From: an uncultured Candidatus Saccharibacteria bacterium
GTDB taxonomy: Bacteria > Patescibacteriota > Minisyncoccia > Phycocordibacterales > UBA918
DNA: 64,000 bases
Reading direction: 5' to 3'
Assembly: GCA_964618165.1 (NCBI GenBank)
Contig: CAZTWW010000001.1
Span: forward strand, 499-64,498
Positions 1 through 64,000 of this stretch are shown in pieces. The notes beneath the pieces were generated by a model. The model searched no databases and had not been told where the DNA came from. It was given only the letters and a program-made list of their open reading frames with translations. How positions within the stretch are numbered: the first letter of the stretch is position 1; the number at the start of each line of letters is the position of its first letter. The translations under genes were made by a program, and so were the position numbers.

Positions 1-3000
1 ATCTTATCCATACTGTCAATGGTGCAAACGAGCTCATACTCTGCGGAGTTGGTGCATGTGGTGATGCGCGACTTAAGATTAAGGCTGGCTCAACGTATCA
101 ACCGCTCACAAACAGTACTATTATTAATCTCCAAAATTACGGTCGACTAGCACTTGGTACTTCGACCTTGCGTGTAGCTGGTGCCTGGCAACAGTTAGGT
201 ACGTTTGTGACTGATACATCAACGGTAGTGTTTACCGCTACGTCTACGCCGTATACGCTCCAAAATGCGACTTCGTCGTTCTTCTTCCATAACGTGACTT
301 TTGGTGAGACGAGTGGTACTGCCACCTGGACTATCGATAAACCACTAAGTATCACTGGTACACTCAGCGTGATGCAGGGAACACTGGCGCGGGGTACTTC
401 AACGATGGCTATTGGTGGAAACCTGACGCTTGGTGCTAATGGTTTTGTGACTGGTATCGCGACGACAACATTTAATGGTACAGGCAGTAATACCTGGTCT
501 GATGCCAAGGCGAGTGCTTCAAGTACAAATGTCGGAAATGTCGTTATTGATGGTACGGCAAAAACCATTACGCTTGCAGGGAACGTGGCCGCTGAGTCAG
601 TTACTATCGGTACAGATGATACGCTTAACGCTTCAGGAAGTGGTTTTAACATTAATGTTGTTCGAGCCTGGACTAATAACAATCTTTTTGTTCCGCAGAC
701 TGGTACTGTTACTTTCATTGGGACTTCAACCGGTGTCATTGCTCGTGGCACCTCACCATTCAATAATCTTACCTTTGCGGGTGTTGGAGGAAATTGGTCA
801 TTTAGTACGTCAACTTTGGCGCTCAATGGTACACTCACAATTGCGACCGGTACGGTCACTCTACCGACTGGTACTACCACCATCGCCGGCTCTTTCCTCA
901 ACACTGGCGGGTCATTCGCACATAATAATGGTGAGGTACGTATGACAAGTGCTGTCGGCGGACGTACAATCACTCAACAGGCAGGTGTATTTACTAATGC
1001 CTTCTACGACTTAGTATTTACTGGCGGTGGTACTTGGAGTTATTCAGAAAGCGCAGCTACGACAACCCGTAATATGCTGATTCAGGCTGGTACAGTTACG
1101 CTCCCAAGTGGTCAGCTCACTGTCGGAGGTGAATTTGCAGTAACGGGTTCAGGCGCCTTTGCGCATAACAACGGTGAATTAGTGCTCCTTGTTACACAAA
1201 CCAACACACTGCGTACGAATGGTTCAGCGCTTAATAATGTTCGCACTCGTGGTGTCGGTTCGGGTTCATGGTACGGCTCAGGATGGGGAAGACGACTATC
1301 AATTACTGTACAAAGTTCGCAGGTACCAACCAACCTCTCTGACTTCCCGGTATACGTCAATCTCGCAAATCTCCCTGTTGAATTCTTTAATGGCGTCAAA
1401 GCTGATGGTGGAGATATTCGCATGACGACAAGTGACGGTGTCACTGAGGTGCCAGTAGAAGTTGTGTCGCTTAATACTGGGGCGAGAACTGGTGAATTGC
1501 ACTTTAGAGCTCCTTCGCTATCATCTACGACAAACTCAGTATTCTATATCTACTACAACAATCCAGCTGCTGCGACCAATACTGCTACTTCTACGTTTGG
1601 TCGCGCGAATGTGTGGAGTAATGGTTATGAGGCGGTGTACCACTTGGATACCAATCCTGCTTCTGCGATGCTTGACAGTACCCGCAATGCACGTAACCTG
1701 ACGCAGCTTGGTGGCATGAACAGCAGTGATGTGGTGGCTGGAGCAGTTGGAAATGGTATTGATTTTGACGGCGTTGATGATCGTCTTACTAACGCTGGCT
1801 TCGCCTGGCCAAATGCCTCTAACACCGTCACTGTGACAGCCTGGAATAATGTGACAGTGGCCGAAACAAAAGCTGCAAACCTCTTTGGATTCAATGAAAG
1901 TGGTGGTCAACGGTTTGCTACGCACGGACCATGGAGTGATTCAGTTTTGTATTGGGACTTTGGTACTGCAGGAGTACCAGGACGCGTGCAGACTGCGTAT
2001 AACTCATATCGCGATAAATGGACTCATGTCGCGCTCACTTCACCCGGTAACGGTGGAGGCAACATGAACATCTACCTCGACGGTGCATTTATTGCTGGCA
2101 GCGCTGCGAGTGATCCAACTGCCACCTTAACCGGATTTTTCCTTGGTAGCTTAGGTGCTGGACAATATCACGACGGTCGTATCGACGAATTCCGTATTGC
2201 CTCAGTTGTTCGCACCGCCGGTTGGATTGCTACTGAAGAGAATAATCAATCAAGCTCAACGGCGTTCTACACCGTGAGTGGAGAGGAGACGCAACGTATT
2301 CGCACGTTTGCTGATACAAATACAACTATCCTCGGCAATGTCGTCCTTGAAAATGGCGGTGATGCTATTTTCCCAAGTGGTGTACTGTCTGTTGGAGGTT
2401 CATTTGATAATAACGCTAACTTCACCTCAAATAATGGAACGGTGCGCTTCAATTCAATCGCTGGTAGTGAAACTATCGCTGCTGGATCATCAACCTTTGC
2501 TACCCTTGAGTTTAATGCGACTAGTGGAGACTTTGCTATTACCGAGCATGCAACAGCGACGGTAGCGGTTAATCTTGTGAATGCAGCAAGCTTTACACTC
2601 AGTAGCGGACTCTCGCTCACAGCGAGTGGCACCTTTACTCAGGTTATGTCTGGTGCAAGTACTACTTGGACTGGTTCGACGCTCCGTATCCTTGGTGCTG
2701 ATCAGACAATTCACGCTAAGACATTTGGTGGCGATGTCTACGGTACACTTGAGACCAACGGTGACACGGATGTGGCGATGTGGAACAGTAGTGCTACGAG
2801 CTATGTGACCGGTAGTACCTCATCTATCTATTCTCAAGATCATGCTGGCGTAGATGGAGACCTTAATATCTATGGTAATTATGTCCGGTCTACCGGTACT
2901 GAACACTGGTCGTGGGAGACTGACTTTGATGGTGTCTCGCTCGGCGTTGGTGCTCGTCAAGTCGATGTTCGTATTGCGACTGGTTCAACTATTGGATTTG

Positions 3001-6000
3001 TAAATGCTTCGTGGTCAATCCAAGGTACAACCTCAGCTACCACGACTGTTGCCAGTATTGCTGGAGCCTTTAGCGTGTCAGCTACTAATACTACCGTGAC
3101 CGGTCGATTCTTCAGCTTTGCCAATACGGATGCAAGTGGACTCCGACTCGTTTCATCAAGTACGGTGAGTGTGCTTGATGACGGTTTCTTCACAGTTGCT
3201 CCTGGTCAGACTGGTATTACGATGGATGGTACGACGGTCGGTACTAATCCAGCCAGACAGTTCAACCGCATTGGCTTTGCCACGACCACAGCCGGGGCTG
3301 CATCAAACGTCACCTTTACTGGTACGTCTACCACATTTGTGTGGTTCAGAAATGGTTCTGGTAATCTTTACGGAGAGGCGTTTGATGCTGGTGACTTGAA
3401 TCCGGGAGCCATTCGATTCGATGATAGTTCGTACCTCATCACGGTTTCTGGTCGTGTGCTTACCAATAATGGAAGTGGGGTACAAGGTGCACCAGTCTGT
3501 AACGGCACTACCCCAAATGTTCGTATTGTGGTTAACAATGGTTCGTTTACTGCTTCAACATCATGTAATGCTACGACGGGTGCGTATACATTTAACAACG
3601 TTGCATTCGTTGGTGATCCTGTGATCTCGGTATACCTCAATACCAATGGTGGCGTGCAGGGGAGTGTGGTGACAAAGACACCAACCGCCAACATCACAAA
3701 CCTCGATCTCTACACGAATCAGGTAATGATGCGACATGAGGGGGTCGTACCAATCGCAATTGCAGATCTTGTACAGTTTAATAATGCCTCTGACACTGAT
3801 ATGGGCTTTGTGGCAACGACGTCTCCAACAACAACACTGACGGTGTCTCCAGCACGTGGTTTGTTCATCTGGGCAAGTAGCACCTTCACGCCGGGTGGTC
3901 CAGTCACGCTCGCGGGTAATGCATCGACCAGTGCCTTTGAAGGATCACTCACGCTTGCTACTTCATCTCGCTTTATTGCTGAAGGCACGCAAACTCATAC
4001 CTTGGCTGGTCGCCTGGTGCTTGGTAGTAATGCCTCTATAACCGCTGCCTCCTCTACCTTTGTCTTTAATGCAACGACTACAGGCAAGAGTATCACCGGT
4101 TCAACAACTATAAACCTCCATAATGCATCCTTTACCGGGGTTGGTGGTGCCTGGAATATTACTGCACCGATTGTATTTACTGGTGACATGACGGTTGCAA
4201 CTGGTACCGTGACTGGTACAAGTAATCTGACCCTCACCAATGGTCAGCTTACCGGTAATGGAACACTTTCACTCGGTGGAGGTACAACTACTATTGCTCG
4301 CACTAATACACTTGGCGGTACGACACCTTGGACATTTGCGAATCTCGTCCTCGGCGATGGTTTAACGGTGGGTACAACCACCCGTGCTGCCAGCGCCACG
4401 ACGACGATTAGTGGACGCTTGACCATAGCAAATGCTCATACCCTCGCTGCTACGAGTGAAGCGTACGACTTTACTGGTACCGGTACGGTATTCCAAGTAA
4501 CTGGCACTTGGCAGCCAGGTTCAAGTCTCGTCCGCTACAGTGGAGCGAATGCTAATGTGCTCGGTACGAGCTACTATGACTTGTCTATCGGTGCGCTGGT
4601 AGGAAGTTCTACATTCACTGGTACAGGCTCTGGTATCCTCGTTGGTCGCAATCTCACCGTTGGTAACGGTACCGCGAGTAGTACCTTTAACGTGACGACA
4701 AGCGACCCAGTCGTAACCGTTCTTGGTGATGTTCTCATACAAAGTTCCTCAACATTGAGTGCGAGTGATATTGCGACCACTACAATTGCCGGTAGCTATG
4801 ACAACAACGGTCGATTCTTCGGTAATGGTGGCTTGGTGACCTTTACGGGTAGTGGATCACATACCATTGCTGCAGGCAGTTCGAGCTTGAGTCGTGTCAT
4901 CGTTGACGGTACTGGCTCGTTTACGCTGCCTGAGTCTGCTACAACAACCGTCAGTCTCATTCTCCAAAATCACAGTCTCTTTACGGTGGCAACCGGCACA
5001 ACACTCGCGGTGGCTGGCACTTTTGAGAACCGCCTTGGTGGTAGTGCCACTGTCTGGTCAGGTGCACTCTTTGCGCATGGTGGAGGCTCACTTACTATCA
5101 ATCAAAAGACTACGAGTGATGTGTACAGTACCTTGCGTGTTGCCAGTACGACTCGCGTGCGTATGTGGAATAGTACGAGTACCGTATATGATGCACAAGG
5201 CGGTATCTACTCACAAGATCATGCGGGTATTGATGGAGCGTTACGTATCTACGGTAACTTTAATGAAACCAGTGCTGCCGATCATTGGAGTTTTGAAACT
5301 GACTTCGATGGTACAACTCTTGGCACTTCTACTCGTCCAGTAACCGTAGCGTTTGCAAGCAATGCAACAGCTACCTGGAGTGGCGGTAGTCTCAGTGTTA
5401 TTGGAAGCACAAGTGCCTCTACAACCTTACAAAATCAAGGTTCCGGTACGTACCGGTTGGTGATTGGTGGCACTGCTACTGTTAACTTCAACCGGGTCGT
5501 TATCCGTGACACTACAGCTGCTGGTATCACCTTCACTGGTACTCCGACCGTGACCGATTTCTCACGTACTGACCATCTCATCAGAATCAATAGTGGTACT
5601 GCATTGACCGTAGGTGGTACGGTTATCAATGCGAACGAAGCGAAAAACTTTACGAATAATGTGTTTGCGCCTGATACCGGTGTCATTGGTGCAACGAACG
5701 TTACTGCTACTGGTACTGCAGTTAGTTCTTGGAGATTTACTAATCATACCGGCTCGATATCAGGTGAAGCATTTGATGTTGATCCAGCGGGTGATCCTGG
5801 ATACATCGTTTGGGATGATTCAGCGGCGCTGATTACCGTCAGTGGTAATGTGTACAGTGATGAGGGTGTTACCGTCTCACCAGTATGTGACGGGGTGACA
5901 AATAATATCGTTCTTCGGGTTGCTGGTTTGACTTCATATAGTACCAGTTGTAACGCGAGTACCGGTGCCTACAGCATCAGTAATGTTGCCTACAGTCCAC

Positions 6001-9000
6001 TTGATAGTCTCGTGGTCTATATTGATGGCGCGACACCAAAGGGTGCTCATGTCACGAAGTCACCAATTTCTTCAATCTCTAATCTCCACATTTACCACAG
6101 TCGAGTGATTGTCCGTCATGAAAATACCGACCCAATAACGATTGCTGATATGGCAGTATGGGATAGTAGTGATGATACAGATATTCCGTTCACTGCCGTA
6201 GATGCTGGTACTGATACATTGACGCTACCAGCTGACCGTAAGCTGATGGTGTGGACCAGTAAGACCTTTGCACCAAATGGTAATGTGACGATTTCTGGTG
6301 GCGGGGCAGGGGATGCGGTTGATGGTTCGTTTGAAGCCCTCGCTAATGCCCGTTTCCGTGGCCAAAACAGTGAGACACATACGATTGCCGGAAGCTTCGT
6401 CTTTGGTGCTGGTGCTGTCTATGAGGCTAATCAAGCAACCACAACATTCACCTCAACGGCCGCCGGACGTACTATTGATGTCAACGAGTCAGCGTTCGGG
6501 AATATCGCATTCACGGGTACTGGTTCATGGTCTATGAGTGATGCCACGCTCACGACACAACGCTCATTTACCCAGTCAGCAGGAACCGTAACGTTCGGTA
6601 GCGGCACGACCACAATCGGCGCGTCGTTCAATGCAACCGGCGGAACATTTACCATGAATGGAAGTGCACTTGTCTTTACGAGTACGAGTACCGGTAATAT
6701 TGTTCGGTTTGATGACTCAACTGTTCCAACCACCACGTTCTCGGGTGCGAGCGGTGCTTGGAGTATGACTGACACGAACGCGACGACAACCGGTAGCTTC
6801 TTTATCACCAACACCGGTGCGGTGACACTACCGAGTGGTAATCTTGGTGTGGGCGGTTCATTTGTGAACGCGAGTGGTACCGTGACGCATAATACGAGTG
6901 ACATCTATTTCACTGGTGCCGGGACACTTAGTTTGCGTGCTAATGGCTCCGACCTGTTTGCGGTTCGGAAGATTGGGGCTGGCACACTAACGATGACTGA
7001 GGGTAGTGTAACGCTCCGCGATGATCTGGCGGTAGCTTCGGGTACACTCATTGCTGCTACTAATACCTTGGCTGTCGGTGGTTCATTTACGGTAACGAAC
7101 GGCTTCTTTAATAATGCGACCGGTACGGTTCTTATGAATGCCACGACTGTTGGTAAGACGATTCAGGCCAGTACCAGTCCGTTCTATAACCTTAACTTCG
7201 GTAGCGCTTCAGGTGGCTGGACTTGGCAGAGTAATGCAACGGTTACGAATAATATGACAATTACCGCTGCAAACACCTTTACGAAAGAGTCTGGTACAAC
7301 CCTTACCGTTGGTGGTGTCTTTACCAATCTTGTTGGTGGTGCGCAAACGACCTGGAGTACTACGACGCTCCGGCTTATCGCCACCGATCCGTACACCATA
7401 AATACCAAGTCTGCTGGTGGTGATGTGTATGCTACCGTTGATATTCCATCGGCCGATATTCGAGTCTGGAATAGTAGCTTCAGTACCACTACAACGGGTC
7501 TCGGTGCATCACTCTATTCACAAGACAATGCAGCGGTTGATGGTCAGTTGGCTATCTATGGTGAGTTTACCGTTGCGACAACTACTGAACACTGGAGCTT
7601 TGCAACTGATTTTGACGGCACTGCCCTCACTGGCCCAAGTCAGCGCGCCGTATCAGTACTTTTCGCCTCAAGTGCTACCACGTCGGTTATCTCCGGTACC
7701 CTCAATGTAATTGGTGGTCCGTCGGCGACAACAACTATTGGCATTATTGGTACTGGTACCCACGCCCTCGCCGTATCAGGAGGTACCTTTAACGCCCAGT
7801 TCTACCGCTTCAATGCCCTTAATGCTACCGGCCTTTCATTCACTGGTTCTCCAACGATTACTACGTTGAGTAACGGTTTCTATCAGCTTGCGGTGAATGG
7901 CGGTACGCTTGTCCGCGTCACCGATACGGCACTTACCGCCAATGCATCAAAGATATTTACGGCAGTAGGATTTAATGCGACGAGTGGCTTGAGTGGTGTA
8001 AACGTAGCCCTCGTGGGTAGTACCAGTAATGCGTGGCGATTTAGTGGCTCGTACGGCACGCTCAGTGGTGAGGCGTTTGACGATGATGGTGTTGATGCCT
8101 GCGGCGCGATTCGCTTTGATAATAGTCTTTGTCTCCTTACCTCACAAACAGCTTTCCGTTGGCGCAGTGATGATGGGCTTGAAGGGGCGCCAAGTAGTGA
8201 ATGGTTTGATGCCTCATTTGACTACCGACAGCGTGTCCGTGTCCAAAACACAACCGGTACATCATTTAGCACAACCACACTGAAGATAGTTGTTCCGTAT
8301 GATAGTGCGATGCAATCGGACTTTGATGATATTCGCTTTACACTCGGCAATGGCTTGACCTTGGCTGATCACTGGCGAGAGCGGTTTACCGCGAGTACCG
8401 AAGCTACATTCTGGGTGGAGGTACCAAGCTTTGCGGCCTCATCTTACACGACTGTGTTTATGTATTACGGTAGTTCAACTGCAAGTTCAGCCAGCAATGC
8501 GAGTGCAAGCTTCGTCTTCGTGGATGACTTTGAAGACAATAACATTACAGAATATTCGGGCGATACTTCATTATTCCAGACTGATACGGCACCGGTATTT
8601 GCTGGTACGTATGCGCTTGAGGCATCAAATAAAACTGGTCGTACGACTGATGGTATTTACCGAACTGGTTCACTCGTCTCTCAGGGTCAAATCGTCCGCT
8701 ATATGCAGTACGTTGATACCACATCAGGTAGTACTGACGAGGGTTGTGTCATGTTTGGTGTTCAGGGTAACCAAAACCAGAATTATGGTGTGTGTCTTGA
8801 ACTCTTTGGAGTTGACCGTATCGCATTATCACGTGACGTTGACGATAATGATGTGTCAGGTACTGTCCTGGCGAGTACCACAGTGTCGTACACTACAGGT
8901 TGGTATGAGGTACAAATAGATTGGCAAACTAATAATCGTATTGATGTCTATCTCTATAATCCTTCAGGCGCATTGGTGGCTACTACCTCGGCCACCGACA

Positions 9001-10406
9001 GTAATTACACGAGCGGTGGTGTTGGGTATACGTTCTGGATCCAGAACGGTGCTTGGGATAGCTACACCGTGCGTGGTCGGGCGCCAGTGACACCGCCTGT
9101 CTTCTTTGGGGCCAAGCAGACGGATGGTGGCGCCACTTGGTTAGCAGCTCAAAATGCATCAGGTAGTGGTCTTCCTGGTTCAACTCGTCGACTCCGTATC
9201 GGTATCGAGAACTCAGGTCTCACGGTAACGGGTCAGACCTACCGTCTCCAGTATGCAGCGAAGGGTAGTGCGCTCACGTGTGAAGCTGTCAGTAGTGGTA
9301 GTTACACAGCGGTGCCAAATCAGGCGTCGTGTGGCTCGTCACCGGTTTGTATGCAGACATCAACGAATGTGACTGATGGTGGAGCGACTACAGACCTATT
9401 ATCTGGCATGAATGGGATGTACAGTGCTGGACAGACAGTTGAGAGTCCATCAAACATGACTGGTGGTATTACTATCAATCAAAATTACTACACCGAACTT
9501 GAATATGTAATTACTGCTACCGTGAATGCTTCTGACGCGTACTGCTTTAGAGTCGTGAACGACACTACACCGCTTGACTTCTATGCTGAAGTAGCAGAGC
9601 TTGGTCTAACCTTCGATCCAACTTTTGGACCAGTTGCCCTTAACAATGGTATGCCGATTGTATTAACTCCTGGAGCAACCACGACCGTGTATGCTACCGG
9701 TACAGTCACAGACTTCAATGGTGTGGCAGATCTCGTGGCGGGTACTTCAACCATCTACCGCAGCGGTGCTGGTGCGGCATGTACACCTGATAACAATAAT
9801 TGTTATGTTTCAACAGTCTCAAATGGTGGTTGTAACTTCACAAATTGTAGTGGTTCAACATGTACGCTTGAATGTCGAGCGGATATCTTCTTCCATGCTG
9901 ATCCAACCGACGACGGGGCGTATGCTGGGGAAGAGTGGCTTGCGTACCTTGAGGTGAATGACGTGAGTGGTGGGTATGACTTCGCGTCAGCGCTTGGAGT
10001 GGAACTACTCACATTGCGAGCCTTGACGGTCGATAATGGGATTAACTACGGTGCGCTTGAGCCAGCTAACAACACTGGTGCTTACAACGCAACGACAACG
10101 ATTGCTAACACTGGTAATGTAGCATTTGACATTGAAGTGGCTGGTACTGACCTCAGTGACGGTAGTTCATCGGTCATTCCTGCTACGGAGCAACGATTTG
10201 CAACTTCAACGTTCAACTATGCAGCCTGTGTCAGTTGTGCATCACTTTCAAGTACAACGCCGGTTGAACTAGCGGTCAACCTCGCAAAGCCAACAGCGCC
10301 TTCACCATTACCAGAAACGCCAATCTATTGGGGTATCGCGGTACCGCTCGGTATACGTAGTGCACCGCACTCTGGTATCAACGTCTTTACTCCAATTTCG
10401 CCGTAA
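1..10406 (+). CDS. Giant Thr/Ser-rich cell-surface protein, 5'-partial (at least 3,412 aa). It has beta-helix-like repeats, two DUF2341-like + LamG-like modules, CnaB/CarboxypepD_reg-like modules and a C-terminal WxL-like domain.
   Basis: The frame stays open from nt 3 to the listed start at 168 (a TTG) with no in-frame stop, so the gene continues upstream of the window. Residues are dominated by T/S/G/N with repeated 'NNGE...VGG.F' beta-helix-like units. A DUF2341-like segment 'GWGRRLSITVQSS..DFPVYVNL..GGDIRMT..VFYIYYNNPAA' is followed by a LamG-like segment ending 'GRIDEFRIASVVRTAGW'. The C-terminus is shared with three other proteins in the window. Stop TAA at 10404-10406. Confidence 0.9.
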   Translation, partial: LIHTVNGANELILCGVGACGDARLKIKAGSTYQPLTNSTIINLQNYGRLALGTSTLRVAGAWQQLGTFVTDTSTVVFTATSTPYTLQNATSSFFFHNVTFGETSGTATWTIDKPLSITGTLSVMQGTLARGTSTMAIGGNLTLGANGFVTGIATTTFNGTGSNTWSDAKASASSTNVGNVVIDGTAKTITLAGNVAAESVTIGTDDTLNASGSGFNINVVRAWTNNNLFVPQTGTVTFIGTSTGVIARGTSPFNNLTFAGVGGNWSFSTSTLALNGTLTIATGTVTLPTGTTTIAGSFLNTGGSFAHNNGEVRMTSAVGGRTITQQAGVFTNAFYDLVFTGGGTWSYSESAATTTRNMLIQAGTVTLPSGQLTVGGEFAVTGSGAFAHNNGELVLLVTQTNTLRTNGSALNNVRTRGVGSGSWYGSGWGRRLSITVQSSQVPTNLSDFPVYVNLANLPVEFFNGVKADGGDIRMTTSDGVTEVPVEVVSLNTGARTGELHFRAPSLSSTTNSVFYIYYNNPAAATNTATSTFGRANVWSNGYEAVYHLDTNPASAMLDSTRNARNLTQLGGMNSSDVVAGAVGNGIDFDGVDDRLTNAGFAWPNASNTVTVTAWNNVTVAETKAANLFGFNESGGQRFATHGPWSDSVLYWDFGTAGVPGRVQTAYNSYRDKWTHVALTSPGNGGGNMNIYLDGAFIAGSAASDPTATLTGFFLGSLGAGQYHDGRIDEFRIASVVRTAGWIATEENNQSSSTAFYTVSGEETQRIRTFADTNTTILGNVVLENGGDAIFPSGVLSVGGSFDNNANFTSNNGTVRFNSIAGSETIAAGSSTFATLEFNATSGDFAITEHATATVAVNLVNAASFTLSSGLSLTASGTFTQVMSGASTTWTGSTLRILGADQTIHAKTFGGDVYGTLETNGDTDVAMWNSSATSYVTGSTSSIYSQDHAGVDGDLNIYGNYVRSTGTEHWSWETDFDGVSLGVGARQVDVRIATGSTIGFVNASWSIQGTTSATTTVASIAGAFSVSATNTTVTGRFFSFANTDASGLRLVSSSTVSVLDDGFFTVAPGQTGITMDGTTVGTNPARQFNRIGFATTTAGAASNVTFTGTSTTFVWFRNGSGNLYGEAFDAGDLNPGAIRFDDSSYLITVSGRVLTNNGSGVQGAPVCNGTTPNVRIVVNNGSFTASTSCNATTGAYTFNNVAFVGDPVISVYLNTNGGVQGSVVTKTPTANITNLDLYTNQVMMRHEGVVPIAIADLVQFNNASDTDMGFVATTSPTTTLTVSPARGLFIWASSTFTPGGPVTLAGNASTSAFEGSLTLATSSRFIAEGTQTHTLAGRLVLGSNASITAASSTFVFNATTTGKSITGSTTINLHNASFTGVGGAWNITAPIVFTGDMTVATGTVTGTSNLTLTNGQLTGNGTLSLGGGTTTIARTNTLGGTTPWTFANLVLGDGLTVGTTTRAASATTTISGRLTIANAHTLAATSEAYDFTGTGTVFQVTGTWQPGSSLVRYSGANANVLGTSYYDLSIGALVGSSTFTGTGSGILVGRNLTVGNGTASSTFNVTTSDPVVTVLGDVLIQSSSTLSASDIATTTIAGSYDNNGRFFGNGGLVTFTGSGSHTIAAGSSSLSRVIVDGTGSFTLPESATTTVSLILQNHSLFTVATGTTLAVAGTFENRLGGSATVWSGALFAHGGGSLTINQKTTSDVYSTLRVASTTRVRMWNSTSTVYDAQGGIYSQDHAGIDGALRIYGNFNETSAADHWSFETDFDGTTLGTSTRPVTVAFASNATATWSGGSLSVIGSTSASTTLQNQGSGTYRLVIGGTATVNFNRVVIRDTTAAGITFTGTPTVTDFSRTDHLIRINSGTALTVGGTVINANEAKNFTNNVFAPDTGVIGATNVTATGTAVSSWRFTNHTGSISGEAFDVDPAGDPGYIVWDDSAALITVSGNVYSDEGVTVSPVCDGVTNNIVLRVAGLTSYSTSCNASTGAYSISNVAYSPLDSLVVYIDGATPKGAHVTKSPISSISNLHIYHSRVIVRHENTDPITIADMAVWDSSDDTDIPFTAVDAGTDTLTLPADRKLMVWTSKTFAPNGNVTISGGGAGDAVDGSFEALANARFRGQNSETHTIAGSFVFGAGAVYEANQATTTFTSTAAGRTIDVNESAFGNIAFTGTGSWSMSDATLTTQRSFTQSAGTVTFGSGTTTIGASFNATGGTFTMNGSALVFTSTSTGNIVRFDDSTVPTTTFSGASGAWSMTDTNATTTGSFFITNTGAVTLPSGNLGVGGSFVNASGTVTHNTSDIYFTGAGTLSLRANGSDLFAVRKIGAGTLTMTEGSVTLRDDLAVASGTLIAATNTLAVGGSFTVTNGFFNNATGTVLMNATTVGKTIQASTSPFYNLNFGSASGGWTWQSNATVTNNMTITAANTFTKESGTTLTVGGVFTNLVGGAQTTWSTTTLRLIATDPYTINTKSAGGDVYATVDIPSADIRVWNSSFSTTTTGLGASLYSQDNAAVDGQLAIYGEFTVATTTEHWSFATDFDGTALTGPSQRAVSVLFASSATTSVISGTLNVIGGPSATTTIGIIGTGTHALAVSGGTFNAQFYRFNALNATGLSFTGSPTITTLSNGFYQLAVNGGTLVRVTDTALTANASKIFTAVGFNATSGLSGVNVALVGSTSNAWRFSGSYGTLSGEAFDDDGVDACGAIRFDNSLCLLTSQTAFRWRSDDGLEGAPSSEWFDASFDYRQRVRVQNTTGTSFSTTTLKIVVPYDSAMQSDFDDIRFTLGNGLTLADHWRERFTASTEATFWVEVPSFAASSYTTVFMYYGSSTASSASNASASFVFVDDFEDNNITEYSGDTSLFQTDTAPVFAGTYALEASNKTGRTTDGIYRTGSLVSQGQIVRYMQYVDTTSGSTDEGCVMFGVQGNQNQNYGVCLELFGVDRIALSRDVDDNDVSGTVLASTTVSYTTGWYEVQIDWQTNNRIDVYLYNPSGALVATTSATDSNYTSGGVGYTFWIQNGAWDSYTVRGRAPVTPPVFFGAKQTDGGATWLAAQNASGSGLPGSTRRLRIGIENSGLTVTGQTYRLQYAAKGSALTCEAVSSGSYTAVPNQASCGSSPVCMQTSTNVTDGGATTDLLSGMNGMYSAGQTVESPSNMTGGITINQNYYTELEYVITATVNASDAYCFRVVNDTTPLDFYAEVAELGLTFDPTFGPVALNNGMPIVLTPGATTTVYATGTVTDFNGVADLVAGTSTIYRSGAGAACTPDNNNCYVSTVSNGGCNFTNCSGSTCTLECRADIFFHADPTDDGAYAGEEWLAYLEVNDVSGGYDFASALGVELLTLRALTVDNGINYGALEPANNTGAYNATTTIANTGNVAFDIEVAGTDLSDGSSSVIPATEQRFATSTFNYAACVSCASLSSTTPVELAVNLAKPTAPSPLPETPIYWGIAVPLGIRSAPHSGINVFTPISP
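1264..2270 (+). other. DUF2341-like domain followed by LamG/concanavalin A-like lectin domain (copy 1) inside the giant protein
   Basis: The translated motif is W.GSGWGRRLSI....DFPVYVNL....DGGDIRMT....YIYYNNP, then LDSTRNARNLTQ...GIDFDGVDDRLT...IYLDG...DGRIDEFRIAS. The order matches the known DUF2341 - LamG_3 architecture. Confidence 0.55.
2830..7620 (+). repeat. Three tandem super-repeats of about 2.35 kb (about 790 aa) within the giant ORF
   Basis: The near-identical motif 'HAG[VI]DG.L.IYGN...EHWS[WF]ETDFDG' recurs at nt ~2833, ~5218 and ~7510. CnaB-like segments 'GEAFD..D...I.[FW]DDS..LITVSG.V....GV...PVC.G.T.N' recur at ~3360, ~5760 and ~8070. Confidence 0.7.
8150..9100 (+). other. Second DUF2341-like + LamG-like module inside the giant protein
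   Basis: WRSDDG...WFDASFDYRQRVRVQNTTG...DFDDIRFT...TVFMYYGSS, then FVDDFEDNN...VFAGTYALEA...WYEVQIDW (a jelly-roll-like segment). Confidence 0.45.
9960..10403 (+). other. Shared WxL-like C-terminal domain (copy in the giant protein)
   Basis: The segment ...INYGALEPANNTG...NTGNVAFDIEVAG...IPATEQRFATSTFNYAA...ETPIYWGIAVPLG...SGINVFTPISP aligns with the C-termini of the ORFs ending at 16585, 20845 and 32970. Confidence 0.6.
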
Positions 10407-10415
10407 GAGAGTGCT

Positions 10416-11903
10416 ATGATTACGTTACTTATGCGACATGTACTTGTGTTATTGCTGTTCGTTCTTGGTGGACTGACACTGACTTCGGTCGTATTTGCAC
10501 AATCTGATGACACGCGTGCACCAGAAATTACGGGAGTGACCATCGCCTCAACCACCGAGACTTCAGTGACGATCACCTGGAAAACCAACGAAAACGCTGA
10601 TTCAGCAGTCAATTACAGCCTTGACCCAAATCTCGGCGTGGTACGTGTGCCAGTGGCAAATCGTACGACCCATTCCGTCACATTGGATAACCTCGAGCCG
10701 GGAAGGACGTACTACTTCCGTGTCGTCTCAGCTGATGCCGAGGGTAACCAAGGAATCTCAGCAGATTATAAAATTGATCTTGAAAGTGAAGCGACGAGCG
10801 AAAATAGTGGGGAAGGTACTGGTGTCGGACCAGGTGAGGTGCCACAAACACCCCAAGAAATCATTGAGCAAATTCAAGAAATTAATAATCCGCAACAACT
10901 TCAAGAGATTCTTAATGAGACCGTAAAGGCGATTCAGGGTATTACTGAGGATTTGACCATTGTCGGTCCGCCAACCGTTGTGCCGGAGACAACCTCAGCC
11001 CTGGTCTCATGGAGTACTGACCGACCAGCTAGTTCAGAGGTGCGATTCTCTAAAACTAATGGTTTTGATGGTACTAATTATGAATTTTCTCAATCATCCA
11101 CCGACGGTTCAGTTACTGACCACGAAATTCGTCTCATCGGCCTTGAGCCATTTACTGAGTATAGTTTTCAGGTACGTTCAACAGATGAGTATCAGATAAC
11201 TGGTGAAAGTCGTAACTTTACCTTCCGCACTAAAGCATCGCTTCCTGACATTCGAAATCTCCGTATCGTGAAGGTGGAGGAAAACGCAGCGACACTTGCC
11301 TGGGAAACGACGGTACCAGCCAAAGCGCTCATCGAATATCAGGATCTGACCACTGGTGGTCAAAACTCAGTCGGCCGCCCAACGCTCGCTACAACACACC
11401 AAATGCGCCTCTCAGACCTGACGCTAGGAACACGCTATGTTGCGTTTGTAATTGCTGAAAACTCTGGCGGGGACCGTGTTCGGAGTCAGCCGGTTCAATT
11501 CATTACGGTCCGTGATAATGCACCGCCACTTATCTCAAACGTGACAAACGAATCAACTATTTTCCCTGGTGGTGAATCGCGTATTCAGACAATTGTTGAG
11601 TGGAATACCGACGAACCAGCATCTTGTACGATGACCTATCGTGAAGGTGTAGCTGGTGGTGTTGATCCGGTTGTGCTTGAGAAAGAGGTGGTTGAGTACA
11701 ACACGAATCATGTTGAGGTAATTATCGACTTTGCTCCCGCGACTGTATACCAGTTTTGGCTTAATTGTACTGATGAAGCCGGCAATACTGTCCAGTCTGA
11801 GAACTTCGTACTCTTTACCCCAATTCAAGAAAAAAACATTATCGACTTGATCTTGGAGAACTTTGAGTCGACGTTTGGTTGGGTTAAAAACATCACAAAC
11901 TAG
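10416..11903 (+). CDS. Secreted protein with four fibronectin type III-like repeats (495 aa)
   Basis: N-terminal signal peptide LLLFVLGGLTLTSVVFA. Repeated units of the form 'P.I..V.....T.T.A.I.W.T...A.S.V.Y......Y.......H.V.L..L.P.T.Y.FRV.S.D..GN'. An acidic Q/E-rich linker lies between repeats 2 and 3. Confidence 0.8.
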   Translation: MITLLMRHVLVLLLFVLGGLTLTSVVFAQSDDTRAPEITGVTIASTTETSVTITWKTNENADSAVNYSLDPNLGVVRVPVANRTTHSVTLDNLEPGRTYYFRVVSADAEGNQGISADYKIDLESEATSENSGEGTGVGPGEVPQTPQEIIEQIQEINNPQQLQEILNETVKAIQGITEDLTIVGPPTVVPETTSALVSWSTDRPASSEVRFSKTNGFDGTNYEFSQSSTDGSVTDHEIRLIGLEPFTEYSFQVRSTDEYQITGESRNFTFRTKASLPDIRNLRIVKVEENAATLAWETTVPAKALIEYQDLTTGGQNSVGRPTLATTHQMRLSDLTLGTRYVAFVIAENSGGDRVRSQPVQFITVRDNAPPLISNVTNESTIFPGGESRIQTIVEWNTDEPASCTMTYREGVAGGVDPVVLEKEVVEYNTNHVEVIIDFAPATVYQFWLNCTDEAGNTVQSENFVLFTPIQEKNIIDLILENFESTFGWVKNITN

Positions 11904-11922
11904 AACTATTTCACTGACACAT

Positions 11923-11959
11923 TTCTTTGTTGTGCTTTAAAAATTTTGTTCACCGTACA
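11923..11959 (+). repeat. Conserved post-gene element TTCTTTGTTGT-N-GTTCACCGTACA (copy 1)
   Basis: An element of about 38 nt lies 20 nt after the stop of the Fn3 gene. A near-identical copy is at 18764-18802, after the dockerin gene. Confidence 0.6.
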
Positions 11960-12116
11960 ACATGTACGACTTACAAAATTTTTCTTGCATGCCTCGAACT
12001 GCATCCAGTGTAAAAGTTCTAGATGGTAGTTGTCAAAGGTGTAAACACAAGCATGGCGTAGTTTTGTATGTGGACTACACTCCAAAGTATTCACGAAGTA
12101 ATGCCATAATACAGAC

Positions 12117-13439
12117 ATGGCAAAGCCTCTCATTGTGTGCCGTGATTTGTCGATTATTTATAATAAAGGCAAATCCAATGAATTTCGTGCGCTCCAAAAC
12201 GTAAACACCGACATCTATGAAGGTGAGTATATTATTCTGTTTGGTGCATCTGGGTCGGGCAAGTCAACACTCATGTATTCGATTCAAGGATCACTCCCGC
12301 CGGGCGAGGGGACGCTCCTTATTCGTGGTGACGATATTTACTCGTATCCACCGAGTGAACGAGTGTACTTCCAGCGGTACGTGATGGGTATTATCTTCCA
12401 ATCCTTTAACCTGATTGGCTCACTCTCGGTGCTCGATAATGTCGCGCTCCCGATGATTTTTTGTAATGCTGACAAACAAACGCGCGATCGTCGCGCACAG
12501 TCACTCCTTGATCGCTTCGGCGTGGGGCATGTCTCTCATAAGATCCCAGCGATGCTCTCCGGTGGCCAGCAACAGCGTGTCTCGGTAGCACGCTCTATGG
12601 TGAATGATCCGAAGATTCTTCTTGCAGACGAGCCAACCGGTAACCTTGACTCCGTTTCTACCCAGCAGGTGATGGACAAAATTGACGAAATTAACACGTT
12701 CGATAGACGGACTATTATTATGGTATCGCACAACGCGGCTCATTTGTCATACGCACATCGCGTATATTACCTCAAAGATGGGGCGGTCGTGCGTGAAGTG
12801 GTGAATCCGCAACGCAAGCAGATTAAACCAGTCCGTGAAGGTGAGACCATTGTAACCGAGTTAGAGCAGCTCGCGCGCCTGTTTCCGTACGACTCAGTTG
12901 ATACGCTGCGTATCAAGAGTATGGTGAATTACTTAACTCAAGATTATACCTTTGACCAAATTCAGCGCCTTGAGCGTGCCATTGGCTTCTTTATCAAGGG
13001 TAAGATTGACCGTGATGCATTTATAAACGCGCTCGTCCTTCCGCTCGAGCGCGGGGGAGTAGAAATAGACGAAAATACCGCGCGTGAGATGGCGAAGCGC
13101 ACTGAGCGCATGATTCTCCAGTCTGATGACATCAGACGTTTTCGAGCAAAAAAAGACAATGACGGGGTCTTCTTTAGTCAGCATAAGCTCGCTGAGCGAC
13201 TTCGTGATCACCTCCTTGAGGTATATCGCCTCAAGCTCTCAAAAGAGCAAGATAATAATCTTGTAGAACTGGTTGCAGACCGTGTGACGGGTGTGACTGA
13301 TAGTGCGGAGTTTAATGTCCGACTCATGAACGGGGTTCGCAGTGGCGGCTTGGCTCTTACCGAAGGCGAAGCAGATGATATGACAAGATACTTTGAAAAG
13401 CTGATTGCCCAAGGGGTAGACGTCAGTTATAAAAATTAG
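12117..13439 (+). CDS. ABC transporter ATP-binding protein (MacB/LolD-type NBD) with a C-terminal extension of about 200 aa of unknown function
   Basis: Walker [11 protein letters not shown]-loop, ABC signature [14 protein letters not shown], Walker B LLADEPT and H-loop VSHN are all present. The ABC domain is about 230 aa of the 440 aa total. Confidence 0.9.
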
Positions 13440-13442
13440 TGT

Positions 13443-14651
13443 ATGCGTGTCCAGGATCTTGCTCAGCTTTCAACTCGAATGTTTAAGACGAACCCGCTTC
13501 GTACCTGGCTTACTATTCTTGGTATGGGAGTCGGGACGGGTGCGGTAGTTATTCTCGTCGGGCTTGGATTCGGGCTTCAGCAGATCATTCTTGAGCAGAT
13601 TGTGTTCGGTGAGACACTCCTCTCACTTGGTGTATCAGCCACCGGCGCGCAAAATCTCCGCCTTACTACCGAGACCGTCACGCAATTTGAAGAAATGCCA
13701 GAGGTTCTCGACGCTGCTCCGCTGGCACGCTTCCCGGCCCTCGTAACCTATAAGGGGCTGACTGGTAACGTGTTTATTCAAGGAGTAGAACCACCATACC
13801 TTCGGTATGCTGGTGTTTCCGCGACTGCTGGTGAGGTATTTACCGATGTTGATGCAGCTGATACCAGCAGTGTAATGCTGTCGCCGGCGGTATTAAAGCT
13901 CTTCGGGATTGAAGACGCAGAGAGTTTTGTGGGGGAGAAGGTGTCATTTCGTATACTCATTCCGGCAAATGATGGTACCGGCAACAACAACGAGGTGATT
14001 ATCGATAAAGAGTATACCGTTCGGGGTATCACGAAGGAGGAAGGTGTCCTTAATGCCATGATGATGCTCCCTGAACTCCGTAATTATGTTGGTATTGAGG
14101 AATTTGAGCGTATTCAGGTCCGTGTCGATACGAATGAAAATCTACCGATTGTCGAGACAAAGCTTATTGAGGAAGGGTACCGCGTGACTGCGCTCTCAAA
14201 GACTGTTGAACAGGCGTCAAAGATTTTCCAGGGTATTCAAGCAGTTTTGGCGACATTTGGTGGTATTGCCTTAGTGGTGTCGGCGATTGGTATGTTTAAC
14301 ACGATGACGGTGACACTCCTTGAGCGTACCAAAGAGATCGGTATTATGCGTACTATTGGTGCTTCTCCGAACGATGTAAAGTATCTCTTCGTGTCTGAGT
14401 CGGTAGTGGTAGGCTTTTTGGGTGGGGTGAGTGGGATAGTTATGGGGGTAGGACTTGGACTCACTATCAATCTTTTTTTGAATATTGTGGCGGGGCAGTT
14501 CGGTGGGCAAGCGGTAAAGCTCTTTTCATTCCCACTTGGGTTCTTGCTCTTCATTGCCCTCTTCTCAGCGGCGGTGGGGTACTTGACCGGTATCTTCCCA
14601 GCTCGTCGGGCCGCCAAGCTCAACCCGCTTGATGCGATTCGCTACGAATAA
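13443..14651 (+). CDS. ABC transporter permease, FtsX/MacB-like (402 aa)
   Basis: Starts 4 nt after the ATPase stop. It has an N-terminal TM helix, an extracytoplasmic domain of about 230 aa and three C-terminal TM helices, which is the FtsX/MacB topology. Confidence 0.8.
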   Translation: MRVQDLAQLSTRMFKTNPLRTWLTILGMGVGTGAVVILVGLGFGLQQIILEQIVFGETLLSLGVSATGAQNLRLTTETVTQFEEMPEVLDAAPLARFPALVTYKGLTGNVFIQGVEPPYLRYAGVSATAGEVFTDVDAADTSSVMLSPAVLKLFGIEDAESFVGEKVSFRILIPANDGTGNNNEVIIDKEYTVRGITKEEGVLNAMMMLPELRNYVGIEEFERIQVRVDTNENLPIVETKLIEEGYRVTALSKTVEQASKIFQGIQAVLATFGGIALVVSAIGMFNTMTVTLLERTKEIGIMRTIGASPNDVKYLFVSESVVVGFLGGVSGIVMGVGLGLTINLFLNIVAGQFGGQAVKLFSFPLGFLLFIALFSAAVGYLTGIFPARRAAKLNPLDAIRYE

Positions 14652-14710
14652 GTCTGTGCATAACTAGTGCATAACTGTCGTACCCTCCTATAAAATAAAG
14701 AGGTAAACGT

Positions 14711-16585
14711 ATGTTGTACAACAAAAATAATCTACCGCGGTATGTAGAGACCGCCGGTAAAATCACCATTTTATCAGCCTTAACTGGAGTATTGATTTTC
14801 ACCTTCATCTTTATTCTTAACATCGGTAAAACCGAGCTCCAGAAAGCCGAAGCGACATCAACCGCGACGACTACTCTCACTGTTCTTAACACGCCCCCAC
14901 AGTGGGAGATTGGTGAAGAAGGTCGTGAAGAGTTTGGTTCTTCCACGACCACACCAACTAACTCAGGTGATGTTGTCTCTTGGATTGGTCGAGCCACTGA
15001 CTCAAACGGCGCACCTTACTTCCTTATCATTTGTAGTAATAGTGCGACACCAACAGCTCAGCAGTCCACGACAACACTCGGAACCGCAGCGCCGATTTGT
15101 TCTGGCGGCGGTATCCGCTGGGCCGTTTCAACTTCTACCGTGAGTGGTGCACAGGCGCGTGCTGCTACAACCACGTTTGAAGGTGGTAACTTCCAGGAAT
15201 CTAATACCTGGTACGCCTGGGTGTGTGACGACGATCCGGTGAGTCCAAAGTGTAGTACAACATTCTCTCAGGGAACCAACGCCACGAACTCAAGTCCTTT
15301 TAACGTAAATCGTAGACCAATCTTCACCACTTTTGGTAATAATGGACCTGTTAATCCTGGCGGTACCATTACCTTCAATGCTACGGCAACCGATCCAGAC
15401 ATTGTAGACTTTGAAGATAATATTTACCTTGTTGTCTGTAGCCTTCCTTCATACAGTACAACCACGAACTCATGTGGTGCAGGAGACTTCATTGCCTCAA
15501 GTTCTCTCGGCGCCCTTCAAAATCCTACCGCTGCAACGAGTCTCGTAGCTATCATTCAGGACACGAGTTACAACGCCTATGGTTATGTCTATGACGAGCA
15601 TGGACACGAGGCACTGCTTGGAGCCCAGGGTACCAATACACCGTTTGTAGTTAATAACGTAGCACCAACAGTTTCGGGAGGTACTATTACACTTAATGGC
15701 GGTCTTGATATTACCCTCACAACACCTGGGGCGGAAACAACTGGCTTTACGCTCGAGTTCACTATCGCTGATGCAAATAGTTGTGATGCGGTCGGTGGTG
15801 GGCCTGCGGATGAGATTATTCGTCCGGTCGTCTCGATATTTAGAAGCTCACTAGGTACAACAACCTGTAACGGAGCTTTAGCTTACGATCCGAATCGCTG
15901 TTATGTAAGTGATGTTCCTACTTCTGTCTGGAATCTCGCATGTACAGCCTCTACCACCTCGTGTACCGGAGCGACTGATGATACGATTCAATATAATTGT
16001 ACGTTCCCACTTTGGTTCCTCGCTGATCCTACTGATGCAAGTTCACCATTTTCAGCTGAAGACTGGCGTGCTGGTGTAGCTGGAGTTGATGACGACCTTT
16101 CGACCGGTACAATGGCAACGTCGACGAGCGGACGAGAGCTCTTCAGTTTTGTAGCAATTGACTTGTTAACGCAAAACATTGCCTATACTGACCTTGAGCC
16201 TGGAACTGAGATGGCTAACTTGACTTCGTCTTCAACGCTTCGTGTGCTCGGTAACACCGGTATCAACCAGCTCCTCGGCGGAGATTCAATGTGTGACACC
16301 TACAGCATCAGTAATCCATGTCCTGTTTCGGGTACGTCAACTATTCCTCAAAGTGAGCAACGCTACGCAACTACAGCAGTAGCGTACGCAGCTGGTACAC
16401 CGCTTCAGCCTACTTCTACACCAGCACTGTTTGACATCCGTATCCCAAAACCAACTTCGACTTCAAGTCCGACACAGGATGAAACGTTCTGGGGTATCCG
16501 AGTTCCAGGTTCAATTACACGCGCGGGAGTATATACAGGTCGAAACACCTTTATGGGTGCGGTATCACCATCAGGAAGCTGGTAA
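14711..16585 (+). CDS. Secreted Thr/Ser-rich surface protein (624 aa) with the shared WxL-like C-terminal domain
   Basis: SD AAGAGG precedes the ATG. N-terminal signal anchor ILSALTGVLIFTFIFIL. The C-terminus '...IPQSEQRYATTAVAYAAG...ETFWGIRVPGS...GVYTGRNTFMGAVSP' is homologous to the C-termini of the 3,412-aa, 385-aa and 2,048-aa proteins. Confidence 0.8.
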   Translation: MLYNKNNLPRYVETAGKITILSALTGVLIFTFIFILNIGKTELQKAEATSTATTTLTVLNTPPQWEIGEEGREEFGSSTTTPTNSGDVVSWIGRATDSNGAPYFLIICSNSATPTAQQSTTTLGTAAPICSGGGIRWAVSTSTVSGAQARAATTTFEGGNFQESNTWYAWVCDDDPVSPKCSTTFSQGTNATNSSPFNVNRRPIFTTFGNNGPVNPGGTITFNATATDPDIVDFEDNIYLVVCSLPSYSTTTNSCGAGDFIASSSLGALQNPTAATSLVAIIQDTSYNAYGYVYDEHGHEALLGAQGTNTPFVVNNVAPTVSGGTITLNGGLDITLTTPGAETTGFTLEFTIADANSCDAVGGGPADEIIRPVVSIFRSSLGTTTCNGALAYDPNRCYVSDVPTSVWNLACTASTTSCTGATDDTIQYNCTFPLWFLADPTDASSPFSAEDWRAGVAGVDDDLSTGTMATSTSGRELFSFVAIDLLTQNIAYTDLEPGTEMANLTSSSTLRVLGNTGINQLLGGDSMCDTYSISNPCPVSGTSTIPQSEQRYATTAVAYAAGTPLQPTSTPALFDIRIPKPTSTSSPTQDETFWGIRVPGSITRAGVYTGRNTFMGAVSPSGSW

Positions 16586-16605
16586 AGGTATCGAGACATA
16601 GTTTC

Positions 16606-16648
16606 TGCAATGACCACCGTTATCCAAACGGTGGTCATTGCTTTTTAT
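16606..16648 (+). terminator. Intrinsic terminator after the 624-aa gene
   Basis: Hairpin GCAATGACCACCGT-tatccaa-ACGGTGGTCATTGC followed by TTTTTAT. Confidence 0.7.
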
Positions 16649-16677
16649 CAATAAGTTTTCGATAATAGAGGGACTGC

Positions 16678-17631
16678 ATGAAGGGAATTCTTCAAACGTC
16701 GCTACTACGTTCTTTGTGTTTGGTTGTTTTGTCGACAGTGGTCTTTTGGCCTGCCACAACTTTTGCCAGCTTTGGTATTACGCCTCCTTATGTACGCAAT
16801 ACGAGCCTGACCCGCAACTCTACCTACGAGCAGCAAATTCTTTTAGTACGGGGGAATCCTAACGAAGACCTGCGCGCAGAAATTACTATTGATGCACCAG
16901 AGATTCAGGACTGGATTGAGGTGGTAGAAGGAAACAATATCTCACTCCCTCGTGGTGAACAGAAGGTGCCAATGACCGTTCGTATTAAGGTCCCGGCAGA
17001 CGCAGACTTTGCAGACTACATGGGTAAGATCCGTATCCGTACGCTTCCAACTGATGAGGCTGCGGCTGAGGGTGTGGTGAGTATTAGTCTTGGTGCGCAG
17101 GTTGATATTGATCTATCAGTTATCGATAAGGTAATCGAAGATTTTCGAGTTCGAAAAATTACTATTAACGATCTCAATGAAGGTCGTAAGCTCGGCTGGC
17201 TCTATTTCCCGGGTAAGATTAATTTCGGCATGCTGATTGAGAATACCGGTAATGTTGACATCGCGCCGTCTAAGGTTGAGTTCCGCATCTATGACCGAGC
17301 TGGAGCCGTTCTCCTTGAGACCACCGAGCATACCGGCCGCATCAAAAAGATTGCTCCGTATGCGATTGAAGAGGTGACTGCTAATCTGCCCACTCGTCTT
17401 CCGGCCGGTAGTTACATTGCTCGTTACTCAATCTTTAATGGAGATGAGGTTAAGCAGGAAGGTGAGCTTAATTTGAGTATTCTTCCATACGGTACACTCC
17501 AGACTGCCGGGTACGGCTTCATGGGGCTCTCAATTGCGCATAAAGTATCTATCCTATTACCAATCTTTGCGCTTCTCATAACTATTCTGTACATTATCCA
17601 TAATCGACGCAGTCGTAAGACGCGAGCGTAG
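16678..17631 (+). CDS. DUF916-like cell-surface protein (317 aa) with N-terminal signal peptide and C-terminal TM anchor plus basic tail (paralog 1)
   Basis: SD GAGGGA precedes the ATG. Signal peptide LCLVVLSTVVFWPATTFA. The C-terminal TM helix ILLPIFALLITILYII is followed by HNRRSRKTRA. It is paralogous to the ORFs at 32972 and 33933. The architecture matches DUF916/WxL-interacting proteins. Confidence 0.7.
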   Translation: MKGILQTSLLRSLCLVVLSTVVFWPATTFASFGITPPYVRNTSLTRNSTYEQQILLVRGNPNEDLRAEITIDAPEIQDWIEVVEGNNISLPRGEQKVPMTVRIKVPADADFADYMGKIRIRTLPTDEAAAEGVVSISLGAQVDIDLSVIDKVIEDFRVRKITINDLNEGRKLGWLYFPGKINFGMLIENTGNVDIAPSKVEFRIYDRAGAVLLETTEHTGRIKKIAPYAIEEVTANLPTRLPAGSYIARYSIFNGDEVKQEGELNLSILPYGTLQTAGYGFMGLSIAHKVSILLPIFALLITILYIIHNRRSRKTRA

Positions 17632-17635
17632 ACAT

Positions 17636-18742
17636 ATGCTCAGTCGCTTATTCTTCATTGGTATCGTACTCTTGGTGCCACCATTCACTGTATTTGGTCA
17701 GGAGATCTACACTGCCACTACTACTATTAATCTCAGTATCTGTGGTAATAACGTGGTTGATACTGGTGAACAGTGTGATGTGCCGGGTGAGACCGGTCTA
17801 TACAGTACGACTATTGCTGGGCGACAGTGTAACGCACGGTGTGATTATGGTCCGTATTGTGGTGACGGGATTCTCCAGACTACATTTGGCGAAGAGTGTG
17901 ATGACGCGAATAATGACAGTGGTGACTTTTGTTCGGCTACCTGTACGATAGAGCCTGCTGGTTCTGGTGGAGGCGGTAGTTCTGGCGGTGGATCGGGTGG
18001 TGGTGGTTCAACCCGTGACTTAGGGGACACCTCAATTAGCGTGACCGGTCTTGGGTATCCAAATCAGCAGATCAATTTTCTCCTTGATACGAGAGCGGTA
18101 GGTTCCGTGCGGGCAAATAGCACTGGTCGTTTTGAATTTTCGACTAAAGCTTCTCCTGGTACCGCAACACTCGGTGTCTGGGCAAATGACTCAACTGGTG
18201 TTCGTTCAATTACGCTCAATAACACCTTTGATGTGACACAAGGTGCAGTGACTAATGTTAATGGACTTTTATTGCCGCCAACGTTGACACTCTCAAACAA
18301 TAAAGTTAGCCCTGGCAGTACGGTGACGATTAGTGGTCAAGCCGTTCCAAGTGCTCAGATTGAAATCCAGGTAGGAAACAGTAGTCTTCGCACGGAACGG
18401 ACGACGAGTGACGCAACGGGTCGCTATACGTTCCAGTTAAATACCTCCACGCTCCGTAATGCCGAGTATCCGATAAAAGCGCGATCAATCACTGGTACCG
18501 CGCCACTCCTCACGCAAAGTGGATATAGCTCGATTGCACAGCTATTTGTTGGTGTTGATGGTGCGCCGAGTTCACCGTCTGACTTGAGTCGAGACGGTAA
18601 GGTAAATCTCACCGACTTTTCGATTCTGATTTTCTGGTGGCAATCGGCCGGAGGTGATTCAAATCCGCCAGCTGATATCAATGGTAACGGTCGGGTGGGG
18701 TTGGAGGATTTTTCTATTCTCCTCTTCAACTGGACCGGCTAG
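17636..18742 (+). CDS. Secreted protein with Myxococcus-type Cys-rich repeats (DUF4215-like), Gly/Ser linker, Ig-like region and C-terminal dockerin-like domain (368 aa)
   Basis: Signal peptide. Cys-rich repeats CGNNVVDTGEQCD... and CGDGILQTTFGEECDDANNDSGDFCSATCTIE. Linker GSGGGGSSGGGSGGGGS. Two C-terminal dockerin repeats, DLSRDGKVNLTDFSILIF and DINGNGRVGLEDFSILLF. Confidence 0.75.
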   Translation: MLSRLFFIGIVLLVPPFTVFGQEIYTATTTINLSICGNNVVDTGEQCDVPGETGLYSTTIAGRQCNARCDYGPYCGDGILQTTFGEECDDANNDSGDFCSATCTIEPAGSGGGGSSGGGSGGGGSTRDLGDTSISVTGLGYPNQQINFLLDTRAVGSVRANSTGRFEFSTKASPGTATLGVWANDSTGVRSITLNNTFDVTQGAVTNVNGLLLPPTLTLSNNKVSPGSTVTISGQAVPSAQIEIQVGNSSLRTERTTSDATGRYTFQLNTSTLRNAEYPIKARSITGTAPLLTQSGYSSIAQLFVGVDGAPSSPSDLSRDGKVNLTDFSILIFWWQSAGGDSNPPADINGNGRVGLEDFSILLFNWTG

Positions 18743-18763
18743 AGTCTATTAATTACCTCCATC

Positions 18764-18802
18764 TTCTTTGTTGTACTTCGGTAAATTGTCGTTCACCGTA
18801 CA
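18764..18802 (+). repeat. Conserved post-gene element TTCTTTGTTGT-N-GTTCACCGTACA (copy 2)
   Basis: Lies 22 nt after the stop of the dockerin gene. It aligns with 11923-11959. Confidence 0.6.
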
Positions 18803-19647
18803 GGAAGTACGCCTCACAACAATTTCCTCGTACGCCTCGAATCTGGGGCCACTTACTTGACTCTAAGTGTTACAATGGCGAATTTTCGCGAGTGAGGCCT
18901 ATTCCTAATGGCCTCGTCCGCGTCTCTGCCTTACCTCGCACTCTACCAGTAGGGACTATTGCGAATTCTCGCGAGTAATGCGACCCCCAAGGGAGTATTA
19001 TCCTCGTACTACCACTTTGTTTCTTAGATTACTATCTGTCCGCCTCGAATACAGGGGTATTTAGTGGAGTCTAAACTCGTGACTTAACTTTTGATAGGTT
19101 CGCTATCTTTTGTAACATCGACAGCGAAAGGCGTAGTAGTGACGGAAGGAGAGTGTCACTAGTAATCACCGACGTCATTTTTGTGAGGGGTGGTGATAAT
19201 GGCCGAAGCAGAAGTCTAATACTCCATAATTTCTCATAAAATGCTTTTCAAGTTGTGTCGCTCTAGTACAAATGACGGGATTGAAACGCTGTTACTGGTC
19301 ACGAATGGTCGACACTTTCTATTTCCTAAAATGAGAAAAAATTTCATAATCTAACCTTTCTACTGGCAAAATATATGCACTGCGTAAATCCTCACTATTC
19401 TCTCGTGTAGTTAAAAATATTTTTGTGTATAAGTTTCCGTTTCGTAACCTCTATCAAGCTAGAATGAATAAGTACTAATGTTGGAGGTATCTCTTTAATG
19501 ATACTGCTAGCTCCCACCACGGAATGCTAGGGCACAACAGCCAGTGTTACGGCATTAGTATGCCTGTCACTCACTATGGGGAAGTGGGGTGGAGACCACA
19601 CCTCTGAGCGATGCAGGGTCGCGCTGTGCGTTGTTGTACTCAATTAT

Positions 19648-19675
19648 TTGATATACAACAGTGCCAGGCTAATAC
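19648..19675 (+). promoter_or_regulatory. Candidate sigma70-type promoter for the 385-aa gene
   Basis: TTGATA, 16-nt spacer, TAATAC, then 12 nt to the ATG at 19688. Confidence 0.35.
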
Positions 19676-19687
19676 AACGTAGAGAAC

Positions 19688-20845
19688 ATGAGTAGAACGA
19701 ATTCAACGTTCGGACTACTCCAAGCAGTGGCCTTTGTAGTTGGCCTTGCGATTCTTATTTGGTCGCTTGGTTTACCTGCATTCCGTTTTGCGGAGGCCGC
19801 AAATGTCAGATTAGTCAGTGATACACTGTCGGATTCAGCACCAAGTGTGCCATCAAATCACACCATCTCATTTGTTACACCATCAGGTGTTGCAAACGGT
19901 GAATCTATTGTTATCAACTTCTCAGAAGGACCGTTTGTCCTCGGGGCAGTCGCATTTGATGACGTAGACATTCGTGATGATGGAACGGATCTGTCAGTGG
20001 CAGCAGGTTGTGGTGGCACTGAAGAAGTTGGGTTTTCAACCTCTACCAATCAGATCACCCTTCAGTTTTGTCCTGGCGACGGGGCTTCATTACCTGCAAA
20101 TGGTACAACCACTATTGAGATCGGAACCAACGCCACCTTTGGTGCAACTGGTAACGCTCAGCTCACTAACCCTGGTGTAGGCTCATACGAGATCAACATC
20201 ACGGCTGGTTCGCAGGATAGTGGTGCTACGCGAGTAGCTATCATTTCTCCAGTTGTCGTTACTGCTGCTGTCGATACGAGCTTTACCTTTACGGTAGCTG
20301 GTCTCGGTGGTACAGGTGATGTCAACTCGGAGCCGATCACTGGTACGAGTACCGCTACTACCATTCCGTTTGGTACATTGACTGCGAACACTGCATCAAC
20401 TGCAGCACAGCAGCTTTCAGTGGCCACCAACGCAAGTTACGGATTTGCAGTAACGGTACAGGTTGATCAGCAACTGCTCTCATCAACTGGTGCTGACATT
20501 GACGGATTTATCGATGGTGCCTACACGTCAACTCCGGTTGCGTGGCAACCACCATCTGGTTCAATTAGTAATGAGAATTCATGGGGTCACTGGGGTATTA
20601 CCACAGAAGACGCCACGCTCACTGCTGGTTTGACCGACCCATTCAATGCGAGTTCAACCGGGCAGCTCTTCGTATCTGCCTCGACAACCCCAGTTGAAGT
20701 GTTTCGACACAATGGTCCATCTGACGGTACTACCGCTAATATCGGCCGTACCCGCGTTGGATACAAGGTTGAAATTTCACCGCTACAAGAAGCCGGTGAT
20801 GACTACAATGCAACGCTGACATACGTTGCGACACCAGTGTTCTAG
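19688..20845 (+). CDS. Secreted protein (385 aa) with the shared WxL-like C-terminal domain
   Basis: N-terminal hydrophobic signal LLQAVAFVVGLAILIWSLGLPAFRFAEA. The C-terminus '...TIPFGTLTAN...WGHWGITTEDATLTAG...RTRVGYKVEISP...DDYNATLTYVATPVF' is shared with the other three surface proteins. Confidence 0.8.
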   Translation: MSRTNSTFGLLQAVAFVVGLAILIWSLGLPAFRFAEAANVRLVSDTLSDSAPSVPSNHTISFVTPSGVANGESIVINFSEGPFVLGAVAFDDVDIRDDGTDLSVAAGCGGTEEVGFSTSTNQITLQFCPGDGASLPANGTTTIEIGTNATFGATGNAQLTNPGVGSYEINITAGSQDSGATRVAIISPVVVTAAVDTSFTFTVAGLGGTGDVNSEPITGTSTATTIPFGTLTANTASTAAQQLSVATNASYGFAVTVQVDQQLLSSTGADIDGFIDGAYTSTPVAWQPPSGSISNENSWGHWGITTEDATLTAGLTDPFNASSTGQLFVSASTTPVEVFRHNGPSDGTTANIGRTRVGYKVEISPLQEAGDDYNATLTYVATPVF

Positions 20846-20881
20846 TGAATATTGGTCCAAGCTTGGAGTAATACGCAAAAA

Positions 20882-20910
20882 TTCCCCCCACCACGGGGGA
20901 TTTTTGTTTG
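20882..20910 (+). terminator. Intrinsic terminator after the 385-aa gene
   Basis: Hairpin TCCCCCCA-cca-CGGGGGA followed by TTTTTGTTTG. Confidence 0.8.
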
Positions 20911-20955
20911 TGTAAAACAAGTCAATTCTTGTGCCTGTGCTTGTATACTAATCAT

Positions 20956-21975
20956 ATGTTACGGATTGTTTTTGTCCTCGGACTCTTTCTTTGTGCGCTA
21001 CCCGCACAAGCTGCAACCCTATACATTGATCCACCACAACCAACCCTCAATCGTGGTGATGCCGTAACGCTCGCGGTGCGGGTTGATACCGATGAGGCGG
21101 CAGGTGAGTGTATTAATGCTATTGATGGTGTTATTACCTATAGTGATGGTATTAACCCGGTCGATATATCGCTTGGTGAATCAATTCTTCCAGTCTGGGT
21201 AGAACAACCAACCATCGATAAAGAGAATCGTCGCATCACGTTTGCCGGTGGTATTCCAAACGGCTACTGTGGGCGTGTTGAAGGCGATCCGCGGTTAACG
21301 AACGTTATTGCAGAACTCGTATTTCGGGCGCCTGGTCTTACTGTCGGTGGTGATGAGCCAAACAATACCGCTAGTGTTTCGTTTGCACCAGAGACGAACG
21401 TTTATCTAAATGACGGCTTTGGTAGCATTGCGCCATTATCGACACTTGGCGCAGAAATTACCCTGACACAAGCACTTGGTTCTGAAATTGTTGATGTGTG
21501 GCGTGAGGATATTAATGCAGACACGGTCCCGCCGGAAGAGTTTTCGATTACACTCGAACGTGATGAGTTTGCGTTTGAGCAGAAGTACTACATCGTATTT
21601 AACACCACTGATAAACAAACCGGGATTAGTCATTACGAGGTAATTGAAGAAGCCCCACAAGACGCTCGTCTCTTCTCATTTGGTGCCGCCACCGCTCCAT
21701 GGGAGCGAGCTCGTAGCCCATATGTGCTGAAAGATCAGACGCTTAAAAGCACCATACGAGTTCGGGCTATCGATAAAGCCGGTAATGAATACGTAGCCAC
21801 ACTTGCACCGCAGAATGCCAGTCGATTCTCGGTAACTGACTATATGTTGATTGGAGGAGCTACACTGCTCGCGGCCCTCATTATTGGTGTCACCGTATGG
21901 TTTGCTCGTCGCCGTCGCCGCAACATAGCGATGACTACCGGTGTAATGCCAGATGATAAGACAGATATCGTATGA
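20956..21975 (+). CDS. Membrane-anchored cohesin-like protein (340 aa) with signal peptide, cohesin-like beta-sandwich and C-terminal TM helix plus RRRRR stop-transfer
   Basis: I chose the internal ATG at 20956 (MLRIVFVLGLFLCALPAQA) because it lies just downstream of the terminator. Cohesin-like segment ATLYIDPPQPTLNRGDAVTLAVRV...INAIDGVITYSDGINPVDISLG...ITFAGG...VIAELVFRAPG. C-terminal TM helix LIGGATLLAALIIGVTVWFARRRRRN. Confidence 0.65.
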   Translation: MLRIVFVLGLFLCALPAQAATLYIDPPQPTLNRGDAVTLAVRVDTDEAAGECINAIDGVITYSDGINPVDISLGESILPVWVEQPTIDKENRRITFAGGIPNGYCGRVEGDPRLTNVIAELVFRAPGLTVGGDEPNNTASVSFAPETNVYLNDGFGSIAPLSTLGAEITLTQALGSEIVDVWREDINADTVPPEEFSITLERDEFAFEQKYYIVFNTTDKQTGISHYEVIEEAPQDARLFSFGAATAPWERARSPYVLKDQTLKSTIRVRAIDKAGNEYVATLAPQNASRFSVTDYMLIGGATLLAALIIGVTVWFARRRRRNIAMTTGVMPDDKTDIV

Positions 21976-23690
21976 AAAAGCTAATTGTTCTTACCTTTGT
22001 TCTTTTGAGTTTTTTGGTAGCTGATAGCGTGTTGGCTTCCACGCTCAGTCTCTCGCCAGCAACTGGCGTTTATACGACGGGTAGTACGTTTACCGTACGT
22101 GTTACTGTTAATACGAAAGGGGCGCCTATCAATGCGGCTGATGGTACGTTGTCGTTTAATCCGAAAGAGCTCCAGGTGGTGTCGGTATCCCGTGGGTCAT
22201 CAATTTTCAACCTCTGGACAACTGAACCAACCTTCTCAAATAGTGCCGGCACTATCTCATTTAGTGGCGGGTCACCGACTGGATACACTGGTAGCGGTGG
22301 TACGATTATGTCGGTTACGTTCCGTACTCTTGGAGCCGGCTCACCGCGGGTGAGTATGACCAATGGTTCAGTTCTCGCTGCTGATGGTCGAGGTACAAAT
22401 GTCCTCACAACGATGGGAAGTGGAGCGTATACGGTATCAGCTGTTGCCGACACCCCAATCCCTGAAGCAATTGTTGAATTTGTCCCGCCAGCGAATACTC
22501 CAGCTGCACCAAAAATCATCTCAGAGACCCACGGTGACGGTACGGGGTGGTCAAAAGAGCGTACCGCGCGACTCTCATGGACAGTTCCGGGTGATGTGAC
22601 AGCAGTCCGTACCCTGCTTGATGAAAATCCGACTTCAATCCCGACCAAAGTCTATGATTCACCAATTCGTGATATCACCATCGATGATTTGCCAGATGGT
22701 ATATCGTATTTCCATATACAGTTCAAAAACGATGAAGGGTGGGGCAGGGTAGCGCACTATCGACTGGCTGTTGACTCTTCAGCGCCACAAGGATTTGTCG
22801 TGATGTTGGCCCCTGATAGCAATCTCGCAAATCCGACCCAAACTCTTATCGCTACCACCACCGATACTCTTGGTGCCCCAATCAAAACCTTCAAGATACG
22901 AGTGAACAATGGTGAGGAGATTATCCAAGAGAATACTGCTGCTGGACAAATTAAGCTAGAAAATCTTTCGCCTGGACAGCAGGTGGTAGATGTGGAGGCA
23001 GTTGATGCAGCTGGCAACACGGTTGAGACCTCATTCACTTTTGAGATTGAAGCATTTGAGGCACCACGTTTTACTGATGTGCCGGCTATTGTTAATTCAG
23101 GAGTGATTCCAGTGATTACCGGAACCACAAGACCAAAGTCATCAGTTAAGGTTGTGCTGTCATTGGCTGGAGCGTCACCAATTGAGTACACGGTGACTGC
23201 TCAAGACGACGGAACCTTCCGTTTTGTGCCTGATGCAAAGCTAGTCGATGGTGTTTACAAAGTGTCTGCTCAAGCGACCGATGAGTTTGGCGCCATGAGT
23301 GAGTTGTCGAGTGAGATAAGCTTCGTTGTCCAGCCATCAGGGTTTGTACGTATTGGTGGTATCTTGATTAGCTTCCTCTCAATTATTGTGCCACTCATTG
23401 CACTCTTATTCCTCACTGCTTTTACTTGGTTCTTCTTCCTCGCTCGGTATCGTACCTGGCGAAGGAAGGTGGCGAGAGAAAGTGGTGAGGTGATGTCTGC
23501 ACTCCATGAGCAGTTTAGACAACTCTCTACGGTTATTGACGAACACGAAGAAAAGCTCCAGTCATCACGAAAGACTAAGAAACTCACTGCCGCCGAAGAA
23601 GCTCTCATCACTGATCTCCGTACTGTTCTGAGAGGTGCAGAGTCGGTAGTTGAAAAGGAGGTGAAAGATGTTACTGATTTAACCGATTAA
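21972..23690 (+). CDS. Membrane-spanning cohesin-like protein (572 aa) with N-terminal cohesin-like domain, Ig-like regions, TM helix and cytoplasmic coiled-coil tail
   Basis: ATGA start/stop overlap with the upstream gene. Signal peptide. Cohesin-like segment LSLSPATGVYTTGSTFTVRVTVNT...INAADGTLSFNPKELQVVSVS...SIFNLW...ISFSGG...IMSVTFRTLGAG. TM helix IGGILISFLSIIVPLIALLFLTAFTWFFFLA followed by RYRTWRRK and a charged helical tail. Confidence 0.65.
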   Translation: MKKLIVLTFVLLSFLVADSVLASTLSLSPATGVYTTGSTFTVRVTVNTKGAPINAADGTLSFNPKELQVVSVSRGSSIFNLWTTEPTFSNSAGTISFSGGSPTGYTGSGGTIMSVTFRTLGAGSPRVSMTNGSVLAADGRGTNVLTTMGSGAYTVSAVADTPIPEAIVEFVPPANTPAAPKIISETHGDGTGWSKERTARLSWTVPGDVTAVRTLLDENPTSIPTKVYDSPIRDITIDDLPDGISYFHIQFKNDEGWGRVAHYRLAVDSSAPQGFVVMLAPDSNLANPTQTLIATTTDTLGAPIKTFKIRVNNGEEIIQENTAAGQIKLENLSPGQQVVDVEAVDAAGNTVETSFTFEIEAFEAPRFTDVPAIVNSGVIPVITGTTRPKSSVKVVLSLAGASPIEYTVTAQDDGTFRFVPDAKLVDGVYKVSAQATDEFGAMSELSSEISFVVQPSGFVRIGGILISFLSIIVPLIALLFLTAFTWFFFLARYRTWRRKVARESGEVMSALHEQFRQLSTVIDEHEEKLQSSRKTKKLTAAEEALITDLRTVLRGAESVVEKEVKDVTDLTD

Positions 23691-23691
23691 C

Positions 23692-24375
23692 ATGACAGAA
23701 AAACTGACTACAAAAAACATCGCAATTACACTTATCACTGTTATCGTAATTACAGTTGTTGCATCACGCTATATCAAAGCTGAGGTGAGTGAAGCGCTTC
23801 GTGATACTGAAGACACAGTGCGTGGTCAAATTGCGATTCAAACTGAACGGGTGCGAACAATTGCTGACGCCACAAAACTCAATCAAGGTGACGATGTAGC
23901 AACGTCTCTCGTGCTTGATTGTTCTGGTGATAATCGTCTCAAGTTTGATAGGTTGCTTGATAAGTTATCTGCTGATATCACTCGAACCGAGCTACTTGAA
24001 CTCGATAGTATTTTTCCAGATTGTGCAAACTACACTGCTGAGATAAAAAACATCATGGCAGCACGTCTCTTGCAAGAAGTAGAAATATTTGATCAGCATA
24101 AACAGCTCCTTGATAAACTCCGTGTTGAAGATGAATCTGTTGCGGCTAAAATTGACTTATGGAAGCGTGTTGCCGAAGGTGAGCAGAACGCGGCAAAACA
24201 ATACAGACAGTTGGTCAGCTTACAACGAGATATTATTCGTACGCTACTGGCAGGTAAGTCCAAAGATTCAGCTGAAATTAAGGCAATACTCACACAAGTC
24301 ACTAATGTAAAGAATGAAATGACAGTTACCCGCTCACAAATTGAAAATGTCCGTGCCGAGCTTGCGGCTTTATGA
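23692..24375 (+). CDS. Membrane-anchored coiled-coil protein (227 aa), unknown function
   Basis: Starts 2 nt after the previous stop. N-terminal TM helix IAITLITVIVITVVAS. The remainder is heptad-rich helical sequence. Confidence 0.65.
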   Translation: MTEKLTTKNIAITLITVIVITVVASRYIKAEVSEALRDTEDTVRGQIAIQTERVRTIADATKLNQGDDVATSLVLDCSGDNRLKFDRLLDKLSADITRTELLELDSIFPDCANYTAEIKNIMAARLLQEVEIFDQHKQLLDKLRVEDESVAAKIDLWKRVAEGEQNAAKQYRQLVSLQRDIIRTLLAGKSKDSAEIKAILTQVTNVKNEMTVTRSQIENVRAELAAL

Positions 24376-25130
24376 TGCAACTTTTACGTACTATTCTTGA
24401 GAAACTAGCACCAAGCTTTTTTCTCCGTAATACGAAGACAATTCATTATGCATTCTCGCTCCTGCTTCTCATGGCATTTGCGGTGGGAGTGGCGAGCGTA
24501 GTTGGTTCAGAGCGAACGAGCATTCTCATTGAATCATCAGTAGAGACGGTAGTTGAGAATGATTTATTCTCAATTCGTGTCTATGCGGTGGCAACCACAC
24601 CGGTTAATGCGGTGTCTTTATCGATAGCGACACCATCAGAGTTTGTTGAGGTGATGGGTGTTGATAGAGGGGAGTCAGTTATCACCCTCTGGACGAATGA
24701 GCCAAAAGTTGAGGGTGGGGTAGTAACCCTCGAAGGCGGAACGTACCGCCGAGGTTTTGTAGGGAAACACCTGATCGCAACAATCAATCTAAAAGCAAAG
24801 AAGAATGGGCAGGCAACAATTGTAGCAACTGATGCTAATCTACTTGCGGGCGATGGGCGTGGGACGGTGGTAGCAACAGATATATCGAAAGCTAAACGTA
24901 GTCTGTCGATAGGAACAAAGTCTACCGACGGGGAACAGGTAACGTTTGATGCAGCGGTTGTTATTGTGACTGACCTTGATGGAGATGGAGCGGTCTCACT
25001 CAGTGATATATCTACTTTTATGGGAGAGTGGATACGTCAGAACAATCGCTATGATTTTAATAATGATGGAGCAATGACTTTTAAAGACTTCTCGATTCTT
25101 CTGGCTAACTACTTTAAGTCCGCCTCTTAG
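24372..25130 (+). CDS. Adaptor-like protein carrying both a cohesin-like and a dockerin-like domain (252 aa)
   Basis: ATGA overlap with the upstream gene. N-terminal TM/signal FSLLLLMAFAVGVASVVG. Cohesin-like segment FSIRVYAVATTPVNAVSLSIATPSEFVEVMGVDRGESVITLW...VTLEGG...LIATINLKAKKNGQATIV. C-terminal dockerin repeats TDLDGDGAVSLSDISTFM and DFNNDGAMTFKDFSILLANY. Confidence 0.7.
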   Translation: MMQLLRTILEKLAPSFFLRNTKTIHYAFSLLLLMAFAVGVASVVGSERTSILIESSVETVVENDLFSIRVYAVATTPVNAVSLSIATPSEFVEVMGVDRGESVITLWTNEPKVEGGVVTLEGGTYRRGFVGKHLIATINLKAKKNGQATIVATDANLLAGDGRGTVVATDISKAKRSLSIGTKSTDGEQVTFDAAVVIVTDLDGDGAVSLSDISTFMGEWIRQNNRYDFNNDGAMTFKDFSILLANYFKSAS

Positions 25131-25168
25131 TTAGTGTTGATAACCAATCGGGAGTCTTGACAGTACAC

Positions 25169-25177
25169 TGGTATTAT
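25169..25177 (+). promoter_or_regulatory. Extended -10 element TGGTATTAT upstream of the 25219 gene
   Basis: TGnTATTAT lies 41 nt upstream of the ATG, with TTGACA immediately upstream but too close (9 nt) to serve as its -35. Confidence 0.3.
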
Positions 25178-25218
25178 ATGTGTACTGGAACTGTTGTATC
25201 ACCATCAGTCCAATTACG

Positions 25219-26757
25219 ATGAAACAAATACCAGCCCATACACAAAAAGTAACACTCACTACAGTGAGGCAGCCAATTGGTCTTTACCGTTTGGTATTTC
25301 AGAGTGTGTGGTCAAGTTTGTTCGTCATTCTCCTCATCACCTCTTTCTTCCTTCAGACATTTGAGCGAGCGCTCGCAAATGAAGTTGTCGAAGAGTCTGC
25401 TACTTCGCTGTCGCCACTCATTACTGACGACTTGATAGAAAGAGTTGAATCAGATGCGGTACCGATTGCGATAGAGCGTGCAGAAACACCAACAGAAGAT
25501 GTTCTGATACCACCAGAGATAACCGAAGCTGAACCGGTTAATCAACCGGATCCAACGACTATTCCGATTGATACTTCACCACCGCCACCACAGATTGAAG
25601 ATGGTAATTCAGTACCCGAATCGCCTCCTGATATAGGCACTACAACGCTTGACGAAACTCTGACAGAGGAAATCTCTCCAGAGTCTTTGCTCGTAGATAC
25701 TGGTACAAGTACGCCGACTCTGACCGTCGAAAGCGATCAAATGATTCAGTTTAATAAAAATAATTGTGTAGCCGTTGAGGATGGCTCATTCTACTGTCAA
25801 AAAGCCTCTACCTCGGTAGCGGTGGCAGATGAAGGCCTCTATAGTCTTCCGGACGCTGATGGTGATCTTGAGATTTACCTGAAGCGTGCTGGTGAACTTA
25901 CCCAGCTGACACAGAATACTGTTGATGACGCGTCACCGTATTACGATCCTGCATCAGATACGATTGTGTGGCATCGTGTTATAGATGAGCGGTATCAGAT
26001 CATGGTTATGGATGTAGCCTCTGGTGAGGAGACACAGCTTACCGATACTTCGACTAACAATATGGAGCCGTTTCGTTCGGATAACATAATTGTGTGGCAG
26101 CATTGGGAGAATAATGCCTGGCAAATTATGTTCTTTGATGGACAGACCATTGCTCAACTTACCGACACTGTTGAACACAATCTTGCACCGGTCGTCCGTA
26201 ATGGCTTGGTAGTTTGGCATCGAATCACGAATGGTGTGAAGACAATTGAGGTCTACGATATTTCCACCGCCTCCTTTATGACTATTGAAGATGAGGGTGG
26301 TGGAACGGTTACTAATCCGCGTATGGTGCTTGTGTTTGATTCGACTATGGATAACGGTGATACTGTGACAAAGGGCTATGACCTTGTCACAGGTGAGATT
26401 ACTGAGTTTGAAGCAGAACCAGCCCCACTACCAGAAGAAATTCCAACTCCTGATCCAATTGAGGAAGCGAGGGCACTAGTCCAGTCAAAGTCGACTGGTC
26501 GTGAGTCTGGTGAAAATATTGACACTGATTTAACTGGTTCTACAACGCCGATGATTGATCCGCCTATAGATGCCGTGACGTCAAGTTCAAGTTTCACAGC
26601 CGGAACAACATTAACACTTGACCTGAGTTCAGCGACGTCAAGTATAGTGACAGAGTTACCACAGGTAGCACCACTCCCTGCAGATTATATTACTGATGTT
26701 GTGATACCTCCGTATCAAGCGACATCTTCTCAGGATATCGATACTGTGGTGGAGTAG
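25219..26757 (+). CDS. Membrane-anchored protein (513 aa) with acidic Pro/Glu/Thr-rich linker and beta-propeller-like repeats (TolB/PD40-like)
   Basis: I chose the internal ATG at 25219. TM helix LFVILLITSFFL. An acidic linker of about 120 aa. Repeats of the form '..IVW[HQ]...~...QI...D..~G...QLTDT....~P.....' occur 4-5 times. Confidence 0.6.
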   Translation: MKQIPAHTQKVTLTTVRQPIGLYRLVFQSVWSSLFVILLITSFFLQTFERALANEVVEESATSLSPLITDDLIERVESDAVPIAIERAETPTEDVLIPPEITEAEPVNQPDPTTIPIDTSPPPPQIEDGNSVPESPPDIGTTTLDETLTEEISPESLLVDTGTSTPTLTVESDQMIQFNKNNCVAVEDGSFYCQKASTSVAVADEGLYSLPDADGDLEIYLKRAGELTQLTQNTVDDASPYYDPASDTIVWHRVIDERYQIMVMDVASGEETQLTDTSTNNMEPFRSDNIIVWQHWENNAWQIMFFDGQTIAQLTDTVEHNLAPVVRNGLVVWHRITNGVKTIEVYDISTASFMTIEDEGGGTVTNPRMVLVFDSTMDNGDTVTKGYDLVTGEITEFEAEPAPLPEEIPTPDPIEEARALVQSKSTGRESGENIDTDLTGSTTPMIDPPIDAVTSSSSFTAGTTLTLDLSSATSSIVTELPQVAPLPADYITDVVIPPYQATSSQDIDTVVE

Positions 26758-26826
26758 TTTCTCTACAATAAAAGCGTGGTCTCGTAACCCTGAACGTGCG
26801 AGAATAAAGGCATGTGGAGGTTTCCC

Positions 26827-29800
26827 ATGTCTTTTTTCTGTGACTGCAGGCGACCAGTGGCTTTGCTGTTGCTGGTGGTGACGTTTGGTCTCAATCTCAC
26901 TATTCTTGAGTATGTGACTTGGCCACAGTTCGCTGAGGCAGCGGTTGTAACGGTTGATGCCACCGTAAGTCTCGATGCTAACGCCTTTTTCTTTGGTGGC
27001 TCACAAACAGTTTTCGTTTCTGATCAGGTGGGGTATAAGTTTTATCCTGATAGTACCGGGCAGTGTGTGTATAGTAAAACCACTAATGGTGCAGTGAGTT
27101 GGAATACTCCTGTTATTGTGGATGCGCAGACTGACTGCGCCAGTATTTCTGTATGGTATGACCAGTGGACACCAAATGATTACGGTACTTATATCCATAT
27201 CGCAACTATGGATACAGCTGCTGCAACCGATCGTCTTTACTACAATCGCCTCGATACCACCAATGATTCATTACTCCTTGGTACTACTCCAGTGGTGACG
27301 AGTAGTAACTCAGGCCAAGGCGGTACGTTTGTGTCTGGTACCAATAGCGTAACTGTTACAAAGAGTACCAGTAATGAAGTGTTCATGGCTGTCTCAGATG
27401 CAACTGATTCGTTTGTGGTTCGCTGTTCTACAAACTGTAACTTGACCACTGGCTGGACCGAAGCGGGGACGGCCTTTATGGACCTTGATAATGATTGGAA
27501 TATACTCATGCCCGTTTCATCTGGCGGTGTACTCCTCATTAACCGCGACATTAGCCTTGATGATATCAGATCACGCTTTTGGAATGGTTCGTCGTGGTCA
27601 GTGAGTTGGACTAATGTCGATACGAATGCAGTAGAGAATGCGACCTATGACGTGAGTATGGCAGCGGTAATTGATCATACCAATGGCGACATTTATCTAG
27701 CCTATGGAGCCGATCACGATAACTACACGACCCTCGACCACGACATCCGTACGGCTAAGTTTTCTTCTGGATCTTGGACTGGTACGACAGCTGTGTTTAC
27801 TAATCGTGCGCTCCGTGGACTCCATACCGTTGCGATTGCACTTGATACCAATACGAGTACTGTCTATGTTGCATACATCCTCCGCACGACACCAGGCACC
27901 GCGACGACCGGTAACGTGTACTGGGCTACATCTACCTCAGCAATGTCTGCCTGGAGTGCAGAGCGTGGACCAGTTAATATCACCGCTGGAGATCTTCGTG
28001 GACTTGACCTCAACCTCATGAGTGATGAGCGTATCTATGTGACGTGGCAGGACCCGGCTCCAGACGATATCTTTGGTGAAACTTTAGCAGATATTGCACC
28101 AATAACGAAGTTGACTGCAAGTGGTACCCCAAGTACGACCATTGTTGCGAGTACCAGCAATGCGTATGTGGGTGGTAAGTTTGTTATACGTGAGAGTGTC
28201 ACAAGTCGTAATTTGACCGATATACTCTTTACTGAACGTGGGACTATAGCGGCTGATACAGCGCTCGCAAATGTGCGCTTGCGCTATGACCTTGATACGA
28301 CCGCGCCATATGATTGTGCGAGTGAGTCATATGCTGGTACCGAACCACAATACGGCCTTACCGATACCGATGGCTTCTCAAGCACTAACGGTACTGTCTC
28401 GTTTGCTGGGCTCGTGAATATTTCTCCAACCCAAGCCTTTTGTGGGTATGTTGTACTCGACGTGCTTGATAGCGCCCTTGATGGAGATACGCTAGCGATA
28501 TCTGTTGAAACGCCGAATACTCACGTACTGGTGACTGGGGGTGTACTCGTGTCTCCAGCTGGTCCAGTTCGGTTTGCGACTTCAACCTTAATTCAAAATG
28601 ATGAGTTGACCCAAACCAGTTACCATTGGCGTAATGACAATGGTACTGAAGCTGCGGCTACCTCAGCTACTGGTGGTATAGCGAATACTCCGATTGCTGC
28701 GATTCTTCCTAATGTACCCCGTCGACTTCGTCTTCAGGTCTCAAACGAGGGTAGTCTCACGAGTCCAGCGACCGCCTTTCGTCTTGAGTATGCAGAGGCT
28801 ACTCCAACCTGTGATGGAGCAACTGGATGGACAGACGTTGGGGCAACGAATGATGCCTGGAATATGTCACTCTCAGCTAACCTCACTGAAGGAGCCAATA
28901 CAACCAATATCGCAGTGGCAACTGGAGGTGTGGCTGATGAGAATACTACTTTCCTGACCCCGAACGGTGGTGTTCGAGAGTCCTCGTCTCAAACTGGTTC
29001 ATTGACGTTATTAAACACTAACTTTGTTGAACTTGAGTATTCTATCGTGGCGTCAACCTCAGCCTCTGAGGGGTCGACGTACTGTTTTCGAGTTACCAAT
29101 GCCGGAACACCTCTGCCGGTATATACCCAGTATCCGGCTGCTACCATTGCGGCGGACGTGTCGGTCTCTGCCAGTGGCACCCAAGCGACATCACTTGTAA
29201 TTCCTTCAACGGTACAACATGTTGGAGGACAGTTTGTACTTCGTGAAAATACCAGTAATCGTAATATTACGAGTATTATGATTACAGAGAATGGTACCGT
29301 TGACGGTGCTGTTGGTTTAGATAACATCCAGCTCCGCTATGATCTTGATACCACCGCACCGCAAAACTGCGCGAGCGAAACCTATGCTGGTACTGAGGCG
29401 CAATTTGGAGTAACTGATACAGATGGATTTTCGGGTGCTAATGGTACGTCAACCTTTACGGGTACATTAGCGGTTTCAACTACTTCCACCGTCTGTCTCT
29501 ATGTGGTATTTGATGTAACCGGCTTGGCAGTAAATGGTGAGACGGTACAAATCGAAATTAATTCACCGGCGAACGATGTACAGGTGAGTACCGGTTCGGT
29601 GTCACCATCTACACCAATAGCACTCGCTGGTACGACAACGCTTGCTGGTGCGGTGATGACCCAAACTGGCTACCATTGGCGTAATAATGACGGTGGTGAA
29701 GCTACTTCGACTTCTGCCACAGTAGGGACAGAAAACACTATATTAACAGAGCATCTTGCGAACAGCCCAATCCGTCTTCGTTTAGCACTCTCAAATGAAG

Positions 29801-32800
29801 GTGCTGCTACATCTGTTGCATCCACCTACCGTCTTGAGTTTGGTCCACGGGTAACAACGTGTGATGCAGTGAGTGTCTGGACACCGGTCGGTGATGCGGC
29901 TGATGACTGGAATATGTTTGATTCGCCAGCGCTCATTAATGGTGCAAACACGACAAATATCGCTGTCGCTACTGGTGGAGTTACTGATCCAAATCCCACA
30001 TTCATTGTTGCTAATTCCGGTGTTCGTGACACTACTTCCACATCGTCGAGTCTCACTATCAGTACGACCGAATTTGCTGAGCTTGATTTTAGTATTACCT
30101 CGACGAATATCACCGCCTTTAATACAACCTATTGTTTCCGACTCACGGCTGAGGGTCGTCCGCTTCAGACCTATACACAGTATGCGCAACTCACGACCGC
30201 ACCGAAGCGTGACTACAAAGTGCAACGGGGTGTGACGGTGGTCGCGGGTCTGACGCAGACACTTACGGCTGGTGTTGATTACACTGCACCGAGTGCGTCA
30301 TCAACCGCATTTGTGCGCATTACTGATACGCATCATACCCCGCCAGGACGCACCACTGCTGGTGGTGGTGCACAAAACGCTGACGACTACACGGCCTACA
30401 TCAGTAATCCAACGAATATCACCACAAGCTTCACTATCTCGCGCCCACCAGCAGCGACGGGTAACACTCGCGTGACCTGGGAAATAGTCGAGTTTATTGG
30501 TGATGCTGGTACGGATAACGAAATGATTGTTCGCGGTGGTGGTGCAGTGAACTTTGCCTCCGCATCGACGAGTGCAACTGGTACGACAGTCTCTGGTATA
30601 GCCGATGATGCTGATGTGGTCGTCTATATCACTGGAATAGAGAACCGCGATATCGCGCGCAACCTCTTTTATGCACAGCAAGTGACCGCTGAGTGGGATG
30701 CGACAAATGATAGACCAATCTTTCGTCGTGGAGCCGGTGGAGCGATTATTAATGTTAGCTATGCGGTGGTTGAGTACACGGGTATAAACTGGCGCGTGCA
30801 ACGGGTCGAGCATACGTATGCCTCATCGACTGTAGTAGAGACAAAGCCAATCGATCCAGTAAATAGCTTAGCTCGTACCTTTATTCATACCCAAAAGCGC
30901 ATGGGGGCACTTGGTAACGTCAACAACTTTGGTCACGAGGTCTGGTTATCGAGTATAGGACAAGTGTCGTTCAATCTTGAACCAGCAGCTACTACTCCAA
31001 CTGGCCATGTATCGGTAGCGTGGGTAATTGAGAACCAACAAACGAGTGCTGGTGCCATGAAAGTGCAGCGTACCAATGGTACGACAAACGCGGGCACTGA
31101 GCCGGTAACACTAAGTATTTCACTCTTTACTCCGATTGAGTCAACTAATAATGCATCTATCTTCGGTATGTCGCGAGTAGTTGGTGCGAACACTAACTTC
31201 CCGCTTGTAAATGCTGGTCTTCGTATTACCGGCACCTCTACGTTTGAACTGTGGCGTAGTGAGGCTTCCGCTGAAATGACCTACCGAACAGAGGTGGTCG
31301 AGTGGCCAGTGAGTGGGCTTGCAGTGCGCCAAAACTACTATCGTTTTTATGTTGATAATAATGCACTAACGCCAGCTGATCCATGGCCACCTGGTCCTGT
31401 TGATGTTGGTGAAAATAGTCCGATTACGGCACTTGATGAACCACTTGGCGAGAGTGAGGTTGTGCGCCTCCGAATGTCACTACGAGTAGCTAACGCTATT
31501 TTGCCTGCTGGTCTTTATGATTTTAAACTACAATACGGCCTCCGAGTGACGTCTTGTAGTAGTGTCGGGACCTGGACTGACCTTGGTGCAGCCGGTGGTT
31601 CTGGTGCATGGCGCGGCTACGCTGCTACTGGCACTACCGATGGCACAGCACTCAGTATTAATCCACCTGATAGTGGCGACTTGCTCATTTCTGTCTCAGA
31701 TAGAGCTGGTAGTCTTGAGGAAGAGAATCAAAGTCCAGCTAACCCATATTTGGTTAACCCAGGAGAGGACCTCGAGTATGACTGGTATGTGCAACATAAC
31801 GGAGCGCTTTCTCGTAATACATACTGTTTCCGCATGGTTCGTAGTGATGGAACTCCACTCGATGGCTACCTCAACTATCCGCAGCTTCGTACTGCTGGGT
31901 ACGCACCTCAAACTAAAAATTGGCGCTTTTACGAAGATGCAGAACTTGAGACACCACTTTCACCACTATCTAGTGAAAATATCTCACCAATTGAAATTCA
32001 AAATCAAAACGTGATTGCACTTCGTGTGACGGTCGGTGAACGCAAGAATGTAACTGGGCAGAATGTGAAGTTCCGATTGCAATACGATGAAGATCCGAAC
32101 TTCACCAATCCAAAAGAGTTAGCAGCTACCTCGACCTGTACTGCTACCTCCACCTGGTGTTATGCCGATGGTGGTGGGGTAGATAATGCGACGATTACCA
32201 CTAAGGTGCTCTCAGACGCCGATTCATGCACAGCATCAGTTGGTAATGGCTGTGGTACGCACAATGAGAGTCCAACGTTTGTTCCAGGCTTTACCCATCA
32301 GCCAAGTGCCAATAAAGAGTTTGCCTTTTATATCCGTCATGCGGCTGCTCGTGCTGGTGCGGTCTACTACTTTAGACTGTATGAAGTGTTTGAAGACGTC
32401 CCTGTCCCGGTCGCGAGTGGGGAAGTTACACCAAGTCTCGTGGCAGAGACAGCTAAGCTCACACTTACGATTAATGGGCTTCCAAGTGGTACCACGACCG
32501 CAGGTATTACGACTACTGCTTCCTCAACGCCATCAACGGTGGCATTTGGCTCACTGCCGCTCAATACCGATGTGTATGCAGCGCATCGGATTGCGGTGAC
32601 GACGAATGCCACGGAGGGCTATCGGGTATTAGCATTTGCTCGGCAACAGCTCCTTAATGTGTATGGTACAGCGATTCCATCGGTGACCGGTACTAATGCG
32701 GTACCAACTGCGTGGTCGGTCGGTTGTAGTTTGAGCGCGTCTGGTTGTGTTGGGTACCACGCAACTGATGCTGTCCTTTCTGGCGGCTCAACCCGCTTTG

Positions 32801-32970
32801 CGGCACTTGATACGTATGCCGGACTTCATACGACACCGGCTGAAGTCATGTACAACCCTATACCAGCGAATGATGTTCATGATATTGTATATCGAGTTCG
32901 CGTTGGATCGACCCAGCCGGCAGGTAATTACGAAACCGAAATCGTCTATATTGCTATCCCTACCTACTAG
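26827..32970 (+). CDS. Giant surface protein (about 2,048 aa) with N-terminal BNR/Asp-box-like beta-propeller, repeated modules of about 170 aa shared with the 3,412-aa protein, and the WxL-like C-terminal domain
   Basis: GGAGG sits 6 nt before the ATG at 26827 (the ORF track lists 26812). Signal anchor VALLLLVVTFGLNL. BNR-like motifs S.T.NGAVSW and FSSGSWTG. The module motifs 'YHWRN[DN][DN]G...RLRL..SNEG...YRLE[YF]...C....W..VG...W......T.....TNIAVATGG........ELE[YF]SI......YCFR' occur at least twice in full, plus two more divergent copies. C-terminus ...NYETEIVYIAIPTY. Confidence 0.85.
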   Translation: MSFFCDCRRPVALLLLVVTFGLNLTILEYVTWPQFAEAAVVTVDATVSLDANAFFFGGSQTVFVSDQVGYKFYPDSTGQCVYSKTTNGAVSWNTPVIVDAQTDCASISVWYDQWTPNDYGTYIHIATMDTAAATDRLYYNRLDTTNDSLLLGTTPVVTSSNSGQGGTFVSGTNSVTVTKSTSNEVFMAVSDATDSFVVRCSTNCNLTTGWTEAGTAFMDLDNDWNILMPVSSGGVLLINRDISLDDIRSRFWNGSSWSVSWTNVDTNAVENATYDVSMAAVIDHTNGDIYLAYGADHDNYTTLDHDIRTAKFSSGSWTGTTAVFTNRALRGLHTVAIALDTNTSTVYVAYILRTTPGTATTGNVYWATSTSAMSAWSAERGPVNITAGDLRGLDLNLMSDERIYVTWQDPAPDDIFGETLADIAPITKLTASGTPSTTIVASTSNAYVGGKFVIRESVTSRNLTDILFTERGTIAADTALANVRLRYDLDTTAPYDCASESYAGTEPQYGLTDTDGFSSTNGTVSFAGLVNISPTQAFCGYVVLDVLDSALDGDTLAISVETPNTHVLVTGGVLVSPAGPVRFATSTLIQNDELTQTSYHWRNDNGTEAAATSATGGIANTPIAAILPNVPRRLRLQVSNEGSLTSPATAFRLEYAEATPTCDGATGWTDVGATNDAWNMSLSANLTEGANTTNIAVATGGVADENTTFLTPNGGVRESSSQTGSLTLLNTNFVELEYSIVASTSASEGSTYCFRVTNAGTPLPVYTQYPAATIAADVSVSASGTQATSLVIPSTVQHVGGQFVLRENTSNRNITSIMITENGTVDGAVGLDNIQLRYDLDTTAPQNCASETYAGTEAQFGVTDTDGFSGANGTSTFTGTLAVSTTSTVCLYVVFDVTGLAVNGETVQIEINSPANDVQVSTGSVSPSTPIALAGTTTLAGAVMTQTGYHWRNNDGGEATSTSATVGTENTILTEHLANSPIRLRLALSNEGAATSVASTYRLEFGPRVTTCDAVSVWTPVGDAADDWNMFDSPALINGANTTNIAVATGGVTDPNPTFIVANSGVRDTTSTSSSLTISTTEFAELDFSITSTNITAFNTTYCFRLTAEGRPLQTYTQYAQLTTAPKRDYKVQRGVTVVAGLTQTLTAGVDYTAPSASSTAFVRITDTHHTPPGRTTAGGGAQNADDYTAYISNPTNITTSFTISRPPAATGNTRVTWEIVEFIGDAGTDNEMIVRGGGAVNFASASTSATGTTVSGIADDADVVVYITGIENRDIARNLFYAQQVTAEWDATNDRPIFRRGAGGAIINVSYAVVEYTGINWRVQRVEHTYASSTVVETKPIDPVNSLARTFIHTQKRMGALGNVNNFGHEVWLSSIGQVSFNLEPAATTPTGHVSVAWVIENQQTSAGAMKVQRTNGTTNAGTEPVTLSISLFTPIESTNNASIFGMSRVVGANTNFPLVNAGLRITGTSTFELWRSEASAEMTYRTEVVEWPVSGLAVRQNYYRFYVDNNALTPADPWPPGPVDVGENSPITALDEPLGESEVVRLRMSLRVANAILPAGLYDFKLQYGLRVTSCSSVGTWTDLGAAGGSGAWRGYAATGTTDGTALSINPPDSGDLLISVSDRAGSLEEENQSPANPYLVNPGEDLEYDWYVQHNGALSRNTYCFRMVRSDGTPLDGYLNYPQLRTAGYAPQTKNWRFYEDAELETPLSPLSSENISPIEIQNQNVIALRVTVGERKNVTGQNVKFRLQYDEDPNFTNPKELAATSTCTATSTWCYADGGGVDNATITTKVLSDADSCTASVGNGCGTHNESPTFVPGFTHQPSANKEFAFYIRHAAARAGAVYYFRLYEVFEDVPVPVASGEVTPSLVAETAKLTLTINGLPSGTTTAGITTTASSTPSTVAFGSLPLNTDVYAAHRIAVTTNATEGYRVLAFARQQLLNVYGTAIPSVTGTNAVPTAWSVGCSLSASGCVGYHATDAVLSGGSTRFAALDTYAGLHTTPAEVMYNPIPANDVHDIVYRVRVGSTQPAGNYETEIVYIAIPTY

Positions 32971-32971
32971 T

Positions 32972-33958
32972 ATGAAAGCACTACTCATCTGTCTCGCACT
33001 ATTTATTACCGTACCGCAGTTTGTATTGGCAAACAGTTATAGTGTGACACCGCTTGTGATAGAGCGCGATGTGTCAGCGCGAGACATGCTCGAGGAGACC
33101 ATTAAGGTGACCAATACTGGCACGGTACCGGTGAAGATATTTCCGTCGGTCAATGCCATTACGCTTGGTGAAGATGGTTCGATTGAGGAGTTTATTGCGC
33201 CGGTTATGACCGATCAGACGACAAATGTTGCAAGTTGGCTCGCTATCTCTCGCGCTCGGATAGAGCTTGCTCCCGGTGAAACGAAGCGTATCCCACTTTC
33301 AATTACCATCAATCCCCAGGCAGTTCCGGGTGAGTACTATGCGCTTATTGGGTTTGGGAGTGGCGATAAGCGTGATGAAGCAGAGGCTGCAGTCATGGCA
33401 GGTCGCGCACCTGGTGTGACGGTCCGTCTCGCGATAGCTGATAAGAAAAACGAATACCTTCGACTGCATTCATTTGTGGTCGACCGCTTTGTCACCAATC
33501 CAGCTGAGAGCCTCGTGCGCTACGAGCTTGAAAATATCGGGGACACCCCAATATCACCAAAAGGTGAGATTATTATTTACGATGTGCGTGGTAAGGAGGT
33601 TGGAGCAGTATCCGTAAATGATGCTGGTGAAGTACTCGAGCCGAGTACTCGTCGAGAGTTTTCAGCAACACTACCCGCTACCGGTATTTATGGTCGTCAC
33701 AAAGCTTTTCTTAATCTTGAGTATGGTAGTACCCAGCGAGCAAATTTGTACGACACTACCTTTTTTACCGTAGTACCGATTCTTTATATTATGATTGCCT
33801 TTGGGGTGCTCCTCTTAACCACCCTTATACTCACGCTTTTGTATATCTTTAAGCAGCGTCGACACCATCATGTCGATGATGAGTCAGTCGCAATGTATAT
33901 CCGCGATGGGGTTCATAGTGATCTAAAAGACCATGACATCAATCTTAAACACAATTAA
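32972..33958 (+). CDS. DUF916-like cell-surface protein (328 aa), paralog 2, with C-terminal TM anchor and His/Arg-rich tail
   Basis: The ATG at 32972 lies 2 nt after the stop of the giant gene. The ORF track's alternative start at 32747 would overlap 226 bp, so I rejected it. Signal peptide ALLICLALFITVPQFVLA. The motif 'APGETKRIPLSITINPQAVPGEYYALIGF' is paralogous to 'PPQQTATIPLQVNVPDNAAPGGHYAAVLIG' in the next gene. C-terminal TM helix FGVLLLTTLILTLLYIF followed by KQRRHHH. Confidence 0.7.
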   Translation: MKALLICLALFITVPQFVLANSYSVTPLVIERDVSARDMLEETIKVTNTGTVPVKIFPSVNAITLGEDGSIEEFIAPVMTDQTTNVASWLAISRARIELAPGETKRIPLSITINPQAVPGEYYALIGFGSGDKRDEAEAAVMAGRAPGVTVRLAIADKKNEYLRLHSFVVDRFVTNPAESLVRYELENIGDTPISPKGEIIIYDVRGKEVGAVSVNDAGEVLEPSTRREFSATLPATGIYGRHKAFLNLEYGSTQRANLYDTTFFTVVPILYIMIAFGVLLLTTLILTLLYIFKQRRHHHVDDESVAMYIRDGVHSDLKDHDINLKHN

Positions 33959-35564
33959 ATACTCGTTAGTCGCTATTTGTATAGGGATACCGTTTTACAC
34001 GCTTGCGCAACAACCAGACACGCAAACACTCACGGTGTCACCAACACTGTTTGAAATGCGGGCCGAGCCAGGTCAGGCCTGGACGAGTGAGCTCCGCGTC
34101 ATTAATGCCAATAATTATGAAATTACGGTATACCCAGAGCCGGTAAACTTCGCACCACTTGGTGAAGATGGTCGAGGTGACCTCATCCCTATCATGAGTG
34201 AAGAAACTGGCGGTCAAACGCTTGCTGAGTGGATCACGGTACCTGTCGAACCGGTTGTAATCCCACCGCAACAAACGGCCACCATACCGCTTCAGGTGAA
34301 TGTGCCGGATAACGCTGCTCCTGGTGGACACTACGCCGCCGTCCTTATCGGTACAAAGCCTCCAACAGAGGGTCGGCAAGCATCACAGGTTCAGACTGCA
34401 CAGTATGTAACCTCACTATTCTTTGTTCGTGTTGCGGGAGATGTGCGTGAGGTGGCTGATATTCGTGAGTTTACAACTGAGCCCTCGGTTGTCCAACGTC
34501 CTGAGGTGACACTCTCGCTTCGGTTTGAAAACACGGGTAATGTCCACGTACAACCCCAGGGAGATATTAAGATTTTAAATATGTGGGGACAGGAGCGAGG
34601 TCTTATTCCAATCAATCATCAAACCCACTTCGGTAATGTCCTACCTGATAGTGTTCGAAAATTTACATTCACCTGGAAAGGGGATACAGCACTTTATGAT
34701 ATTGGTCGTTACAAAGCGGTGGCAACACTGGGGTATGGCGTTGAAGGCAAGCAATTTGTGACGAGTACGACATACTTTTGGATTATTCCGTACACGACAA
34801 TTTTCCTCACGATTATTCTTGTGGTGGCAGTTATTAAAATCGGTGCGTGGCTCATTCGTCGATACATCGAGCGCATGCTTGCCCTCTCAGGAGTTTCTCC
34901 AGACACACGTCCATATGTACCACAACATATGCGTACTGGTACACTAGATTCGAAGACTGTTGTCATGCGTGGCAATTCTTATCAACGAGCAACGGCACCG
35001 GTGCGTGCGGGTTTCCTTGATATCCTGAAATCATGGCAAGCGGGAACTACCGTTAAGATGCGCCTCAAGTCACTCTTCCGTACGCTTCGTCATTACGCGA
35101 AGCTAATAGGAGCCTTCATCGTTGTGCTGCTAGCCTTTGTGGCAATTACCTATGTCATCGCGAGTATTATGAAAGAAGACACGCACTTTGAAGTTGCTAT
35201 CAATAGTCCTGGAGCCGACGTGGTTATGTCATCTGAAGAAATCTCATACAACGAGTTAAAGCTAGACGAAACATTCCCAGAAGAAAAAATAGCCACACCA
35301 CCAATTACCGTTGTAAACGCGAGCGGCAAGGTGGGTGCTGGTGCTCGTACGCAGATCGCTCTTGAGAAGGCTGGCTATAGCGTCTACGATCTTGATACTG
35401 ATGAGAGTCGCCAAGATGAGCGCACGATAATCGTGTACTCTGCTAAGGATCAAGAACTGGCACTGACGCTTAGCCGTCTCCTGACTGGAGCACTCCTCTC
35501 GGCACGTGAAGGTGAGGAGAATAGTATTATCATCTATGCTGGGAGCGACAGCCTCTCACGCTAG
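33933..35564 (+). CDS. DUF916-like protein (543 aa), paralog 3, with two TM helices and a C-terminal LytR_C-like domain
   Basis: Overlaps the previous gene by 26 nt. Signal peptide LVAICIGIPFYTLA. DUF916-like ectodomain. TM1 IIPYTTIFLTIILVVAVIKIGAWLI. TM2 LIGAFIVVLLAFVAITYVIASI. C-terminal segment VVNASGKVGAGARTQIALEKAGYSVYDL...TIIVYSAKDQELALTLSRLL, which resembles the LytR_C domain of LCP proteins. Confidence 0.7.
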   Translation: MTSILNTIKYSLVAICIGIPFYTLAQQPDTQTLTVSPTLFEMRAEPGQAWTSELRVINANNYEITVYPEPVNFAPLGEDGRGDLIPIMSEETGGQTLAEWITVPVEPVVIPPQQTATIPLQVNVPDNAAPGGHYAAVLIGTKPPTEGRQASQVQTAQYVTSLFFVRVAGDVREVADIREFTTEPSVVQRPEVTLSLRFENTGNVHVQPQGDIKILNMWGQERGLIPINHQTHFGNVLPDSVRKFTFTWKGDTALYDIGRYKAVATLGYGVEGKQFVTSTTYFWIIPYTTIFLTIILVVAVIKIGAWLIRRYIERMLALSGVSPDTRPYVPQHMRTGTLDSKTVVMRGNSYQRATAPVRAGFLDILKSWQAGTTVKMRLKSLFRTLRHYAKLIGAFIVVLLAFVAITYVIASIMKEDTHFEVAINSPGADVVMSSEEISYNELKLDETFPEEKIATPPITVVNASGKVGAGARTQIALEKAGYSVYDLDTDESRQDERTIIVYSAKDQELALTLSRLLTGALLSAREGEENSIIIYAGSDSLSR

Positions 35565-35606
35565 GTGTATACTTAGGGTACCTTTATTTGGTAATCACAA
35601 AAACCT

Positions 35607-36080
35607 ATGCGTCAAAGAGAAATTATCTTAGTCTGCGGTTTACTCGGAGCAATCGTACTCGGGATGTTTACCTACACCTACCTAGCCAAGCAGCAGCCAG
35701 CCCCAGTTGTGTCTGAGCCGGTCGCCGAAACTCCTACCCCAAGCCCACTTATTTCTCGAATCGAAGCCAAGCACTTCTATCGTGATGGTGTTCATACTAT
35801 AGTAGGCGAAGTCATGATGCCGACACCGTGTGATCTGTTGACCTACGAGTCACGGGTAGCTGAATCGCTCCCGGAGCAAGTCACCTTCCAGTTTGACGTC
35901 ATTAACAACAGTGAGATGTGTGCCCAGGTGATGACACCGCAGCGCTTTATGGTGAGTGCTACTGCGAGTGAGGCAGCAAATCTCTCCGCCACCTTTGCAG
36001 GGACTCAAATTGAGCTCAATTTGGTTGAAGCTGCACCGAATGAGACACTCGAGGATTTCGAGCTCTACTTTAAGGGATAG
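35607..36080 (+). CDS. Membrane-anchored hypothetical protein (157 aa)
   Basis: N-terminal TM helix ILVCGLLGAIVLGMFTYTYL. No recognisable motif. Confidence 0.65.
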   Translation: MRQREIILVCGLLGAIVLGMFTYTYLAKQQPAPVVSEPVAETPTPSPLISRIEAKHFYRDGVHTIVGEVMMPTPCDLLTYESRVAESLPEQVTFQFDVINNSEMCAQVMTPQRFMVSATASEAANLSATFAGTQIELNLVEAAPNETLEDFELYFKG

Positions 36081-36086
36081 ATTGTC

Positions 36087-36653
36087 ATGGATGCTCGATC
36101 GTACAAACGCACCACCATCATTTTTCTCGTTGTCATGGCAGCGGTGATTCTGGCTGCGGCATGGTTTACCTATGACACGGTCACTGAGCGTCAGGATATA
36201 GCCAGTGATGCCGGACTCGCGTTTATTGGTGAAGAAAACAATCCAAATCGTTATACCAGTATTACCGGTGCACCAGTCTCAATATCAGAAGCAGTTGGGA
36301 GCCAAAAGCTCTACGTCAATTCGTGGGCTAGCTGGAGTCCGTTAAGTCGAGACGAACTGATTGCACTTAATGAAATTGCTGGTGAGTACAAAGACCGAGG
36401 AGTCACGTTTATTGCCCTAAACCGTAAAGAACCAAAAGAACAGGCAGAACGCTATCTCACCACCTTACCACCGCTTGATAACCTCCAGATTGTGATTGAC
36501 ACGGAAGATCACTTCTATAGTCGCTCAGGTGGCTATGCCATGCCAGAGACAATTACCTATAACGAAGATGGCACTCTCGTGCGTCATGAACGTAACCCAC
36601 AAACCAAAGAGCAAATGCGGATTCTCATTGATGAGCTCTTAGCTGCTGAGTAA
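36087..36653 (+). CDS. Thioredoxin-fold TlpA/ResA-like protein lacking the CxxC motif (188 aa)
   Basis: N-terminal TM helix. The segment 'KLYVNSWASWSPLSRDELIALNEIAGEYKDRGVTFIALN' matches the TlpA/AhpC-TSA family pattern 'W..WC.PC', but the CxxC is replaced by S-W-S-P. Confidence 0.6.
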   Translation: MDARSYKRTTIIFLVVMAAVILAAAWFTYDTVTERQDIASDAGLAFIGEENNPNRYTSITGAPVSISEAVGSQKLYVNSWASWSPLSRDELIALNEIAGEYKDRGVTFIALNRKEPKEQAERYLTTLPPLDNLQIVIDTEDHFYSRSGGYAMPETITYNEDGTLVRHERNPQTKEQMRILIDELLAAE

Positions 36654-36702
36654 GTTGTACACGGTATCAGAACAACTTTGTCACACATTACGGTGGCTTT
36701 TC

Positions 36703-36711
36703 TGGTATAGT
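36703..36711 (+). promoter_or_regulatory. Extended -10 element TGGTATAGT 8 nt upstream of the AI-2E transporter ATG
   Basis: A TGnTATAnT-type motif. The short distance to the start codon implies a leaderless or near-leaderless mRNA. Confidence 0.4.
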
Positions 36712-36719
36712 TTTGCTAT

Positions 36720-37775
36720 ATGGCTCGAGGGAGAATTATCGAGTATACCTTTTTCTTTAGTACGCTGGCGCTCGTTGGTTATATTGCGTGGCAAATATTT
36801 TTTCCGTTTCTGACGGCACTTGCCCTATCTGCGATAACCGTCATTATCTGTTATCCAATGTACCGCTTTATCTTGCGGTTCATTACGAGACAGAATCGAA
36901 CCCTGGCGGCACTGCTGGCTACCTTGGTAGTGTTTTGTGCAGTGGTGACTCCGGTCTCACTTGTTTCCACCCTCCTCGTAAACGAATTTGTTTCCTTTTA
37001 TCGCTCACTAGAGTCGACTGGTCAGCTTCCAATCGATACGATGATGACCGGTGTTGAAACAACCATCCAAACCTACATACCAACTTTTGATCTTAATCTC
37101 TCGGCCCAGATCCGTGAGAGTGTCTCGTGGTTTGCAGGCAATCTCGGTACTATCTTCGCCGGTACACTATCTGTTGTATTCACGTTCCTGATTGCTATGC
37201 TCGGATCATTCTATCTCTTCAAAGACGGTGAACGACTCGTTGCGTGGATGGTATCAGTTAGTCCACTGAAGGATACGGAAGACAAGGTTATTATGGATAG
37301 AATTGCTCGTTCTATTCGCTCGGTGGCGACTGGCACCGTGCTCGTCGCTATCCTCCAGGGTGTTGCAGCAGCCCTTGGTTTTTCTATCTTTGGTATCGAT
37401 AGACCTATCCTCTGGGGTACGATTGGTGCGCTCGGTGCACTCCTTCCTGGCTTTGGTACAGCAACGATTATGGTGCCAGCGGTTGGTTACCTTATCTACA
37501 TTGGAGAGTTTGGACCGGCAGTAGGTCTGGCTGTCTGGGGTATTGCGACGATGGTCATTGTCGACAACTTTATCAGTCCGTATCTCATGAGTCGAGGTAA
37601 TAATCTCCATCCGTTTGTAGTACTCCTCTCAGTACTTGGTGGTATTTCACTGTTTGGACCAATTGGCTTTATTATTGGTCCGGTGATGGTGAGTCTCTTT
37701 ATGGTACTCTTAGAGCTCTACAGTCTCTATGTGTCTGATGATAGATTGACCCCAACACGTAAAGCAAAGCGCTAA
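36720..37775 (+). CDS. AI-2E family transporter (PerM/UPF0118-like permease), 351 aa
   Basis: Eight predicted TM segments. Conserved region 'IFGIDRPILWGTIGALGALLPGFGTATIMVPAVGYL' is typical of the AI-2E/PerM family. Confidence 0.8.
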   Translation: MARGRIIEYTFFFSTLALVGYIAWQIFFPFLTALALSAITVIICYPMYRFILRFITRQNRTLAALLATLVVFCAVVTPVSLVSTLLVNEFVSFYRSLESTGQLPIDTMMTGVETTIQTYIPTFDLNLSAQIRESVSWFAGNLGTIFAGTLSVVFTFLIAMLGSFYLFKDGERLVAWMVSVSPLKDTEDKVIMDRIARSIRSVATGTVLVAILQGVAAALGFSIFGIDRPILWGTIGALGALLPGFGTATIMVPAVGYLIYIGEFGPAVGLAVWGIATMVIVDNFISPYLMSRGNNLHPFVVLLSVLGGISLFGPIGFIIGPVMVSLFMVLLELYSLYVSDDRLTPTRKAKR

Positions 37776-37776
37776 T

Positions 37777-38211
37777 ATGATAGACAAGAATCAAATTGAG
37801 ACAATATTGAAAACTAATGGTATTCATCCAACTGCGCCTGATGAGGTTATTCGTTCTGTCCTCATTAGTGCCCGCTGGAACGACAATGATGTCGATACTG
37901 CCCTCATGGTTCTTAAAGAGAATACTGCGACAAATACCAGTCACGTTGATACGCTCCATCGTGTTTTTCATACTGATGAAAAGCTCTCGCCAGCAGACAT
38001 TAGTGCTATGTTGGGAGTAAAGGTGGCCATTGATGATAGTGACCTCAAAGATCTCCAAGCTGAACGTCGTCGAATCGAGAAGACTCAGATGCGTGCCTCT
38101 CTTATCCTGGCTTTCAGTATCGTGCTATTTGGGTTAACCTATCTATTGTATGTCGAAAAAGCTGGAGTTTTCCACCCGTCAGAAAATCCTCCTGTATCTC
38201 AGCCTCGCTAG
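37777..38211 (+). CDS. Hypothetical protein with C-terminal TM helix (144 aa)
   Basis: The ATG lies 2 nt after the upstream stop. TM helix LILAFSIVLFGLTYLLYV near the C-terminus. Confidence 0.6.
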   Translation: MIDKNQIETILKTNGIHPTAPDEVIRSVLISARWNDNDVDTALMVLKENTATNTSHVDTLHRVFHTDEKLSPADISAMLGVKVAIDDSDLKDLQAERRRIEKTQMRASLILAFSIVLFGLTYLLYVEKAGVFHPSENPPVSQPR

Positions 38212-39226
38212 TGCTGGGGTTGTACTTTTACTTATTCAGCTGTTTATTCCTGCCACCATCGTTACAGAAGTCACCTTTGACTCCCAAGTCCTAGAAGTAA
38301 CCCCAGTTCTTCCACCACCTCCAAAACCGCTAGTCATAAACTTTACCGGCGACATTATGCTCGGGCGACATGTCGAGGTGCTGCTCAACCGACATGGGCA
38401 TGGGTATGTGCGTGCGAGCAGTTCGCCTCTCTTACCACCCGCAGATGCGACGGTGGTAAACTTTGAAAGCGCAGTCGCCCTCCCGCACATCTCAACTCCG
38501 TCTGGTGGTATGCGCTTTTCGACTGATGTACGACATATCGCGCTCTTGCGCTCACTTGGGGTGACACACGCATCGTTGGCGAATAATCATGGACGCGATT
38601 ACGGACGTGATGGTCTTATGAATGCGTACAATGCTCTGGCGGATGAGCAGATAATCGCTTTTGGTGACCCAGTTTTGGTTGCTACCTCATCTCTCGTCAT
38701 TATTCCTGGTGAGATAGACACTGTTGGTGTGATTGGGATCCATACACTTTTTGGTATGCCGGACGTTGAGACACTCGGCACACTCATGACTGCTCTCATC
38801 GCCTCAAGCACGTATCAGGTGGCATATATCCATTGGGGTAATGAGTATGAGCTCGTTCATAGTGGAGCTCAGTCTGCCTTTGCTCGTCGATTGATTGGAC
38901 TTGGTGTCGATGCGATTATTGCCCACCATCCCCATGTGGTTCAGGATATACAGCTCATTGATGGTGTGCCAGTATTTTACTCACTCGGCAACTTTATCTT
39001 TGATCAGTACTTTAGCGATGATGTGCGTGAAGGTATGAATCTAACACTCACGCTTGCTACTACTACCGCAGCGTTTACTATCATTCCGCACGCACAGTGT
39101 GCGCTCGCAGTACCGTGTCCTCGTGATGCCACTTCAACAACGCGCTTCCTCGCAGCACTCGCAGACAGAAGTGAACCATCACTTCGAGAGCAAATAATGG
39201 CTCAAACTATCACTATTTCACGCTAG
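38150..39226 (+). CDS. CapA/PgsA-like metallophosphatase (poly-gamma-glutamate/capsule biosynthesis family), membrane-anchored
   Basis: N-terminal TM helix, then 'INFTGDIMLGRHV', 'HASLANNHGRDYG', 'IIAHHPHVVQ' and 'GNFIFDQYFSDD', which match the CapA calcineurin-like phosphoesterase motifs. The start at 38150 overlaps the previous ORF by 62 nt, so the true start is uncertain. Confidence 0.65.
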   Translation: MSKKLEFSTRQKILLYLSLASAGVVLLLIQLFIPATIVTEVTFDSQVLEVTPVLPPPPKPLVINFTGDIMLGRHVEVLLNRHGHGYVRASSSPLLPPADATVVNFESAVALPHISTPSGGMRFSTDVRHIALLRSLGVTHASLANNHGRDYGRDGLMNAYNALADEQIIAFGDPVLVATSSLVIIPGEIDTVGVIGIHTLFGMPDVETLGTLMTALIASSTYQVAYIHWGNEYELVHSGAQSAFARRLIGLGVDAIIAHHPHVVQDIQLIDGVPVFYSLGNFIFDQYFSDDVREGMNLTLTLATTTAAFTIIPHAQCALAVPCPRDATSTTRFLAALADRSEPSLREQIMAQTITISR

Positions 39227-39280
39227 TGGTTGCACGATAGCGGTCACCATCGTACTATTAGTACTACTAACTTTTTGTGT

Positions 39281-39823
39281 ATGTTTTCTAAGATAGAAAT
39301 TGCTGGTATTGCCCTCAGTGTCACCGCGATGACCGGTGCTCTCTATTTGATTACCAAAGACGACAGCAAGGTGGTTGTAAATGTTAATGATCAGATGGCA
39401 CAATCGGGTATGGTCTTTGTGTCTGATGAGGGTGACCCTGAAGCTAATCTCCGTAGCGCTATCATCAATGCAGCAGACGCAACTGGTAATCTCTCGAAGC
39501 TTGTGGTCGATGACGTGGTCATCGGTACCGGAGCTGAGGCAGCGGTAGGAGACACGGTAACCGTTCACTACATCGGAACACTCCAGAATGGTCAGGAGTT
39601 CGATAACTCAAATAAGCGCGGTGAGGCCTTCACATTCACCCTCGGCGAGAATAAGGTGATTGCCGGTTGGGAAGAGGGTATTCTTGGTATGAAGGCTGGA
39701 GGCAAGCGTATCCTCGTGATTCCGGCTGATAAGGCCTATGGTGCGAAGGGGTACGGCCCAATCCCTGGTGGAGCCAACCTGGTCTTCGCGATAGATCTCC
39801 TTGAGATTAAGTCAGGTAAATAA
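39281..39823 (+). CDS. FKBP-type peptidyl-prolyl cis-trans isomerase with N-terminal membrane anchor
   Basis: 'GDTVTVHYIGTLQNGQEFDNS...AFTFTLGENKVIAGWEEGILGMKAGGKRILVIPADKAYGAKG...GANLVFAIDLLEI' is the canonical FKBP domain. I chose the internal ATG at 39281 (MFSKIEIAGIAL...). Confidence 0.85.
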   Translation: MFSKIEIAGIALSVTAMTGALYLITKDDSKVVVNVNDQMAQSGMVFVSDEGDPEANLRSAIINAADATGNLSKLVVDDVVIGTGAEAAVGDTVTVHYIGTLQNGQEFDNSNKRGEAFTFTLGENKVIAGWEEGILGMKAGGKRILVIPADKAYGAKGYGPIPGGANLVFAIDLLEIKSGK

Positions 39824-39828
39824 GAAGA

Positions 39829-39856
39829 AGGCCCGGAGTTAATCCGGGCTTTTTCG
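39829..39856 (+). terminator. Intrinsic terminator after the FKBP gene
   Basis: Hairpin GCCCGGAGTTAATCCGGGC followed by TTTTTCG. Confidence 0.8.
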
Positions 39857-39894
39857 TGCAGATTTCTCCAAATACGCTATACTCGAACCCATCT

Positions 39895-41142
39895 ATGTCA
39901 CAGCGACCAGTATGGTTTGAAACCGAGGCTACCAGCACTAAGAATCTCGCTCGAGCGGGGGTTATTCATACACCACATGGTGATATTCATACACCAGCGT
40001 TTGTAGTGGTGGGTACCAAGGCCTCGGTCAAATCCCTCATGCCTGAGGATCTTACCCAGTACGTGGGGAACGAGGTAACACTCGCGAATACCTACCACCT
40101 TTTCCTCCAGCCAGGACATGAGGTCATTAAAGCTGGTGGGGGACTCAATGAATTTGCCAAGTGGCAGACACCGACCATGACCGACTCAGGCGGATTCCAG
40201 GTGTTTAGTCTTGGCGCTGCCTTCGGAAAAGGGGTGACCAAGTTCGCCAAAGGCGAGGTCGAGGAGACTGATGAGCTCCCGGTCAAGAAAGGGCTCAATG
40301 TGTACAGTCAGAAGTACGCCGAAGATCACGGCAAGCTCTGTATCATTGATGAAGAAGGGGTGACCTTCACCTCACATCTTGATGGCTCGATGCATCGCTT
40401 CACCGCCGAGCGGAGTATCGATATTCAGCATGCCATTGGGGCAGATATTATTGTTGCGTTTGATGAATGTACGAGCCCAACTGCGGATTATGAATACCAA
40501 AAAGAGGCAATGGACCGTACGCACCGCTGGGCGAAGCGAAGCATCCTCGCCCATAAGCAAAATTACGAAGCCTTAAAGAAGCAAGGTCTCTACGGCGTCA
40601 TTCAAGGTGGTCGTTTTATGGACTTACGGCAGGAGAGTGCTCGTGTGCTCTCCGATATGGATTTTGATGGTTTTGGGATTGGCGGTAGCTTCAGTAAAGA
40701 GGATCTCGGAGACTCGCTTAAGGTAGTGAATGAGATTCTTCCAGACGATAAACCACGACACCTCCTTGGTATTGGTGAACCAGAGGATATTGTGCAGGGT
40801 ATCCTCCAGGGTTGCGATACCTTTGACTGTGTCGCTCCAACCCGCATTGGTCGCACTGGCACGATTTACGTGCATACCGGTAACATGGTGACGACACCAT
40901 GTGGTACTTTTACCTACCCAGAGACTAAGAAGCTCAATCTCCGCAATGCCCAGTACGTTAACGACCATACGCCACTCGATCCACTCTCAACTGGCTATGT
41001 CGCGCAGAAGTACACGAAGGCCTATGTCGCACACCTCTTCCGGGCTGGTGAGATTCTCGGACCACACCTCGCCTCAATCCATAACCTCAACTTCATCGTC
41101 AACTTCACAAAGAATTTACGCGAACAGCTTCTTCAAAAGTAG
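39895..41142 (+). CDS. tgt: Queuine tRNA-ribosyltransferase (Tgt) homolog that lacks the CxCxxC zinc-site cysteines
   Basis: 'TPAFVVVGTKASVKSL', 'TDSGGFQVFSL', 'HAIGADIIVAFDECT', 'LYGVIQGG' and 'LLGIGEPEDI' match Tgt. At the position where I expect the zinc-binding CxCxxC, the sequence reads 'PLDPLSTGYVAQKYTKAYVAHL'. The start could instead be 39856. TATACT lies about 12 nt upstream. Confidence 0.8.
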   Translation: MSQRPVWFETEATSTKNLARAGVIHTPHGDIHTPAFVVVGTKASVKSLMPEDLTQYVGNEVTLANTYHLFLQPGHEVIKAGGGLNEFAKWQTPTMTDSGGFQVFSLGAAFGKGVTKFAKGEVEETDELPVKKGLNVYSQKYAEDHGKLCIIDEEGVTFTSHLDGSMHRFTAERSIDIQHAIGADIIVAFDECTSPTADYEYQKEAMDRTHRWAKRSILAHKQNYEALKKQGLYGVIQGGRFMDLRQESARVLSDMDFDGFGIGGSFSKEDLGDSLKVVNEILPDDKPRHLLGIGEPEDIVQGILQGCDTFDCVAPTRIGRTGTIYVHTGNMVTTPCGTFTYPETKKLNLRNAQYVNDHTPLDPLSTGYVAQKYTKAYVAHLFRAGEILGPHLASIHNLNFIVNFTKNLREQLLQK

Positions 41143-41223
41143 CTATAGGATAACCTCAAAAAGTTGAAGCCGGCTTGAGTTTGTGGGTTTATATTTTGAG
41201 TCTAGCGCGGTATACTCAGCAGC

Positions 41224-43368
41224 ATGATATTTGACCTCTCAACCGAAAAGACGCCGGCGGGCGATCAGCCACAGGCGATTGAACGTCTCGTTGCTGGTGT
41301 CCGCGCCGGGAAGCGTCACCAGACGCTGCTTGGTGTCACTGGCTCTGGTAAGACCTTCACGGGAGCGAATGTTATCGCACAGATCGAGAAGCCAACCCTC
41401 GTCATAGCCCACAATAAGACCCTGGCTGCTCAGCTCGCGCAAGAGTACCGTGATTTTTTCCCGAACAATGCCGTCCATTACTTCGTTTCGTACTACGACT
41501 ACTACCAGCCAGAGGCATATATGCCGACGAGCGATACCTACATCGAAAAAGAAGCGCAAATCAATGAGGAGATTGATCGTCTCCGTCACGCCTCAACTCA
41601 GGCTCTCCTTACCCGACCAGATGTGATCATAGTGGCATCAGTATCGTGTATCTACGGTCTCGGCTCGCCAGTAGAGTACGAGAAGAAGCACAAGAAGATT
41701 GAACGAGGCTTTCCTATTACGCGGACAGATATGCTCCGTCTCCTTATCGATATGTACTTTGAGCGGACAAATGCCGATCTTACGCCGGGGCAGTTCCGTG
41801 CTATTGGAAATACGGTTGAAATCATGCCGACGAATGAACGGGTTATTGTCCGCCTTGGGTACCAGGGGGCAGCCGTCTCCTCAATCACGAAGATTGATGC
41901 GGTGACGCGTGAGATTATTGCCGAGCTCGACGTTTTCTTCCTCTTCCCAGCCAAGCACTTCGTCTCACCTGAAGACGAGCGTAAGGTGGCATATGAGGAT
42001 ATCAAGCTTGAGCTTGAAGAACAGCTGAAGAAATTCAAAGCTGAAGGTAAGCTTCTCGAAGCGGAGCGTCTTCGTCGGCGCACCGAGCACGATCTCGCGC
42101 TTATTCGAGAGGTCGGATACTGTAACGGTATTGAGAATTATTCACGACACTTTGATCGGCGAAAGCCGGGTGAGGCGCCGTACACGCTCATCGACTATTT
42201 CCCGCATCTCCCCGATGGTACACCAGACTTCCTCACCATTATCGATGAGTCTCACGTAACCCTGCCACAGATTGGTGGTATGTATGCTGGTGACCGTAGT
42301 CGTAAGGATACCCTGGTCGACTTTGGATTCCGTCTTCCGAGCGCAGTTGATAATCGTCCGCTTAAGTTTGAAGAATTTGAAGCCAAGATTGGTGAGTGCA
42401 TCTATACGTCAGCGACACCCGGCAAGTATGAGTTCGAGCATTGTTGTCCGATTGGTGCAGTCGGCGAAGGGAAGCAGAGTAAGAGTGGTACTGAGAGTCA
42501 AGCAGCCTACTTCCGTGGAGTAGATATCAATCGCTGTGTGGCAGAAGGCGATGTGGTTGAACAGATTATCCGCCCGACTGGGCTTATTGACCCCTATATC
42601 GATATGCGCCCAGTGACCGAGAAGGGTGATTACCCAGGTCAGATTAAAGACTTCATTGAAGAATCGGTGAAGGTCATTGCTGGTGGCGCTCGTGTTCTCA
42701 CGACTACGCTCACTAAGAAGATGGCAGAAGATCTCTCCGAGTTCCTCACCGAACGTGGTATCAAGACGAAGTATATCCATAGCGATGTAGAGACCCTTGA
42801 GCGTATCGAGACCCTCACTGATTTCCGTAAAGGGAAGTTTGATTGTCTCGTGGGGGTTAACCTCCTCCGTGAAGGACTCGACCTCCCTGAGGTAGAGCTC
42901 GTCGCAATTCTTGATGCCGATAAAGCGGGCTTCCTCCGCAGTGAGACCGCGCTCATTCAGACTATCGGTCGTGCTGCCCGTAACGTAAATGGACGCGTCA
43001 TTCTCTATGCTGATGAGATGACTGATGCGCTCACCTACGCGGTCAATGAAACTAACCGTCGTCGTAGCCTCCAGATGACCTACAACGAAAAGCATGGCAT
43101 CACCCCTAAGACTATTGCGAAGGAGATTAAATCAATTGCCGACCAGCTCCGTACCCAGCACGATGAGACGGTTGATACGATGCTCAAGGTCGATATGGAG
43201 CTCTTCAAGCGAAATCCCGCCAAGGTCCTCAAGGAGAAACGTCAGCAGATGGCAGATGCTGTCTCTATCCTCGATTTTGAAACAGCCGCTATCATCCGCG
43301 ACGAAATTGCCTACCTTGAAGCCGAAGCCGCCGGCAAAACCAAAAAATCAAAGAAAACCCTTATGTAA
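41224..43368 (+). CDS. uvrB: Excinuclease ABC subunit B (UvrB)
   Basis: 'LLGVTGSGKTFT', beta-hairpin region, helicase motifs 'DESHVT' and 'TATPG', and a C-terminal UVR motif 'LDFETAAIIRDEIAYLE'. 714 aa. Confidence 0.95.
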   Translation: MIFDLSTEKTPAGDQPQAIERLVAGVRAGKRHQTLLGVTGSGKTFTGANVIAQIEKPTLVIAHNKTLAAQLAQEYRDFFPNNAVHYFVSYYDYYQPEAYMPTSDTYIEKEAQINEEIDRLRHASTQALLTRPDVIIVASVSCIYGLGSPVEYEKKHKKIERGFPITRTDMLRLLIDMYFERTNADLTPGQFRAIGNTVEIMPTNERVIVRLGYQGAAVSSITKIDAVTREIIAELDVFFLFPAKHFVSPEDERKVAYEDIKLELEEQLKKFKAEGKLLEAERLRRRTEHDLALIREVGYCNGIENYSRHFDRRKPGEAPYTLIDYFPHLPDGTPDFLTIIDESHVTLPQIGGMYAGDRSRKDTLVDFGFRLPSAVDNRPLKFEEFEAKIGECIYTSATPGKYEFEHCCPIGAVGEGKQSKSGTESQAAYFRGVDINRCVAEGDVVEQIIRPTGLIDPYIDMRPVTEKGDYPGQIKDFIEESVKVIAGGARVLTTTLTKKMAEDLSEFLTERGIKTKYIHSDVETLERIETLTDFRKGKFDCLVGVNLLREGLDLPEVELVAILDADKAGFLRSETALIQTIGRAARNVNGRVILYADEMTDALTYAVNETNRRRSLQMTYNEKHGITPKTIAKEIKSIADQLRTQHDETVDTMLKVDMELFKRNPAKVLKEKRQQMADAVSILDFETAAIIRDEIAYLEAEAAGKTKKSKKTLM

Positions 43369-43372
43369 CAGT

Positions 43373-43400
43373 GCCCTCCCTAGGCCGGTCCTAGGGAGGG
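43373..43400. repeat. Palindromic element CCCTCCCTAGG-ccggt-CCTAGGGAGGG (copy 1)
   Basis: A perfect 11-bp-arm hairpin lies 5 nt after the uvrB stop. A near-identical copy is at 44036-44062. Confidence 0.7.
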
Positions 43401-43440
43401 TGTTTACAGTAACAGTAACGTACAAAAACTAACTATTACT

Positions 43441-43581
43441 ATGCGACCATATCATAAGTCATCATATGTGGGAGGGATTGCGTTCGGACTGGTATTTATC
43501 GGAATTATTTTTGGCTTTAAAGGTGTTGTTATTGCTGTAAGTATTATAATTTTTCTTATGTACCGAGCATTTAAGAGGTGA
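43441..43581 (+). CDS. Possible 46-aa hydrophobic miniprotein (MRPYHKSSYVGGIAFGLVFIGIIFGFKGVVIAVSIIIFLMYRAFKR)
   Basis: I translated this ORF manually. It has a single TM helix and a basic C-terminus and lies between the two palindromic elements. No SD is present, but TATTACT directly precedes the ATG, so it could be leaderless. Speculative. Confidence 0.3.
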   Translation: MRPYHKSSYVGGIAFGLVFIGIIFGFKGVVIAVSIIIFLMYRAFKR

Positions 43582-43687
43582 GTTGATAACATGCAAGAAG
43601 CATAGCTGTTGCTAAAATAGACTGCTAGCAATTGAGCATTGTCTTAAAATACGTTACAGTACTTTTGGATATAAAGGAGGTATAATC

Positions 43688-43996
43688 ATGACCACACTGA
43701 CTCATCGTGGACTTATCTTGGCAGGTATTGGTCGAGAGGTGGACTGGAGGCGTCGCTACCGGACACTCGTCCATATGTCTGTCCGACACACGATATTCTG
43801 TCGGACCCGGATTGGTCTACCGGCGCCTACCTACCAGCAAGTCAAAGTGATGCTTCGTCGTCATGCGATGTTCTATTTTGGTGTCGGTACCTTGCGTGAA
43901 TGGCTGGTCGAAATGCGTGCGAATCGTGATTACTTTGAACACTGTGAGAGTTTTCCGAATGCTGCCGACGACGACCTCATACTGTCTAACGACTAG
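43688..43996 (+). CDS. Hypothetical protein (102 aa), Arg-rich, unknown function
   Basis: A strong SD AAGGAGG plus TATAAT lie upstream. An intrinsic terminator follows at 44006-44038. Confidence 0.6.
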   Translation: MTTLTHRGLILAGIGREVDWRRRYRTLVHMSVRHTIFCRTRIGLPAPTYQQVKVMLRRHAMFYFGVGTLREWLVEMRANRDYFEHCESFPNAADDDLILSND

Positions 43997-44005
43997 CATC
44001 TAAAG

Positions 44006-44038
44006 CACCCGGGTAATTACCCGGGTGTCGTCTTTACC
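44006..44038 (+). terminator. Intrinsic terminator after the 102-aa ORF
   Basis: Hairpin CACCCGGGTAATTACCCGGGTG followed by a TCGTCTTTA U-tract. Confidence 0.7.
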
Positions 44039-44062
44039 TCCCTAGGCCGGTCCTAGGGAAGG
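44036..44062. repeat. Palindromic element CTCCCTAGG-ccggt-CCTAGGGAAGG (copy 2)
   Basis: Its 22-nt core is identical to the copy at 43373-43400. Together the two copies bracket the small-ORF cassette between uvrB and uvrA. Confidence 0.7.
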
Positions 44063-44155
44063 TTTGCTGCTTTTTATAATGACTGCTGTCTGCTATACTC
44101 ATACCTATAAACCACTACCACCGTGCAGTGGCGTTTCGTATATTTATTGGGGTAA

Positions 44156-46810
44156 TTGTTGACTATGGCACAAGACAAAAAAGGTGACGGGAAGAAGGTC
44201 ATACGGACCAATATGGACGATCGGTCACAAAAGATCATCGTGCGTGGTGCTCGTACCCACAACCTCAAGGACATCACAGTCGAAATGCCACGTGGTGCCA
44301 TGGTCGCTATTACCGGGCCATCTGGCTCTGGTAAGTCTTCACTCGCGTTTGACACCATCTTTGCGGAGGGGCAACGTCGCTATGTTGAATCGCTCTCACC
44401 ATATGCTCGCCAATTTCTCAACAAAATGCAGAAGCCTGATGTCGATGAGATATCTGGTCTCTCACCAGCTATCTCGATTGACCAGAAGTCGGCGAGTCGT
44501 AATCCACGCTCAACAGTGGCGACCATTACCGAAATCTACGACTACCTCCGTATCCTCTACGCGCGTGTCGGGCAACCGTACTGTCTTGATGTTGATGTCC
44601 CGATCCAGAAGATGTCTCAGGACGAAATCCTTCGGGTTGTCCTTGATTCTATCGAGTCTAAAGAGGTGAAGAGTGCCACGAAAGCCCAGTCACAAAAGGT
44701 GATGGGGATTGAGGTCTCGAAGGGACGGGTGGTGGTGTTTGCACCAGTGGTGGTCGGACGTAAGGGTGAGTACTATCAACTTCTTTATGATCTCCTTGGT
44801 AAAGGCTTTGAAACGATTAAAGTGGACGGGGAAGTGAAGCAACTCCGTGAACGGATTGAGCTGTCAAAAACGAAACGACATGACATCGATGTACTCATCG
44901 ACGAGATTTATGTGAGTGAATTCACCGATGATCCGAAAGGTTCGCGTGAACGTCTCTCAGAGGCAGTCGAGGTCGCCTTAGGTCTTGCCAATGGTCTTGT
45001 TAAAATCGAGTCGCCAGACGGTACCTCACGCATGCTCTCGGCGAAGTTTATTTGTCCAGTTGATGGGTCATCGTTCCCTGAGGTAGAACCTCGTCTCTTC
45101 TCGTTTAACTCACCGTATGGTGCTTGTCCTGAGTGTAACGGACTCGGTGTGGTTGGTATCTTCCAGAGTGATGTCTGTCCGGTCTGTGAAGGGGCACGAC
45201 TCCGTAAAGAAGCACTTCGTGTCTACCTCGGTGGTAGCGACAAATCACTTGGTATCAATATCGTGCAGTTCACTGCGATGACCGTCAAGGAAGCGACGAA
45301 GTTCATTGAGGAACTGAAACTCACGAAGCATCAGCAAGAAATCGCCTGGCCGGCACTACGTGAAGTTATCGAACGCCTCGAGTTCATGAATAATGTTGGT
45401 ATTGAGTATCTTACCCTTGATAGACGAGCTAACACGCTCTCCGGTGGCGAGGCGCAACGTATTCGTCTCGCGTCTCAGCTTGGATCGGGCCTCGTGGGTG
45501 CGCTGTATGTGCTTGATGAGCCGACTATCGGCCTCCATCAGCGCGATAACGACCGCCTCATCAAGACACTCACCGAACTCCGTGACCTCGGTAACACCAT
45601 CATCGTGGTTGAACACGATGAAGACACGATCTATGCCTCAGACTACATCGTCGACATTGGCCCTGGCGCCGGCGTGCATGGAGGTAACGTGGTGGTCTCT
45701 GGTTGGCTTGAGGACCTCCTTAAAGCGAAGAAGAATGACTCTGGCTCATCGACCTTGGCCTACCTGCGACACGAAAAGAAGATTCAGATACCAGACCGCC
45801 GAGATAGCGAAAAAGGCTCTATCAAAATAAAAGGAGGAAAAGCCTTTAATATCAAGAATCTCAATGTCGATATCCCGCTCGGACGCCTCATCTGTGTCAC
45901 CGGTGTATCTGGTTCGGGTAAGTCGACCTTCATGTACGAAATAGTCGATAAGAACCTTAAGGCTCGCCTCGAGAAAAAGTACCGCAGTCCAAAGACGTAC
46001 AACTGTTCATCGTTTACCGGGACTGAGTACCTCGGTCGCTCAATCCTCATTGACCAATCACCAATTGGTCGTACGCCACGCAGTAACCCAGCGACATACA
46101 CTGGCTCCTTCTCGCACATCCGTGACCTCTTTGCCGCCACTGGCGAGGCCCGTGCACGCGGGTGGAAGCCCGGCCGCTTCTCGTTTAACGTGAAGGGTGG
46201 TCGCTGTGAAGCGTGTCAGGGTAATGGAGAGATTGCGGTAGAGATGCACTTCCTCCCGACCGTGTTTGTGGAGTGTGATGTGTGTGAGGGTAAGCGCTTC
46301 ACGAAGGAGACACTTGAGGTCACCTACCGCAAAAAGAATATCCACCAAATCCTCGAGATGACCATTGAGGAGGCGTATGAATTCTTCAAAGATGTTCCAG
46401 CCATCGAGGAGCGCCTCAAAACCCTCCTCGATGTCGGACTCTCGTACCTGAAGCTTGGTCAGAGTGCGACCACGCTCTCTGGCGGTGAGGCACAGCGTGT
46501 AAAGATTGCGTCTGAGCTCTACAAACCACATACGCAGAAGACCCTCTACATGCTTGATGAGCCTACCATTGGTCTCCACTACGATGATGTCCGTAAACTC
46601 ATTGAGATTCTCCAAGAGCTCGTGAATAAGGGGAATACGGTGATGGTGATTGAGCACAACCTCGACCTCGTGAAGTGTGCCGACTACATCATCGATATTG
46701 GCCCTGAAGGTGGCGCTGGTGGCGGTGAAGTCATCGCCAAAGGGACACCCGAGCAAGTGGCCGAAAATCCGAAGTCTCATACCGGTAAATACCTTAAGAA
46801 CGTGCTCTAG
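44156..46810 (+). CDS. uvrA: Excinuclease ABC subunit A (UvrA)
   Basis: Two ABC modules ([10 protein letters not shown] and [10 protein letters not shown]; [12 protein letters not shown] and [12 protein letters not shown]), zinc-finger cysteines (CPVDGS...CPEC; CEACQG...CDVC) and the C-terminal 'HTGKYL'. A TATACT -10 lies at 44094-44099. Confidence 0.95.
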
Positions 46811-46821
46811 GTCTCATAAGC

Positions 46822-46856
46822 AAAACCACCGCGTCACGAGACGTGGTGGTTTTGTT
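46822..46856 (+). terminator. Intrinsic terminator after uvrA
   Basis: Hairpin AAAACCACCGCGTC-acgag-ACGTGGTGGTTTT (one mismatch) followed by GTT. Confidence 0.7.
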
Positions 46857-46932
46857 ATACACGAGCTGATTGTTGCGCTTCAAAAAGACGGGAGTACAAT
46901 GCACCACGGAAACAGTGAAAGGGGGATACAAG

Positions 46933-47085
46933 ATGACCCAAGCCGGTGACAACGAGGAACCTGAGCGCCAGAAGCGTGAAAAGTCGAAGCAGCAGCAGGG
47001 AGAAGATTCGACCAAGCAGTCCGAAACATCCTCCAAGAATGACCGCGAGCAGATGAATGAATACATCCGCCAGCTGTATGGCTGA
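46933..47085 (+). CDS. Small highly charged protein (50 aa), unknown
   Basis: SD GAAAGGGGGAT lies 7 nt upstream of the ATG at 46933. The protein is Lys/Glu/Gln-rich. The terminator at 47181-47212 (GCCCGCCAG-cttgt-CTGGCGG + TTTT) lies downstream. Confidence 0.45.
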   Translation: MTQAGDNEEPERQKREKSKQQQGEDSTKQSETSSKNDREQMNEYIRQLYG

Positions 47086-47180
47086 GCTCATGCAGTCTCA
47101 ATCGACACCGCCACCCGATCCACGTGGTCGTGACGTTGTACCCACCCACGCTACCTATGAACGTGGCTGATACGAAACGA

Positions 47181-47212
47181 AGCCCGCCAGCTTGTCTGGC
47201 GGTTTTCCTTTA
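47181..47212 (+). terminator. Intrinsic terminator
   Basis: GCCCGCCAGcttgtCTGGCGG followed by TTTTCCTTT. Confidence 0.7.
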
Positions 47213-47267
47213 TCCATATAAATCGTTATGCTAGTCTATAGATAGTCGACCAGATACGGAGGGTGTC

Positions 47268-47450
47268 ATGAAGTACCTGCGGTACATGGTAGCGAGTTCT
47301 TTCTATCTCACTTTTATTGGCTGCTTATTACTCGGTTCTGTCTCGCTTTCTACCGGCGGGAAAGAGTTCTTTGATGGAGTACTGTACTTTATCTTGGCAT
47401 TTATTGCTCTTGCTGCTGGTGTAAAGATTACAAACAAGCAGAACGACTAA
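47268..47450 (+). CDS. Small two-TM membrane protein (60 aa)
   Basis: SD ACGGAGGGTG precedes the ATG. Two hydrophobic helices. The terminator at 47449-47483 follows immediately. Confidence 0.5.
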   Translation: MKYLRYMVASSFYLTFIGCLLLGSVSLSTGGKEFFDGVLYFILAFIALAAGVKITNKQND

Positions 47451-47483
47451 CCGCCCCAGCACCGATGATTGGGGCGGTTTTTG
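47449..47483 (+). terminator. Intrinsic terminator
   Basis: CCGCCCCAGCAccgatgaTTGGGGCGG followed by TTTTTGATTT. Confidence 0.8.
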
Positions 47484-47487
47484 ATTT

Positions 47488-47496
47488 GTGGTAGAG
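47488..47496 (+). promoter_or_regulatory. Extended -10 element TGGTAGAGT 7 nt upstream of the uvrC ATG
   Basis: A TGnTAnAnT motif. The spacing implies a leaderless uvrC transcript. Confidence 0.4.
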
Positions 47497-47503
47497 TACC
47501 CGT

Positions 47504-48739
47504 ATGACAAAAGGAGACCTCAAAGCCCTCGCGCTCCCGGACACCCCTGGGGTGTATTTTTTCCTTGGCCCACAAGAGCAGATTCTTTATATTGGGAAGG
47601 CGACTTCGCTCAAGAACCGTGTCCGTAGCTACTTCGCGAGTGATATCAAAGAGAAACGCTCTGAGCTCATTGAAAACATGGTTACTGAGGCGGTGACAGT
47701 ATCAGTCACTGAGACTGAGAGTGTGCTTGAGGCACTTATTCTTGAGACGAATCTCATCAGGACACACAAGCCGCGGTACAACACTCGTAGTAAAGACGAT
47801 AAGTCATACAATCACCTCGTGATTACGAACGAAGAATGGCCACGCGTTCTCGTCGTTCGAGGCAAAGACCTCACCGAAAAGTTTACTGAAAAGGAAATTA
47901 AATATCACTTCGGACCGTTTCCGAGTGGCAGTCTCTTGCGCGAGGCGCTTAAGATTGTCCGTCGCCTCTTTCAGTTCTATGACACCAAGGAGCCGGTCGG
48001 GTTTGAACGGACCAAGCTTGCCCGTGGTAAAGTCGATTTTAATCGTCAGATTGGTCTCTATCCAAATCACACTGATAAGCCGCTGTACGACCGTACCATT
48101 AGGCACCTGAAGCTCTTCTTTGAAGGTAAAAAGCGCCAGATTATCACCGAGCTCACGAAGGATATGCTCAAAGAAGCAAAAGCCGAGCGATTCGAAATGG
48201 CAGCCAAGATTAAAAAGCAAATCTTCGCCCTTGAGCATATCCAAGATATCGCACTCATCAAAGCTGAGCGTGCTACCGCTCGCACTGGCCAGACACTCCG
48301 CATTGAGGCATACGATATCGCGCATATGGACGGCCAGGATATGGTTGGTGTCATGACGGTGGTTGAAGGGAGCGAGCCACAAAAGGATGGCTACCGCAAA
48401 TTCAAAATAAAGACACTCAAAGACGCCAACGACCCCGCGGCTCTCAAAGAGGTGTTAACGAGACGTCTCGCGCACCCAGAGTGGCCGTTTCCAAATATCA
48501 TCGTAGTTGACGGCAACGAGATTCAGAAGCGCGTCGCCGAGCTTATTCTTGCCGAGCATTCGCTCCTTATACCGGTCGTAGCAGTCGTCAAAGACGATAA
48601 GCACAAGGCAAACCGTATCCTCGGCCCACAGGCACTCATTGAGGCGCATCGTCTCGAGATACTCCACGCCAACGCCGAATCACACCGCTTTGCCATCAAC
48701 TTCTTCCGCACCAAGCAACGCAAGCGCTCGCTATCTTAG
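47504..48739 (+). CDS. uvrC: Excinuclease ABC subunit C-like (short UvrC, 411 aa) with GIY-YIG + UVR + RNase H-like endonuclease region, lacking the C-terminal (HhH)2 domain
   Basis: GIY-YIG motifs 'GVYFFLGPQEQILYIGKATSLKNRVRSYF' and 'ETNLIRTHKPRYN'. UVR motif 'FEMAAKIKKQIFALEHI'. Second nuclease region 'RIEAYDIAHMDGQDMVGVMTVVEGSEPQKDGYRKFKIK...IIVVDGNEIQ'. The protein ends without helix-hairpin-helix motifs. Confidence 0.8.
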   Translation: MTKGDLKALALPDTPGVYFFLGPQEQILYIGKATSLKNRVRSYFASDIKEKRSELIENMVTEAVTVSVTETESVLEALILETNLIRTHKPRYNTRSKDDKSYNHLVITNEEWPRVLVVRGKDLTEKFTEKEIKYHFGPFPSGSLLREALKIVRRLFQFYDTKEPVGFERTKLARGKVDFNRQIGLYPNHTDKPLYDRTIRHLKLFFEGKKRQIITELTKDMLKEAKAERFEMAAKIKKQIFALEHIQDIALIKAERATARTGQTLRIEAYDIAHMDGQDMVGVMTVVEGSEPQKDGYRKFKIKTLKDANDPAALKEVLTRRLAHPEWPFPNIIVVDGNEIQKRVAELILAEHSLLIPVVAVVKDDKHKANRILGPQALIEAHRLEILHANAESHRFAINFFRTKQRKRSLS

Positions 48740-48803
48740 TAATGTTGTAGATGTATCACCGTAGGTATATAGTAATGCTGGAATCAAATAGAGGAGTTCA
48801 TGA

Positions 48804-49436
48804 ATGACCAATAGCCCAAAGCAGAGCAGACGTGTGTCACTGCCAAATAGACGAACAGGGTACACGCAGTCGGTCGTTATCTCTGGTCACAAGATTCATC
48901 TTCGGACCGGAGAGTATGGTGATGGAAAGCTTGGCGAGATAATTATTGATACGGAGAAAGAAGGTGCGCTTGTTCGTAATCTCCTTATCAATTTTGCCAA
49001 GTCAGTCTCTCTTGGTCTTCAGCACGGTGTTCCGCTTGAAGCCTTCGTCAGAGCTTTTACCTTCACTCGATTCGAGCCGGCAGGAGTAGTTGAGGGGAAT
49101 GACTCAGTGACTCAAACGACGTCAATTCTTGACTATGTGTTCAAAGAATTGGCGATCAGCTATCTTGGTCGGACTGACCTCAGCAATCAAGGTCTTCCGC
49201 CAATTGATTCTGATGTAAAGCCGACGAAGTCGCCACAGTCTGTCTCGAGTGGGTTCGTGCGACAGATGCTTGATGATATTGCATCGCAAGCTAGAGCGAC
49301 AGTGATACCTTTGTCGACCGCAAAAGGCAAAAGACAGTCAAAAGCAAAACAGTCTGTCCATACCACCTGCACAAAGTGTGGTCAGACAATGATTGGTGAC
49401 GGAAGCAGCCATATATGCTCCAGATGCGACGGCTAA
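48804..49436 (+). CDS. Stand-alone NrdJb/TSCPD-like protein (C-terminal domain of class II ribonucleotide reductase), 210 aa, with a Cys-rich tail
   Basis: '[81 protein letters not shown]...[15 protein letters not shown]' matches the C-terminal TSCPD region of B12-dependent RNRs. The tail CTKCGQ...CSRCDG carries four Cys. No NrdJa-like gene is adjacent. Confidence 0.55.
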
Positions 49437-49532
49437 ATCGAACACAACACCAAAGCGAGCAGGTAACCCTGCTCGCTTTTGTATACATGATTTCAATACT
49501 CGCAATGTATTTATGGTAAACTGTAGCTACGT

Positions 49533-50504
49533 ATGACTAAAAAGCGTGTCGCGGTATTGCGTGGTGGTCCGAGTACCGAGTATGACGTCTCGATGCAGAC
49601 GGGAGCCGGTGTGATTGCTGCGCTCAATCGCCTTGGGTATCACGTTATTGATATCCCGGTTTCGAAGCAAGGTGAGTGGATTATCGACGGACGCGTAAAA
49701 TCACCAGATAAGGCACTCCTGACAACCGACGTCGTATTTATTGCGATGCACGGCGCCTATGGTGAAGACGGCACCGTCCAGCGTATCTGTGAGCGACACC
49801 ATATCCCATTTACCGGCAGTAGCTCGTTTCCTTCCAGTGTCGCTTTTAACAAAGACGTCACAAAGCGCGCTTTGCGCGAAGTGCTCCCGAAAATGCCGAA
49901 GCACGTCCGTGTGACGCGTGAGCATGAACGTGACCTCCTCGAGGTCGTAAAGGTGGTCGAACGGAGCTTTGGCCCAGAGTATGTCGTAAAGCCGTCTCGT
50001 AATGGCTCATCCCATGGTGTCACCATGACTGGTGGTGGAGCGAGCCTCCTCAAAGCCGTTCATACCGCACTTCGTGATCATGATGAGTGTCTTGTTGAGG
50101 AGCGTATCCGTGGTGTTGAGGCAACCTGCGCCATTCTCGAGGATTTCCGTGACACGAGTCACTACGTTTTGCCACCGATTGAGATTGTCCCGCCACAGAA
50201 TCGTGAGTTTTTTGACCTGGAGTCAAAGTACAATGGTACCACTGCCGAAATCTGCCCCGGACGGTTTAGTTACGAAGAAAAACAACGTATTGCCGACCTC
50301 GCGCTCCTCGTCCACCAGACCCTTGGCCTCACGCAATACTCACGTACCGATTGTATCGTCCGTGATGGTGAGGTGTACTTCCTTGAGGTAAACACGCTTC
50401 CTGGTCTTACGAGCGAATCACTCTTCCCGAAGGCTGCCGCGGCGGTTGGACTCCCGTTTGACGCACTCATCGACCATCTCATTAAAACGGCTCGTGTATA
50501 CTAG
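49533..50504 (+). CDS. ddl: D-alanine--D-alanine ligase
   Basis: 'VAVLRGGPSTEYDVSMQTG', 'IAMHGAYGEDGTVQ' and an ATP-grasp C-terminal half 'EVNTLPGLTSESLFPKAA'. 323 aa. TGGTAAACT lies 10 nt upstream. Confidence 0.9.
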   Translation: MTKKRVAVLRGGPSTEYDVSMQTGAGVIAALNRLGYHVIDIPVSKQGEWIIDGRVKSPDKALLTTDVVFIAMHGAYGEDGTVQRICERHHIPFTGSSSFPSSVAFNKDVTKRALREVLPKMPKHVRVTREHERDLLEVVKVVERSFGPEYVVKPSRNGSSHGVTMTGGGASLLKAVHTALRDHDECLVEERIRGVEATCAILEDFRDTSHYVLPPIEIVPPQNREFFDLESKYNGTTAEICPGRFSYEEKQRIADLALLVHQTLGLTQYSRTDCIVRDGEVYFLEVNTLPGLTSESLFPKAAAAVGLPFDALIDHLIKTARVY

Positions 50505-50863
50505 TGATCATGGAGAAGCGTTCTACCAAAACCAAAAAGAAATCAGCTACGCCGACACTCTCACGCGTAGAAAAAAAGCGTATTACGCGCCTCGGTGAGC
50601 ACTGGTCACTTGATGCCAAAGAACGTCACCTCACTGCCACCTTTACCTTTCCAAATTACCTCGACGCACTTATGTTCGTCACCCGTATCTCAGTCCACGC
50701 TGAGGTGCATCGTCACCACCCTGAGGTGTGTCTTTCTTACGGAAAGGTGGTGGTGACGCTCACCACGCACGAGGCCAAAACCGTGACCACGCTCGATATC
50801 GAGCTCGCTGAGGCAATTGAACGCGTGCTATCCACGCAGAACCGCACCCGTACACACGTGTAA
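50504..50863 (+). CDS. Pterin-4-alpha-carbinolamine dehydratase (PCD/DCoH)
   Basis: 'W......L...F.F.NYLDALMFVTRISVHAEVHRHHPEVCLSYGKVVVTLTTHEA' carries the conserved [EH]HHP motif. The start overlaps the ddl stop. Confidence 0.8.
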   Translation: MIMEKRSTKTKKKSATPTLSRVEKKRITRLGEHWSLDAKERHLTATFTFPNYLDALMFVTRISVHAEVHRHHPEVCLSYGKVVVTLTTHEAKTVTTLDIELAEAIERVLSTQNRTRTHV

Positions 50864-50883
50864 CAGGGTATACTACACGTATA

Positions 50884-51494
50884 TGAATTTAGAAGGTACC
50901 AAACACGAAAAGGCTGTACTCGTAATCGTAGCCTACATTATTGGATTCACCTCAGGCTTCATTGCTTTTGGGGTGGCAAACTTATCATCTAACAATCAAG
51001 TTGCTGAAATCCCTCCAGTAACCACCGGTTGGCCAGAGGGCTACATGCCACCAACCGAGATGCCACCAATGGAGACTATGGAGATGGAGGCAATGCCGTT
51101 GCCAGATGAGGCAGCCTACTACCAGGACGGCAAGCTCTATGCCACGGTCGGTGCTGAGCGTTTTGTGCTCTCGCTCCACTCAGAGATTATGCCAACGGAG
51201 AATGTTGAAGGCTTTTCAACCCAGGGCATTCACGAAAACCTCCCGAAGTACGCCGCTTCAGCTGATGGTCGCTACGTATACTTCTGTGAACAGCAGACCA
51301 CCGATCCAGAGTGCACCAGCTTTATCTTTGATGTAGCGAAAAGTGTCATTCAGCCAGTATCAATTGATGGCGAGCGCCTTATTACTCCAAACGAGGTAGC
51401 TGAAGATGCTCGCTGGGAGGGTGATCGCATCGTCATTGGTTCATACACCTCAGACGCAATGGATACCCCGTGGAAGGTAGCCCTCGCACAGTAG
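50884..51494 (+). CDS. Membrane-anchored hypothetical protein (203 aa)
   Basis: I chose the internal ATG at 50884 (GGGTATACT lies 9 nt upstream). TM helix AVLVIVAYIIGFTSGFIAFGV. Confidence 0.6.
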
Positions 51495-51563
51495 TCTCCT
51501 TGACTCTGACACTAAATCTGCGTATTATATGGACCAGCTTGCGATTGTCGCGATCGCAAACTT

Positions 51564-51639
51564 GGGCCTGTAGCTCACTTGGTAGAGCGCCTCATTTGCA
51601 CTGAGGAGGCAGCGGGTTCGAATCCTGTCAGGTCCACCA
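51564..51639 (+). tRNA. tRNA-Ala (anticodon TGC)
   Basis: Cloverleaf: acceptor stem GGGCCTG/CAGGTCC with G3:U70, D-arm GCTC-ACTTGGTA-GAGC, anticodon stem CCTCA/TGAGG with loop TTTGCAC, T-arm with TTCGAAT loop, encoded CCA 3' end. Confidence 0.9.
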
Positions 51640-51646
51640 CCGTAAT

Positions 51647-51685
51647 ATAAAACACCACCATTAAGTAATGGTGGTGTTTTATATT
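51647..51685 (+). terminator. Intrinsic terminator after the tRNA
   Basis: Perfect hairpin AAAACACCACCA-ttaagtaa-TGGTGGTGTTTT followed by ATATT. A second hairpin AGCAAGCAATAAGTATTGCTTGC follows at 51687-51709. Confidence 0.8.
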
Positions 51686-51729
51686 AGCAAGCAATAAGTA
51701 TTGCTTGCGTACGGTGGTGGAAGGCGGAG

Positions 51730-52020
51730 ACATGTTTTCGAGCTACTAGCGAGAAAACGGTCGAGCCGGGGTCGAGAACACTTAGTAGATTGAGAACGCA
51801 GTGAATCAATCTACTTAGTGATTCGTGACCACATCGGCGTACTACATTTGAACAGGATGAGAACCGAGGTGCGGCGAAGCCCGCAGACGAGTTTACGAGT
51901 CGAGGACCGCACCGAGTGGGGGTCGAGCGAATGAGCTAGATTATGAGTGAAACGAAATAATCTAGCCATGAGAGTGACCGAATCGTGTTAGGTCTTAGAA
52001 ACTCGTGACCACATCGCTAC
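51730..52020. repeat. Non-coding region with two hairpin + direct-repeat units (TCGTGACCACATCG x2), candidate island junction downstream of the tRNA
   Basis: Hairpin ACTTAGTAGATTGA..TCAATCTACTTAGT + GATTCGTGACCACATCGGCG (~51780-51840). Hairpin GCTAGATTAT..ATAATCTAGC + ...AAACTCGTGACCACATCGCTAC (~51940-52020). Confidence 0.55.
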
Positions 52021-52025
52021 CAAAA

Positions 52026-52058
52026 AATAAAACAAAACCCCGATGCCAGACCGGGGTT
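52026..52058 (-). terminator. Intrinsic terminator for the minus-strand gene 52077-52598
   Basis: Minus-strand reading: AACCCCGGTCTGGCATCGGGGTT followed by TTGTTTT. Confidence 0.75.
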
Positions 52059-52076
52059 CTGCCGGTGACATCAGGG

Positions 52077-52598
52077 TTATTCCTTTTCGATGAGTGCATT
52101 CAGTCGTGAGATGTATTCCTCAAGTGCAGCTCTCGAGAGAGTTTCCACTTTCTTGTCGAGAGTGGAGTGTTGTTGCTTGATTATTTGATCAAGCTGCAGC
52201 ATGGCGTTGTTGTAGGTGGTAAGTGCCAGCCGTTCTTCTTCGTAGAATTTCCTCACCTCATCATATGTTGAGATAAGTGCCCTGATTCCGTCCCAGTTGC
52301 CCCGATATTCTGCTTCAAGCACGAGGATGAAGAGATCGAGACTAGCCCTCCGAAGCCTATCTAACGATTGATCCTGAGATCTATAGTACGCTTCTTCGGC
52401 TTCGGTAATTGCCTCCAGTCTGGCGGCTATCTCCCAGTCTGCCTTGATTTGCGAAAGACGACTCTCGTAATCCGCATGAATCTGGCGGATGGTAGTCTCA
52501 TCCGCAACAGCAGGGAAGGAGAGGCCGACTAAGACGGCGATGGCAATTAGACTCCGAAAGAACATTGTGAACTCCTGTTGTTCGTTGCTTGCACACAA
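52077..52598 (-). CDS. Secreted coiled-coil protein (173 aa), unknown
   Basis: Signal peptide MFFRSLIAIAVLVGLSFPAVA. The rest is helical and Glu/Arg/Leu-rich. This is one of only three minus-strand genes with good support. Confidence 0.65.
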   Translation of the reverse strand: MCASNEQQEFTMFFRSLIAIAVLVGLSFPAVADETTIRQIHADYESRLSQIKADWEIAARLEAITEAEEAYYRSQDQSLDRLRRASLDLFILVLEAEYRGNWDGIRALISTYDEVRKFYEEERLALTTYNNAMLQLDQIIKQQHSTLDKKVETLSRAALEEYISRLNALIEKE

Positions 52599-52675
52599 TA
52601 CGACTAATATACCGCTGTGTCAATACATTTCTATATAAAGTAAAAGGCCCGCGAACTCGTCGCAGGCCCTTCCTC

Positions 52676-52936
52676 TTAAAACGTCACCGGCTCTCTTCTG
52701 TTTGAATTGATGATGTCGATGCAGAGCACTATCTTCGGTAACGGACGTGGCTCATGTTCTGGTCCACCCCAACCGCTAGGATCAGGTCCTTTAATGACGT
52801 CGCCATCTTCGCATTCATAATCACACACCTCAAGCTCAATGCCTGCAAACGCACCTTTCGTGGTTGAGACCACGATTTCCGTTTCGCCATCAAGCCCAAG
52901 GGCAGTGATTGCTTGGAGCAAATCTTTGATTTTCAT
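52676..52936 (-). CDS. Hypothetical acidic protein (86 aa)
   Basis: Clean ORF in the intergenic space. A hairpin GGCCCGCGAACTCGTCGCAGGCCC lies downstream on the minus strand. Function unknown. Confidence 0.4.
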   Translation of the reverse strand: MKIKDLLQAITALGLDGETEIVVSTTKGAFAGIELEVCDYECEDGDVIKGPDPSGWGGPEHEPRPLPKIVLCIDIINSNRREPVTF

Positions 52937-53009
52937 GGGAACCCCGCTTTTTCCTCAGCCGTATAGTACATGCCCCAGATTGTCTGTCCAGTCTTGGTAT
53001 ACTACGAGT

Positions 53010-53402
53010 ATGACCAAGACTGAGCTTACGACTATTATCACGAGTATTCAAAAGCGTCGGGTACAGTATCAGCAACGTCTGAACGAACTCCACCGTCTTA
53101 TTCGCGAAATCGAAGGAGACACGGTATTTAAGGAACAAGCCTTTCATGAGTACCAAGCTCTTTTAACAGAGGCAACCACTGTCCATTTTGACTACACGAA
53201 GCACCTCCGCCACTACTATCCAATTGTAAAGCTCGCAAAAGACTGTCTCACCACCGATAAGGTCATCTCAGACACCCTCGCCACACTCCTCAATGAGCAC
53301 TACACGATGATTATGTCGTTTACTGAGACACACATGCGTGATGTGGAGGAATACACCGCCCTCCTTGCTGAAGGCTATGAGCTTCAGCTCGAACAGCTCT
53401 AA
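53010..53402 (+). CDS. Hypothetical helical protein (130 aa)
   Basis: I chose the ATG at 53010 because TGGTATACT lies 7 nt upstream (52995-53003). The ORF track's start at 52839 is an upstream alternative codon. Confidence 0.55.
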   Translation: MTKTELTTIITSIQKRRVQYQQRLNELHRLIREIEGDTVFKEQAFHEYQALLTEATTVHFDYTKHLRHYYPIVKLAKDCLTTDKVISDTLATLLNEHYTMIMSFTETHMRDVEEYTALLAEGYELQLEQL

Positions 53403-53432
53403 ACCCTGCACACCACGACGTTTCTCCCTACT

Positions 53433-53738
53433 ATGACACCCACCACCATCACGCTCCTCATACTGCTTGTTGTGAATATGGTCACATTCATGGTGGTTGC
53501 ACACGACAAACACAAAGCAATGAAGCGTGGTGAGGTAGAGCGTACACCTGAAGGTCTCATATTCTTTTCGGCCGCTGCCTTCGGAGCCCTTGGTGCTTAC
53601 CTCGCGATGATTATCTTCCGCCACAAGACCCGGAAGTGGTATTTTCAGATTGGGATACCGCTCCTCATCATCCAGAATATCGCCACCCTCTATTGTCTCG
53701 CGCTCCTCTGGCCGAGTGTGAGTCTTTATTTCTCATAA
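53433..53738 (+). CDS. DUF1294 family membrane protein (101 aa)
   Basis: 'AHDKHKAMKRGEVERTPEGLIFFSAAAFGALGAYLAMIIFRHKTRKWYF' matches the DUF1294 signature (DK..A....RIPE..L.....GG..GA.....FRHKT.K). Confidence 0.7.
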   Translation: MTPTTITLLILLVVNMVTFMVVAHDKHKAMKRGEVERTPEGLIFFSAAAFGALGAYLAMIIFRHKTRKWYFQIGIPLLIIQNIATLYCLALLWPSVSLYFS

Positions 53739-53748
53739 TCATATCTCT

Positions 53749-54309
53749 ATGAAAAAACTATCACGCACCGAACAAGCAACGCTCAAGAACCTCAAGCAGC
53801 AGCTCACTACCCTCGAATCAAACCTTCTGACCGCGAAGCGTAAAGAAGGTATCGACGACAACCTCACCATCAAGGTAAAGAAGAATAAAGCCAACTACAG
53901 CAAAACGAAGCGCAACGGTGCCAAGGATACAGTCGAGGGGACGTTCTTCATCCTCCTCACCGTAACGGCAAAGGCCAATACCATCTATGTACCGATCTCA
54001 ATGGCGTCCGGCAAGAAGCAGGCTGGCTTCATGTACCAGATAGAGGGGACAGACACCGGCGCTATCGGGCGAGCGAGTGTCGATAGCCGAGGCGAGGGGG
54101 TGAAGGAGGTGACTGTCGGCACCATTGTCTATGCCATGATCCCACCAAAGATGACAGCTGAATTCAGGATAAATGTCACCATCGGTGGCCGGGTCGGCCA
54201 GACGTACAACATTGTCATCAACCGTATCAACTACAAGCTCAGTCTCGACGACACCCGCTACCAGCAGTACTTGAAGCCAATTGTGTCTGATAGTGTGAAG
54301 TTTAGCTAA
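53749..54309 (+). CDS. Hypothetical protein (186 aa)
   Basis: CATAAT lies 9 nt upstream. No recognisable motif. Lys-rich N-terminus. Confidence 0.55.
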   Translation: MKKLSRTEQATLKNLKQQLTTLESNLLTAKRKEGIDDNLTIKVKKNKANYSKTKRNGAKDTVEGTFFILLTVTAKANTIYVPISMASGKKQAGFMYQIEGTDTGAIGRASVDSRGEGVKEVTVGTIVYAMIPPKMTAEFRINVTIGGRVGQTYNIVINRINYKLSLDDTRYQQYLKPIVSDSVKFS

Positions 54310-54331
54310 TCTTCTCATTCCACTACGACAG

Positions 54332-54340
54332 TGGTACTAT
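54332..54340 (+). promoter_or_regulatory. Extended -10 element TGGTACTAT 6 nt upstream of the MazG-like ATG
   Basis: A TGnTAnnAT motif. Same architecture as the other near-start -10 elements. Confidence 0.35.
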
Positions 54341-54346
54341 GGAAAT

Positions 54347-54694
54347 ATGGATTCAAATGACAGACTAACAATTCTAAGTGAGAGAATAAAGACTTTTTGT
54401 TCTGAGCGTGAGTGGTCACAATTCCATGACCCAAAAAATCTAGCTATCTCTCTACAACTTGAAGCATCTGAAGTGTTAGAGCTGTTTCAGTGGACAAAAG
54501 ATAATCAAGTAAAGTCTGGTAAAGAAGCAAGTATCTCAGAGGAGGTTGCAGACGTTTTTTACTGGTTATTAATGCTTGCTAACCACTATAATATTGATTT
54601 AGTAGAAGCATTAAACTCTAAGATGGATATAAATGAAATTAAGTATCCAGTCAATAAGTCTAAAGGAGTTTCAACAAAATATACTGACCTATGA
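54347..54694 (+). CDS. MazG-like nucleoside triphosphate pyrophosphohydrolase (115 aa)
   Basis: 'LTILSERIKTFCSEREWSQFHDPKNLAISLQLEASEVLELFQW' ... 'EEVADVFYWLLMLANHYNIDLVEAL' is the all-alpha MazG/dCTPase-like fold with its EExxE/D motifs. AT-rich coding sequence. Confidence 0.75.
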   Translation: MDSNDRLTILSERIKTFCSEREWSQFHDPKNLAISLQLEASEVLELFQWTKDNQVKSGKEASISEEVADVFYWLLMLANHYNIDLVEALNSKMDINEIKYPVNKSKGVSTKYTDL

Positions 54695-56550
54695 TTGTTT
54701 ATGAAGCTACGGCTGCAAAGTTTATAGAAGATGTTGATTCAAACAACATTATTTCCGAAATTGAGAAAGCATTTCGAAGTAAGCTAGGTCGTGGAATACC
54801 ACCAAGTGAAATCTCTGCCTACTCAAACTCTTTACCGCACATGGAAAGAGTAGTGAGAAGATCAGGTGTACCTTCTGATTGTGGTATTCTAATAGAATAT
54901 AAAATTCCTCTTACTAACTTCAGAATTGATTTTGTTATATCAGGTGAAGACGACAATGGAAACAAAAATTTCGTAATTGTTGAGTTAAAACAGTGGCAGA
55001 AAGCTGACATTGCAGAGGGTGATGGATTAGTAGAGGCGTTTACCGGCAATGCTTTAAGAACGGTGACACATCCTAGTTACCAAGCATCACGTTATAAAGA
55101 TTATATATGTGATTTTAATGAAGTGTTTTATACAGGTTCTGTAAAAGCATACTCGTGTGCTTACCTACATAACTATGAAGAAAAGAGAGTTGAACCACTT
55201 TTAGATTCACGCTATAGCAAAGTTACCGAAGAGACACCTATTTATTTCAGAGACGATCAATCAAAACTCCAGGAGTTTATAAAGAAGTATGTTAAACAGG
55301 GTAAAGGAATGGATATCCTTTACCATGTAAATAATGGGAGGATTAAACCTTCAAAAAAACTTATTGACCATGTCTCAAGCATGTTTGAAGGTAACAGCAA
55401 TTACATTCTTTTAGATGAACAAAAGGTAGCATTCGAAACAGCTAGAAAGATTGCAAATCAGCAATTAAAGAACGTTGTTATCATAAAGGGTGGTCCTGGT
55501 ACAGGGAAGTCTGTTATATCAGTAAATCTGGTTAGCGCACTACTGAAAGATAACTTAAATGCGATTTTCGTAGCGCCAAACTCGTCGTTTAGAAATGCCT
55601 TGGTGAAGCGGCTTACTCAAAACCATCCAAGGCAACGTATAAACAATATATTCAAAGGCTCGGCTTCGTTTTATGACACCGCAGAAAACGAATTCGACGT
55701 GCTCGTCGTAGACGAAGCGCATCGGCTAAAAGCAAAGGGTGCATTTATGTACAAAGGTGTTAACCAAGTACTAGATGTTATTAAATCTGCACAGACTTCA
55801 ATCTTCTTCATAGATGACAATCAGGCAGTAAGACCAGAAGATATAGGTTCTGTAGAGTCAATTAAGAAAATTGCTGAGTCTCTTGATGTAAATGTTACTG
55901 AGTTAGAGCTTTCGGCACAATTTCGCTGTGCGGGAGCTGATGGCTATCTTAACTGGCTTGATGATGTCTTACAAATTAGGGAAACAGCTAATTACGATGG
56001 TTGGGACAAAAAGAGTTTTGATTTTAGGATATGTGAAAATCCTAATGAACTTCGTGATGAAATAAATAGGAAGTCAGAAGAAGGTTTCAATAGTCGCATT
56101 TTAGCTGGTTACGCTTGGGACTGGACTCCAGCCGGAAGAGGTAATGAAAATGCAGAAGTTAATGACATTTGCATTCCTGAGTTTGATTTTAAAATGCCTT
56201 GGAACTCAAGACGAGTGGGTACAACCTGGGCCATAGAAGATGCTGGTAAAAATCAAATTGGTTGTATTCATACATCGCAAGGCTTAGAGTTTGATTATGT
56301 AGGAGTGATTGTCGGTCTCGACCTGCAATATGATCAACAGTTATCAATGTATTTAACCAAGCATGAACAATATAAAGATAAGCTTGGTAAGAAAGGCTTA
56401 AGAGATAAACCGGAAGAACTTAATAAACTTGTTCGAAATATATATAAAGTGTTAATGTCTCGTGGAATGAAAGGTTGTTATGTGTATTTCATGGATAAAG
56501 AAGTAGAAAATTACTTTAAATCTAGATTAGGAACTGTAAAAGATGTGTAA
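54691..56550 (+). CDS. DUF2075 (SLFN-like P-loop ATPase/helicase) protein with N-terminal PD-(D/E)xK nuclease-like domain (619 aa)
   Basis: ATGA overlap with the MazG-like gene. N-terminal 'FRIDFVISGEDDNGNKNFVIVELKQWQ' has a D...E-x-K arrangement. Walker A 'GGPGTGKSVISVNLV'. Walker B/DEAH-like 'VLVVDEAHRL'. 'SAQFRCAG'. 'IHTSQGLEFDYVGVIVG', a helicase motif VI-like segment. AT-rich. Confidence 0.75.
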   Translation: MIVYEATAAKFIEDVDSNNIISEIEKAFRSKLGRGIPPSEISAYSNSLPHMERVVRRSGVPSDCGILIEYKIPLTNFRIDFVISGEDDNGNKNFVIVELKQWQKADIAEGDGLVEAFTGNALRTVTHPSYQASRYKDYICDFNEVFYTGSVKAYSCAYLHNYEEKRVEPLLDSRYSKVTEETPIYFRDDQSKLQEFIKKYVKQGKGMDILYHVNNGRIKPSKKLIDHVSSMFEGNSNYILLDEQKVAFETARKIANQQLKNVVIIKGGPGTGKSVISVNLVSALLKDNLNAIFVAPNSSFRNALVKRLTQNHPRQRINNIFKGSASFYDTAENEFDVLVVDEAHRLKAKGAFMYKGVNQVLDVIKSAQTSIFFIDDNQAVRPEDIGSVESIKKIAESLDVNVTELELSAQFRCAGADGYLNWLDDVLQIRETANYDGWDKKSFDFRICENPNELRDEINRKSEEGFNSRILAGYAWDWTPAGRGNENAEVNDICIPEFDFKMPWNSRRVGTTWAIEDAGKNQIGCIHTSQGLEFDYVGVIVGLDLQYDQQLSMYLTKHEQYKDKLGKKGLRDKPEELNKLVRNIYKVLMSRGMKGCYVYFMDKEVENYFKSRLGTVKDV

Positions 56551-56590
56551 AAGCAGTTGCAAGTCCGCTCATTATGATCAATGATCAGGA

Positions 56591-56788
56591 ATGACTAAAG
56601 TAAAATATTTACGACACCAGTGTCAGCACTGTGGGTCAGAATCGAAACTTTTAGAAACAATTATTGATGATGAATTTATTTGGGATGATACATCTAAACA
56701 GTATCAACCACACCAATATACGGACTGTTTTGAGCATACTGGTAAAGAGCGTTGTGCTAGATGTCAGCAAGACTGGACTGGGGTATGA
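56591..56788 (+). CDS. Zinc-ribbon miniprotein 1 (65 aa; CxxC...CxxC)
   Basis: 'CQHCGSES...CARCQQ'. AT-rich. Lies 40 nt after the DUF2075 stop. Confidence 0.5.
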   Translation: MTKVKYLRHQCQHCGSESKLLETIIDDEFIWDDTSKQYQPHQYTDCFEHTGKERCARCQQDWTGV

Positions 56789-56973
56789 ATCAACGAATAT
56801 ATTGTTGTAAATGTAAGCTGAAGCTTGAGTATATTGTTTTACGTCAGGTTGAAGAAGTGTTTTATAAGTATGACATAGTTACTAATCAGCTCAGTGATTA
56901 TCACGGAGACGGCTCAGTTATTACGAGTGATTACAAGTGTCCATTTTGCAACACATCACAAACGCTAGATTAG
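56785..56973 (+). CDS. Zinc-ribbon miniprotein 2 (62 aa; CCKCK...CPFC)
   Basis: ATGA overlap with miniprotein 1 (ATG at 56785). 'YCCKCKLKLEY...YKCPFCNTSQ'. Confidence 0.5.
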   Translation: MNQRIYCCKCKLKLEYIVLRQVEEVFYKYDIVTNQLSDYHGDGSVITSDYKCPFCNTSQTLD

Positions 56974-57055
56974 TGTTAATCATCGAGAAATCACTTTACA
57001 ACCCCTCAATCCTTCGGTACTGTTCACGCTAGAGTGTGAGGAAGGGGAGGGTCAG

Positions 57056-57556
57056 ATGACAAACACACAGGCTGAAGTCGAGGCTATCGACGATGAGATA
57101 CTCAAACGGTATGCCGGGTATGGGCGTCTCATGGGGTGGAGTGTCGGGTATTATGACCGGACACTGATGCTCGATGTCCCTGGCAATAGTGGGGCAGTGC
57201 GACTGCAGGTGTTCACGAAACCGAATGCGGAGCTCGTTTGTCACCAGGTCGACCTGCTCGTAATCGATATGAGACGTGTGACGATTCTCCTTCAGTTCAT
57301 GAACTGCTGGAATGATCATACGTGGTTCGGTAACCTGGTGTTTAATCCGGACACTGGGTATGTCTCGTGGCGGTATGGTCTCGCCATTAACCAGCGGTAT
57401 GGTGTCACCGATGGGCAGGTGTCCAAGATCGCCTACACGGCCACAGAAGCGGTGGTCTCAGCGATGCCAGCGCTCTATCTCATTCGTGACACCGAGTGTG
57501 ACCTTGAGACCATTCTGATTCAGATGGCACGTCAGGATGGACATCTCGTGAACTGA
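57056..57556 (+). CDS. Hypothetical protein (166 aa), possibly a YbjN-like fold
   Basis: SD GGAGGG lies upstream. GC-rich again. Weak resemblance to the YbjN/putative sensory-transduction-regulator family. The terminator at 57560-57592 follows. Confidence 0.5.
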   Translation: MTNTQAEVEAIDDEILKRYAGYGRLMGWSVGYYDRTLMLDVPGNSGAVRLQVFTKPNAELVCHQVDLLVIDMRRVTILLQFMNCWNDHTWFGNLVFNPDTGYVSWRYGLAINQRYGVTDGQVSKIAYTATEAVVSAMPALYLIRDTECDLETILIQMARQDGHLVN

Positions 57557-57559
57557 AAG

Positions 57560-57592
57560 ACGACCGCGGTGGCGACACCGCGGTTTTTCTCT
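57560..57592 (+). terminator. Intrinsic terminator
   Basis: ACCGCGGTGGCGACACCGCGGT followed by TTTTTCTCT. Confidence 0.8.
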
Positions 57593-57622
57593 GCCTCGTG
57601 TCGTGGTACGATATCGCGTATT

Positions 57623-58039
57623 ATGGAAATTGAATTTGAGGCGTTGCACCTCCTCTCGCTCGCGTTTGTAGCGGTGGTTATCATACTCGCTGATAGTGAC
57701 GGGGTGGCGTATCTCCGTGGGAAGAAGGAGACGCTCAAGGCTGGGAAGGTGCGCCTCCTTCATAATCTCGCATGGGTCGGGCTCGGGCTCATGGCAGTGA
57801 CCGGTATTGGGCTTATTGCTGAACACCCTGATGTTGTCACCGAAAGTGCCTTTATGGTCAAGATGCTCATGGTGCTCGCACTCTTTGTGAACGGCTTTGT
57901 CATCGGGCAACTGGCGAAGCTCTCGACCGCGACACCGTTTAGACTCCTTTCACCCCGCCAGAAGATGATGATCCTCGCCTCTGGGGCAGTATCCATCTCC
58001 TGCTGGATAGGAGCTGCCATGATTGGCTTTCTCATTTAG
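57623..58039 (+). CDS. Four-TM membrane protein (138 aa), unknown
   Basis: I chose the ATG at 57623 because the ORF track's start at 57569 lies inside the upstream terminator. Hydrophobic helices throughout. Confidence 0.55.
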   Translation: MEIEFEALHLLSLAFVAVVIILADSDGVAYLRGKKETLKAGKVRLLHNLAWVGLGLMAVTGIGLIAEHPDVVTESAFMVKMLMVLALFVNGFVIGQLAKLSTATPFRLLSPRQKMMILASGAVSISCWIGAAMIGFLI

Positions 58040-58413
58040 TACCAGGAGCGTGATTGCAATTGGGTCACAGGAAGCGCATACTTCTCAGTGACGGCAGGGT
58101 GAGGGTGCATTCAACTGTCCCCACCACACTTGCAGGCAGTCTCGCTTTGCCGTCACCGAGGAGACATCCTTTTCATCAAACTTGCTCCGTCATGTACGGA
58201 GCTTCTTTTTTATCAACTTGCAGGGTAGGTGAGTGCATGTTACGTTTATAGTCCTGATAGCAGTCGCGAACGACACCTCCTCCCCGGAGATGCTTGGCCG
58301 CAGCGTTTGTGATTGTTATCAGGACCTTGACCTGAGTACTTAAACCCGAGCCATAGGCGAGGGTTTCTTTTTATATATTGCTGACACATCGAAAAAATGG
58401 TACTGTAACAGTG

Positions 58414-58522
58414 ATGGTAGGGGTGTATACCCCCCTTAGACTGTCCGACTCAATCACTCCTACCAGACACTGCTCTGAAACTGCCTCAACCTGACCCCGC
58501 CCACAAGGTGGGGTCTTTTTTA
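58414..58522 (+). ncRNA. Candidate small RNA (about 110 nt): extended -10 promoter, internal hairpin, intrinsic terminator
   Basis: TGGTACTGT at 58398-58406. Then hairpin AGGGGTGTATACCCCCCT. Then the terminator ACCCCGCCCACAAGGTGGGGT + TCTTTTTT (58495-58522). No convincing ORF in the 470-bp gap between 58039 and 58538. Confidence 0.3.
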
Positions 58523-58531
58523 TGGTATAGT
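58523..58531 (+). promoter_or_regulatory. Extended -10 element TGGTATAGT 6 nt upstream of the CPBP protease ATG
   Basis: Same motif and spacing as at 36703 and 62613. Confidence 0.4.
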
Positions 58532-58537
58532 CGCAGT

Positions 58538-59065
58538 ATGAGGCGACTCGTAGCGTATATCTCTCACCTCGCAGACCCAAATCCGTATCATGCAAATGAA
58601 TGGGCGTATTACCGCTTGCCGGCACTGGTCATCGTGATTGATGTAGTACTGTCAATTGGGTTGGCGGTTGTGTTTAGTGTGACCGATACAATCGAACCAG
58701 TCGAGCCGATCGGGGTACCGATTCTCTCGCTCTGGTTTATTCCGTTTCTTCTCCTTGTATCAACGATTGAAGAGCTCTTATTCCGGATTATACCGCTCTC
58801 TATCGCCATGAGTGCGAGTGAACGAAAGATTATGCATGTGCTTACCGCACTCATCGCCGCCATGCTCTTTGGCTACGTGCATGGTGGGTGGGCGAATGTG
58901 CCCCTCCAGGGGATTGGTGGCTTTCTCTATGGACTCCTCTTTATCCGCTACGCGCGGGGTGGCGAAGCCTTCTTAGAGGCAAGTATCGTCGTGATAATGA
59001 TGCATACGGCCTTTAATGGATTGATTGGGATGATTGCGCTCCTCGGTGGTGAGACCATGTTTTAA
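58538..59065 (+). CDS. CPBP family intramembrane glutamic protease (CAAX protease/Abi-like), 175 aa
   Basis: Motif 1 'EELLFRIIPL', motif 2 'FGYVHG', motif 3 'HTAFN', in a multi-TM protein. I chose the ATG at 58538 (MRRLVAYISHL...). Confidence 0.75.
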   Translation: MRRLVAYISHLADPNPYHANEWAYYRLPALVIVIDVVLSIGLAVVFSVTDTIEPVEPIGVPILSLWFIPFLLLVSTIEELLFRIIPLSIAMSASERKIMHVLTALIAAMLFGYVHGGWANVPLQGIGGFLYGLLFIRYARGGEAFLEASIVVIMMHTAFNGLIGMIALLGGETMF

Positions 59066-59118
59066 GTAGATTGTGCAGTCTTTTATCAGGCAGTCTTCTT
59101 TGGTAAGCTAGGAAGCCT

Positions 59119-60228
59119 GTGAAGCGTATTCTATTGAGTCTTGTTGCTATTGGTATCGTGATTAGCGCGGTTGTTGTCGTGCGTGGTGTGCCAAGTGCCA
59201 TGACACTCCCGTTTAGTGCCACTGAGGAGGATTTTGATAATGAACCAGTTGAACTCCTTGATGCGGAGACGATACGCGTCGGGCAGGGTGGGTGGTATAC
59301 CATCGCGGAGCTGGCCTCCTATAAGCGGCCAGAAGGCCCACTCCGGGTCGGGGTACAGATTGGACACCTTGATAACGATAAGGTACCAGAAGAATTGAAG
59401 GCACTCACAGCGAATACCGGCGCAAGCTTCGGTACGGTAACTGAGCGCGAGCTCATGAAGCAAATTGGCGAGAAGGTACGGGTTGAACTTGAGGCGCGTG
59501 GTGTCGTGGTGGATGTCCTCCCAGCGACGGTACCGCCGAAGTATGAGGCTGACGCCTTCATTGCGCTCCATGCTGATGGTAACCAGAATCGTCGGGCACG
59601 CGGTTTTAAGATTGCAGGACCTCGTCGGGATTATTCTGGCCTCTCTGAGCGTCTAGTCTCGAGTCTCACCACCGCCTACGCCTCGACCACGAAGCTCCCG
59701 TTTGATGACACCATTACCCGTCGAATGACGGCGTACTACGCCTTTAACTGGCCACGCTATGAGCACGCGATACACCCGTTCACCCCAGCCGCGATAGTAG
59801 AGACAGGGTACGTCACCGACGCCGTTGATAGAGCCTTCCTCATTAACCAGCAAGATGTCATCGCCACGGCGATTGCGGACGGCGTTATGGACTTCCTTGC
59901 AACAGAACGAACACCAAATCCACCAGCCGGCTCCCTTGAGATACCAAGCATGCCACTCTCAGGCACCGTTGTCTGTGCACCAATCCGCGCTGACCGTGGT
60001 GGTACCACCACACCAGAATGTGTCCCGGGCCTTAAGACCAGTGACGGTACCCACTACCTCCTTGAGCCAAAGGAGCGAATAGCGACCACCTCACTACCGT
60101 TTACCACGACGGTACGTGGGCGCTACGTACCAGCCAACACACTCCCGAACTACTTCTGGTTCCCATATGAGGTACGTGGCTTCATTATGGAGAGCGAGAT
60201 TGCGACGGTTACCGTTGCACCTTTATAG
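59119..60228 (+). CDS. Secreted N-acetylmuramoyl-L-alanine amidase-like protein (Amidase_3-like), 369 aa
   Basis: GTG start at 59119, with TGGTAAGCT 9 nt upstream. Signal peptide. 'LRVGVQIGHLDN', 'ELMKQIGEKVRVELEARGVVVDVL' and 'ADAFIALHADGNQNRRARGFKIAG' resemble the MurNAc-LAA His/Glu/His arrangement. Confidence 0.55.
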   Translation: MKRILLSLVAIGIVISAVVVVRGVPSAMTLPFSATEEDFDNEPVELLDAETIRVGQGGWYTIAELASYKRPEGPLRVGVQIGHLDNDKVPEELKALTANTGASFGTVTERELMKQIGEKVRVELEARGVVVDVLPATVPPKYEADAFIALHADGNQNRRARGFKIAGPRRDYSGLSERLVSSLTTAYASTTKLPFDDTITRRMTAYYAFNWPRYEHAIHPFTPAAIVETGYVTDAVDRAFLINQQDVIATAIADGVMDFLATERTPNPPAGSLEIPSMPLSGTVVCAPIRADRGGTTTPECVPGLKTSDGTHYLLEPKERIATTSLPFTTTVRGRYVPANTLPNYFWFPYEVRGFIMESEIATVTVAPL

Positions 60229-60242
60229 TATCGAGGCAAGAG

Positions 60243-60272
60243 AAAAGGCGCCTGGTGGGCGCCTTTACTTTA
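60243..60272. terminator. Bidirectional intrinsic terminator between convergent genes
   Basis: AAAGGCGCCTGGTGGGCGCCTTT flanked by A- and T-runs. Confidence 0.75.
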
Positions 60273-60731
60273 ACATTGCTCTGCGTCTGCATGTTTGATA
60301 ATCAGCAACATACCGTCTTGGTGACGCACCCGCCAGAAGTTCCTACCCCAAAAGGGGAACTCACTATTGCCGGGTACAATAAGCGGAGACACTTTCTCTT
60401 TTGTCAGAATACGCCGATTCTCGAGCATGAAGGCTTCGACTCGGTGCAGATCTTTAGATGGTACACTCGATATTGACCAAGCAGAACCGAACCAAAGAAA
60501 GCAGCGTATGAAAAACTTCCGATTAGCCGGTGTACCCGGACGGTAGAGACACTCCTCAAGACGCGATATGAGACGGTCTTCTTGTCGATCGCTCTCACAG
60601 TTAACGATATGGATCAGTTTCTGGTCCTCAAAGAACAACCTCGATGAGAGCGGATCTTCCGTGGTAATGTTCGTGCTTGCTTGTCCGACATAGACGATGT
60701 TGTTGTCGACTATCGGCATCTTGACGTTCAT
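60270..60731 (-). CDS. Hypothetical protein (153 aa)
   Basis: Strong SD AAAGGGGG 6 nt upstream of the ATG on the minus strand. Convergent with the amidase-like gene. No recognisable motif. Confidence 0.5.
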   Translation of the reverse strand: MNVKMPIVDNNIVYVGQASTNITTEDPLSSRLFFEDQKLIHIVNCESDRQEDRLISRLEECLYRPGTPANRKFFIRCFLWFGSAWSISSVPSKDLHRVEAFMLENRRILTKEKVSPLIVPGNSEFPFWGRNFWRVRHQDGMLLIIKHADAEQC

Positions 60732-60849
60732 GGTAAACCCCCTTTGTTTTCCGTCGTGATTATGCCAGCAAATAGCATAAGTGCAAGGAATCCACGACCT
60801 CAGAAGAGAGTGATGCAGTCATATTAGACAAAAGTGCTACTATACATGA

Positions 60850-61581
60850 ATGGATACCACTGAACCACACGAAGCTCAGCCAACTACGATTTCTAACAAT
60901 CGCTATGAATCGCTCAATCGTGTCACCACGCTTTCGAAGTACCTTGCGCTCACACTGTTTGTAGCATTACCGTTTATTGGTGGGTATGTCGGGTATCAGC
61001 TCTCTGCATCGACACATGTCTCGATGCTGTATGAGTCTCCAAGCAACGTTGTGGTGCCTGTGGAGATATCGACACCAACTACAGCCGTCTCTTCTGATGC
61101 ATATACTTCGTGGTCGCTCCAGCAGTCATTCCAGATACCATTGTCTGGTGACACTTCTCTGATTGGAACGCTGCAGTTTGGTGCGATGGGAAGTGTCGGT
61201 GAAGCAATGATTGATGCCCCATTGTCTGCTATTAAAGTCGATGCTGCTGCCAGAACAATACATGCCGATGAAGGAGGTATTCCGCTCCTCACCGTGCATG
61301 AGTATTCAGGTAGCACTACCATGCGAGATTTCATAGCTACACTTATCTTGCCTATTATGACCATGTCTGAAAGCTGTACCATGGAAACGGTCACCACTAA
61401 GGAAGGGAACATTTACTACAGTTTTGTCGGAACACTAGAAGATAATGCTTGTCCGGAACGTATGCAGTTTGTGCAACTAAACAACTATGTAGCGGTTATA
61501 TGGTACACCCCAGTTGATCCAGAATCTGCTCGCATTGACGCCACTAGCCTGCGCCTCACATCACCGACCCTACTGCAATAG
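60850..61581 (+). CDS. Membrane-anchored or secreted hypothetical protein (243 aa)
   Basis: TM helix LALTLFVALPFIGGYVGY. No recognisable motif. Confidence 0.6.
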   Translation: MDTTEPHEAQPTTISNNRYESLNRVTTLSKYLALTLFVALPFIGGYVGYQLSASTHVSMLYESPSNVVVPVEISTPTTAVSSDAYTSWSLQQSFQIPLSGDTSLIGTLQFGAMGSVGEAMIDAPLSAIKVDAAARTIHADEGGIPLLTVHEYSGSTTMRDFIATLILPIMTMSESCTMETVTTKEGNIYYSFVGTLEDNACPERMQFVQLNNYVAVIWYTPVDPESARIDATSLRLTSPTLLQ

Positions 61582-61639
61582 TATGTCTATAAACGCGTAC
61601 CTTAGTTGTTGCATATCTCTGTAATACGTGGTTTTATAC

Positions 61640-61895
61640 AGAGGCGGAGGCTACTTGCCGCACTCGTTACTAACACTAGTACACCAGTGAATTTGGTACG
61701 TAGCCTCCGTAAGTTTGTTCTTTACGGAGGTATATAAAAATGAAAACAAACATTTCAATTGTTCTTTTTATTGATAAGTACGGTGTGGTACACACCACAA
61801 GGCAGGGCTGCATACAGGCAAACATGCAGTAATCACGCGGGGTAACCCGCCTGATAGGGCGCTCGGGAATGAAACCACCGAGCGCCTTTTCATAT
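61640..61895. other. Highly structured non-coding region (candidate ncRNA or riboregulator) ending in a terminator-like hairpin
   Basis: Nested stems GGAGGCTAC/GTAGCCTCC and CTCCGTAAG/CTTTACGGAG. Then four consecutive hairpins: GTGGTacacACCAC, CTGCATacaggcaaacATGCAG, GCGGGgtaaCCCGC and GGCGCTCGGgaatgaaaccaCCGAGCGCC + TTTTCAT. Confidence 0.35.
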
Positions 61896-62101
61896 GCTTG
61901 AAATATCAAAAATATGTGGTCTCGGTGCATTCGAGAAAGTGACGAAAATGGGTGTATCCTGATACCGACATGACGGTCTGTCAAAGGTGTGGTATGGGTG
62001 ATCGGTGCGATAATAGTATTATTTTAAGCCATATTTTGAGTATCCGGTAATCATGTGCTTTGGCTTTGTCAACTTGCCGGCCAGAACGGTGGTGGTAGTA
62101 T

Positions 62102-62545
62102 GTGCATATGGAAAGCATCTTTAATCGTCATACTGATCTCGCGACCGGTATCAAAAATCACCTTCAGACACTGCGTCGGGAGGAACAGCGATTACAGGTT
62201 CGATTGCTCGCGGTCGACCGCTGCCAGCGTGTCATTAAGACCCTCCAACTTGATGCCGATGGGGCAGAGGAAGGGGAGGATGAGTTCAGCGAAGCGCTCG
62301 CGAACGTCGAGGCCATCAAGTACGACCTCACGACCTACCTCCGTCAGCTTCGTGACCGGATTGTGCATATTGAGCGTGGTGTCTCACAGATATACAGTCT
62401 CGAGCAGAATCCGAGTGCACAGACGTTTGCCCTCTATATTGAGGAAGATGCCCGCCTCTGCGCGCGCGATGTCCTCGTTGCACGCGAAGGCTACGATGAA
62501 CTCATCGAGAACATCCAAGCCCTCAGTCACCTCCGCGACCAGTAA
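62102..62545 (+). CDS. Hypothetical helical protein (147 aa)
   Basis: The composition is protein-like. The terminator at 62551-62577 (GCCCCGATGTGGGGT + ATTTTTTG) follows. I rejected the overlapping frame at 62055. Confidence 0.6.
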   Translation: MHMESIFNRHTDLATGIKNHLQTLRREEQRLQVRLLAVDRCQRVIKTLQLDADGAEEGEDEFSEALANVEAIKYDLTTYLRQLRDRIVHIERGVSQIYSLEQNPSAQTFALYIEEDARLCARDVLVAREGYDELIENIQALSHLRDQ

Positions 62546-62612
62546 CGAAAATGCCCCGATGTGGGGTATTTTTTGATTCGGTTATCATAGTATTGAATAG
62601 TAGATATTTTTA

Positions 62613-62621
62613 TGGTATAGT
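62613..62621 (+). promoter_or_regulatory. Extended -10 element TGGTATAGT 8 nt upstream of the ATG at 62630
   Basis: Identical to the 9-mer at 36703 and 58523. Confidence 0.4.
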
Positions 62622-62629
62622 AGGAATAC

Positions 62630-63283
62630 ATGAACAAATTCCAACCAGGCGGTTTGCGTAATCGCCGTGATGATATAGGCGGACGACCACGTGGCGATAT
62701 CAATAGTTACGCCCCGAAGAGTCGCCAAGGAGGCGGTAAGCCAGGCTTTAAGAAGAGCTTTGGCGACCGTGGGAGTAAGCCATTTGGCCGAAATGAGCGC
62801 GATCGTGACACTCGACCACCAATGAAGTCGTATGATGCGATTTGTACCAGTTGTGGTGCCAAGTGTGATGTACCATTCCGCCCAGACGGCACGAAGCCAG
62901 TACTCTGTCGGGATTGCTTTAGTAAGAAGAATGCGAGCGCAACCAACATGGCCGGGCACCCAGAGCGATTCACTCGTACTGAGCGTCAAGGCCACTCTCG
63001 TGACACGTCATACGGCGAGAAGCACGCGCCAGCCGGTGTCTCAAAAGAGCAATACGACCTCCTCGTTGCCCAGCTCACCACGCTAGAGGCGAAGGTGTCA
63101 CAGATTCTCGAGCTCGTCCTTGCTTCAGAAAAACTTGTGACTAATCTGCCTGAACTGACCGTCGAGGCGCCTGTGGCAGCTAAAAAGAAGACAGCTGCCA
63201 AAAAGGCTCCTACTAAGAAAGCGGCTCCGAAGAAGGTGGCAGTAAAGAAAGTAACAAAGAAGGCGACAAAAAAGACAAAGTAA
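62630..63283 (+). CDS. Zinc-ribbon protein with Arg/Gly-rich N-terminus and Lys/Ala-rich histone H1-like C-terminal tail (217 aa)
   Basis: 'CTSCGAKCDVPFRPDGTKPVLCRDCF' gives CxxC-x17-CxxC. The C-terminal tail reads 'AAKKKTAAKKAPTKKAAPKKVAVKKVTKKATKKTK'. A hairpin ACACCCGGCAAAG-actatgt-CTTTGCCGGGTGT follows at 63301-63333. Confidence 0.65.
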   Translation: MNKFQPGGLRNRRDDIGGRPRGDINSYAPKSRQGGGKPGFKKSFGDRGSKPFGRNERDRDTRPPMKSYDAICTSCGAKCDVPFRPDGTKPVLCRDCFSKKNASATNMAGHPERFTRTERQGHSRDTSYGEKHAPAGVSKEQYDLLVAQLTTLEAKVSQILELVLASEKLVTNLPELTVEAPVAAKKKTAAKKAPTKKAAPKKVAVKKVTKKATKKTK

Positions 63284-63391
63284 CAACCAAAATGAACGAC
63301 ACACCCGGCAAAGACTATGTCTTTGCCGGGTGTGTCTGTACGTAGCGGAATAGTATGTTATAGTTTTGCCGGACTGAACGAGGGGGTCTAA

Positions 63392-63844
63392 ATGACAACA
63401 GATGTGCATGAACAGGACAGTGTGTTGCAGTCGCTCTATGGAAACAACCTGAGGCGAGTACCCATCGCACGAGCTACAAGTTTGGCAGCGTACGAACTGG
63501 TAGACACTGATATTCGTGTCATTCTCCGACACGATCCTGAGTACCCGATACCGGTACTGGTAATGATTCATCAGGGTGGTCTCGAACGAAAGGACATGTG
63601 TCGTTGGCGCAAACCGAATCTTGGTGCCGCAGAAGAAGAGTTTCGTGGGTGGCCAACGCACTTTCTTTGGCTCCATAGTCGTGTAGGTGAACCGACACGA
63701 CTGTTTATCATTGAGGTGGTTAGAGAGGGTTCAATTCCAAAACTGAGAGAAATCAAAGAGCTCGATGATAAGCGTCCAAAAGAATTCATCTGGTTCTATT
63801 CTCATATACAGGCGAGATTGCTTGAATACAACTGGGTGCGCTGA
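63392..63844 (+). CDS. Hypothetical protein (150 aa)
   Basis: The terminator GCCCCGACACGTGCGGGGC + TTTTTCTT lies at 63852-63880. No recognisable motif. Confidence 0.55.
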   Translation: MTTDVHEQDSVLQSLYGNNLRRVPIARATSLAAYELVDTDIRVILRHDPEYPIPVLVMIHQGGLERKDMCRWRKPNLGAAEEEFRGWPTHFLWLHSRVGEPTRLFIIEVVREGSIPKLREIKELDDKRPKEFIWFYSHIQARLLEYNWVR

Positions 63845-63851
63845 CACCTTA

Positions 63852-63880
63852 GGGCCCCGACACGTGCGGGGCTTTTTCTT
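63852..63880 (+). terminator. Intrinsic terminator
   Basis: GCCCCGACACGTGCGGGGC followed by TTTTTCTTG. Confidence 0.8.
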
Positions 63881-63905
63881 GTCTGCTATACTCGGCGCAA
63901 TTGCA

Positions 63906-64000
63906 TATGGTAAACCTTGATGATTATCACTACGTATTGCCACCAGAATTGATTGCCCATGAGCCAGCCTCACCACGTGAGTCGGCCAAGCTCTTGGTCT
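63906..64000 (+). CDS. queA: S-adenosylmethionine:tRNA ribosyltransferase-isomerase (QueA), 3'-partial
   Basis: N-terminus 'MVNLDDYHYVLPPELIAHEPASPRESAKLLV' matches the QueA N-terminal consensus (LSDFDFELPEELIAQ.P...R..SRLL). The ORF runs off the window. A TATACT -10 lies 13 nt upstream. Confidence 0.8.

Follow-up and report, generated by a model that had tools for sequence, protein, structure and literature searches.

The question raised by the first part of this DNA is what its surface proteins build. The window analysed here, a stretch of 64,000 nucleotides from an uncultured bacterium of the Paceibacteria (CPR), opens with a conserved locus of 16 genes (positions 1-35,564). The first-pass annotation saw in it an undescribed multi-component system in which four proteins sharing one WxL-like C-terminal domain were accompanied by DUF916-like membrane anchors. 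"Undescribed" is too strong, because the closest described relative of the locus is the Pam pilus system of CPR bacteria, reported in Ca. Mycosynbacter amalyticus (PamA/B/C/D/E/T/R; bioRxiv 10.64898/2026.03.03.709456) and represented by NCBIfam NF058581, CPR_Pam_pilin_C.

The full gene order (14-16 genes) is kept in about 50 of 80 species-level Paceibacteria loci, while about 25 of the 80 show a compact module made up of a pilin, a chaperone, a dockerin protein and a cohesin-TM protein. The open reading frames annotated earlier are all present where they had been placed, on the + strand. The protein at the left edge is indeed giant and truncated, but its length had been put at 3,412 aa or more, and it is here given as at least 3,467 aa because its reading frame runs off the start of the window. 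The features are as follows:

3..10406, + strand: g3467, giant secreted protein with a DUF2341 domain (3.7e-19) and CTD-A at aa 3296-3465 (nt 9888-10403; CTD-A HMM 2e-51)
10416..11903, + strand: g495, secreted protein with at least three FN3-like domains (fn3 2e-21, Pur_ac_phosph_N 2e-25); syntenic in 37 loci
12117..13439, + strand: ATPase of the ABC type (ABC_tran 6e-32), extended by a long stretch at its C-terminus; synteny holds in 41 loci
13443..14651, + strand: permease of the MacB/FtsX type (FtsX 1e-17, MacB_PCD 2e-17); four TM segments, MacB_PCD domain extracytoplasmic
14711..16585, + strand: g624, "small" CTD-A protein; signal anchor and Cys-rich Ig-like domains, CTD-A occupying aa 435-624 (nt 16013-16582)
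16678..17631, + strand: g317, WxLIP-like membrane-anchored chaperone paralog 1, with signal peptide and C-terminal TM helix, directly 3' of g624
17636..18742, + strand: g368, secreted, with Cys-rich DUF4215 repeats, one Ig-like domain and a dockerin at its C-terminus; found in 60 of 80 loci, the compact four-gene module among them
19415..19687, + strand: conserved promoter-like region and structured 5' leader of about 215 nt upstream of the pilin gene, about 80% identical in relatives; of the 60 base pairs predicted, 15 show compensatory changes
19688..20845, + strand: g385, candidate major pilin with more than 2,600 homologues
20883..20900, + strand: terminator-like GC hairpin and T-run, right after the pilin stop codon
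20956..21975, + strand: g355, cohesin-like N-terminal domain, second β-domain, C-terminal TM helix and basic tail; the ATG at 20956 is its probable start, giving 339 aa
21972..23690, + strand: g572, candidate membrane anchor with cohesin, Big_13 Ig domains, TM helix and cytoplasmic coiled tail; 67 of 80 loci have it, and so does the compact module
23692..24375, + strand: g227, N-terminal TM segment followed by a coiled coil, without a family match; syntenic in 47 loci
24372..25130, + strand: g252, cohesin-like domain and dockerin/EF-hand-like C-terminus (Pfam, BLASTP)
25180..26757, + strand: g525, TolB-like β-propeller repeats between Pro/Thr-rich flanks, in a protein that is either secreted or anchored in the membrane
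26812..32970, + strand: g2052, giant adhesin-like protein with CTD-B at aa 1881-2052 (nt 32452-32967)
32972..33958, + strand: g328, WxLIP-like chaperone paralog 2, with signal peptide, Ig domains at aa 23-155 and 163-267, and TM helix at aa 270-297
33933..35564, + strand: g543, WxLIP-like paralog 3, which has one additional TM segment and a LytR_C domain (1e-9) at its C-terminal end

The MacB-type ABC transporter and the cohesin/dockerin genes of the first-pass annotation are real. Cohesin in g572 reaches 36.7 bits, over the Pfam cut-off, and g355 and g252 are akin to this cohesin region (BLASTP 1e-13 and 1.5e-10); Dockerin_1 in g368 scores 23.6 bits against a cut-off of 22.9, and that of g252 lies slightly under the cut-off. 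As had been claimed, no protein of the locus has a usable LPxTG signal, the sole LPATG, at residue 234 of g328, being internal and not conserved.

The C-termini of g3467, g624, g385 and g2052 belong to two sequence families rather than to one demonstrable domain. BLASTP joins g3467 to g624 (CTD-A; 293 aa, 31%, 5e-16) and g2052 to g385 (CTD-B; 168 aa, 33%, 1.5e-9) and gives no match across the two pairs; neither HMM finds the other family at E<10; and hhalign of CTD-A against CTD-B gives P=0.02-0.05, which is within the range of unrelated β-domain families from the same loci. The "IP..EQR[FY]AT" block, supposed to be common to all four, is found only in the g3467/g624 pair. The CTD-A family comprises 1,204 representative clusters, in which the domain is invariably C-terminal, and matches no curated family.

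CTD-B, on the other hand, has a described relative. NF058581, the "Pam pilus system pilin subunit", is matched by g385 (2.5e-6) and by the CTD-B of g2052 (8e-6; profile positions 3-148 of 148, ending at the C-terminus of the protein), by 48 of the 51 g385-family members (best 3.9e-8) and by seven of ten paralogous compact-module pilins, six of the seven end to end, with scores of 16-28 bits that are well under the curated cut-off of 55 bits; it is matched by none of 21 and none of 49 CTD-A members. The build of g385 is that of a Pam pilin: a signal peptide, an N-terminal β-sandwich (aa 38-185), a conserved hydrophobic linker (aa 186-198, nt 20243-20281; ..SPVVVTAAVDTSF..) and an Ig-like CTD-B (aa 199-385). 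In its AF2 monomer model (pLDDT 82.5), the β-sandwich is followed by the linker, which is unstructured, and by a C-terminal domain of nine strands. Conservation in the g385 family peaks at the linker and at the C-terminal strand, as is also reported for PamA and PamB (bioRxiv 10.64898/2026.03.03.709456; structures PDB 25PZ and 25QA), and a linker-like "TPSLVAE" segment stands before CTD-B in g2052. Paired cysteines (conserved in g385 as C108 and C128) and the size class (385 aa, like PamB at 38.7 kDa) are further likenesses.

The three DUF916-like proteins g317, g328 and g543 are clearly full-length homologues of the Firmicute WxLIP (DUF916-DUF3324-TM), so the DUF916-like assignment made earlier holds. 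The AF2 monomer model of g328 (pLDDT 89) has two Ig domains and a TM helix, and Foldseek against the PDB gives as its best match the crystal structure of an E. faecium WxLIP, 9i25_C, "WxLIP bound to long WxL" (1.9e-11), along with 9i1y, followed by RbmA and then by the chaperone-usher chaperones CfaA (1.4e-9) and CsuC (1e-7). The g328-family profile finds EfmWxLIP1 among PDB sequences at 0.0046, and hhalign of the family against eight Firmicute WxLIPs gives 97.4% probability (E 1.2e-11, 274 columns), covering both Ig domains and the TM helix. PF06030 (WxLIP_PGBD) is matched by 40 of 61 g328-family members; g543 scores 27.4 bits with it, the cut-off being 27.3. That the proteins encoded from 16678, 32972 and 33933 are paralogs with two Ig domains and a C-terminal TM helix is borne out by BLASTP between g328 and g543 (1e-23) and by the match of g317 to the g328-family HMM (2e-8). 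Two of the three genes do lie directly downstream of a CTD gene, and the same arrangement recurs in related genomes, where a chaperone-like gene stands immediately 3' of 41 CTD-A genes (a g317-type gene, in 41 loci) and of 25 CTD-B pilin genes.

One explanation of these findings, along the lines of the first-pass annotation, is a WxL-type complex that does not polymerise, in which the CTDs bind peptidoglycan non-covalently and are kept on the wall by the membrane-anchored WxLIP-like proteins, while the N-terminal regions of the giants are displayed as monomeric adhesins and no filament is formed. The chaperone-like proteins are, after all, bona fide WxLIP homologues, and the WxL/Csc clusters of Bacilli combine a small WxL protein, a large WxL protein and a WxLIP (PMC1534035, PMC9772566, PMC10599100); the locus contains two triads of this minimal architecture (PMC9772566, PMC10599100), with a large protein carrying an extreme C-terminal domain, a small protein and an adjacent TM-anchored WxLIP (PMC9772566), all proteins being secreted. 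The first and last CTD motifs resemble, in the same order, the two WxL motifs, with Y or F in place of W (IPFG with dFG, GfvVTV with GWtLt, DYtATLTYvATP with YstTLtWxLxxxP); hhalign against WxL gives P of about 0.002-0.006 for CTD-B, a score reached by none of 60 column shuffles, and of about 0.03 for CTD-A. Moreover, the LytR_C domain of g543 is named for LytR cell-envelope-related proteins, and the genome encodes a D-Ala-D-Ala ligase, from which it follows that the host makes peptidoglycan. However, Pfam WxL (PF13731) has no match at E<=1, an HMM built from 15 real WxL proteins fails to rank the CPR CTDs among 3,890 ORFs, and decoy β-domain families score similarly in hhalign, so that the WxL membership of the CTDs does not stand, the profile comparisons among CTD-A, CTD-B and WxL being collinear without being significant. 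NF058581 is not matched by Firmicute WxL proteins; the only significant family match of CTD-B is a pilin domain proven by cryo-EM to exchange strands (bioRxiv 10.64898/2026.03.03.709456); and the hyper-conserved hydrophobic linker of g385 would have no role in pure anchoring. In addition, the PGBD domain of WxLIP has an NQIDKxxxY insert that is missing from the CPR chaperones, the small LPXTG protein is absent, the host lies outside the Bacillota, and the small protein adds an N-terminal β-sandwich and a conserved linker, as is typical of a polymerising pilin. We therefore regard pure anchoring as rather unlikely. It does overlap in part with the filament model described below, since strand insertion also takes place when WxLIP binds WxL: in AF2 models and in the deposited complex 9i25, a strand of WxLIP lies within the WxL domain (PMC10599100), and a similar insertion is proposed for the chaperones of this locus.

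Another possibility is that the CTDs are export or sorting tags, comparable to the C-terminal domains of T9SS or to PEP-CTERM, which would be read by the MacB-type ABC transporter or another envelope machine, the two-Ig TM proteins being unrelated surface receptors. Across about 1,200 clusters, with protein lengths of 550-3,400 aa, the domains are strictly C-terminal, and the transporter is syntenic in about 40 loci, both of which are in keeping with this. Yet the ABC genes are absent from most compact modules, the CTD genes tightly adjoin chaperone-like genes, and strand complementation, not a cleaved tag, is what homology with WxLIP and with the CTD of the Pam pilin suggests, all of which makes the tag improbable. 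Finally, the locus proteins contain 20-26% Ser+Thr and the cross-family CTD comparisons are not significant, as would be expected if the similarity were a by-product of low complexity and the locus a chance aggregation of surface-protein genes. This has next to no probability and is already refuted as regards the similarity within the pairs and the unity of the locus: the within-pair similarity far exceeds what composition, named beforehand as a possible refuter, could give (composition-corrected BLASTP 5e-16 and 1.5e-9), certain aromatic, Gly and Pro columns do not vary in either family, and the 16-gene order is retained across about 50 species with pilin identity down to about 50%.

The reading that we consider probable is that this operon-like locus builds a surface filament with giant adhesins by usher-less, chaperone-assisted donor-strand complementation and exchange, related to Pam and using WxLIP-related chaperones. 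Both systems occur in CPR hosts, both have chaperones with two Ig domains and a C-terminal TM helix, and neither locus contains an usher, a sortase or type IV machinery. There are also differences. Pam pilins are reported mainly from Saccharimonadia and Microgenomatia, with no mention of cohesin, dockerin or ABC genes (bioRxiv 10.64898/2026.03.03.709456), whereas the present host belongs to the Paceibacteria, and its MacB ABC transporter and cohesin/dockerin proteins form an integral and syntenic part of the locus. Here, the acceptor domain also occurs on giant subunits, one of 2,052 aa and one of at least 3,467 aa, and CTD-A, unseen by NF058581, constitutes a second family with its own chaperone paralog; ATP-synthase neighbours, a single-domain PamT-like tip pilin and a confidently assigned PamR-like terminator were not found in the locus.

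There are likenesses to more distant systems too. With the chaperone-usher pili (Pap/Fim, CFA/I, Csu), the locus has in common the two-Ig-domain chaperone fold, adhesins that, like FimH and PapG, bear a pilin (acceptor) domain at the C-terminus, and the proposed donor-strand principle; however, the outer membrane and usher are absent, the chaperone is membrane-anchored, the donor strand would be an internal linker rather than an N-terminal extension, and sequence homology is undetectable. The membrane-anchored cohesin proteins recall the anchoring scaffoldins of cellulosome-type assemblies, but there are no carbohydrate-active enzymes here, and the cohesin/dockerin modules are embedded in a pilus-like locus, with further examples in the compact module of pilin and chaperone.

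Assembly might then proceed as follows. All subunits, each with an N-terminal signal or anchor sequence, would be exported by Sec and would terminate in an incomplete Ig-like domain, which is CTD-B in g385 and g2052 and CTD-A in g624 and g3467. After export, this domain would be capped by a β-strand of a membrane-anchored, two-Ig-domain chaperone of the WxLIP/PamC/D type, gene adjacency suggesting that g317 serves the CTD-A proteins and that g328 and g543 serve the CTD-B proteins. The chaperone strand would be displaced by the conserved hydrophobic linker of the next subunit, and repeated exchange would produce a polymer of g385, the shaft, into which the giant proteins, which have the same acceptor domain, may be built as adhesive and probably distal subunits. 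The TM-anchored cohesin proteins (g355 and g572) and the dockerin proteins (g368 and g252) probably tether or decorate the fibre, and the MacB-type ABC transporter may provide extracytoplasmic mechanical work. Kinship with the Pam pilus therefore moves the likely mechanism of this locus from peptidoglycan anchoring to donor-strand-exchange polymerisation.

The surface locus (window 1-35,564) comprises 16 genes, all on the + strand, which are designated here mostly by the approximate length of their products in amino acids:

3-10406, +: g3467, giant protein, truncated by the window start
10416-11903, +: g495, secreted, rich in FN3
12117-13439, +: ABC ATPase (ABC_tran)
13443-14651, +: MacB/FtsX permease (FtsX, MacB_PCD)
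14711-16585, +: g624, small protein of the C-terminal domain family CTD-A
16678-17631, +: g317, WxLIP-like, TM-anchored
17636-18742, +: g368, DUF4215, Ig, and dockerin
18743-19687: non-coding gap of 945 nt between g368 and g385
19688-20845, +: g385, candidate pilin
20956-21975, +: g355, cohesin-like, TM
21972-23690, +: g572, cohesin, Big_13, and TM
23692-24375, +: g227, TM and coiled coil
24372-25130, +: g252, cohesin-like and dockerin-like
25180-26757, +: g525, TolB-like propeller repeats
26812-32970, +: g2052, giant protein
32972-33958, +: g328, WxLIP-like, TM-anchored
33933-35564, +: g543, WxLIP-like, with LytR_C

All the non-cytoplasmic products carry an N-terminal hydrophobic signal or anchor segment. 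The nearest database proteins come from Parcubacteria/Paceibacteria MAGs, and pilin genes identical to that of g385 were found on metagenome contigs. The locus ends at around 35.6 kb since it is followed by housekeeping genes (window 35607-51639), which encode a redoxin, an AI-2E family transporter, PGA_cap, tRNA-guanine transglycosylase, UvrB, UvrA, a UvrC-like protein, D-Ala-D-Ala ligase, and tRNA-Ala(TGC). Elsewhere, at window 54000-56550, the GC content is 0.395 as against about 0.49, and a Schlafen-group-3/DUF2075-type helicase gene found there (54691-56550; PF09848, 8.7e-92) may be of a defence type and acquired by horizontal transfer.

The first-pass annotation attributed one C-terminal domain to four of these proteins. 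The sharing proved robust within two families but not across them: BLASTP with composition correction paired g3467 with g624 (293 aa, 31% identity, 5e-16), which defines the family termed CTD-A, and g2052 with g385 (168 aa, 33% identity, 1.5e-9), which defines CTD-B, and it gave no cross-pair match among the four proteins. Neither of the two family HMMs detects the other family at E<10, and the 'IP..EQR[FY]AT' block, which had been ascribed to all four C-termini, is specific to CTD-A. Profile–profile comparison of the families gave P=0.02-0.05 and was collinear when the alignments were diverse, with an I-x-[YF]-G-x-L block in register near the start and [WY]G[IV]xV..aGxYxGxNTF opposite VGYxVEIs..AGdDYtATLTY at the end; equally high scores were obtained with decoys, namely 21 β-domain families of these loci. 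A common origin of CTD-A and CTD-B is plausible but unproven. CTD-A is a large, un-annotated C-terminal domain family defined by the present analysis: it has 1,204 representative clusters, in which the domain always sits at the C-terminus and has no annotation, the proteins ranging from 550 to about 3,400 aa, and searches of 21 and then 49 members against NCBIfam, including NF058581 (see below), gave no match.

The only curated family that matches CTD-B is NF058581 (CPR_Pam_pilin_C, 'Pam pilus system pilin subunit'), the NCBIfam model for the C-terminal domain of Pam pilins. Pam filaments of Ca. Mycosynbacter amalyticus were described by cryo-EM in a 2026 preprint (10.64898/2026.03.03.709456); the pilin consists of an N-terminal β-sandwich of roughly nine strands, a linker, and a C-terminal domain, and the linker acts as a donor strand that completes the C-terminal domain of the neighbouring subunit, such that the filament forms by donor-strand exchange without an usher. 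In PamA and PamB, the linker and C-terminal domain are the best-conserved parts. The NF058581 match was obtained with g385 (27.6 bits, 2.5e-6), with the C-terminal domain of g2052 (26 bits, 8e-6; positions 3-148 of the 148 in the profile, up to the stop codon), with 48 of the 51 g385-family members (best E 3.9e-8), and with 7 of 10 pilins of a compact paralogous module in other loci, 6 of them end to end. Since all the CTD-B scores lie below the NCBI cut-off of 55 bits, CTD-B ranks, under the curators' rule, as a sister group and not as a member.

The predicted architecture of g385 resembles that of a Pam pilin. Its AF2 model (pLDDT 82.5) opens with a signal helix; aa 41-185 form about 10 β-strands, aa 186-198 are unstructured, and a C-terminal domain of nine strands occupies aa 199-383. 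The linker, SPVVVTAAVDTSF, has alternating hydrophobic residues, and the most conserved windows of the g385 family (aa 372-385, 188-203, and 328-341) include both the linker and the last strand. A segment resembling this linker, [TY]PS[LV]V[AT]E, also precedes the C-terminal domain in g2052 and its relatives. Searches of PDB sequences with g385 by phmmer and by profile retrieved nothing relevant from a set that lacks the PamA/B entries 25PZ and 25QA.

The genes for g317, g328, and g543 had been noted as DUF916-like anchors, and this reading is borne out: they encode unambiguous homologues of the WxL-interacting protein (WxLIP) of Firmicutes. In the AF2 model of g328 (pLDDT 89), a signal peptide is followed by two Ig domains and, at aa 270-297, by a TM helix, and the model's best PDB folds are 9i25_C ('WxLIP from E. 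faecium locus A bound to long WxL', 1.9e-11) and 9i1y, followed in Foldseek by RbmA and then by the fimbrial chaperones CfaA and CsuC. EfmWxLIP1 is the top PDB sequence for the g328-family profile (0.0046), and PF06030 (DUF916) matches 40 of the 61 members of this family. Comparison with WxLIPs from eight real WxL loci, on plasmids of enterococci, lactobacilli, and lactococci, gave a probability of 97.4% (hhalign, E 1.2e-11) over 274 columns that span both domains and the TM helix. The third paralog, g317, matches the g328-family HMM at 2e-8. PF06030 is also found in g543, at 27.4 bits against a gathering cut-off of 27.3; this protein also has an extension (aa 385-539) with a further TM segment and, at the C-terminus, a LytR_C domain (1e-9), and phmmer did not find this extension in most of the g543-like genes of the compact module. 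The Pfam check of the open reading frames was thus positive for PF06030 but negative for the WxL domain (PF13731) and DUF3324 (PF11797), neither of which gave a match at E<=1 in any of the 16 proteins. No Pam-chaperone model of NCBIfam matched the g328 family; by description, the chaperones PamC and PamD are PapD/FimC-like and retain a C-terminal TM helix (10.64898/2026.03.03.709456), and g328 is like them in having two Ig domains and a TM helix. By eye, the strand conserved at the N-terminus of the g328 family (Y-S-V-T-P-L-V-I-E) is similar to the g2052 linker V-T-P-S-L-V-A-E and also to the g385 linker I-S-P-V-V-V-T-A. Such a strand would fit mimicry of the donor strand.

The C-termini themselves were earlier proposed to be WxL domains, with Trp of the last motif replaced by Tyr or Phe. 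This proposal was not upheld at the level of sequence. Besides the lack of PF13731 matches, an HMM of 15 plasmid-borne WxL proteins, run with --max on 3,890 CPR ORFs, did not rank the ORFs bearing these domains at the top, and Firmicute WxL proteins gave no NF058581 match in NCBIfam. A phmmer search with the C-terminus of a real large WxL protein did not retrieve the 9i25 WxL chain from the PDB. In hhalign, both domains are collinear with WxL (P 0.002-0.03), with decoys scoring similarly. For CTD-B, the alignment covers 129 columns (P 0.002-0.006) and places the motifs noted in the first-pass annotation opposite WxL motifs 1 and 2; with trimmed alignments, none of 60 column shuffles reached the observed score (z ~7). 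However, homology between CTD-B and WxL is not claimed because 21 apparently unrelated β-domain families used as decoys score 20-23 as against the 25-26 observed.

At the level of the whole system, the parallel with WxL clusters is nevertheless strong. Such clusters combine a WxLIP with a small protein and a large one whose extreme C-terminus is formed by the domain (PMC9772566, PMC10599100), and two equivalent triads, g3467 + g624 + g317 and g2052 + g385 + g328/g543, occur in the window, with genes of the WxLIP type (DUF916, DUF3324, TM) next to those of the C-terminal domains. Very great lengths also occur among large WxL proteins, as shown by a plasmid-borne 'WxL domain-containing protein' of 1,507 aa from Enterococcus mundtii (L008 6901-11424).

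How, then, might these components work together? The best-supported reading is that the locus probably builds a Pam-like, usher-less fibre by strand exchange. The shaft would be formed by g385, the giant proteins would be incorporated via the same acceptor domain, in the manner of FimH and PapG in chaperone–usher pili, and the WxLIP-like proteins would be membrane-anchored chaperones. The main rival is a static wall anchor of the WxL type, the model of the first-pass annotation; the triads and the WxLIP homologues count in its favour, the Pam signature and the failure to recognize WxL domains speak for the fibre, and on balance we regard the anchor as the less likely of the two. The two explanations converge if WxL systems also use strand complementation; according to AF2 (PMC10599100) and to the deposited complex 9i25, a strand of WxLIP sits in the WxL domain. 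With respect to the remaining parts of a Pam-like fibre, the tip pilin of the Pam system, PamT, has a single domain, and its terminator, PamR, is an RbmA-like TM protein (10.64898/2026.03.03.709456). The window yielded no PamT-like protein made up solely of the C-terminal domain. The role of PamR could be taken by one of g317, g328, and g543, given that RbmA is the third-best fold match of g328, or by the TM-anchored g355 or g572.

When one genome was scanned for each GTDB species, 137 relatives of g385 emerged, and 80 loci were retained. In about 50 of these, the order is the same: g3467-g495-ABC-MacB-g624-g317-g368-g385-g355-g572-g227-g252-g525-g2052(-g328-g543). About 25 loci have the compact paralogous module, made up of a pilin, a g543-like chaperone, a g368-like dockerin protein, and a g572-like cohesin-TM protein, which may be the minimal functional unit; some genomes contain both the large locus and this module. 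The four-gene module was seen in L063, L065-L067, L069-L075, L077-L080, L082, and L084-L087 (e.g., L066 9899-11035). A chaperone-like gene lies directly 3' of 41 CTD-A genes and of 25 CTD-B pilin genes.

Pfam confirmed the other components that had been recognized in the locus, along with FN3. The MacB-type (type VII) ABC transporter is represented by ABC_tran (111.5 bits), FtsX (64.7), MacB_PCD (64.6), and four TM segments. Both members of a cohesin–dockerin pair exceed their gathering scores (g572, Cohesin, 36.7 bits vs 24.1; g368, Dockerin_1, 23.6 bits vs 22.9), and the dockerin of g252, at 20.9 bits, is slightly under the cut-off. These cohesin/dockerin proteins and the transporter are conserved accessories, with roles that are only inferred. 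As previously noted, none of the locus proteins has an LPxTG motif at the position of a sorting signal, and no sortase gene is among the Pfam matches in the locus; an internal LPATG of g328 was rejected as a sortase signal by its position and poor conservation.

Several non-coding elements surround the pilin gene. The approximately 270 nt upstream of it (window 19415-19687) are conserved like coding DNA, with about 80% identity to four relatives, and contain a promoter-like TTGTGT...TACAAT followed by a leader of ~215 nt. RNAalifold predicted 60 pairs in this leader, 15 of them with compensatory changes (7 sequences), and there was no Rfam match at the gathering score; the leader may act as a structured 5' UTR in the control or stabilisation of the pilin mRNA. 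A GC-rich hairpin with a T-run (window 20883-20900), 38 nt past the pilin stop codon, looks like an attenuating terminator, which would separate the pilin from the downstream genes. Finally, a short intergenic element 3' of g368 (window 18743-18865) recurs at two intergenic sites in each of two other loci (L009 1385-1461 and 8920-9031; L011 1931-2008 and 9082-9204), and a similar motif, cgaatt(t/c)tcgcgagt..., is seen by eye twice within window 18743-18990.

The system had been considered undescribed; it is not of an undescribed kind, since the Pam system has already been described and has its NCBIfam model. What is new here is its presence in the Paceibacteria lineage, the giant subunits with an acceptor domain, a second family of C-terminal domains that has a chaperone of its own, the cohesin–dockerin and ABC modules, and the chaperones' explicit homology to WxLIP. 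Neither WxL nor DUF916 is mentioned in the Pam preprint (10.64898/2026.03.03.709456), and in a literature search 'WxL' and 'donor strand' co-occurred only in a 2013 review, with one passing mention each. A wider hypothesis, put forward tentatively, is that Pam pili, the Paceibacteria locus, and the WxL/WxLIP complexes of Bacilli are branches of one ancient, usher-independent, donor-strand system of monoderm-type envelopes, with membrane-anchored chaperones, in which WxLIP is the chaperone and WxL, CTD-A, and CTD-B are divergent acceptor domains. If so, Firmicute WxL proteins would not simply be bound to the wall but would be strand-complemented and perhaps polymerised; the CTD-A family, with its ~1,200 clusters, would be a second, unannotated pilin or adhesin acceptor domain; and the syntenic MacB-type transporter and cohesin–dockerin proteins could be new accessory modules of the fibre.

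Few CPR lineages are as abundant, or as little understood, as the Paceibacteria, and we know of no mechanism described for their attachment to hosts or surfaces. The 16-gene locus, present in at least 50 species, would extend Pam-like strand-exchange fibres well beyond the classes reported for Pam pili, and the multi-thousand-residue adhesins attached to the fibre would be concrete candidates for host-contact proteins. That pilins with the Pam C-terminal signature adjoin WxLIP homologues in a single locus ties together two literatures that do not cite each other, and it yields a testable prediction as to how enterococci, listeriae, and lactobacilli may assemble their WxL clusters for virulence and adhesion.

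Follow-up and report, generated by a model that had tools for sequence, protein, structure and literature searches.

A giant, probably adhesin-like surface protein of Patescibacteria with an apparently exchangeable Laminin_G_3 domain

Introduction

To our knowledge, partner recognition and attachment by ultrasmall Patescibacteria are largely unknown beyond a few cultured Saccharibacteria. The stretch of DNA analysed in this study (64,000 nucleotides, hereafter the window) opens with part of a gene for a giant protein, which raises the question of what this protein is and whether it could have a role in such attachment. Patescibacteria proteins longer than 4,000 aa with DUF2341 and/or FhaB domains have been considered likely adhesion or host-interaction factors (PMC11809585). 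The protein described here belongs among them by its length (more than 4,000 aa), its DUF2341 domains (two in the window) and its Patescibacteria genome, and it shares their phylum, size class and inferred adhesion or host-interaction role, while Pfam detected no FhaB domain in the part encoded by the window. However, the published work merely counts giants, whereas the family described here is defined by a super-repeat of approximately 790 aa, a predicted beta-solenoid that no library recognises, and has in addition a conserved C-terminal block of DUF2341, ConA-like and Ig-like domains and an exchangeable Laminin_G_3 slot.

Results and Discussion

Gene, full-length product and relatives

All features reported below lie on the forward strand, and residues are numbered from the start of the open frame. 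The giant open reading frame (frame +3) runs from nt 3 to a stop codon at 10404-10406 and comprises 3,467 codons with no upstream stop; as indicated by the ORF scan and a sibling contig, this segment (3..10406, stop included) is the C-terminal part of the gene. Listed from the first TTG (168..10406) it encodes 3,412 aa, the figure that an earlier note on this DNA had given as a minimum. The same note's claim that the protein is cut by the window edge also held, as sibling contigs with 98.6-99.9% DNA identity to the window have the same gene called, and the full-length product called in the sibling contig with 99.9% identity, JACCEA012059687.1 of assembly GCA_013573075.1, is 7,453 aa long. A collinear relative, P0118, is 7,456 aa long. 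Exact look-up of the truncated product in protein records returned no entry. An artefact or pseudogene was rejected, as no stop interrupts the frame in the window and, in most of 22 other species, none interrupts it within the fetched sequence.

Orthologues were identified in 22 Patescibacteria species genomes, with 56-70% identity and conserved neighbours; their lengths of about 6,700-7,000 aa are those read solely within fetched 21-kb loci, and in 18 of the 22 genomes the frame is open through all fetched upstream sequence. The records of the orthologous loci are titled Paceibacteria, Kaiserbacteria or Parcubacteria, and the giant protein is best read as belonging to a Paceibacteria/Kaiserbacteria-type Patescibacterium. 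Word-indexed homologue searches gave matches of about 1,335 aa at the longest, and full-length relatives surfaced only through an exhaustive search of cluster representatives, 492 of which match the super-repeat, many of them 5,000-7,700 aa long. The family constitutes a conserved and easily recognised giant surface protein in Paceibacteria/Kaiserbacteria.

The N-termini of four orthologues and of P0118 consist of basic residues followed by a hydrophobic helix of about 20 residues, with peaks of 1.9-2.5 on the Kyte-Doolittle scale (19-residue window). Beyond this helix, one position in P0118 (aa 4345) scores 1.61, barely above the cut-off of 1.6, and no hydrophobic segment in the part of the protein encoded by our window reaches 1.6 (maximum 1.39). 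The remainder of these relatives is all-beta and contains few cysteines, among them conserved Cys pairs. That orthologues have one transmembrane helix, at the N-terminus, and otherwise lack hydrophobic segments agrees with the earlier reading of a surface protein, and the helix would serve as membrane anchor once the protein has been exported by Sec. The C-terminus (...GINVFTPISP) carries no sorting signal, LPXTG motif or hydrophobic/transmembrane segment, and a sortase-anchored adhesin was rejected on these grounds and on the Kyte-Doolittle maximum of 1.39. An RTX or type I-secreted adhesin was likewise rejected, as Pfam detected no RTX or HemolysinCabind repeats.

Super-repeats of the giant protein

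The encoded part begins with a T/G/S/A-rich region of beta-strand repeats (aa 1-423, nt 3..1271), weakly periodic at about 80 aa, whose residues 250-423 resemble residues 2125-2328 at about 40% identity in chunked self-BLAST. Short-period analysis of the beta-strand regions gave nothing beyond weak peaks near 39 and 80 aa. The main periodicity is far longer and is formed by three super-repeats, A (aa 753-1549, nt 2259..4649), B (aa 1550-2313, nt 4650..6941) and C (aa 2314-2733, nt 6942..8201), which were delimited by self-BLAST and alignment and share 35-42% identity. Residues 768-1440 of A align with 1565-2215 of B at an offset of 796 aa (41-42% identity, E down to 6e-54), and residues 1564-1963 of B align with 2329-2733 of C at an offset of 766 aa in chunked self-BLAST. 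These offsets correspond to 2,388 and 2,298 nt, in line with the periodicity of about 2.35 kb predicted earlier. Three copies of about 790 aa had been proposed; the number of copies and the spacing stand, but the third is a shortened copy of about 420 aa, half the proposed length, that ends after a GEAFD...IRFD motif. The positions of the three repeats are conserved among orthologues.

The most conserved repeat block, IYSQDHAGVDG...EHWSWETDFDG, lies at 2825..2933, 5204-5312 and 7511-7619, and a conserved block of 54 nt starts at 2825, 5204 and 7511. These starts lie near the marker positions given previously (nt 2833, 5218 and 7510), but the third copy reads NAAVDG...EHWSFATDFDG. An AlphaFold model of the super-repeat (pLDDT 84.6, pTM 0.75) consists of short beta-strands that form an all-beta solenoid with a small beta-sandwich; in repeat A the order is solenoid, sandwich and further solenoid. 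All three super-repeats are predicted beta-solenoids. No relative was found in Pfam, NCBIfam or PDB sequences, and NCBIfam gave zero matches for any segment of the giant protein. In Foldseek comparisons against the PDB nothing fell below E 0.1 and TM-scores did not exceed 0.15, every weak neighbour being a beta-helix protein (among them tailspikes, pectate lyases, Ag43, RsaA and Fap2). The module of approximately 790 aa is one that protein-family and structure libraries do not cover.

This list of neighbours raises the possibility that the protein acts at the cell surface as a polysaccharide depolymerase or lytic factor, its solenoid repeats serving as catalytic modules of the tailspike or pectate-lyase type and its ConA-like domains as carbohydrate-binding modules directed at the envelope of a prey or host. 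Phage tailspike depolymerases and pectate or alginate lyases do head the weak Foldseek matches, and the repeat bears a nearly invariant acidic motif, D..DG...W...DFDG..R; in addition, a link between giant genes and cell-wall degradation has been drawn for predatory bacteria (bioRxiv 10.1101/2023.11.21.568195). However, every one of these structural matches has an E value of at least 0.1 and a TM-score of at most 0.15, no lyase or hydrolase family was matched in Pfam or NCBIfam, no PDB relative was found by sequence, and the beta-helix is equally typical of the non-enzymatic adhesins Ag43 and Fap2 in the same match list, so that a catalytic role appears quite improbable. With the Ag43 and Fap2 autotransporters and FhaB-type exoproteins the giant protein would have in common a long beta-solenoid stalk presenting binding domains, although Ag43 and Fap2 are weak fold neighbours of the repeat and the similarity is non-significant. 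Unlike them, the giant protein lacks an autotransporter beta-barrel or TPS domain, belongs to a monoderm-type cell and is anchored, as far as its relatives indicate, through an N-terminal transmembrane helix.

In the AlphaFold model, the small beta-sandwich of repeat A (nt 3411..3683) has seven strands and spans aa 1137-1227; it contains a conserved Cys pair (1166/1188), and repeat B has an equivalent at about nt 5799-6071. The earlier note had recognised a recurring LITVSG...PVC...TGAY module, which does recur, in two copies rather than three. Its assignment to CnaB/CarboxypepD_reg found no support as worded: CarboxypepD_reg matched 2 of 28 copies and CarbopepD_reg_2 matched 1 of 28 (best E 0.016), which puts the matches at 2-3 of 28 copies at E of about 0.02, and the local Foldseek matches (4yok with a probability of 0.97, UafA and the FctB pilin) are non-significant, with E of at least 0.17.

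DUF2341 domains and the C-terminal block

Two DUF2341 domains were identified, at aa 424-535 (nt 1272..1607) and aa 2735-2844 (nt 8205..8534). The second scores 60.2-69.4 bits against the Pfam family (PF10102), for which the gathering cut-off is 23.4 bits; the first, scanned as its own segment, scores 23.1 bits, narrowly below that cut-off, and is homologous to the second by profile-profile comparison (hhalign probability 99.8%, E 7e-28). The first is followed by a Laminin_G_3 domain (aa 536-745, nt 1608..2237), which matches PF13385 with 51.6 bits (gathering cut-off 27.6 bits; E 1.5e-13; aa 605-743 against profile positions 15-151 of 151). This match appeared in the segment scan and was missed when Pfam was run on the whole 3,467-aa chain. 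The scan suggested in the earlier note accordingly yields DUF2341 twice, the first copy just under the cut-off, and Laminin_G_3 once, and the pairing of the two families in the first tandem is genuine; the motifs on which it had been proposed were located at aa 428 (WGRRLSI), 447 (DFPVYV), 469 (GGDIR), 515 (YIYYNN) and 725 (GRIDEFRIAS). No PDB match to the DUF2341-LamG unit was found by sequence search. Both tandems had been described as embedded in the super-repeats, but they actually flank the repeat array.

The second tandem was upheld in part, namely in its DUF2341 domain and in the ConA-like fold class of its partner, but not in the assignment of that partner to Laminin_G_3 by sequence. 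At aa 2850-3030 Pfam gave no Laminin_G_3 match at E up to 10, the sole match being SO2946-like_C at 21.7 bits, under its 27-bit cut-off; comparison with a profile of 31 LamG sequences gave an hhalign probability of 0.9%, and a PDB sequence search gave no match. On fold comparison, the domain (nt 8550..9092) is a jelly-roll beta-sandwich of the CBM66, L-type lectin or DUF1080-like kind, which superposes on known ConA-like lectin and glucanase members, and it is 58-75% identical among orthologues. The chain is completed by three domains (nt 9099..10403) that are predicted to be Ig-like beta-sandwiches and whose cysteines are conserved.

DUF2341 proteins occur in archaeal type IV pilus loci and have been proposed as tip adhesins by analogy with PilY1 (PMC4858521), and the PilY1-type annotation has been repeated for Patescibacteria giants (PMC11809585), which would make the present protein a pilus-associated tip adhesin. 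This reading is highly improbable, since no pilin, PilB/PilT/PilC or prepilin peptidase was found among the scanned ORFs of the window or of the 8 kb upstream of orthologues, the N-termini of the relatives lack the G/F-x-x-x-E prepilin motif, and a membrane-anchored chain of 7,450 aa is hard to fit at a pilus tip.

Exchange of the Laminin_G_3 domain

Compared to the window, the scaffold of the protein is 55-70% identical in 14 of 14 orthologues, while identity of the Laminin_G_3 domain is bimodal and incongruent with the scaffold, at 74-84% in four orthologues, 55% in one and 25-34% in nine. Scaffold and LamG pairwise identities are uncorrelated (r = -0.02). The clearest case is a pair of loci (L005 and L011) whose scaffolds are 84% identical and whose LamG domains are 36% identical, these two domains being their only segments below 40% identity. 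Judged from these comparisons, the Laminin_G_3 domain behaves as an exchangeable cassette, with a swapped core at about aa 555-735, that is replaced wholesale between otherwise collinear orthologues. That LamG is a swapped cassette, together with the protein length of about 7,450 aa, is new beyond the earlier note. At the DNA level no sharp recombination breakpoints were found around the cassette, whose flanks are 60-75% identical with gradual transitions; these features make the exchange an old one and give no grounds to claim a recent transfer. Lateral exchange and ancient polymorphism with lineage sorting both fit the LamG pattern and cannot be told apart. Hypervariation of the diversity-generating-retroelement type was set aside, as whole domains are replaced and no reverse transcriptase was found among the scanned ORFs.

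The swapping of LamG between close relatives makes this domain a candidate for determining to what the cell attaches, and a concrete one, as its type (nt 1608-2237) varies independently of the rest of the protein. Tentatively, Patescibacteria of this clade may use the position behind DUF2341 as a dedicated specificity cassette and change partner or host range by replacing the ConA-like lectin on a conserved giant fibre; if so, the hosts of uncultured lineages could be predicted from their lectin type. A parallel is offered by phage receptor-binding proteins and tail fibres, which exchange their distal binding domain in a modular way, the proposed likeness being binding-domain replacement that changes host range. 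In contrast to them, the giant gene is cellular and chromosomal with conserved synteny and is not part of a virion, and its exchange is an old one that lacks sharp breakpoints in the DNA. A search elsewhere for the window's Laminin_G_3 type gave a single weak match with 30% identity. Across the wider set of relatives, what follows DUF2341 in this slot is one of various Laminin_G_3 types, or else a pentraxin-like or a DUF1080-like domain; the DUF2341 copy number ranges from 1 to 8.

Proposed role and genomic neighbourhood

Taken as a whole, the protein is probably a membrane-anchored, adhesin-like surface fibre with swappable lectin heads, of a kind already known. The beta-solenoid super-repeats would make up a long rigid stalk on which the distal domains stand off from the cell surface. 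The ligands of the lectin-type domains would be glycans of a partner (host) cell or of a polymer surface, specificity would be set by the swappable Laminin_G_3 domain, and the conserved C-terminal ConA-like and Ig-like block would supply a constant function. That the stalk is passive is assumed, since Foldseek gave no significant structural neighbour of the solenoid (best E 0.1), and domains with a lectin fold are also known from enzymes and from proteins with a structural role. Absconditicoccaceae, which are also Patescibacteria, have very large surface proteins with fn3, ConA and integrin-like domains (PMC13059738), and DPANN archaea have giant LamG-bearing surface proteins (PMC10266531); these are likewise ultrasmall symbionts whose oversized lectin-bearing surface proteins are thought to mediate host recognition, but they represent other lineages with unrelated architectures, and no protease or nuclease domains were found in the giant protein. 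A free-living lifestyle has been proposed for some Parcubacteria (PMC12625730), which means that the partner bound could be something other than a host cell.

The genes conserved next to the giant gene encode surface proteins that carry cohesin, dockerin and fn3 domains. A cohesin+Big_13 gene lies directly upstream in seven of the seven loci with upstream sequence, dockerin genes are near, and further cohesin and dockerin genes occur in the window at 17.6-25.1 kb. This setting could point to a structural envelope component instead of an adhesin, either S-layer-like or the scaffold of a cohesin-dockerin surface assembly, in which the solenoids would assemble into a lattice or a coat of fibres and wall polymers of the same cell would be the ligands of the lectin domains; the S-layer protein RsaA among the weak fold matches of the repeat and an S-layer chain among the matches of the Ig chain are in keeping with it. 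However, those fold matches are non-significant, Pfam detected neither cohesin nor dockerin in the giant protein itself, and a self-binding structural domain is unlikely to be swapped between orthologues that are 84% identical. An envelope role is thus unlikely, and the adhesin-like fibre is the preferred reading. Directly after the giant gene, a fibronectin-III-repeat protein gene (10416..11903) is present in all 19 of the different-species loci that retain downstream sequence.

Size and distribution of the giant gene

The giant gene occupies frame +3 of the window, which is open from nt 3 to the stop codon at 10404-10406 (3,467 codons, from which amino acids are numbered here) with no upstream stop. 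The ORF lister starts at the first TTG (168..10406) and returns 3,412 aa, the same figure that the earlier note gave as a minimum. Four NCBI metagenome contigs found through an exact match to the downstream fn3 protein share 98.6-99.9% DNA identity with the window, and on two of these sibling contigs a 7,453-aa product is called for the same gene; the protein is indeed cut at the window edge, and the window therefore carries slightly less than its C-terminal half. T, G, S and A together make up 47% of the window part, which has only 22 cysteines. Strain-level mismatches to the sibling contigs concentrate within the giant gene: 85 of 261 relative to L002 fall at nt 7500-8500 (super-repeat C and the second DUF2341), and the ConA-like domain (nt 8500-9000) accounts for 12 of 22 relative to L001. 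Such clusters suggest local recombination or gene conversion.

Orthologues turned up in 22 assemblies of Patescibacteria when one genome per species was scanned; these assemblies carry the labels Paceibacteria, Kaiserbacteria, Parcubacteria or 'Saccharibacteria', and identity over the window's first 420 aa is 56-70%. In 13 of these the frame is open through the entire 10-kb upstream flank and ends ~10.4 kb downstream, giving orthologues of 6,670-7,020 aa within the fetched loci. An exhaustive search of super-repeat A against 1.84 billion cluster representatives returned 492 proteins at E <=1e-3 (191 at E <=1e-30), and among the matches listed at least 39 newly retrieved proteins exceed 4,000 aa, the largest having 7,696 aa. 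The 7,456-aa relative P0118 is collinear with the window at 36-48% identity, with window aa 1 corresponding to its aa 3986. The N-terminal half, upstream of the window (L005 2-10000, L031 7922-12121, P0118 aa 1-3985), has a third tandem of DUF2341 and LamG (54-60% identity to the window's), another duplication of ~730 aa, an Ig_Rha78A_N-like domain and weak TNF/C1q/BclA-like matches.

Domains and super-repeats

When the whole chain was scanned, DUF2341 was the sole Pfam match, in two stretches. In segment scans, aa 420-760 matched Laminin_G_3 (51.6 bits, cut-off 27.6) and fell just under the cut-off for DUF2341 (23.1 bits, cut-off 23.4), while aa 2730-3080 matched DUF2341 (60.2 bits) and, below threshold, SO2946-like_C; no Pfam match was found in segments outside these two, and an NCBIfam scan of the giant protein gave none. 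The two DUF2341 copies are homologous by comparison of orthologue-derived profiles (hhalign 99.8%, E 7e-28), which together with the bit scores bears out the first DUF2341-LamG tandem proposed earlier. The proposed second tandem stands for its DUF2341 and for a ConA-like fold; the domain that follows has no sequence kinship to the Laminin_G_3 profile (hhalign 0.9%). The C-terminal 738 aa were modelled as a chain of beta-sandwiches (pLDDT 91.7), the remainder of which resembles multi-Ig chains in Foldseek, and on this model the second tandem is DUF2341 plus a predicted ConA-like lectin fold of a family other than Laminin_G_3. The tandems are not embedded in the super-repeats, as had been thought, since one precedes repeat A and the other follows repeat C.

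The three super-repeats themselves were recovered by chunked self-BLAST followed by three-way alignment: aa 768-1440 match aa 1565-2215 (offset 796 aa, 41-42% identity, E to 6e-54), and aa 1564-1963 match aa 2329-2733 (offset 766 aa, 36-42% identity). Copy C stops directly past the GEAFD...IRFD motif, at the start of the second DUF2341. The triplication is old, because likeness at the DNA level survives only in a 54-nt block (at 2825, 5204 and 7511), and it is older than the divergence of the orthologues, since their GEAFD motifs occupy the same three positions. The earlier CnaB/CarboxypepD_reg label for the small module is plausible at the level of predicted fold and unproven, as only 3 of 28 copies gave CarboxypepD_reg-type Pfam matches, all at E >=0.016.

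The model of super-repeat A (34-sequence alignment, mean pLDDT 84.6, pTM 0.75) has many short beta-strands, with a seven-strand sandwich intervening at aa 1137-1227. Foldseek found no match to it in the PDB below E 0.1. At E >=0.1, the short hits are to sandwiches of prealbumin-like or CnaB-like type, and the long, weak ones are all to beta-helix proteins: tailspikes, pectate/alginate lyases, Ag43, RsaA and Fap2. A tailspike-like depolymerase role of such beta-solenoids is a rival, less well supported, to the fibre reading set out below.

Exchange of the Laminin_G_3 domain

Fourteen orthologues were aligned over the window's length, with the window as reference. All regions share 46-80% identity with the window except the Laminin_G_3 domain (1608-2237, aa 536-745; swapped core ~aa 555-735), where identity is bimodal: 74-84% in L007, L011, L020 and L024, 55% in L010, and 25-34% in the other nine. 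Pairwise Laminin_G_3 identity is uncorrelated with identity in the scaffold, the protein outside this domain (r = -0.02); identity between L005 and L011 is 84% in the scaffold but 36% in Laminin_G_3, and between the window and L007 it is 60% and 84%, respectively. Along full-length L005 and L011, identity drops below 40% only in their two Laminin_G_3 domains, of which the second belongs to the extra tandem upstream of the window. As read from these alignments, the Laminin_G_3 domain is replaced wholesale between otherwise collinear orthologues (loci L005-L025), a feature absent from the earlier note.

At a 50% identity cut-off, 31 Laminin_G_3 copies form nine groups; in many genomes both positions carry one type, and in others two types are present. 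In wider relatives, which have 1 to 8 copies of DUF2341, the position following DUF2341 is taken by other Laminin_G_3 types, by a pentraxin-like or DUF1080-like domain, or by unrecognised sequence. The DUF2341 closest to the C-terminus is present in nearly all giants and is taken to open the C-terminal DUF2341 plus ConA-like block. DNA identity has no sharp breakpoints around the cassette, and cassettes of one type resemble each other only modestly more than their flanks do; judged by DNA identity, the exchanges are old, with lateral transfer and sorted ancient polymorphism inseparable.

Proposed anchoring and role

True N-termini were found in four loci by a metagenome scan seeded from the orthologues' upstream end. 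They have a few basic residues, a ~20-residue hydrophobic stretch and a conserved DRT..E.L.IIPG..S.SW, a pattern that P0118 shares, and hydropathy has a single N-terminal peak (1.9-2.5). At a cut-off of 1.6, the window part has no transmembrane-grade segment, and P0118 beyond its N-terminus has essentially none, a single 19-residue stretch at aa 4345 (1.61) lying marginally above that value. The C-terminus has neither an LPXTG motif nor a hydrophobic tail. From the relatives' N-termini, rather than the window's own protein, we infer Sec-dependent export and an N-terminal signal anchor. In P0118, an acidic low-complexity region lies directly past the anchor.

The earlier observation is real and was mostly well read, and the giant protein represents a new family, as yet uncharacterised, of a known kind. 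In the best-supported reading, a very long, N-terminally anchored beta-solenoid fibre would display lectin-type domains; Laminin_G_3 would be the module that can be replaced and sets specificity, and the C-terminal ConA-like/Ig block the part that stays constant. This accords with suspicions in the literature about giant DUF2341 proteins of Patescibacteria (PMC11809585) and about oversized lectin-bearing surface proteins of other ultrasmall symbionts (PMC13059738, PMC10266531). What the analysis adds is a candidate cassette for specificity and a predicted beta-solenoid module of ~790 aa that is unclassified.

Genomic neighborhood

An fn3-repeat gene adjoins the giant gene downstream in 19 of 19 different-species loci retaining downstream sequence, as well as in the four sibling contigs, and is followed, where sequence reaches, by a MacB-type ABC pair. 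A cohesin+Big_13 gene lies directly upstream in each of the 7 loci that extend upstream, with Hsp20 and a dockerin protein farther upstream in orthologous loci. No pilus genes were seen among the neighbors; a pilus-tip role, suggested by DUF2341 annotation (PMC4858521), is the least supported rival because both these genes and pilin-like N-termini are absent.

Genes for cohesin/dockerin proteins (with Big_13, Big_7 or DUF4215) flank the giant gene on both sides (window 17636-18742, 21972-23690 and 24372-25130; L030/L031 ~3500-7800), a possible sign of a cohesin-dockerin assembly on the surface of these Patescibacteria. A further rival to the lectin-displaying fibre is a structural role in the envelope or as a cohesin-dockerin scaffold.

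Within the N-terminal 90-130 residues, to which the fetched loci are limited, the MacB-type ATPase (12117-14651) is ~95% identical to its counterparts in L008 and L016, whose giant proteins are only ~60-65% identical; this argues that it is probably a conserved housekeeping transporter and not a dedicated partner. The window also encodes a WxLIP_PGBD+LytR_C protein, followed by the housekeeping genes UvrABC, Ddl and TGT, a second large ORF of 2,052 aa without a Pfam match (26812-32970), an ORF overlapping it (32747-33958) and unrecognised ORFs at 14711-16585, 16678-17631, 19688-21975 and 25180-26757. Nearly all sizeable ORFs of the 64-kb window are on the + strand. Downstream of a tRNA-Ala (51564-51639) comes a stretch in which GC is low (0.395 at 54-56 kb) and GC skew swings sharply. 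The same stretch holds a helicase gene of the Schlafen-group-3/DUF2075 type (54691-56550), along with a minus-strand ORF and three small unrecognised ORFs; the region (51564-57000) may be an integrated element or defence island.

Follow-up and report, generated by a model that had tools for sequence, protein, structure and literature searches.

The window (the whole stretch of 64,000 nucleotides that was analysed) contains a cluster of about 35 kb, conserved in about 45 Paceibacteria-class genomes, that encodes large surface proteins, a pilin-like protein and several membrane-anchored proteins. Four of its products end in a conserved C-terminal module, and these modules belong to two families, termed here type 1 and type 2. 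The relevant features, all on the forward strand, are the following.

3..10406, +: giant secreted protein that ends in a type-1 domain and contains DUF2341; no in-frame stop from base 3
9627..9971, +: Ig-like domain with a C...C...ADPTD...W motif, preceding the tail of the giant protein; the domain also occurs in the 624-aa protein (BLASTP alignment of about 290 aa)
9972..10403, +: C-terminal domain, of type 1, in the giant protein, the feature under study (HMM envelope; predicted Ig-like β-sandwich of about 145 aa)
10416..14651, +: FN3-repeat protein, ABC ATPase and MacB/FtsX-type permease, between the two type-1 genes (Pfam)
14711..16585, +: 624-aa protein with an N-terminal TM/signal segment, Ig-like domains and a type-1 domain at 16103-16582 (BLASTP, HMM envelope)
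14861..14899, +: segment ATTTLTVLNTPP at the mature N-terminus of the 624-aa protein, a donor-strand candidate (conservation)
16607..16641, +: terminator-like hairpin with a 15-bp stem and a T run, just 3' of the 624-aa gene
16678..17631, +: c317, with a signal peptide, two putative β-sandwich regions and a C-terminal TM helix; candidate chaperone/anchor for type-1 domains
17636..18742, +: dockerin-bearing 368-aa gene between c317 and the pilin gene (Dockerin_1 and DUF4215 matches)
19688..20845, +: 385-aa Pam-like pilin with a signal peptide, N-terminal β-sandwich, linker (20243-20281) and type-2 domain (20282-20842; NF058581 E 2.5e-6)
20883..20900, +: terminator-like hairpin 3' of the pilin gene
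20908..26757, +: genes downstream of the pilin for 355-aa TM-anchored, cohesin/Big_13 TM-anchored, 227-aa, dockerin-bearing 252-aa and 525-aa proteins (Pfam)
26812..32970, +: surface protein of 2,052 aa whose tail, 32422-32967, is a type-2 domain (NF058581 E 7e-6, HMM envelope, similarity to the pilin tail by BLASTP with E 8e-13)
32960..33958, +: c332, WxLIP/PamC-D-like, with a TM helix at the C-terminus (292 aa aligned to c543 at 26% identity, E 8e-25)
33933..35564, +: c543, with a WxLIP_PGBD domain, TM helices and a LytR_C domain (Pfam)

Bases 9960-10403, where the domain had been noticed, are the final 148 codons of the ORF that ends at 10406. This ORF, referred to as the 3,412-aa protein, is open to base 3 and is therefore cut by the window edge, with its N-terminus outside the window, and its size is a lower bound of at least 3,467 open codons within the window. 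Relatives of 6,589-7,440 aa, some of them reaching 6,916-7,440 aa, have N-terminal signal or TM segments, and its DUF2341 domain (PF10102) is matched with E 3.5e-19. The protein previously given as 2,048 aa counts 2,052 aa from the first ATG.

A preliminary description held that the four tails are copies of one C-terminal domain, with the same blocks in conserved order and spacing. All the peptide blocks that it quoted are present in the four ORFs in the sequence given, and each protein does end in a conserved module, but no sequence or profile test backs a single domain common to all four. The 3,412-aa and 624-aa tails form type 1 (BLASTP E=1e-15, 30% identity; Smith-Waterman score 143 against 35±7 for shuffles, z=15.6, reached by 0/300 shuffles), and their similarity runs about 290 aa further upstream, into the preceding Ig-like domain (BLASTP), whose ADPTD motif is kept in the family consensus. 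The 385-aa and 2,052-aa tails form type 2 (BLASTP E=8e-13, 31% identity across 188 aa; Smith-Waterman 165, z=18.5) and are at least as similar to each other, so that the first pair, rightly seen as related, loses its supposed place as the closest. All four comparisons between the families are at chance (Smith-Waterman z -0.5 to +0.3, the observed score being reached by 104-207 of 300 shuffles; BLASTP E=0.83), and the HMM of neither family matches the other. Aligned with hhalign, the expanded families reach a probability of 2% and a score of 21.0, against 19.4±2.2 for a block-shuffled null that attains it in 13 of 60 cases, and adding AlphaFold secondary structure brings no gain (probability 0.3%). 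The claim of common block order and spacing holds for both within-pair alignments and fails in the four-way block alignment, the comparison chosen beforehand to decide it. The blocks map to equivalent elements of two predicted Ig-like β-sandwiches, in both of which the predicted order is a first strand, an I-x-[YF]-G-x-L turn, an N-x-G strand pair and the last two strands. The four tails are two sequence families with similar predicted folds and without detectable sequence relation to each other.

The type-2 family is distantly related to a subunit of a known pilus. In Ca. Mycosynbacter amalyticus the Pam pilus is built from the pilins PamA, PamB and PamT, of which PamA/B consist of an N-terminal, roughly nine-strand β-sandwich, a single linker strand and, at the C-terminus, a domain of truncated-Ig type, and Pam is reported to be prevalent chiefly in Saccharimonadia and Microgenomatia (Troman et al., bioRxiv 2026, doi 10.64898/2026.03.03.709456). 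The 385-aa protein, for which 239 homologues and 268 confirmed matches in a species-representative genome collection were found, is a Pam-like pilin: it is likewise CPR-specific and Sec-exported, and its AlphaFold model (pLDDT 90.1) predicts the PamA/B-type layout of signal peptide, N-terminal β-sandwich, linker strand and C-terminal domain, with a helix at residues 7-26, about ten strands at 41-185, an unstructured linker at 186-198 and the C-terminal domain at 199-385. This layout is absent from the 3,412-, 624- and 2,052-aa proteins. In the linker V189, V191, A193, V195 and T197 are fully or almost fully invariant, in an alternating hydrophobic pattern. The NCBIfam model NF058581 ("CPR_Pam_pilin_C"; curated cut-off 55 bits) gives 27.6 bits for the 385-aa protein and 26.1 bits for the 2,052-aa tail, which aligns to its positions 3-148 of 148; scores are thus about half of the cut-off, which neither reaches. 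The model matches 40/42 type-2 members at E<=0.01 (best E 6.9e-10), all of them under the cut-off, and type-2 tails fit it with E 1e-6 to 7e-10. On this distant homology, type 2 is a diverged branch of the C-terminal domain of Pam pilins, here also carried, unlike in Pam, by a protein of 2,052 aa.

The flagged domain behaves differently: none of 46 type-1 members matches NF058581 at E<=1, so that distant homology to the Pam pilin C-terminal domain is not supported for it. Type 1 is an unnamed family of domains of about 145-160 aa (776 representative clusters at E<=1e-3) that stands nearly always at the C-terminus, on proteins of very different size. Among the best 150 of these 776 clusters the carriers range from 150 to 7,440 aa, and with two or three exceptions the match coincides with the C-terminus or comes within a few residues of it; in P0241 and P0247 the domain is internal.

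These results also bear on the reading closest to the preliminary description, namely that all four tails are one homologous domain diverged past detection, with type 1 as simply a second branch of the C-terminal domain of Pam pilins. In favour of such common ancestry beyond detection are the place of both types in one conserved cluster beside demonstrably homologous partners, the matching succession of secondary-structure elements in the two AlphaFold models, the I-x-[YF]-G-x-L turn and the N-x-G strand motif that both types have, and an hhalign alignment that is collinear over 146 columns, though insignificant. Such motifs are common among β-sandwich families, however, and the Smith-Waterman z values of about 0, an hhalign score no better than that of block-shuffled columns, the lack of an HMM cross-match and the response to NF058581 (0/46 against 40/42 members) make a single domain unlikely.

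What the two types have in common is their genomic setting, in which both adjoin homologous membrane-anchored WxLIP/PamC-D-like proteins. These proteins (c317, c332 and c543) have signal peptides and, like PamC/D of the Pam pilus, C-terminal TM segments, and they are mutually homologous (c317 to c332/c543: hhalign 98-99%, E 1e-14 to 1e-16). As membrane-anchored, presumably two-domain proteins they are candidate counterparts of the operon-encoded PapD/FimC-like chaperones with a C-terminal TM helix that belong to the Pam system; no match to the NCBIfam Pam chaperone models was found. PF06030 (WxLIP_PGBD) matches 13/35 members of this partner family at E<=0.01, with c543 just above the cut-off (27.4 bits against 27.3, E 3.7e-6; LytR_C E 1e-9), c332 matching weakly and c317 not reaching it; DUF3324 was undetected by Pfam in the WxLIP-like genes. 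The order of the cluster is kept across related loci: the FN3-repeat, ABC ATPase and permease genes in 40-45/80, the c317 gene directly 3' of a 624-aa orthologue in 46/80, the 368-aa dockerin gene in 63/80 and the genes at 20908..26757 in 48-69/80. In 44/80 related genomes a 624-aa-type gene is found 3-5 kb upstream of the pilin gene (44 orthologues in the same position), and beyond it, still further upstream, a second type-1 protein can often be seen to end. In both the 624-aa protein and c317, conservation is highest at the mature N-terminus: ATTTLTVLNTPP is the most conserved block of 10 residues in the former (0.91, 45 sequences), exceeding its C-terminal domain, and FGITPPYVRNTSLTRNSTYEQQILLVRG in the latter has a conservation of 0.93-0.95.

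Beyond the observed homology groups, Pam-model match, predicted folds, conserved cluster and partner homology, we infer strand exchange, partner pairing and an adhesin role. Both domain types would be docking modules that act by β-strand complementation: after Sec export, a membrane-anchored partner with two Ig domains (c317 in the case of type 1, c332/c543 in that of type 2) would hold the domain, which would then accept a strand from another subunit, the candidate donors being the V-x-V-x-A-x-V-x-T linker of the pilin and the mature N-terminus ATTTLTVLNTPP of the 624-aa protein. In this way a Pam-like filament, or its membrane anchor, would come to carry large, variable adhesin bodies. The balance tips slightly in favour of this docking explanation as a whole. 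A parallel is offered by the tip adhesins FimH, PapG and CsuE and the subunits CsuA/B, PapA and FimA of chaperone-usher pili, in which the pilin domain accepts a donor strand. The type-1 proteins may be compared to these adhesins in having a variable body followed by a C-terminal Ig-like domain, but they lack Pfam fimbrial matches, their candidate chaperones are membrane-anchored, the cargo reaches up to 7,000 aa, and neither an usher gene nor a usher or PapD Pfam match was found among the cluster ORFs searched. The cluster also differs from Pam in its lineage (Paceibacteria/Kaiserbacteria/Nomurabacteria) and in containing cohesin/dockerin proteins and a MacB-type ABC system, and ATP synthase genes were not noticed in an unsystematic look at the window ORFs.

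Another competitor of the docking explanation comes from Firmicute WxL clusters, which encode a small protein, large proteins with a C-terminal WxL domain and a DUF916-DUF3324-TM (WxLIP) protein, a strand of which is predicted to insert into the WxL domain (PMC10599100). Type 1 could by analogy be a non-covalent envelope anchor that forms a stable complex with the WxLIP-like c317, and possibly with peptidoglycan, and displays the giant protein directly, with no filament. The layout here mirrors that of WxL clusters (PMC10599100), with small and large surface proteins that have a common C-terminal domain and an adjacent WxLIP-like gene (c543, and PF06030 matches in the partner family), and both the position of the c317 gene directly 3' of the 624-aa gene and the extreme conservation of the c317 N-terminal segment would fit such a complex. 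The tails themselves speak against it, since PF13731 (WxL) matches none of 46 type-1 or 42 type-2 members at E<=1 and the dual W-x-L motif is missing, type 1 having a single conserved W-G-I and type 2 no W-x-L in the required positions; c317 falls below PF06030, and a Pam-like pilin with a candidate donor linker is present, unlike in WxL clusters. This kind of anchoring is also judged unlikely, at about the same level as a single diverged domain.

Less probable still, type 1 might be an ordinary, complete β-sandwich, a glycan-binding or spacer module resembling the N-terminal domain of GH123, that does not dock and has become terminal by domain shuffling. Its only sequence hint is a weak PF22680 (Glyco_hydro_123_N_2) match in 3/46 members (E 0.037), which is insignificant, and the β-sandwich of GH123 β-N-acetylgalactosaminidases (PDB 5fqe, 8k2f, 5l7r) has 10-15% identity, is the N-terminal part of an enzyme and offers no genomic or functional parallel; the near-constant C-terminal position in the 776-cluster family, judged on its best 150 clusters, and the conserved pairing with c317 and the pilin cluster make this improbable. 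Finally, a C-terminal sorting or export signal with T9SS-like logic, read by the MacB/FtsX-type ABC system, would account for a nearly always terminal domain on cargo of any size and for the ABC ATPase and permease genes kept between giant and 624-aa genes in 43-45/80 loci, but it is very improbable, as full-length relatives have N-terminal Sec-type signals or TM segments, Pfam and NCBIfam sorting-domain models are unmatched, CPR cells, generally described as lacking an outer membrane, have none to cross, and no MacB-type system is known to read folded C-terminal domains.

CPR bacteria are regarded as living attached to host cells, and a mode of attachment is known for no more than a minority of them. 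The first description of the Pam pilus dates from 2026, and the window adds a Paceibacteria-class cluster that combines a Pam-like pilin, giant proteins with pilin-type or pilin-like ends and membrane-anchored partners. If the docking explanation holds, it would explain how adhesins of several thousand residues are displayed, assign a testable role to type 1, as yet an unnamed family of at least 776 clusters, and suggest an evolutionary bridge to the Firmicute WxL/WxLIP system, a link of which there is no mention in the Pam paper (doi 10.64898/2026.03.03.709456). In a more far-reaching and rather doubtful version, type 1 would be a second, undescribed strand-complementation docking system of CPR bacteria, with c317 as chaperone/anchor, ATTTLTVLNTPP as donor and, as its load, adhesins that reach about 7,000 residues. 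Taken with type 2 and the WxLIP_PGBD matches, it would then unite chaperone-usher pili, CPR Pam pili and Firmicute WxL clusters, all as forms of a single ancient principle of surface assembly by Ig-strand exchange in monoderm-type envelopes.

Three further observations bear on the docking explanation, the first two against it and the third for it. Some type-1 proteins elsewhere begin with a cytoplasmic receiver-like domain, and so not all of them are free tip subunits. In the 624-aa protein the N-terminal region is conserved also ahead of the TM segment, and the N-terminus may be kept as a membrane anchor rather than cleaved. The hairpins 3' of the 624-aa and pilin genes would suit abundant subunits.

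The C-terminal regions (tails) of four proteins encoded in the window were named type 1 and type 2, because every test splits them into these two families. The open reading frames concerned are:

168..10406, + strand, giant "3,412-aa" protein with a type-1 tail
14711..16585, + strand, 624-aa protein with a type-1 tail
19688..20845, + strand, 385-aa protein (the pilin gene) with a type-2 tail
26812..32970, + strand, 2,052-aa protein with a type-2 tail

The final 148 codons of the first frame occupy 9960-10403, and its 3,412 aa are a lower bound, since the frame is open, without a stop, back to base 3; relatives reach 6,916-7,440 aa. All peptides quoted for the four frames in the preliminary description were found, in the order claimed there, and the length of 2,048 aa given for the last frame is corrected to 2,052 aa when counted from the first ATG.

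That description had also proposed a single domain common to all four tails, which no test run supports. The 3,412-aa and 624-aa tails, described as closest to each other, are indeed related (BLASTP E=1e-15), with a likeness that spans about 290 aa and also covers an Ig-like domain before the tail, marked by the motif C...C...ADPTD...W, and the 385-aa and 2,052-aa tails match across 188 aa (E=8e-13). Smith-Waterman alignment with 300 shuffles gave z=15.6 and z=18.5, respectively, for these two pairs and z between -0.5 and +0.3 for all four cross-pairs, so that the proposed check by alignment and HMM is positive within the pairs and negative across the families. BLASTP across the families was negative, the HMM of each family matched only its own two copies in a six-frame translation of the window, and no tail copies beyond the four were found by these searches. 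With hhalign, type 1 against type 2 reached a probability of 0.5% for small alignments and 2% for expanded ones (150 and 143 sequences); the score of 21.0 compares with 19.4±2.2 for block-shuffled columns, and 13 of 60 shuffles reached or exceeded it. Reversed and block-shuffled nulls were used, in runs with and without AlphaFold secondary structure, the addition of which left the cross-family result negative. Four-way homology is therefore rejected, BLASTP, Smith-Waterman, HMM cross-search and hhalign all being negative across families; an alternative is a common ancestry of the two types that would be too distant to detect. The blocks had looked parallel because the strands of the type-1 and type-2 domains come in parallel order.

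A search with the 385-aa tail gave 239 homologues, unnamed and without a Pfam domain, from Paceibacterota, Kaiserbacteria and Parcubacteria assemblies, and one alignment unites them with the 32 homologues of the 2,052-aa tail. The NCBIfam model NF058581 ("CPR_Pam_pilin_C") matches the 385-aa protein (E 2.5e-6), the 2,052-aa tail (E 7e-6, model positions 3-148 of 148) and 40 of 42 type-2 family members (best 6.9e-10), all type-2 scores lying well below its curated 55-bit cut-off. The source of this model is the Pam pilus of Ca. Mycosynbacter amalyticus, a system comprising PapD-like chaperones anchored in the membrane (PamC and PamD), a tip subunit consisting of the C-terminal domain only (PamT) and an anchor that is an N-terminal strand donor (PamR) (doi 10.64898/2026.03.03.709456). 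AlphaFold predicts for the 385-aa protein (pLDDT 90.1) a layout that fits the published description of a Pam pilin; the linker, the strand between its two domains, is unstructured in this prediction (186-198), and its residues V189, V191, A193, V195 and T197 are invariant or nearly so. Because of the NF058581 match, the predicted layout and the kept linker residues, the 385-aa protein is a distant Pam-type pilin, and the very large 2,052-aa protein ends in a pilin domain of the same family. Since the Pam system has been published and an NCBIfam model exists, type 2 counts as a new and divergent branch, in a lineage unnamed in the Pam paper (doi 10.64898/2026.03.03.709456), with one version fused to a giant protein. 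After the predicted signal peptide, the mature N-terminus of the 2,052-aa protein (window 26950-26990) begins with AAVVTVDATVSLD, which resembles the pilin linker VVVTAAVDTS, shows moderate conservation (0.68) in 41 orthologues and could act as a donor strand from the N-terminal side.

The type-1 family has no annotation, and the role given to it here is proposed from context. No Pfam or NCBIfam model matched the two window copies or any one of 46 family members, and among 1.84 billion representatives a full HMMER scan detected 776 clusters at E<=1e-3 and 463 at 1e-10. Among the best 150 of the 776 listed, carriers are 150 to 7,440 aa long and the match lies at the C-terminus, or a few residues short of it, in all but two or three; the domain is internal in the carriers P0241 and P0247. 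One named member originates from candidate division WS6. AlphaFold predicts a nine-strand β-sandwich (pLDDT 83, pTM 0.71), a predicted fold consistent with a pilin-like Ig fold without being specific to it. A PDB sequence-profile search with both families gave no match at E<=1, and the Pam structures are therefore either unmatched or absent from the PDB copy searched. Four proteins with type-1 ends (P0254, P0264, P0226 and P0275) start with CheY-like receiver-type sequence, an arrangement that implies N-terminal membrane anchoring, with a signalling domain in the cytoplasm and the docking domain farthest out on the extracellular side.

Gene order was compared in 80 loci, the surroundings of pilin-gene homologues in species-representative genomes. 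A type-1 protein of 614-675 aa is encoded on the same strand 3-5 kb upstream of the pilin gene in 44 of them, and further upstream the end of another type-1 protein can often be seen. The kept order is giant type-1, FN3 protein, ABC ATPase, FtsX/MacB permease, 624-aa type-1, c317, dockerin protein, pilin, TM-anchored 355-aa protein, cohesin protein, 227-aa protein, dockerin protein, 525-aa protein, giant type-2, c332 and c543, and alternative loci have giant type-2, c332, c543, pilin and pilin. The MacB/FtsX-type ABC pair (12117-14651), between two type-1 genes, is kept in 43-45 of the 80 related loci, and cohesin/dockerin proteins (17636-18742, 21972-23690, 24372-25130) are members in 63-69, which suggests that cohesin-dockerin coupling operates beside pilin-type docking. 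No relevant account of this cluster in Parcubacteria was found in the literature.

The membrane-anchored proteins c317, c332 and c543 (317, 332 and 543 aa), candidate chaperones or anchors, have a common plan of signal peptide, β-rich ectodomain and C-terminal TM helix; c332 and c543 are 26% identical, and the c317 family is homologous to both (hhalign 98-99%). The threshold of Pfam WxLIP_PGBD is attained by c543, and 13 of 35 family members match that model, a link between CPR Pam-type and Firmicute WxL clusters that is absent from doi 10.64898/2026.03.03.709456 and PMC10599100. The c543 protein (33933-35564) extends beyond its first TM helix with another TM segment and LytR_C (E 1e-9), an addition not described for PamC and PamD. 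Conservation peaks at the mature N-terminus, ATTTLTVLNTPP, in the 624-aa family (0.91) and at FGITPPYVRNTSLTRNSTYEQQILLVRG in c317 (0.93-0.95). Two expression signals accompany these genes:

16607-16641, strong terminator-like hairpin with a 15-bp stem, directly 3' of the 624-aa gene
20883-20900, strong terminator-like hairpin, directly 3' of the pilin gene

Both hairpins precede chaperone-like and anchor-like genes, a layout that recalls stoichiometry control after major pilin genes. Directly upstream of the pilin gene, about 945 bp (18743-19687) hold no ORF of at least 45 aa and gave no Rfam match; this stretch could act as a long leader, or as regulatory sequence, for a subunit made in abundance.

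Taken together, these findings reveal a surface-structure cluster that is conserved in Paceibacteria and centred on a Pam-like pilin. Two families of terminal Ig-like domains belong to it, and the putative partners of the two families are membrane-anchored proteins homologous to each other. We infer strand-complementation docking as the most economical mechanism: the terminal domain would first be held by the membrane-anchored partner and then be completed by a strand from the pilin linker or an N-terminal extension, and variable, lectin-bearing giant proteins (DUF2341) would thereby be fixed to a filament or anchor. A rival explanation, by analogy, is a static WxL-like anchor (PMC10599100); WxL-domain membership of the tails was rejected, neither family matching PF13731, and the likeness is kept as an analogy only. 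The terminal domain might otherwise be a sorting signal recognised by the ABC system, or a plain glycan-binding sandwich.

Just downstream of the cluster, 36087-36653 encodes a membrane-anchored Redoxin/AhpC-TSA family protein that could help the Cys-rich surface proteins to form disulfide bonds; the 624-type and 2,052-type tails contain conserved Cys pairs. Rfam and tRNA scans of the window gave only one tRNA-Ala (51564-51639). A low-GC island at 54001-56550 (0.395 versus about 0.49) encodes a 619-aa Schlafen-group-3/DUF2075-type helicase (PF09848, E 9e-92), which may be an acquired defence gene.
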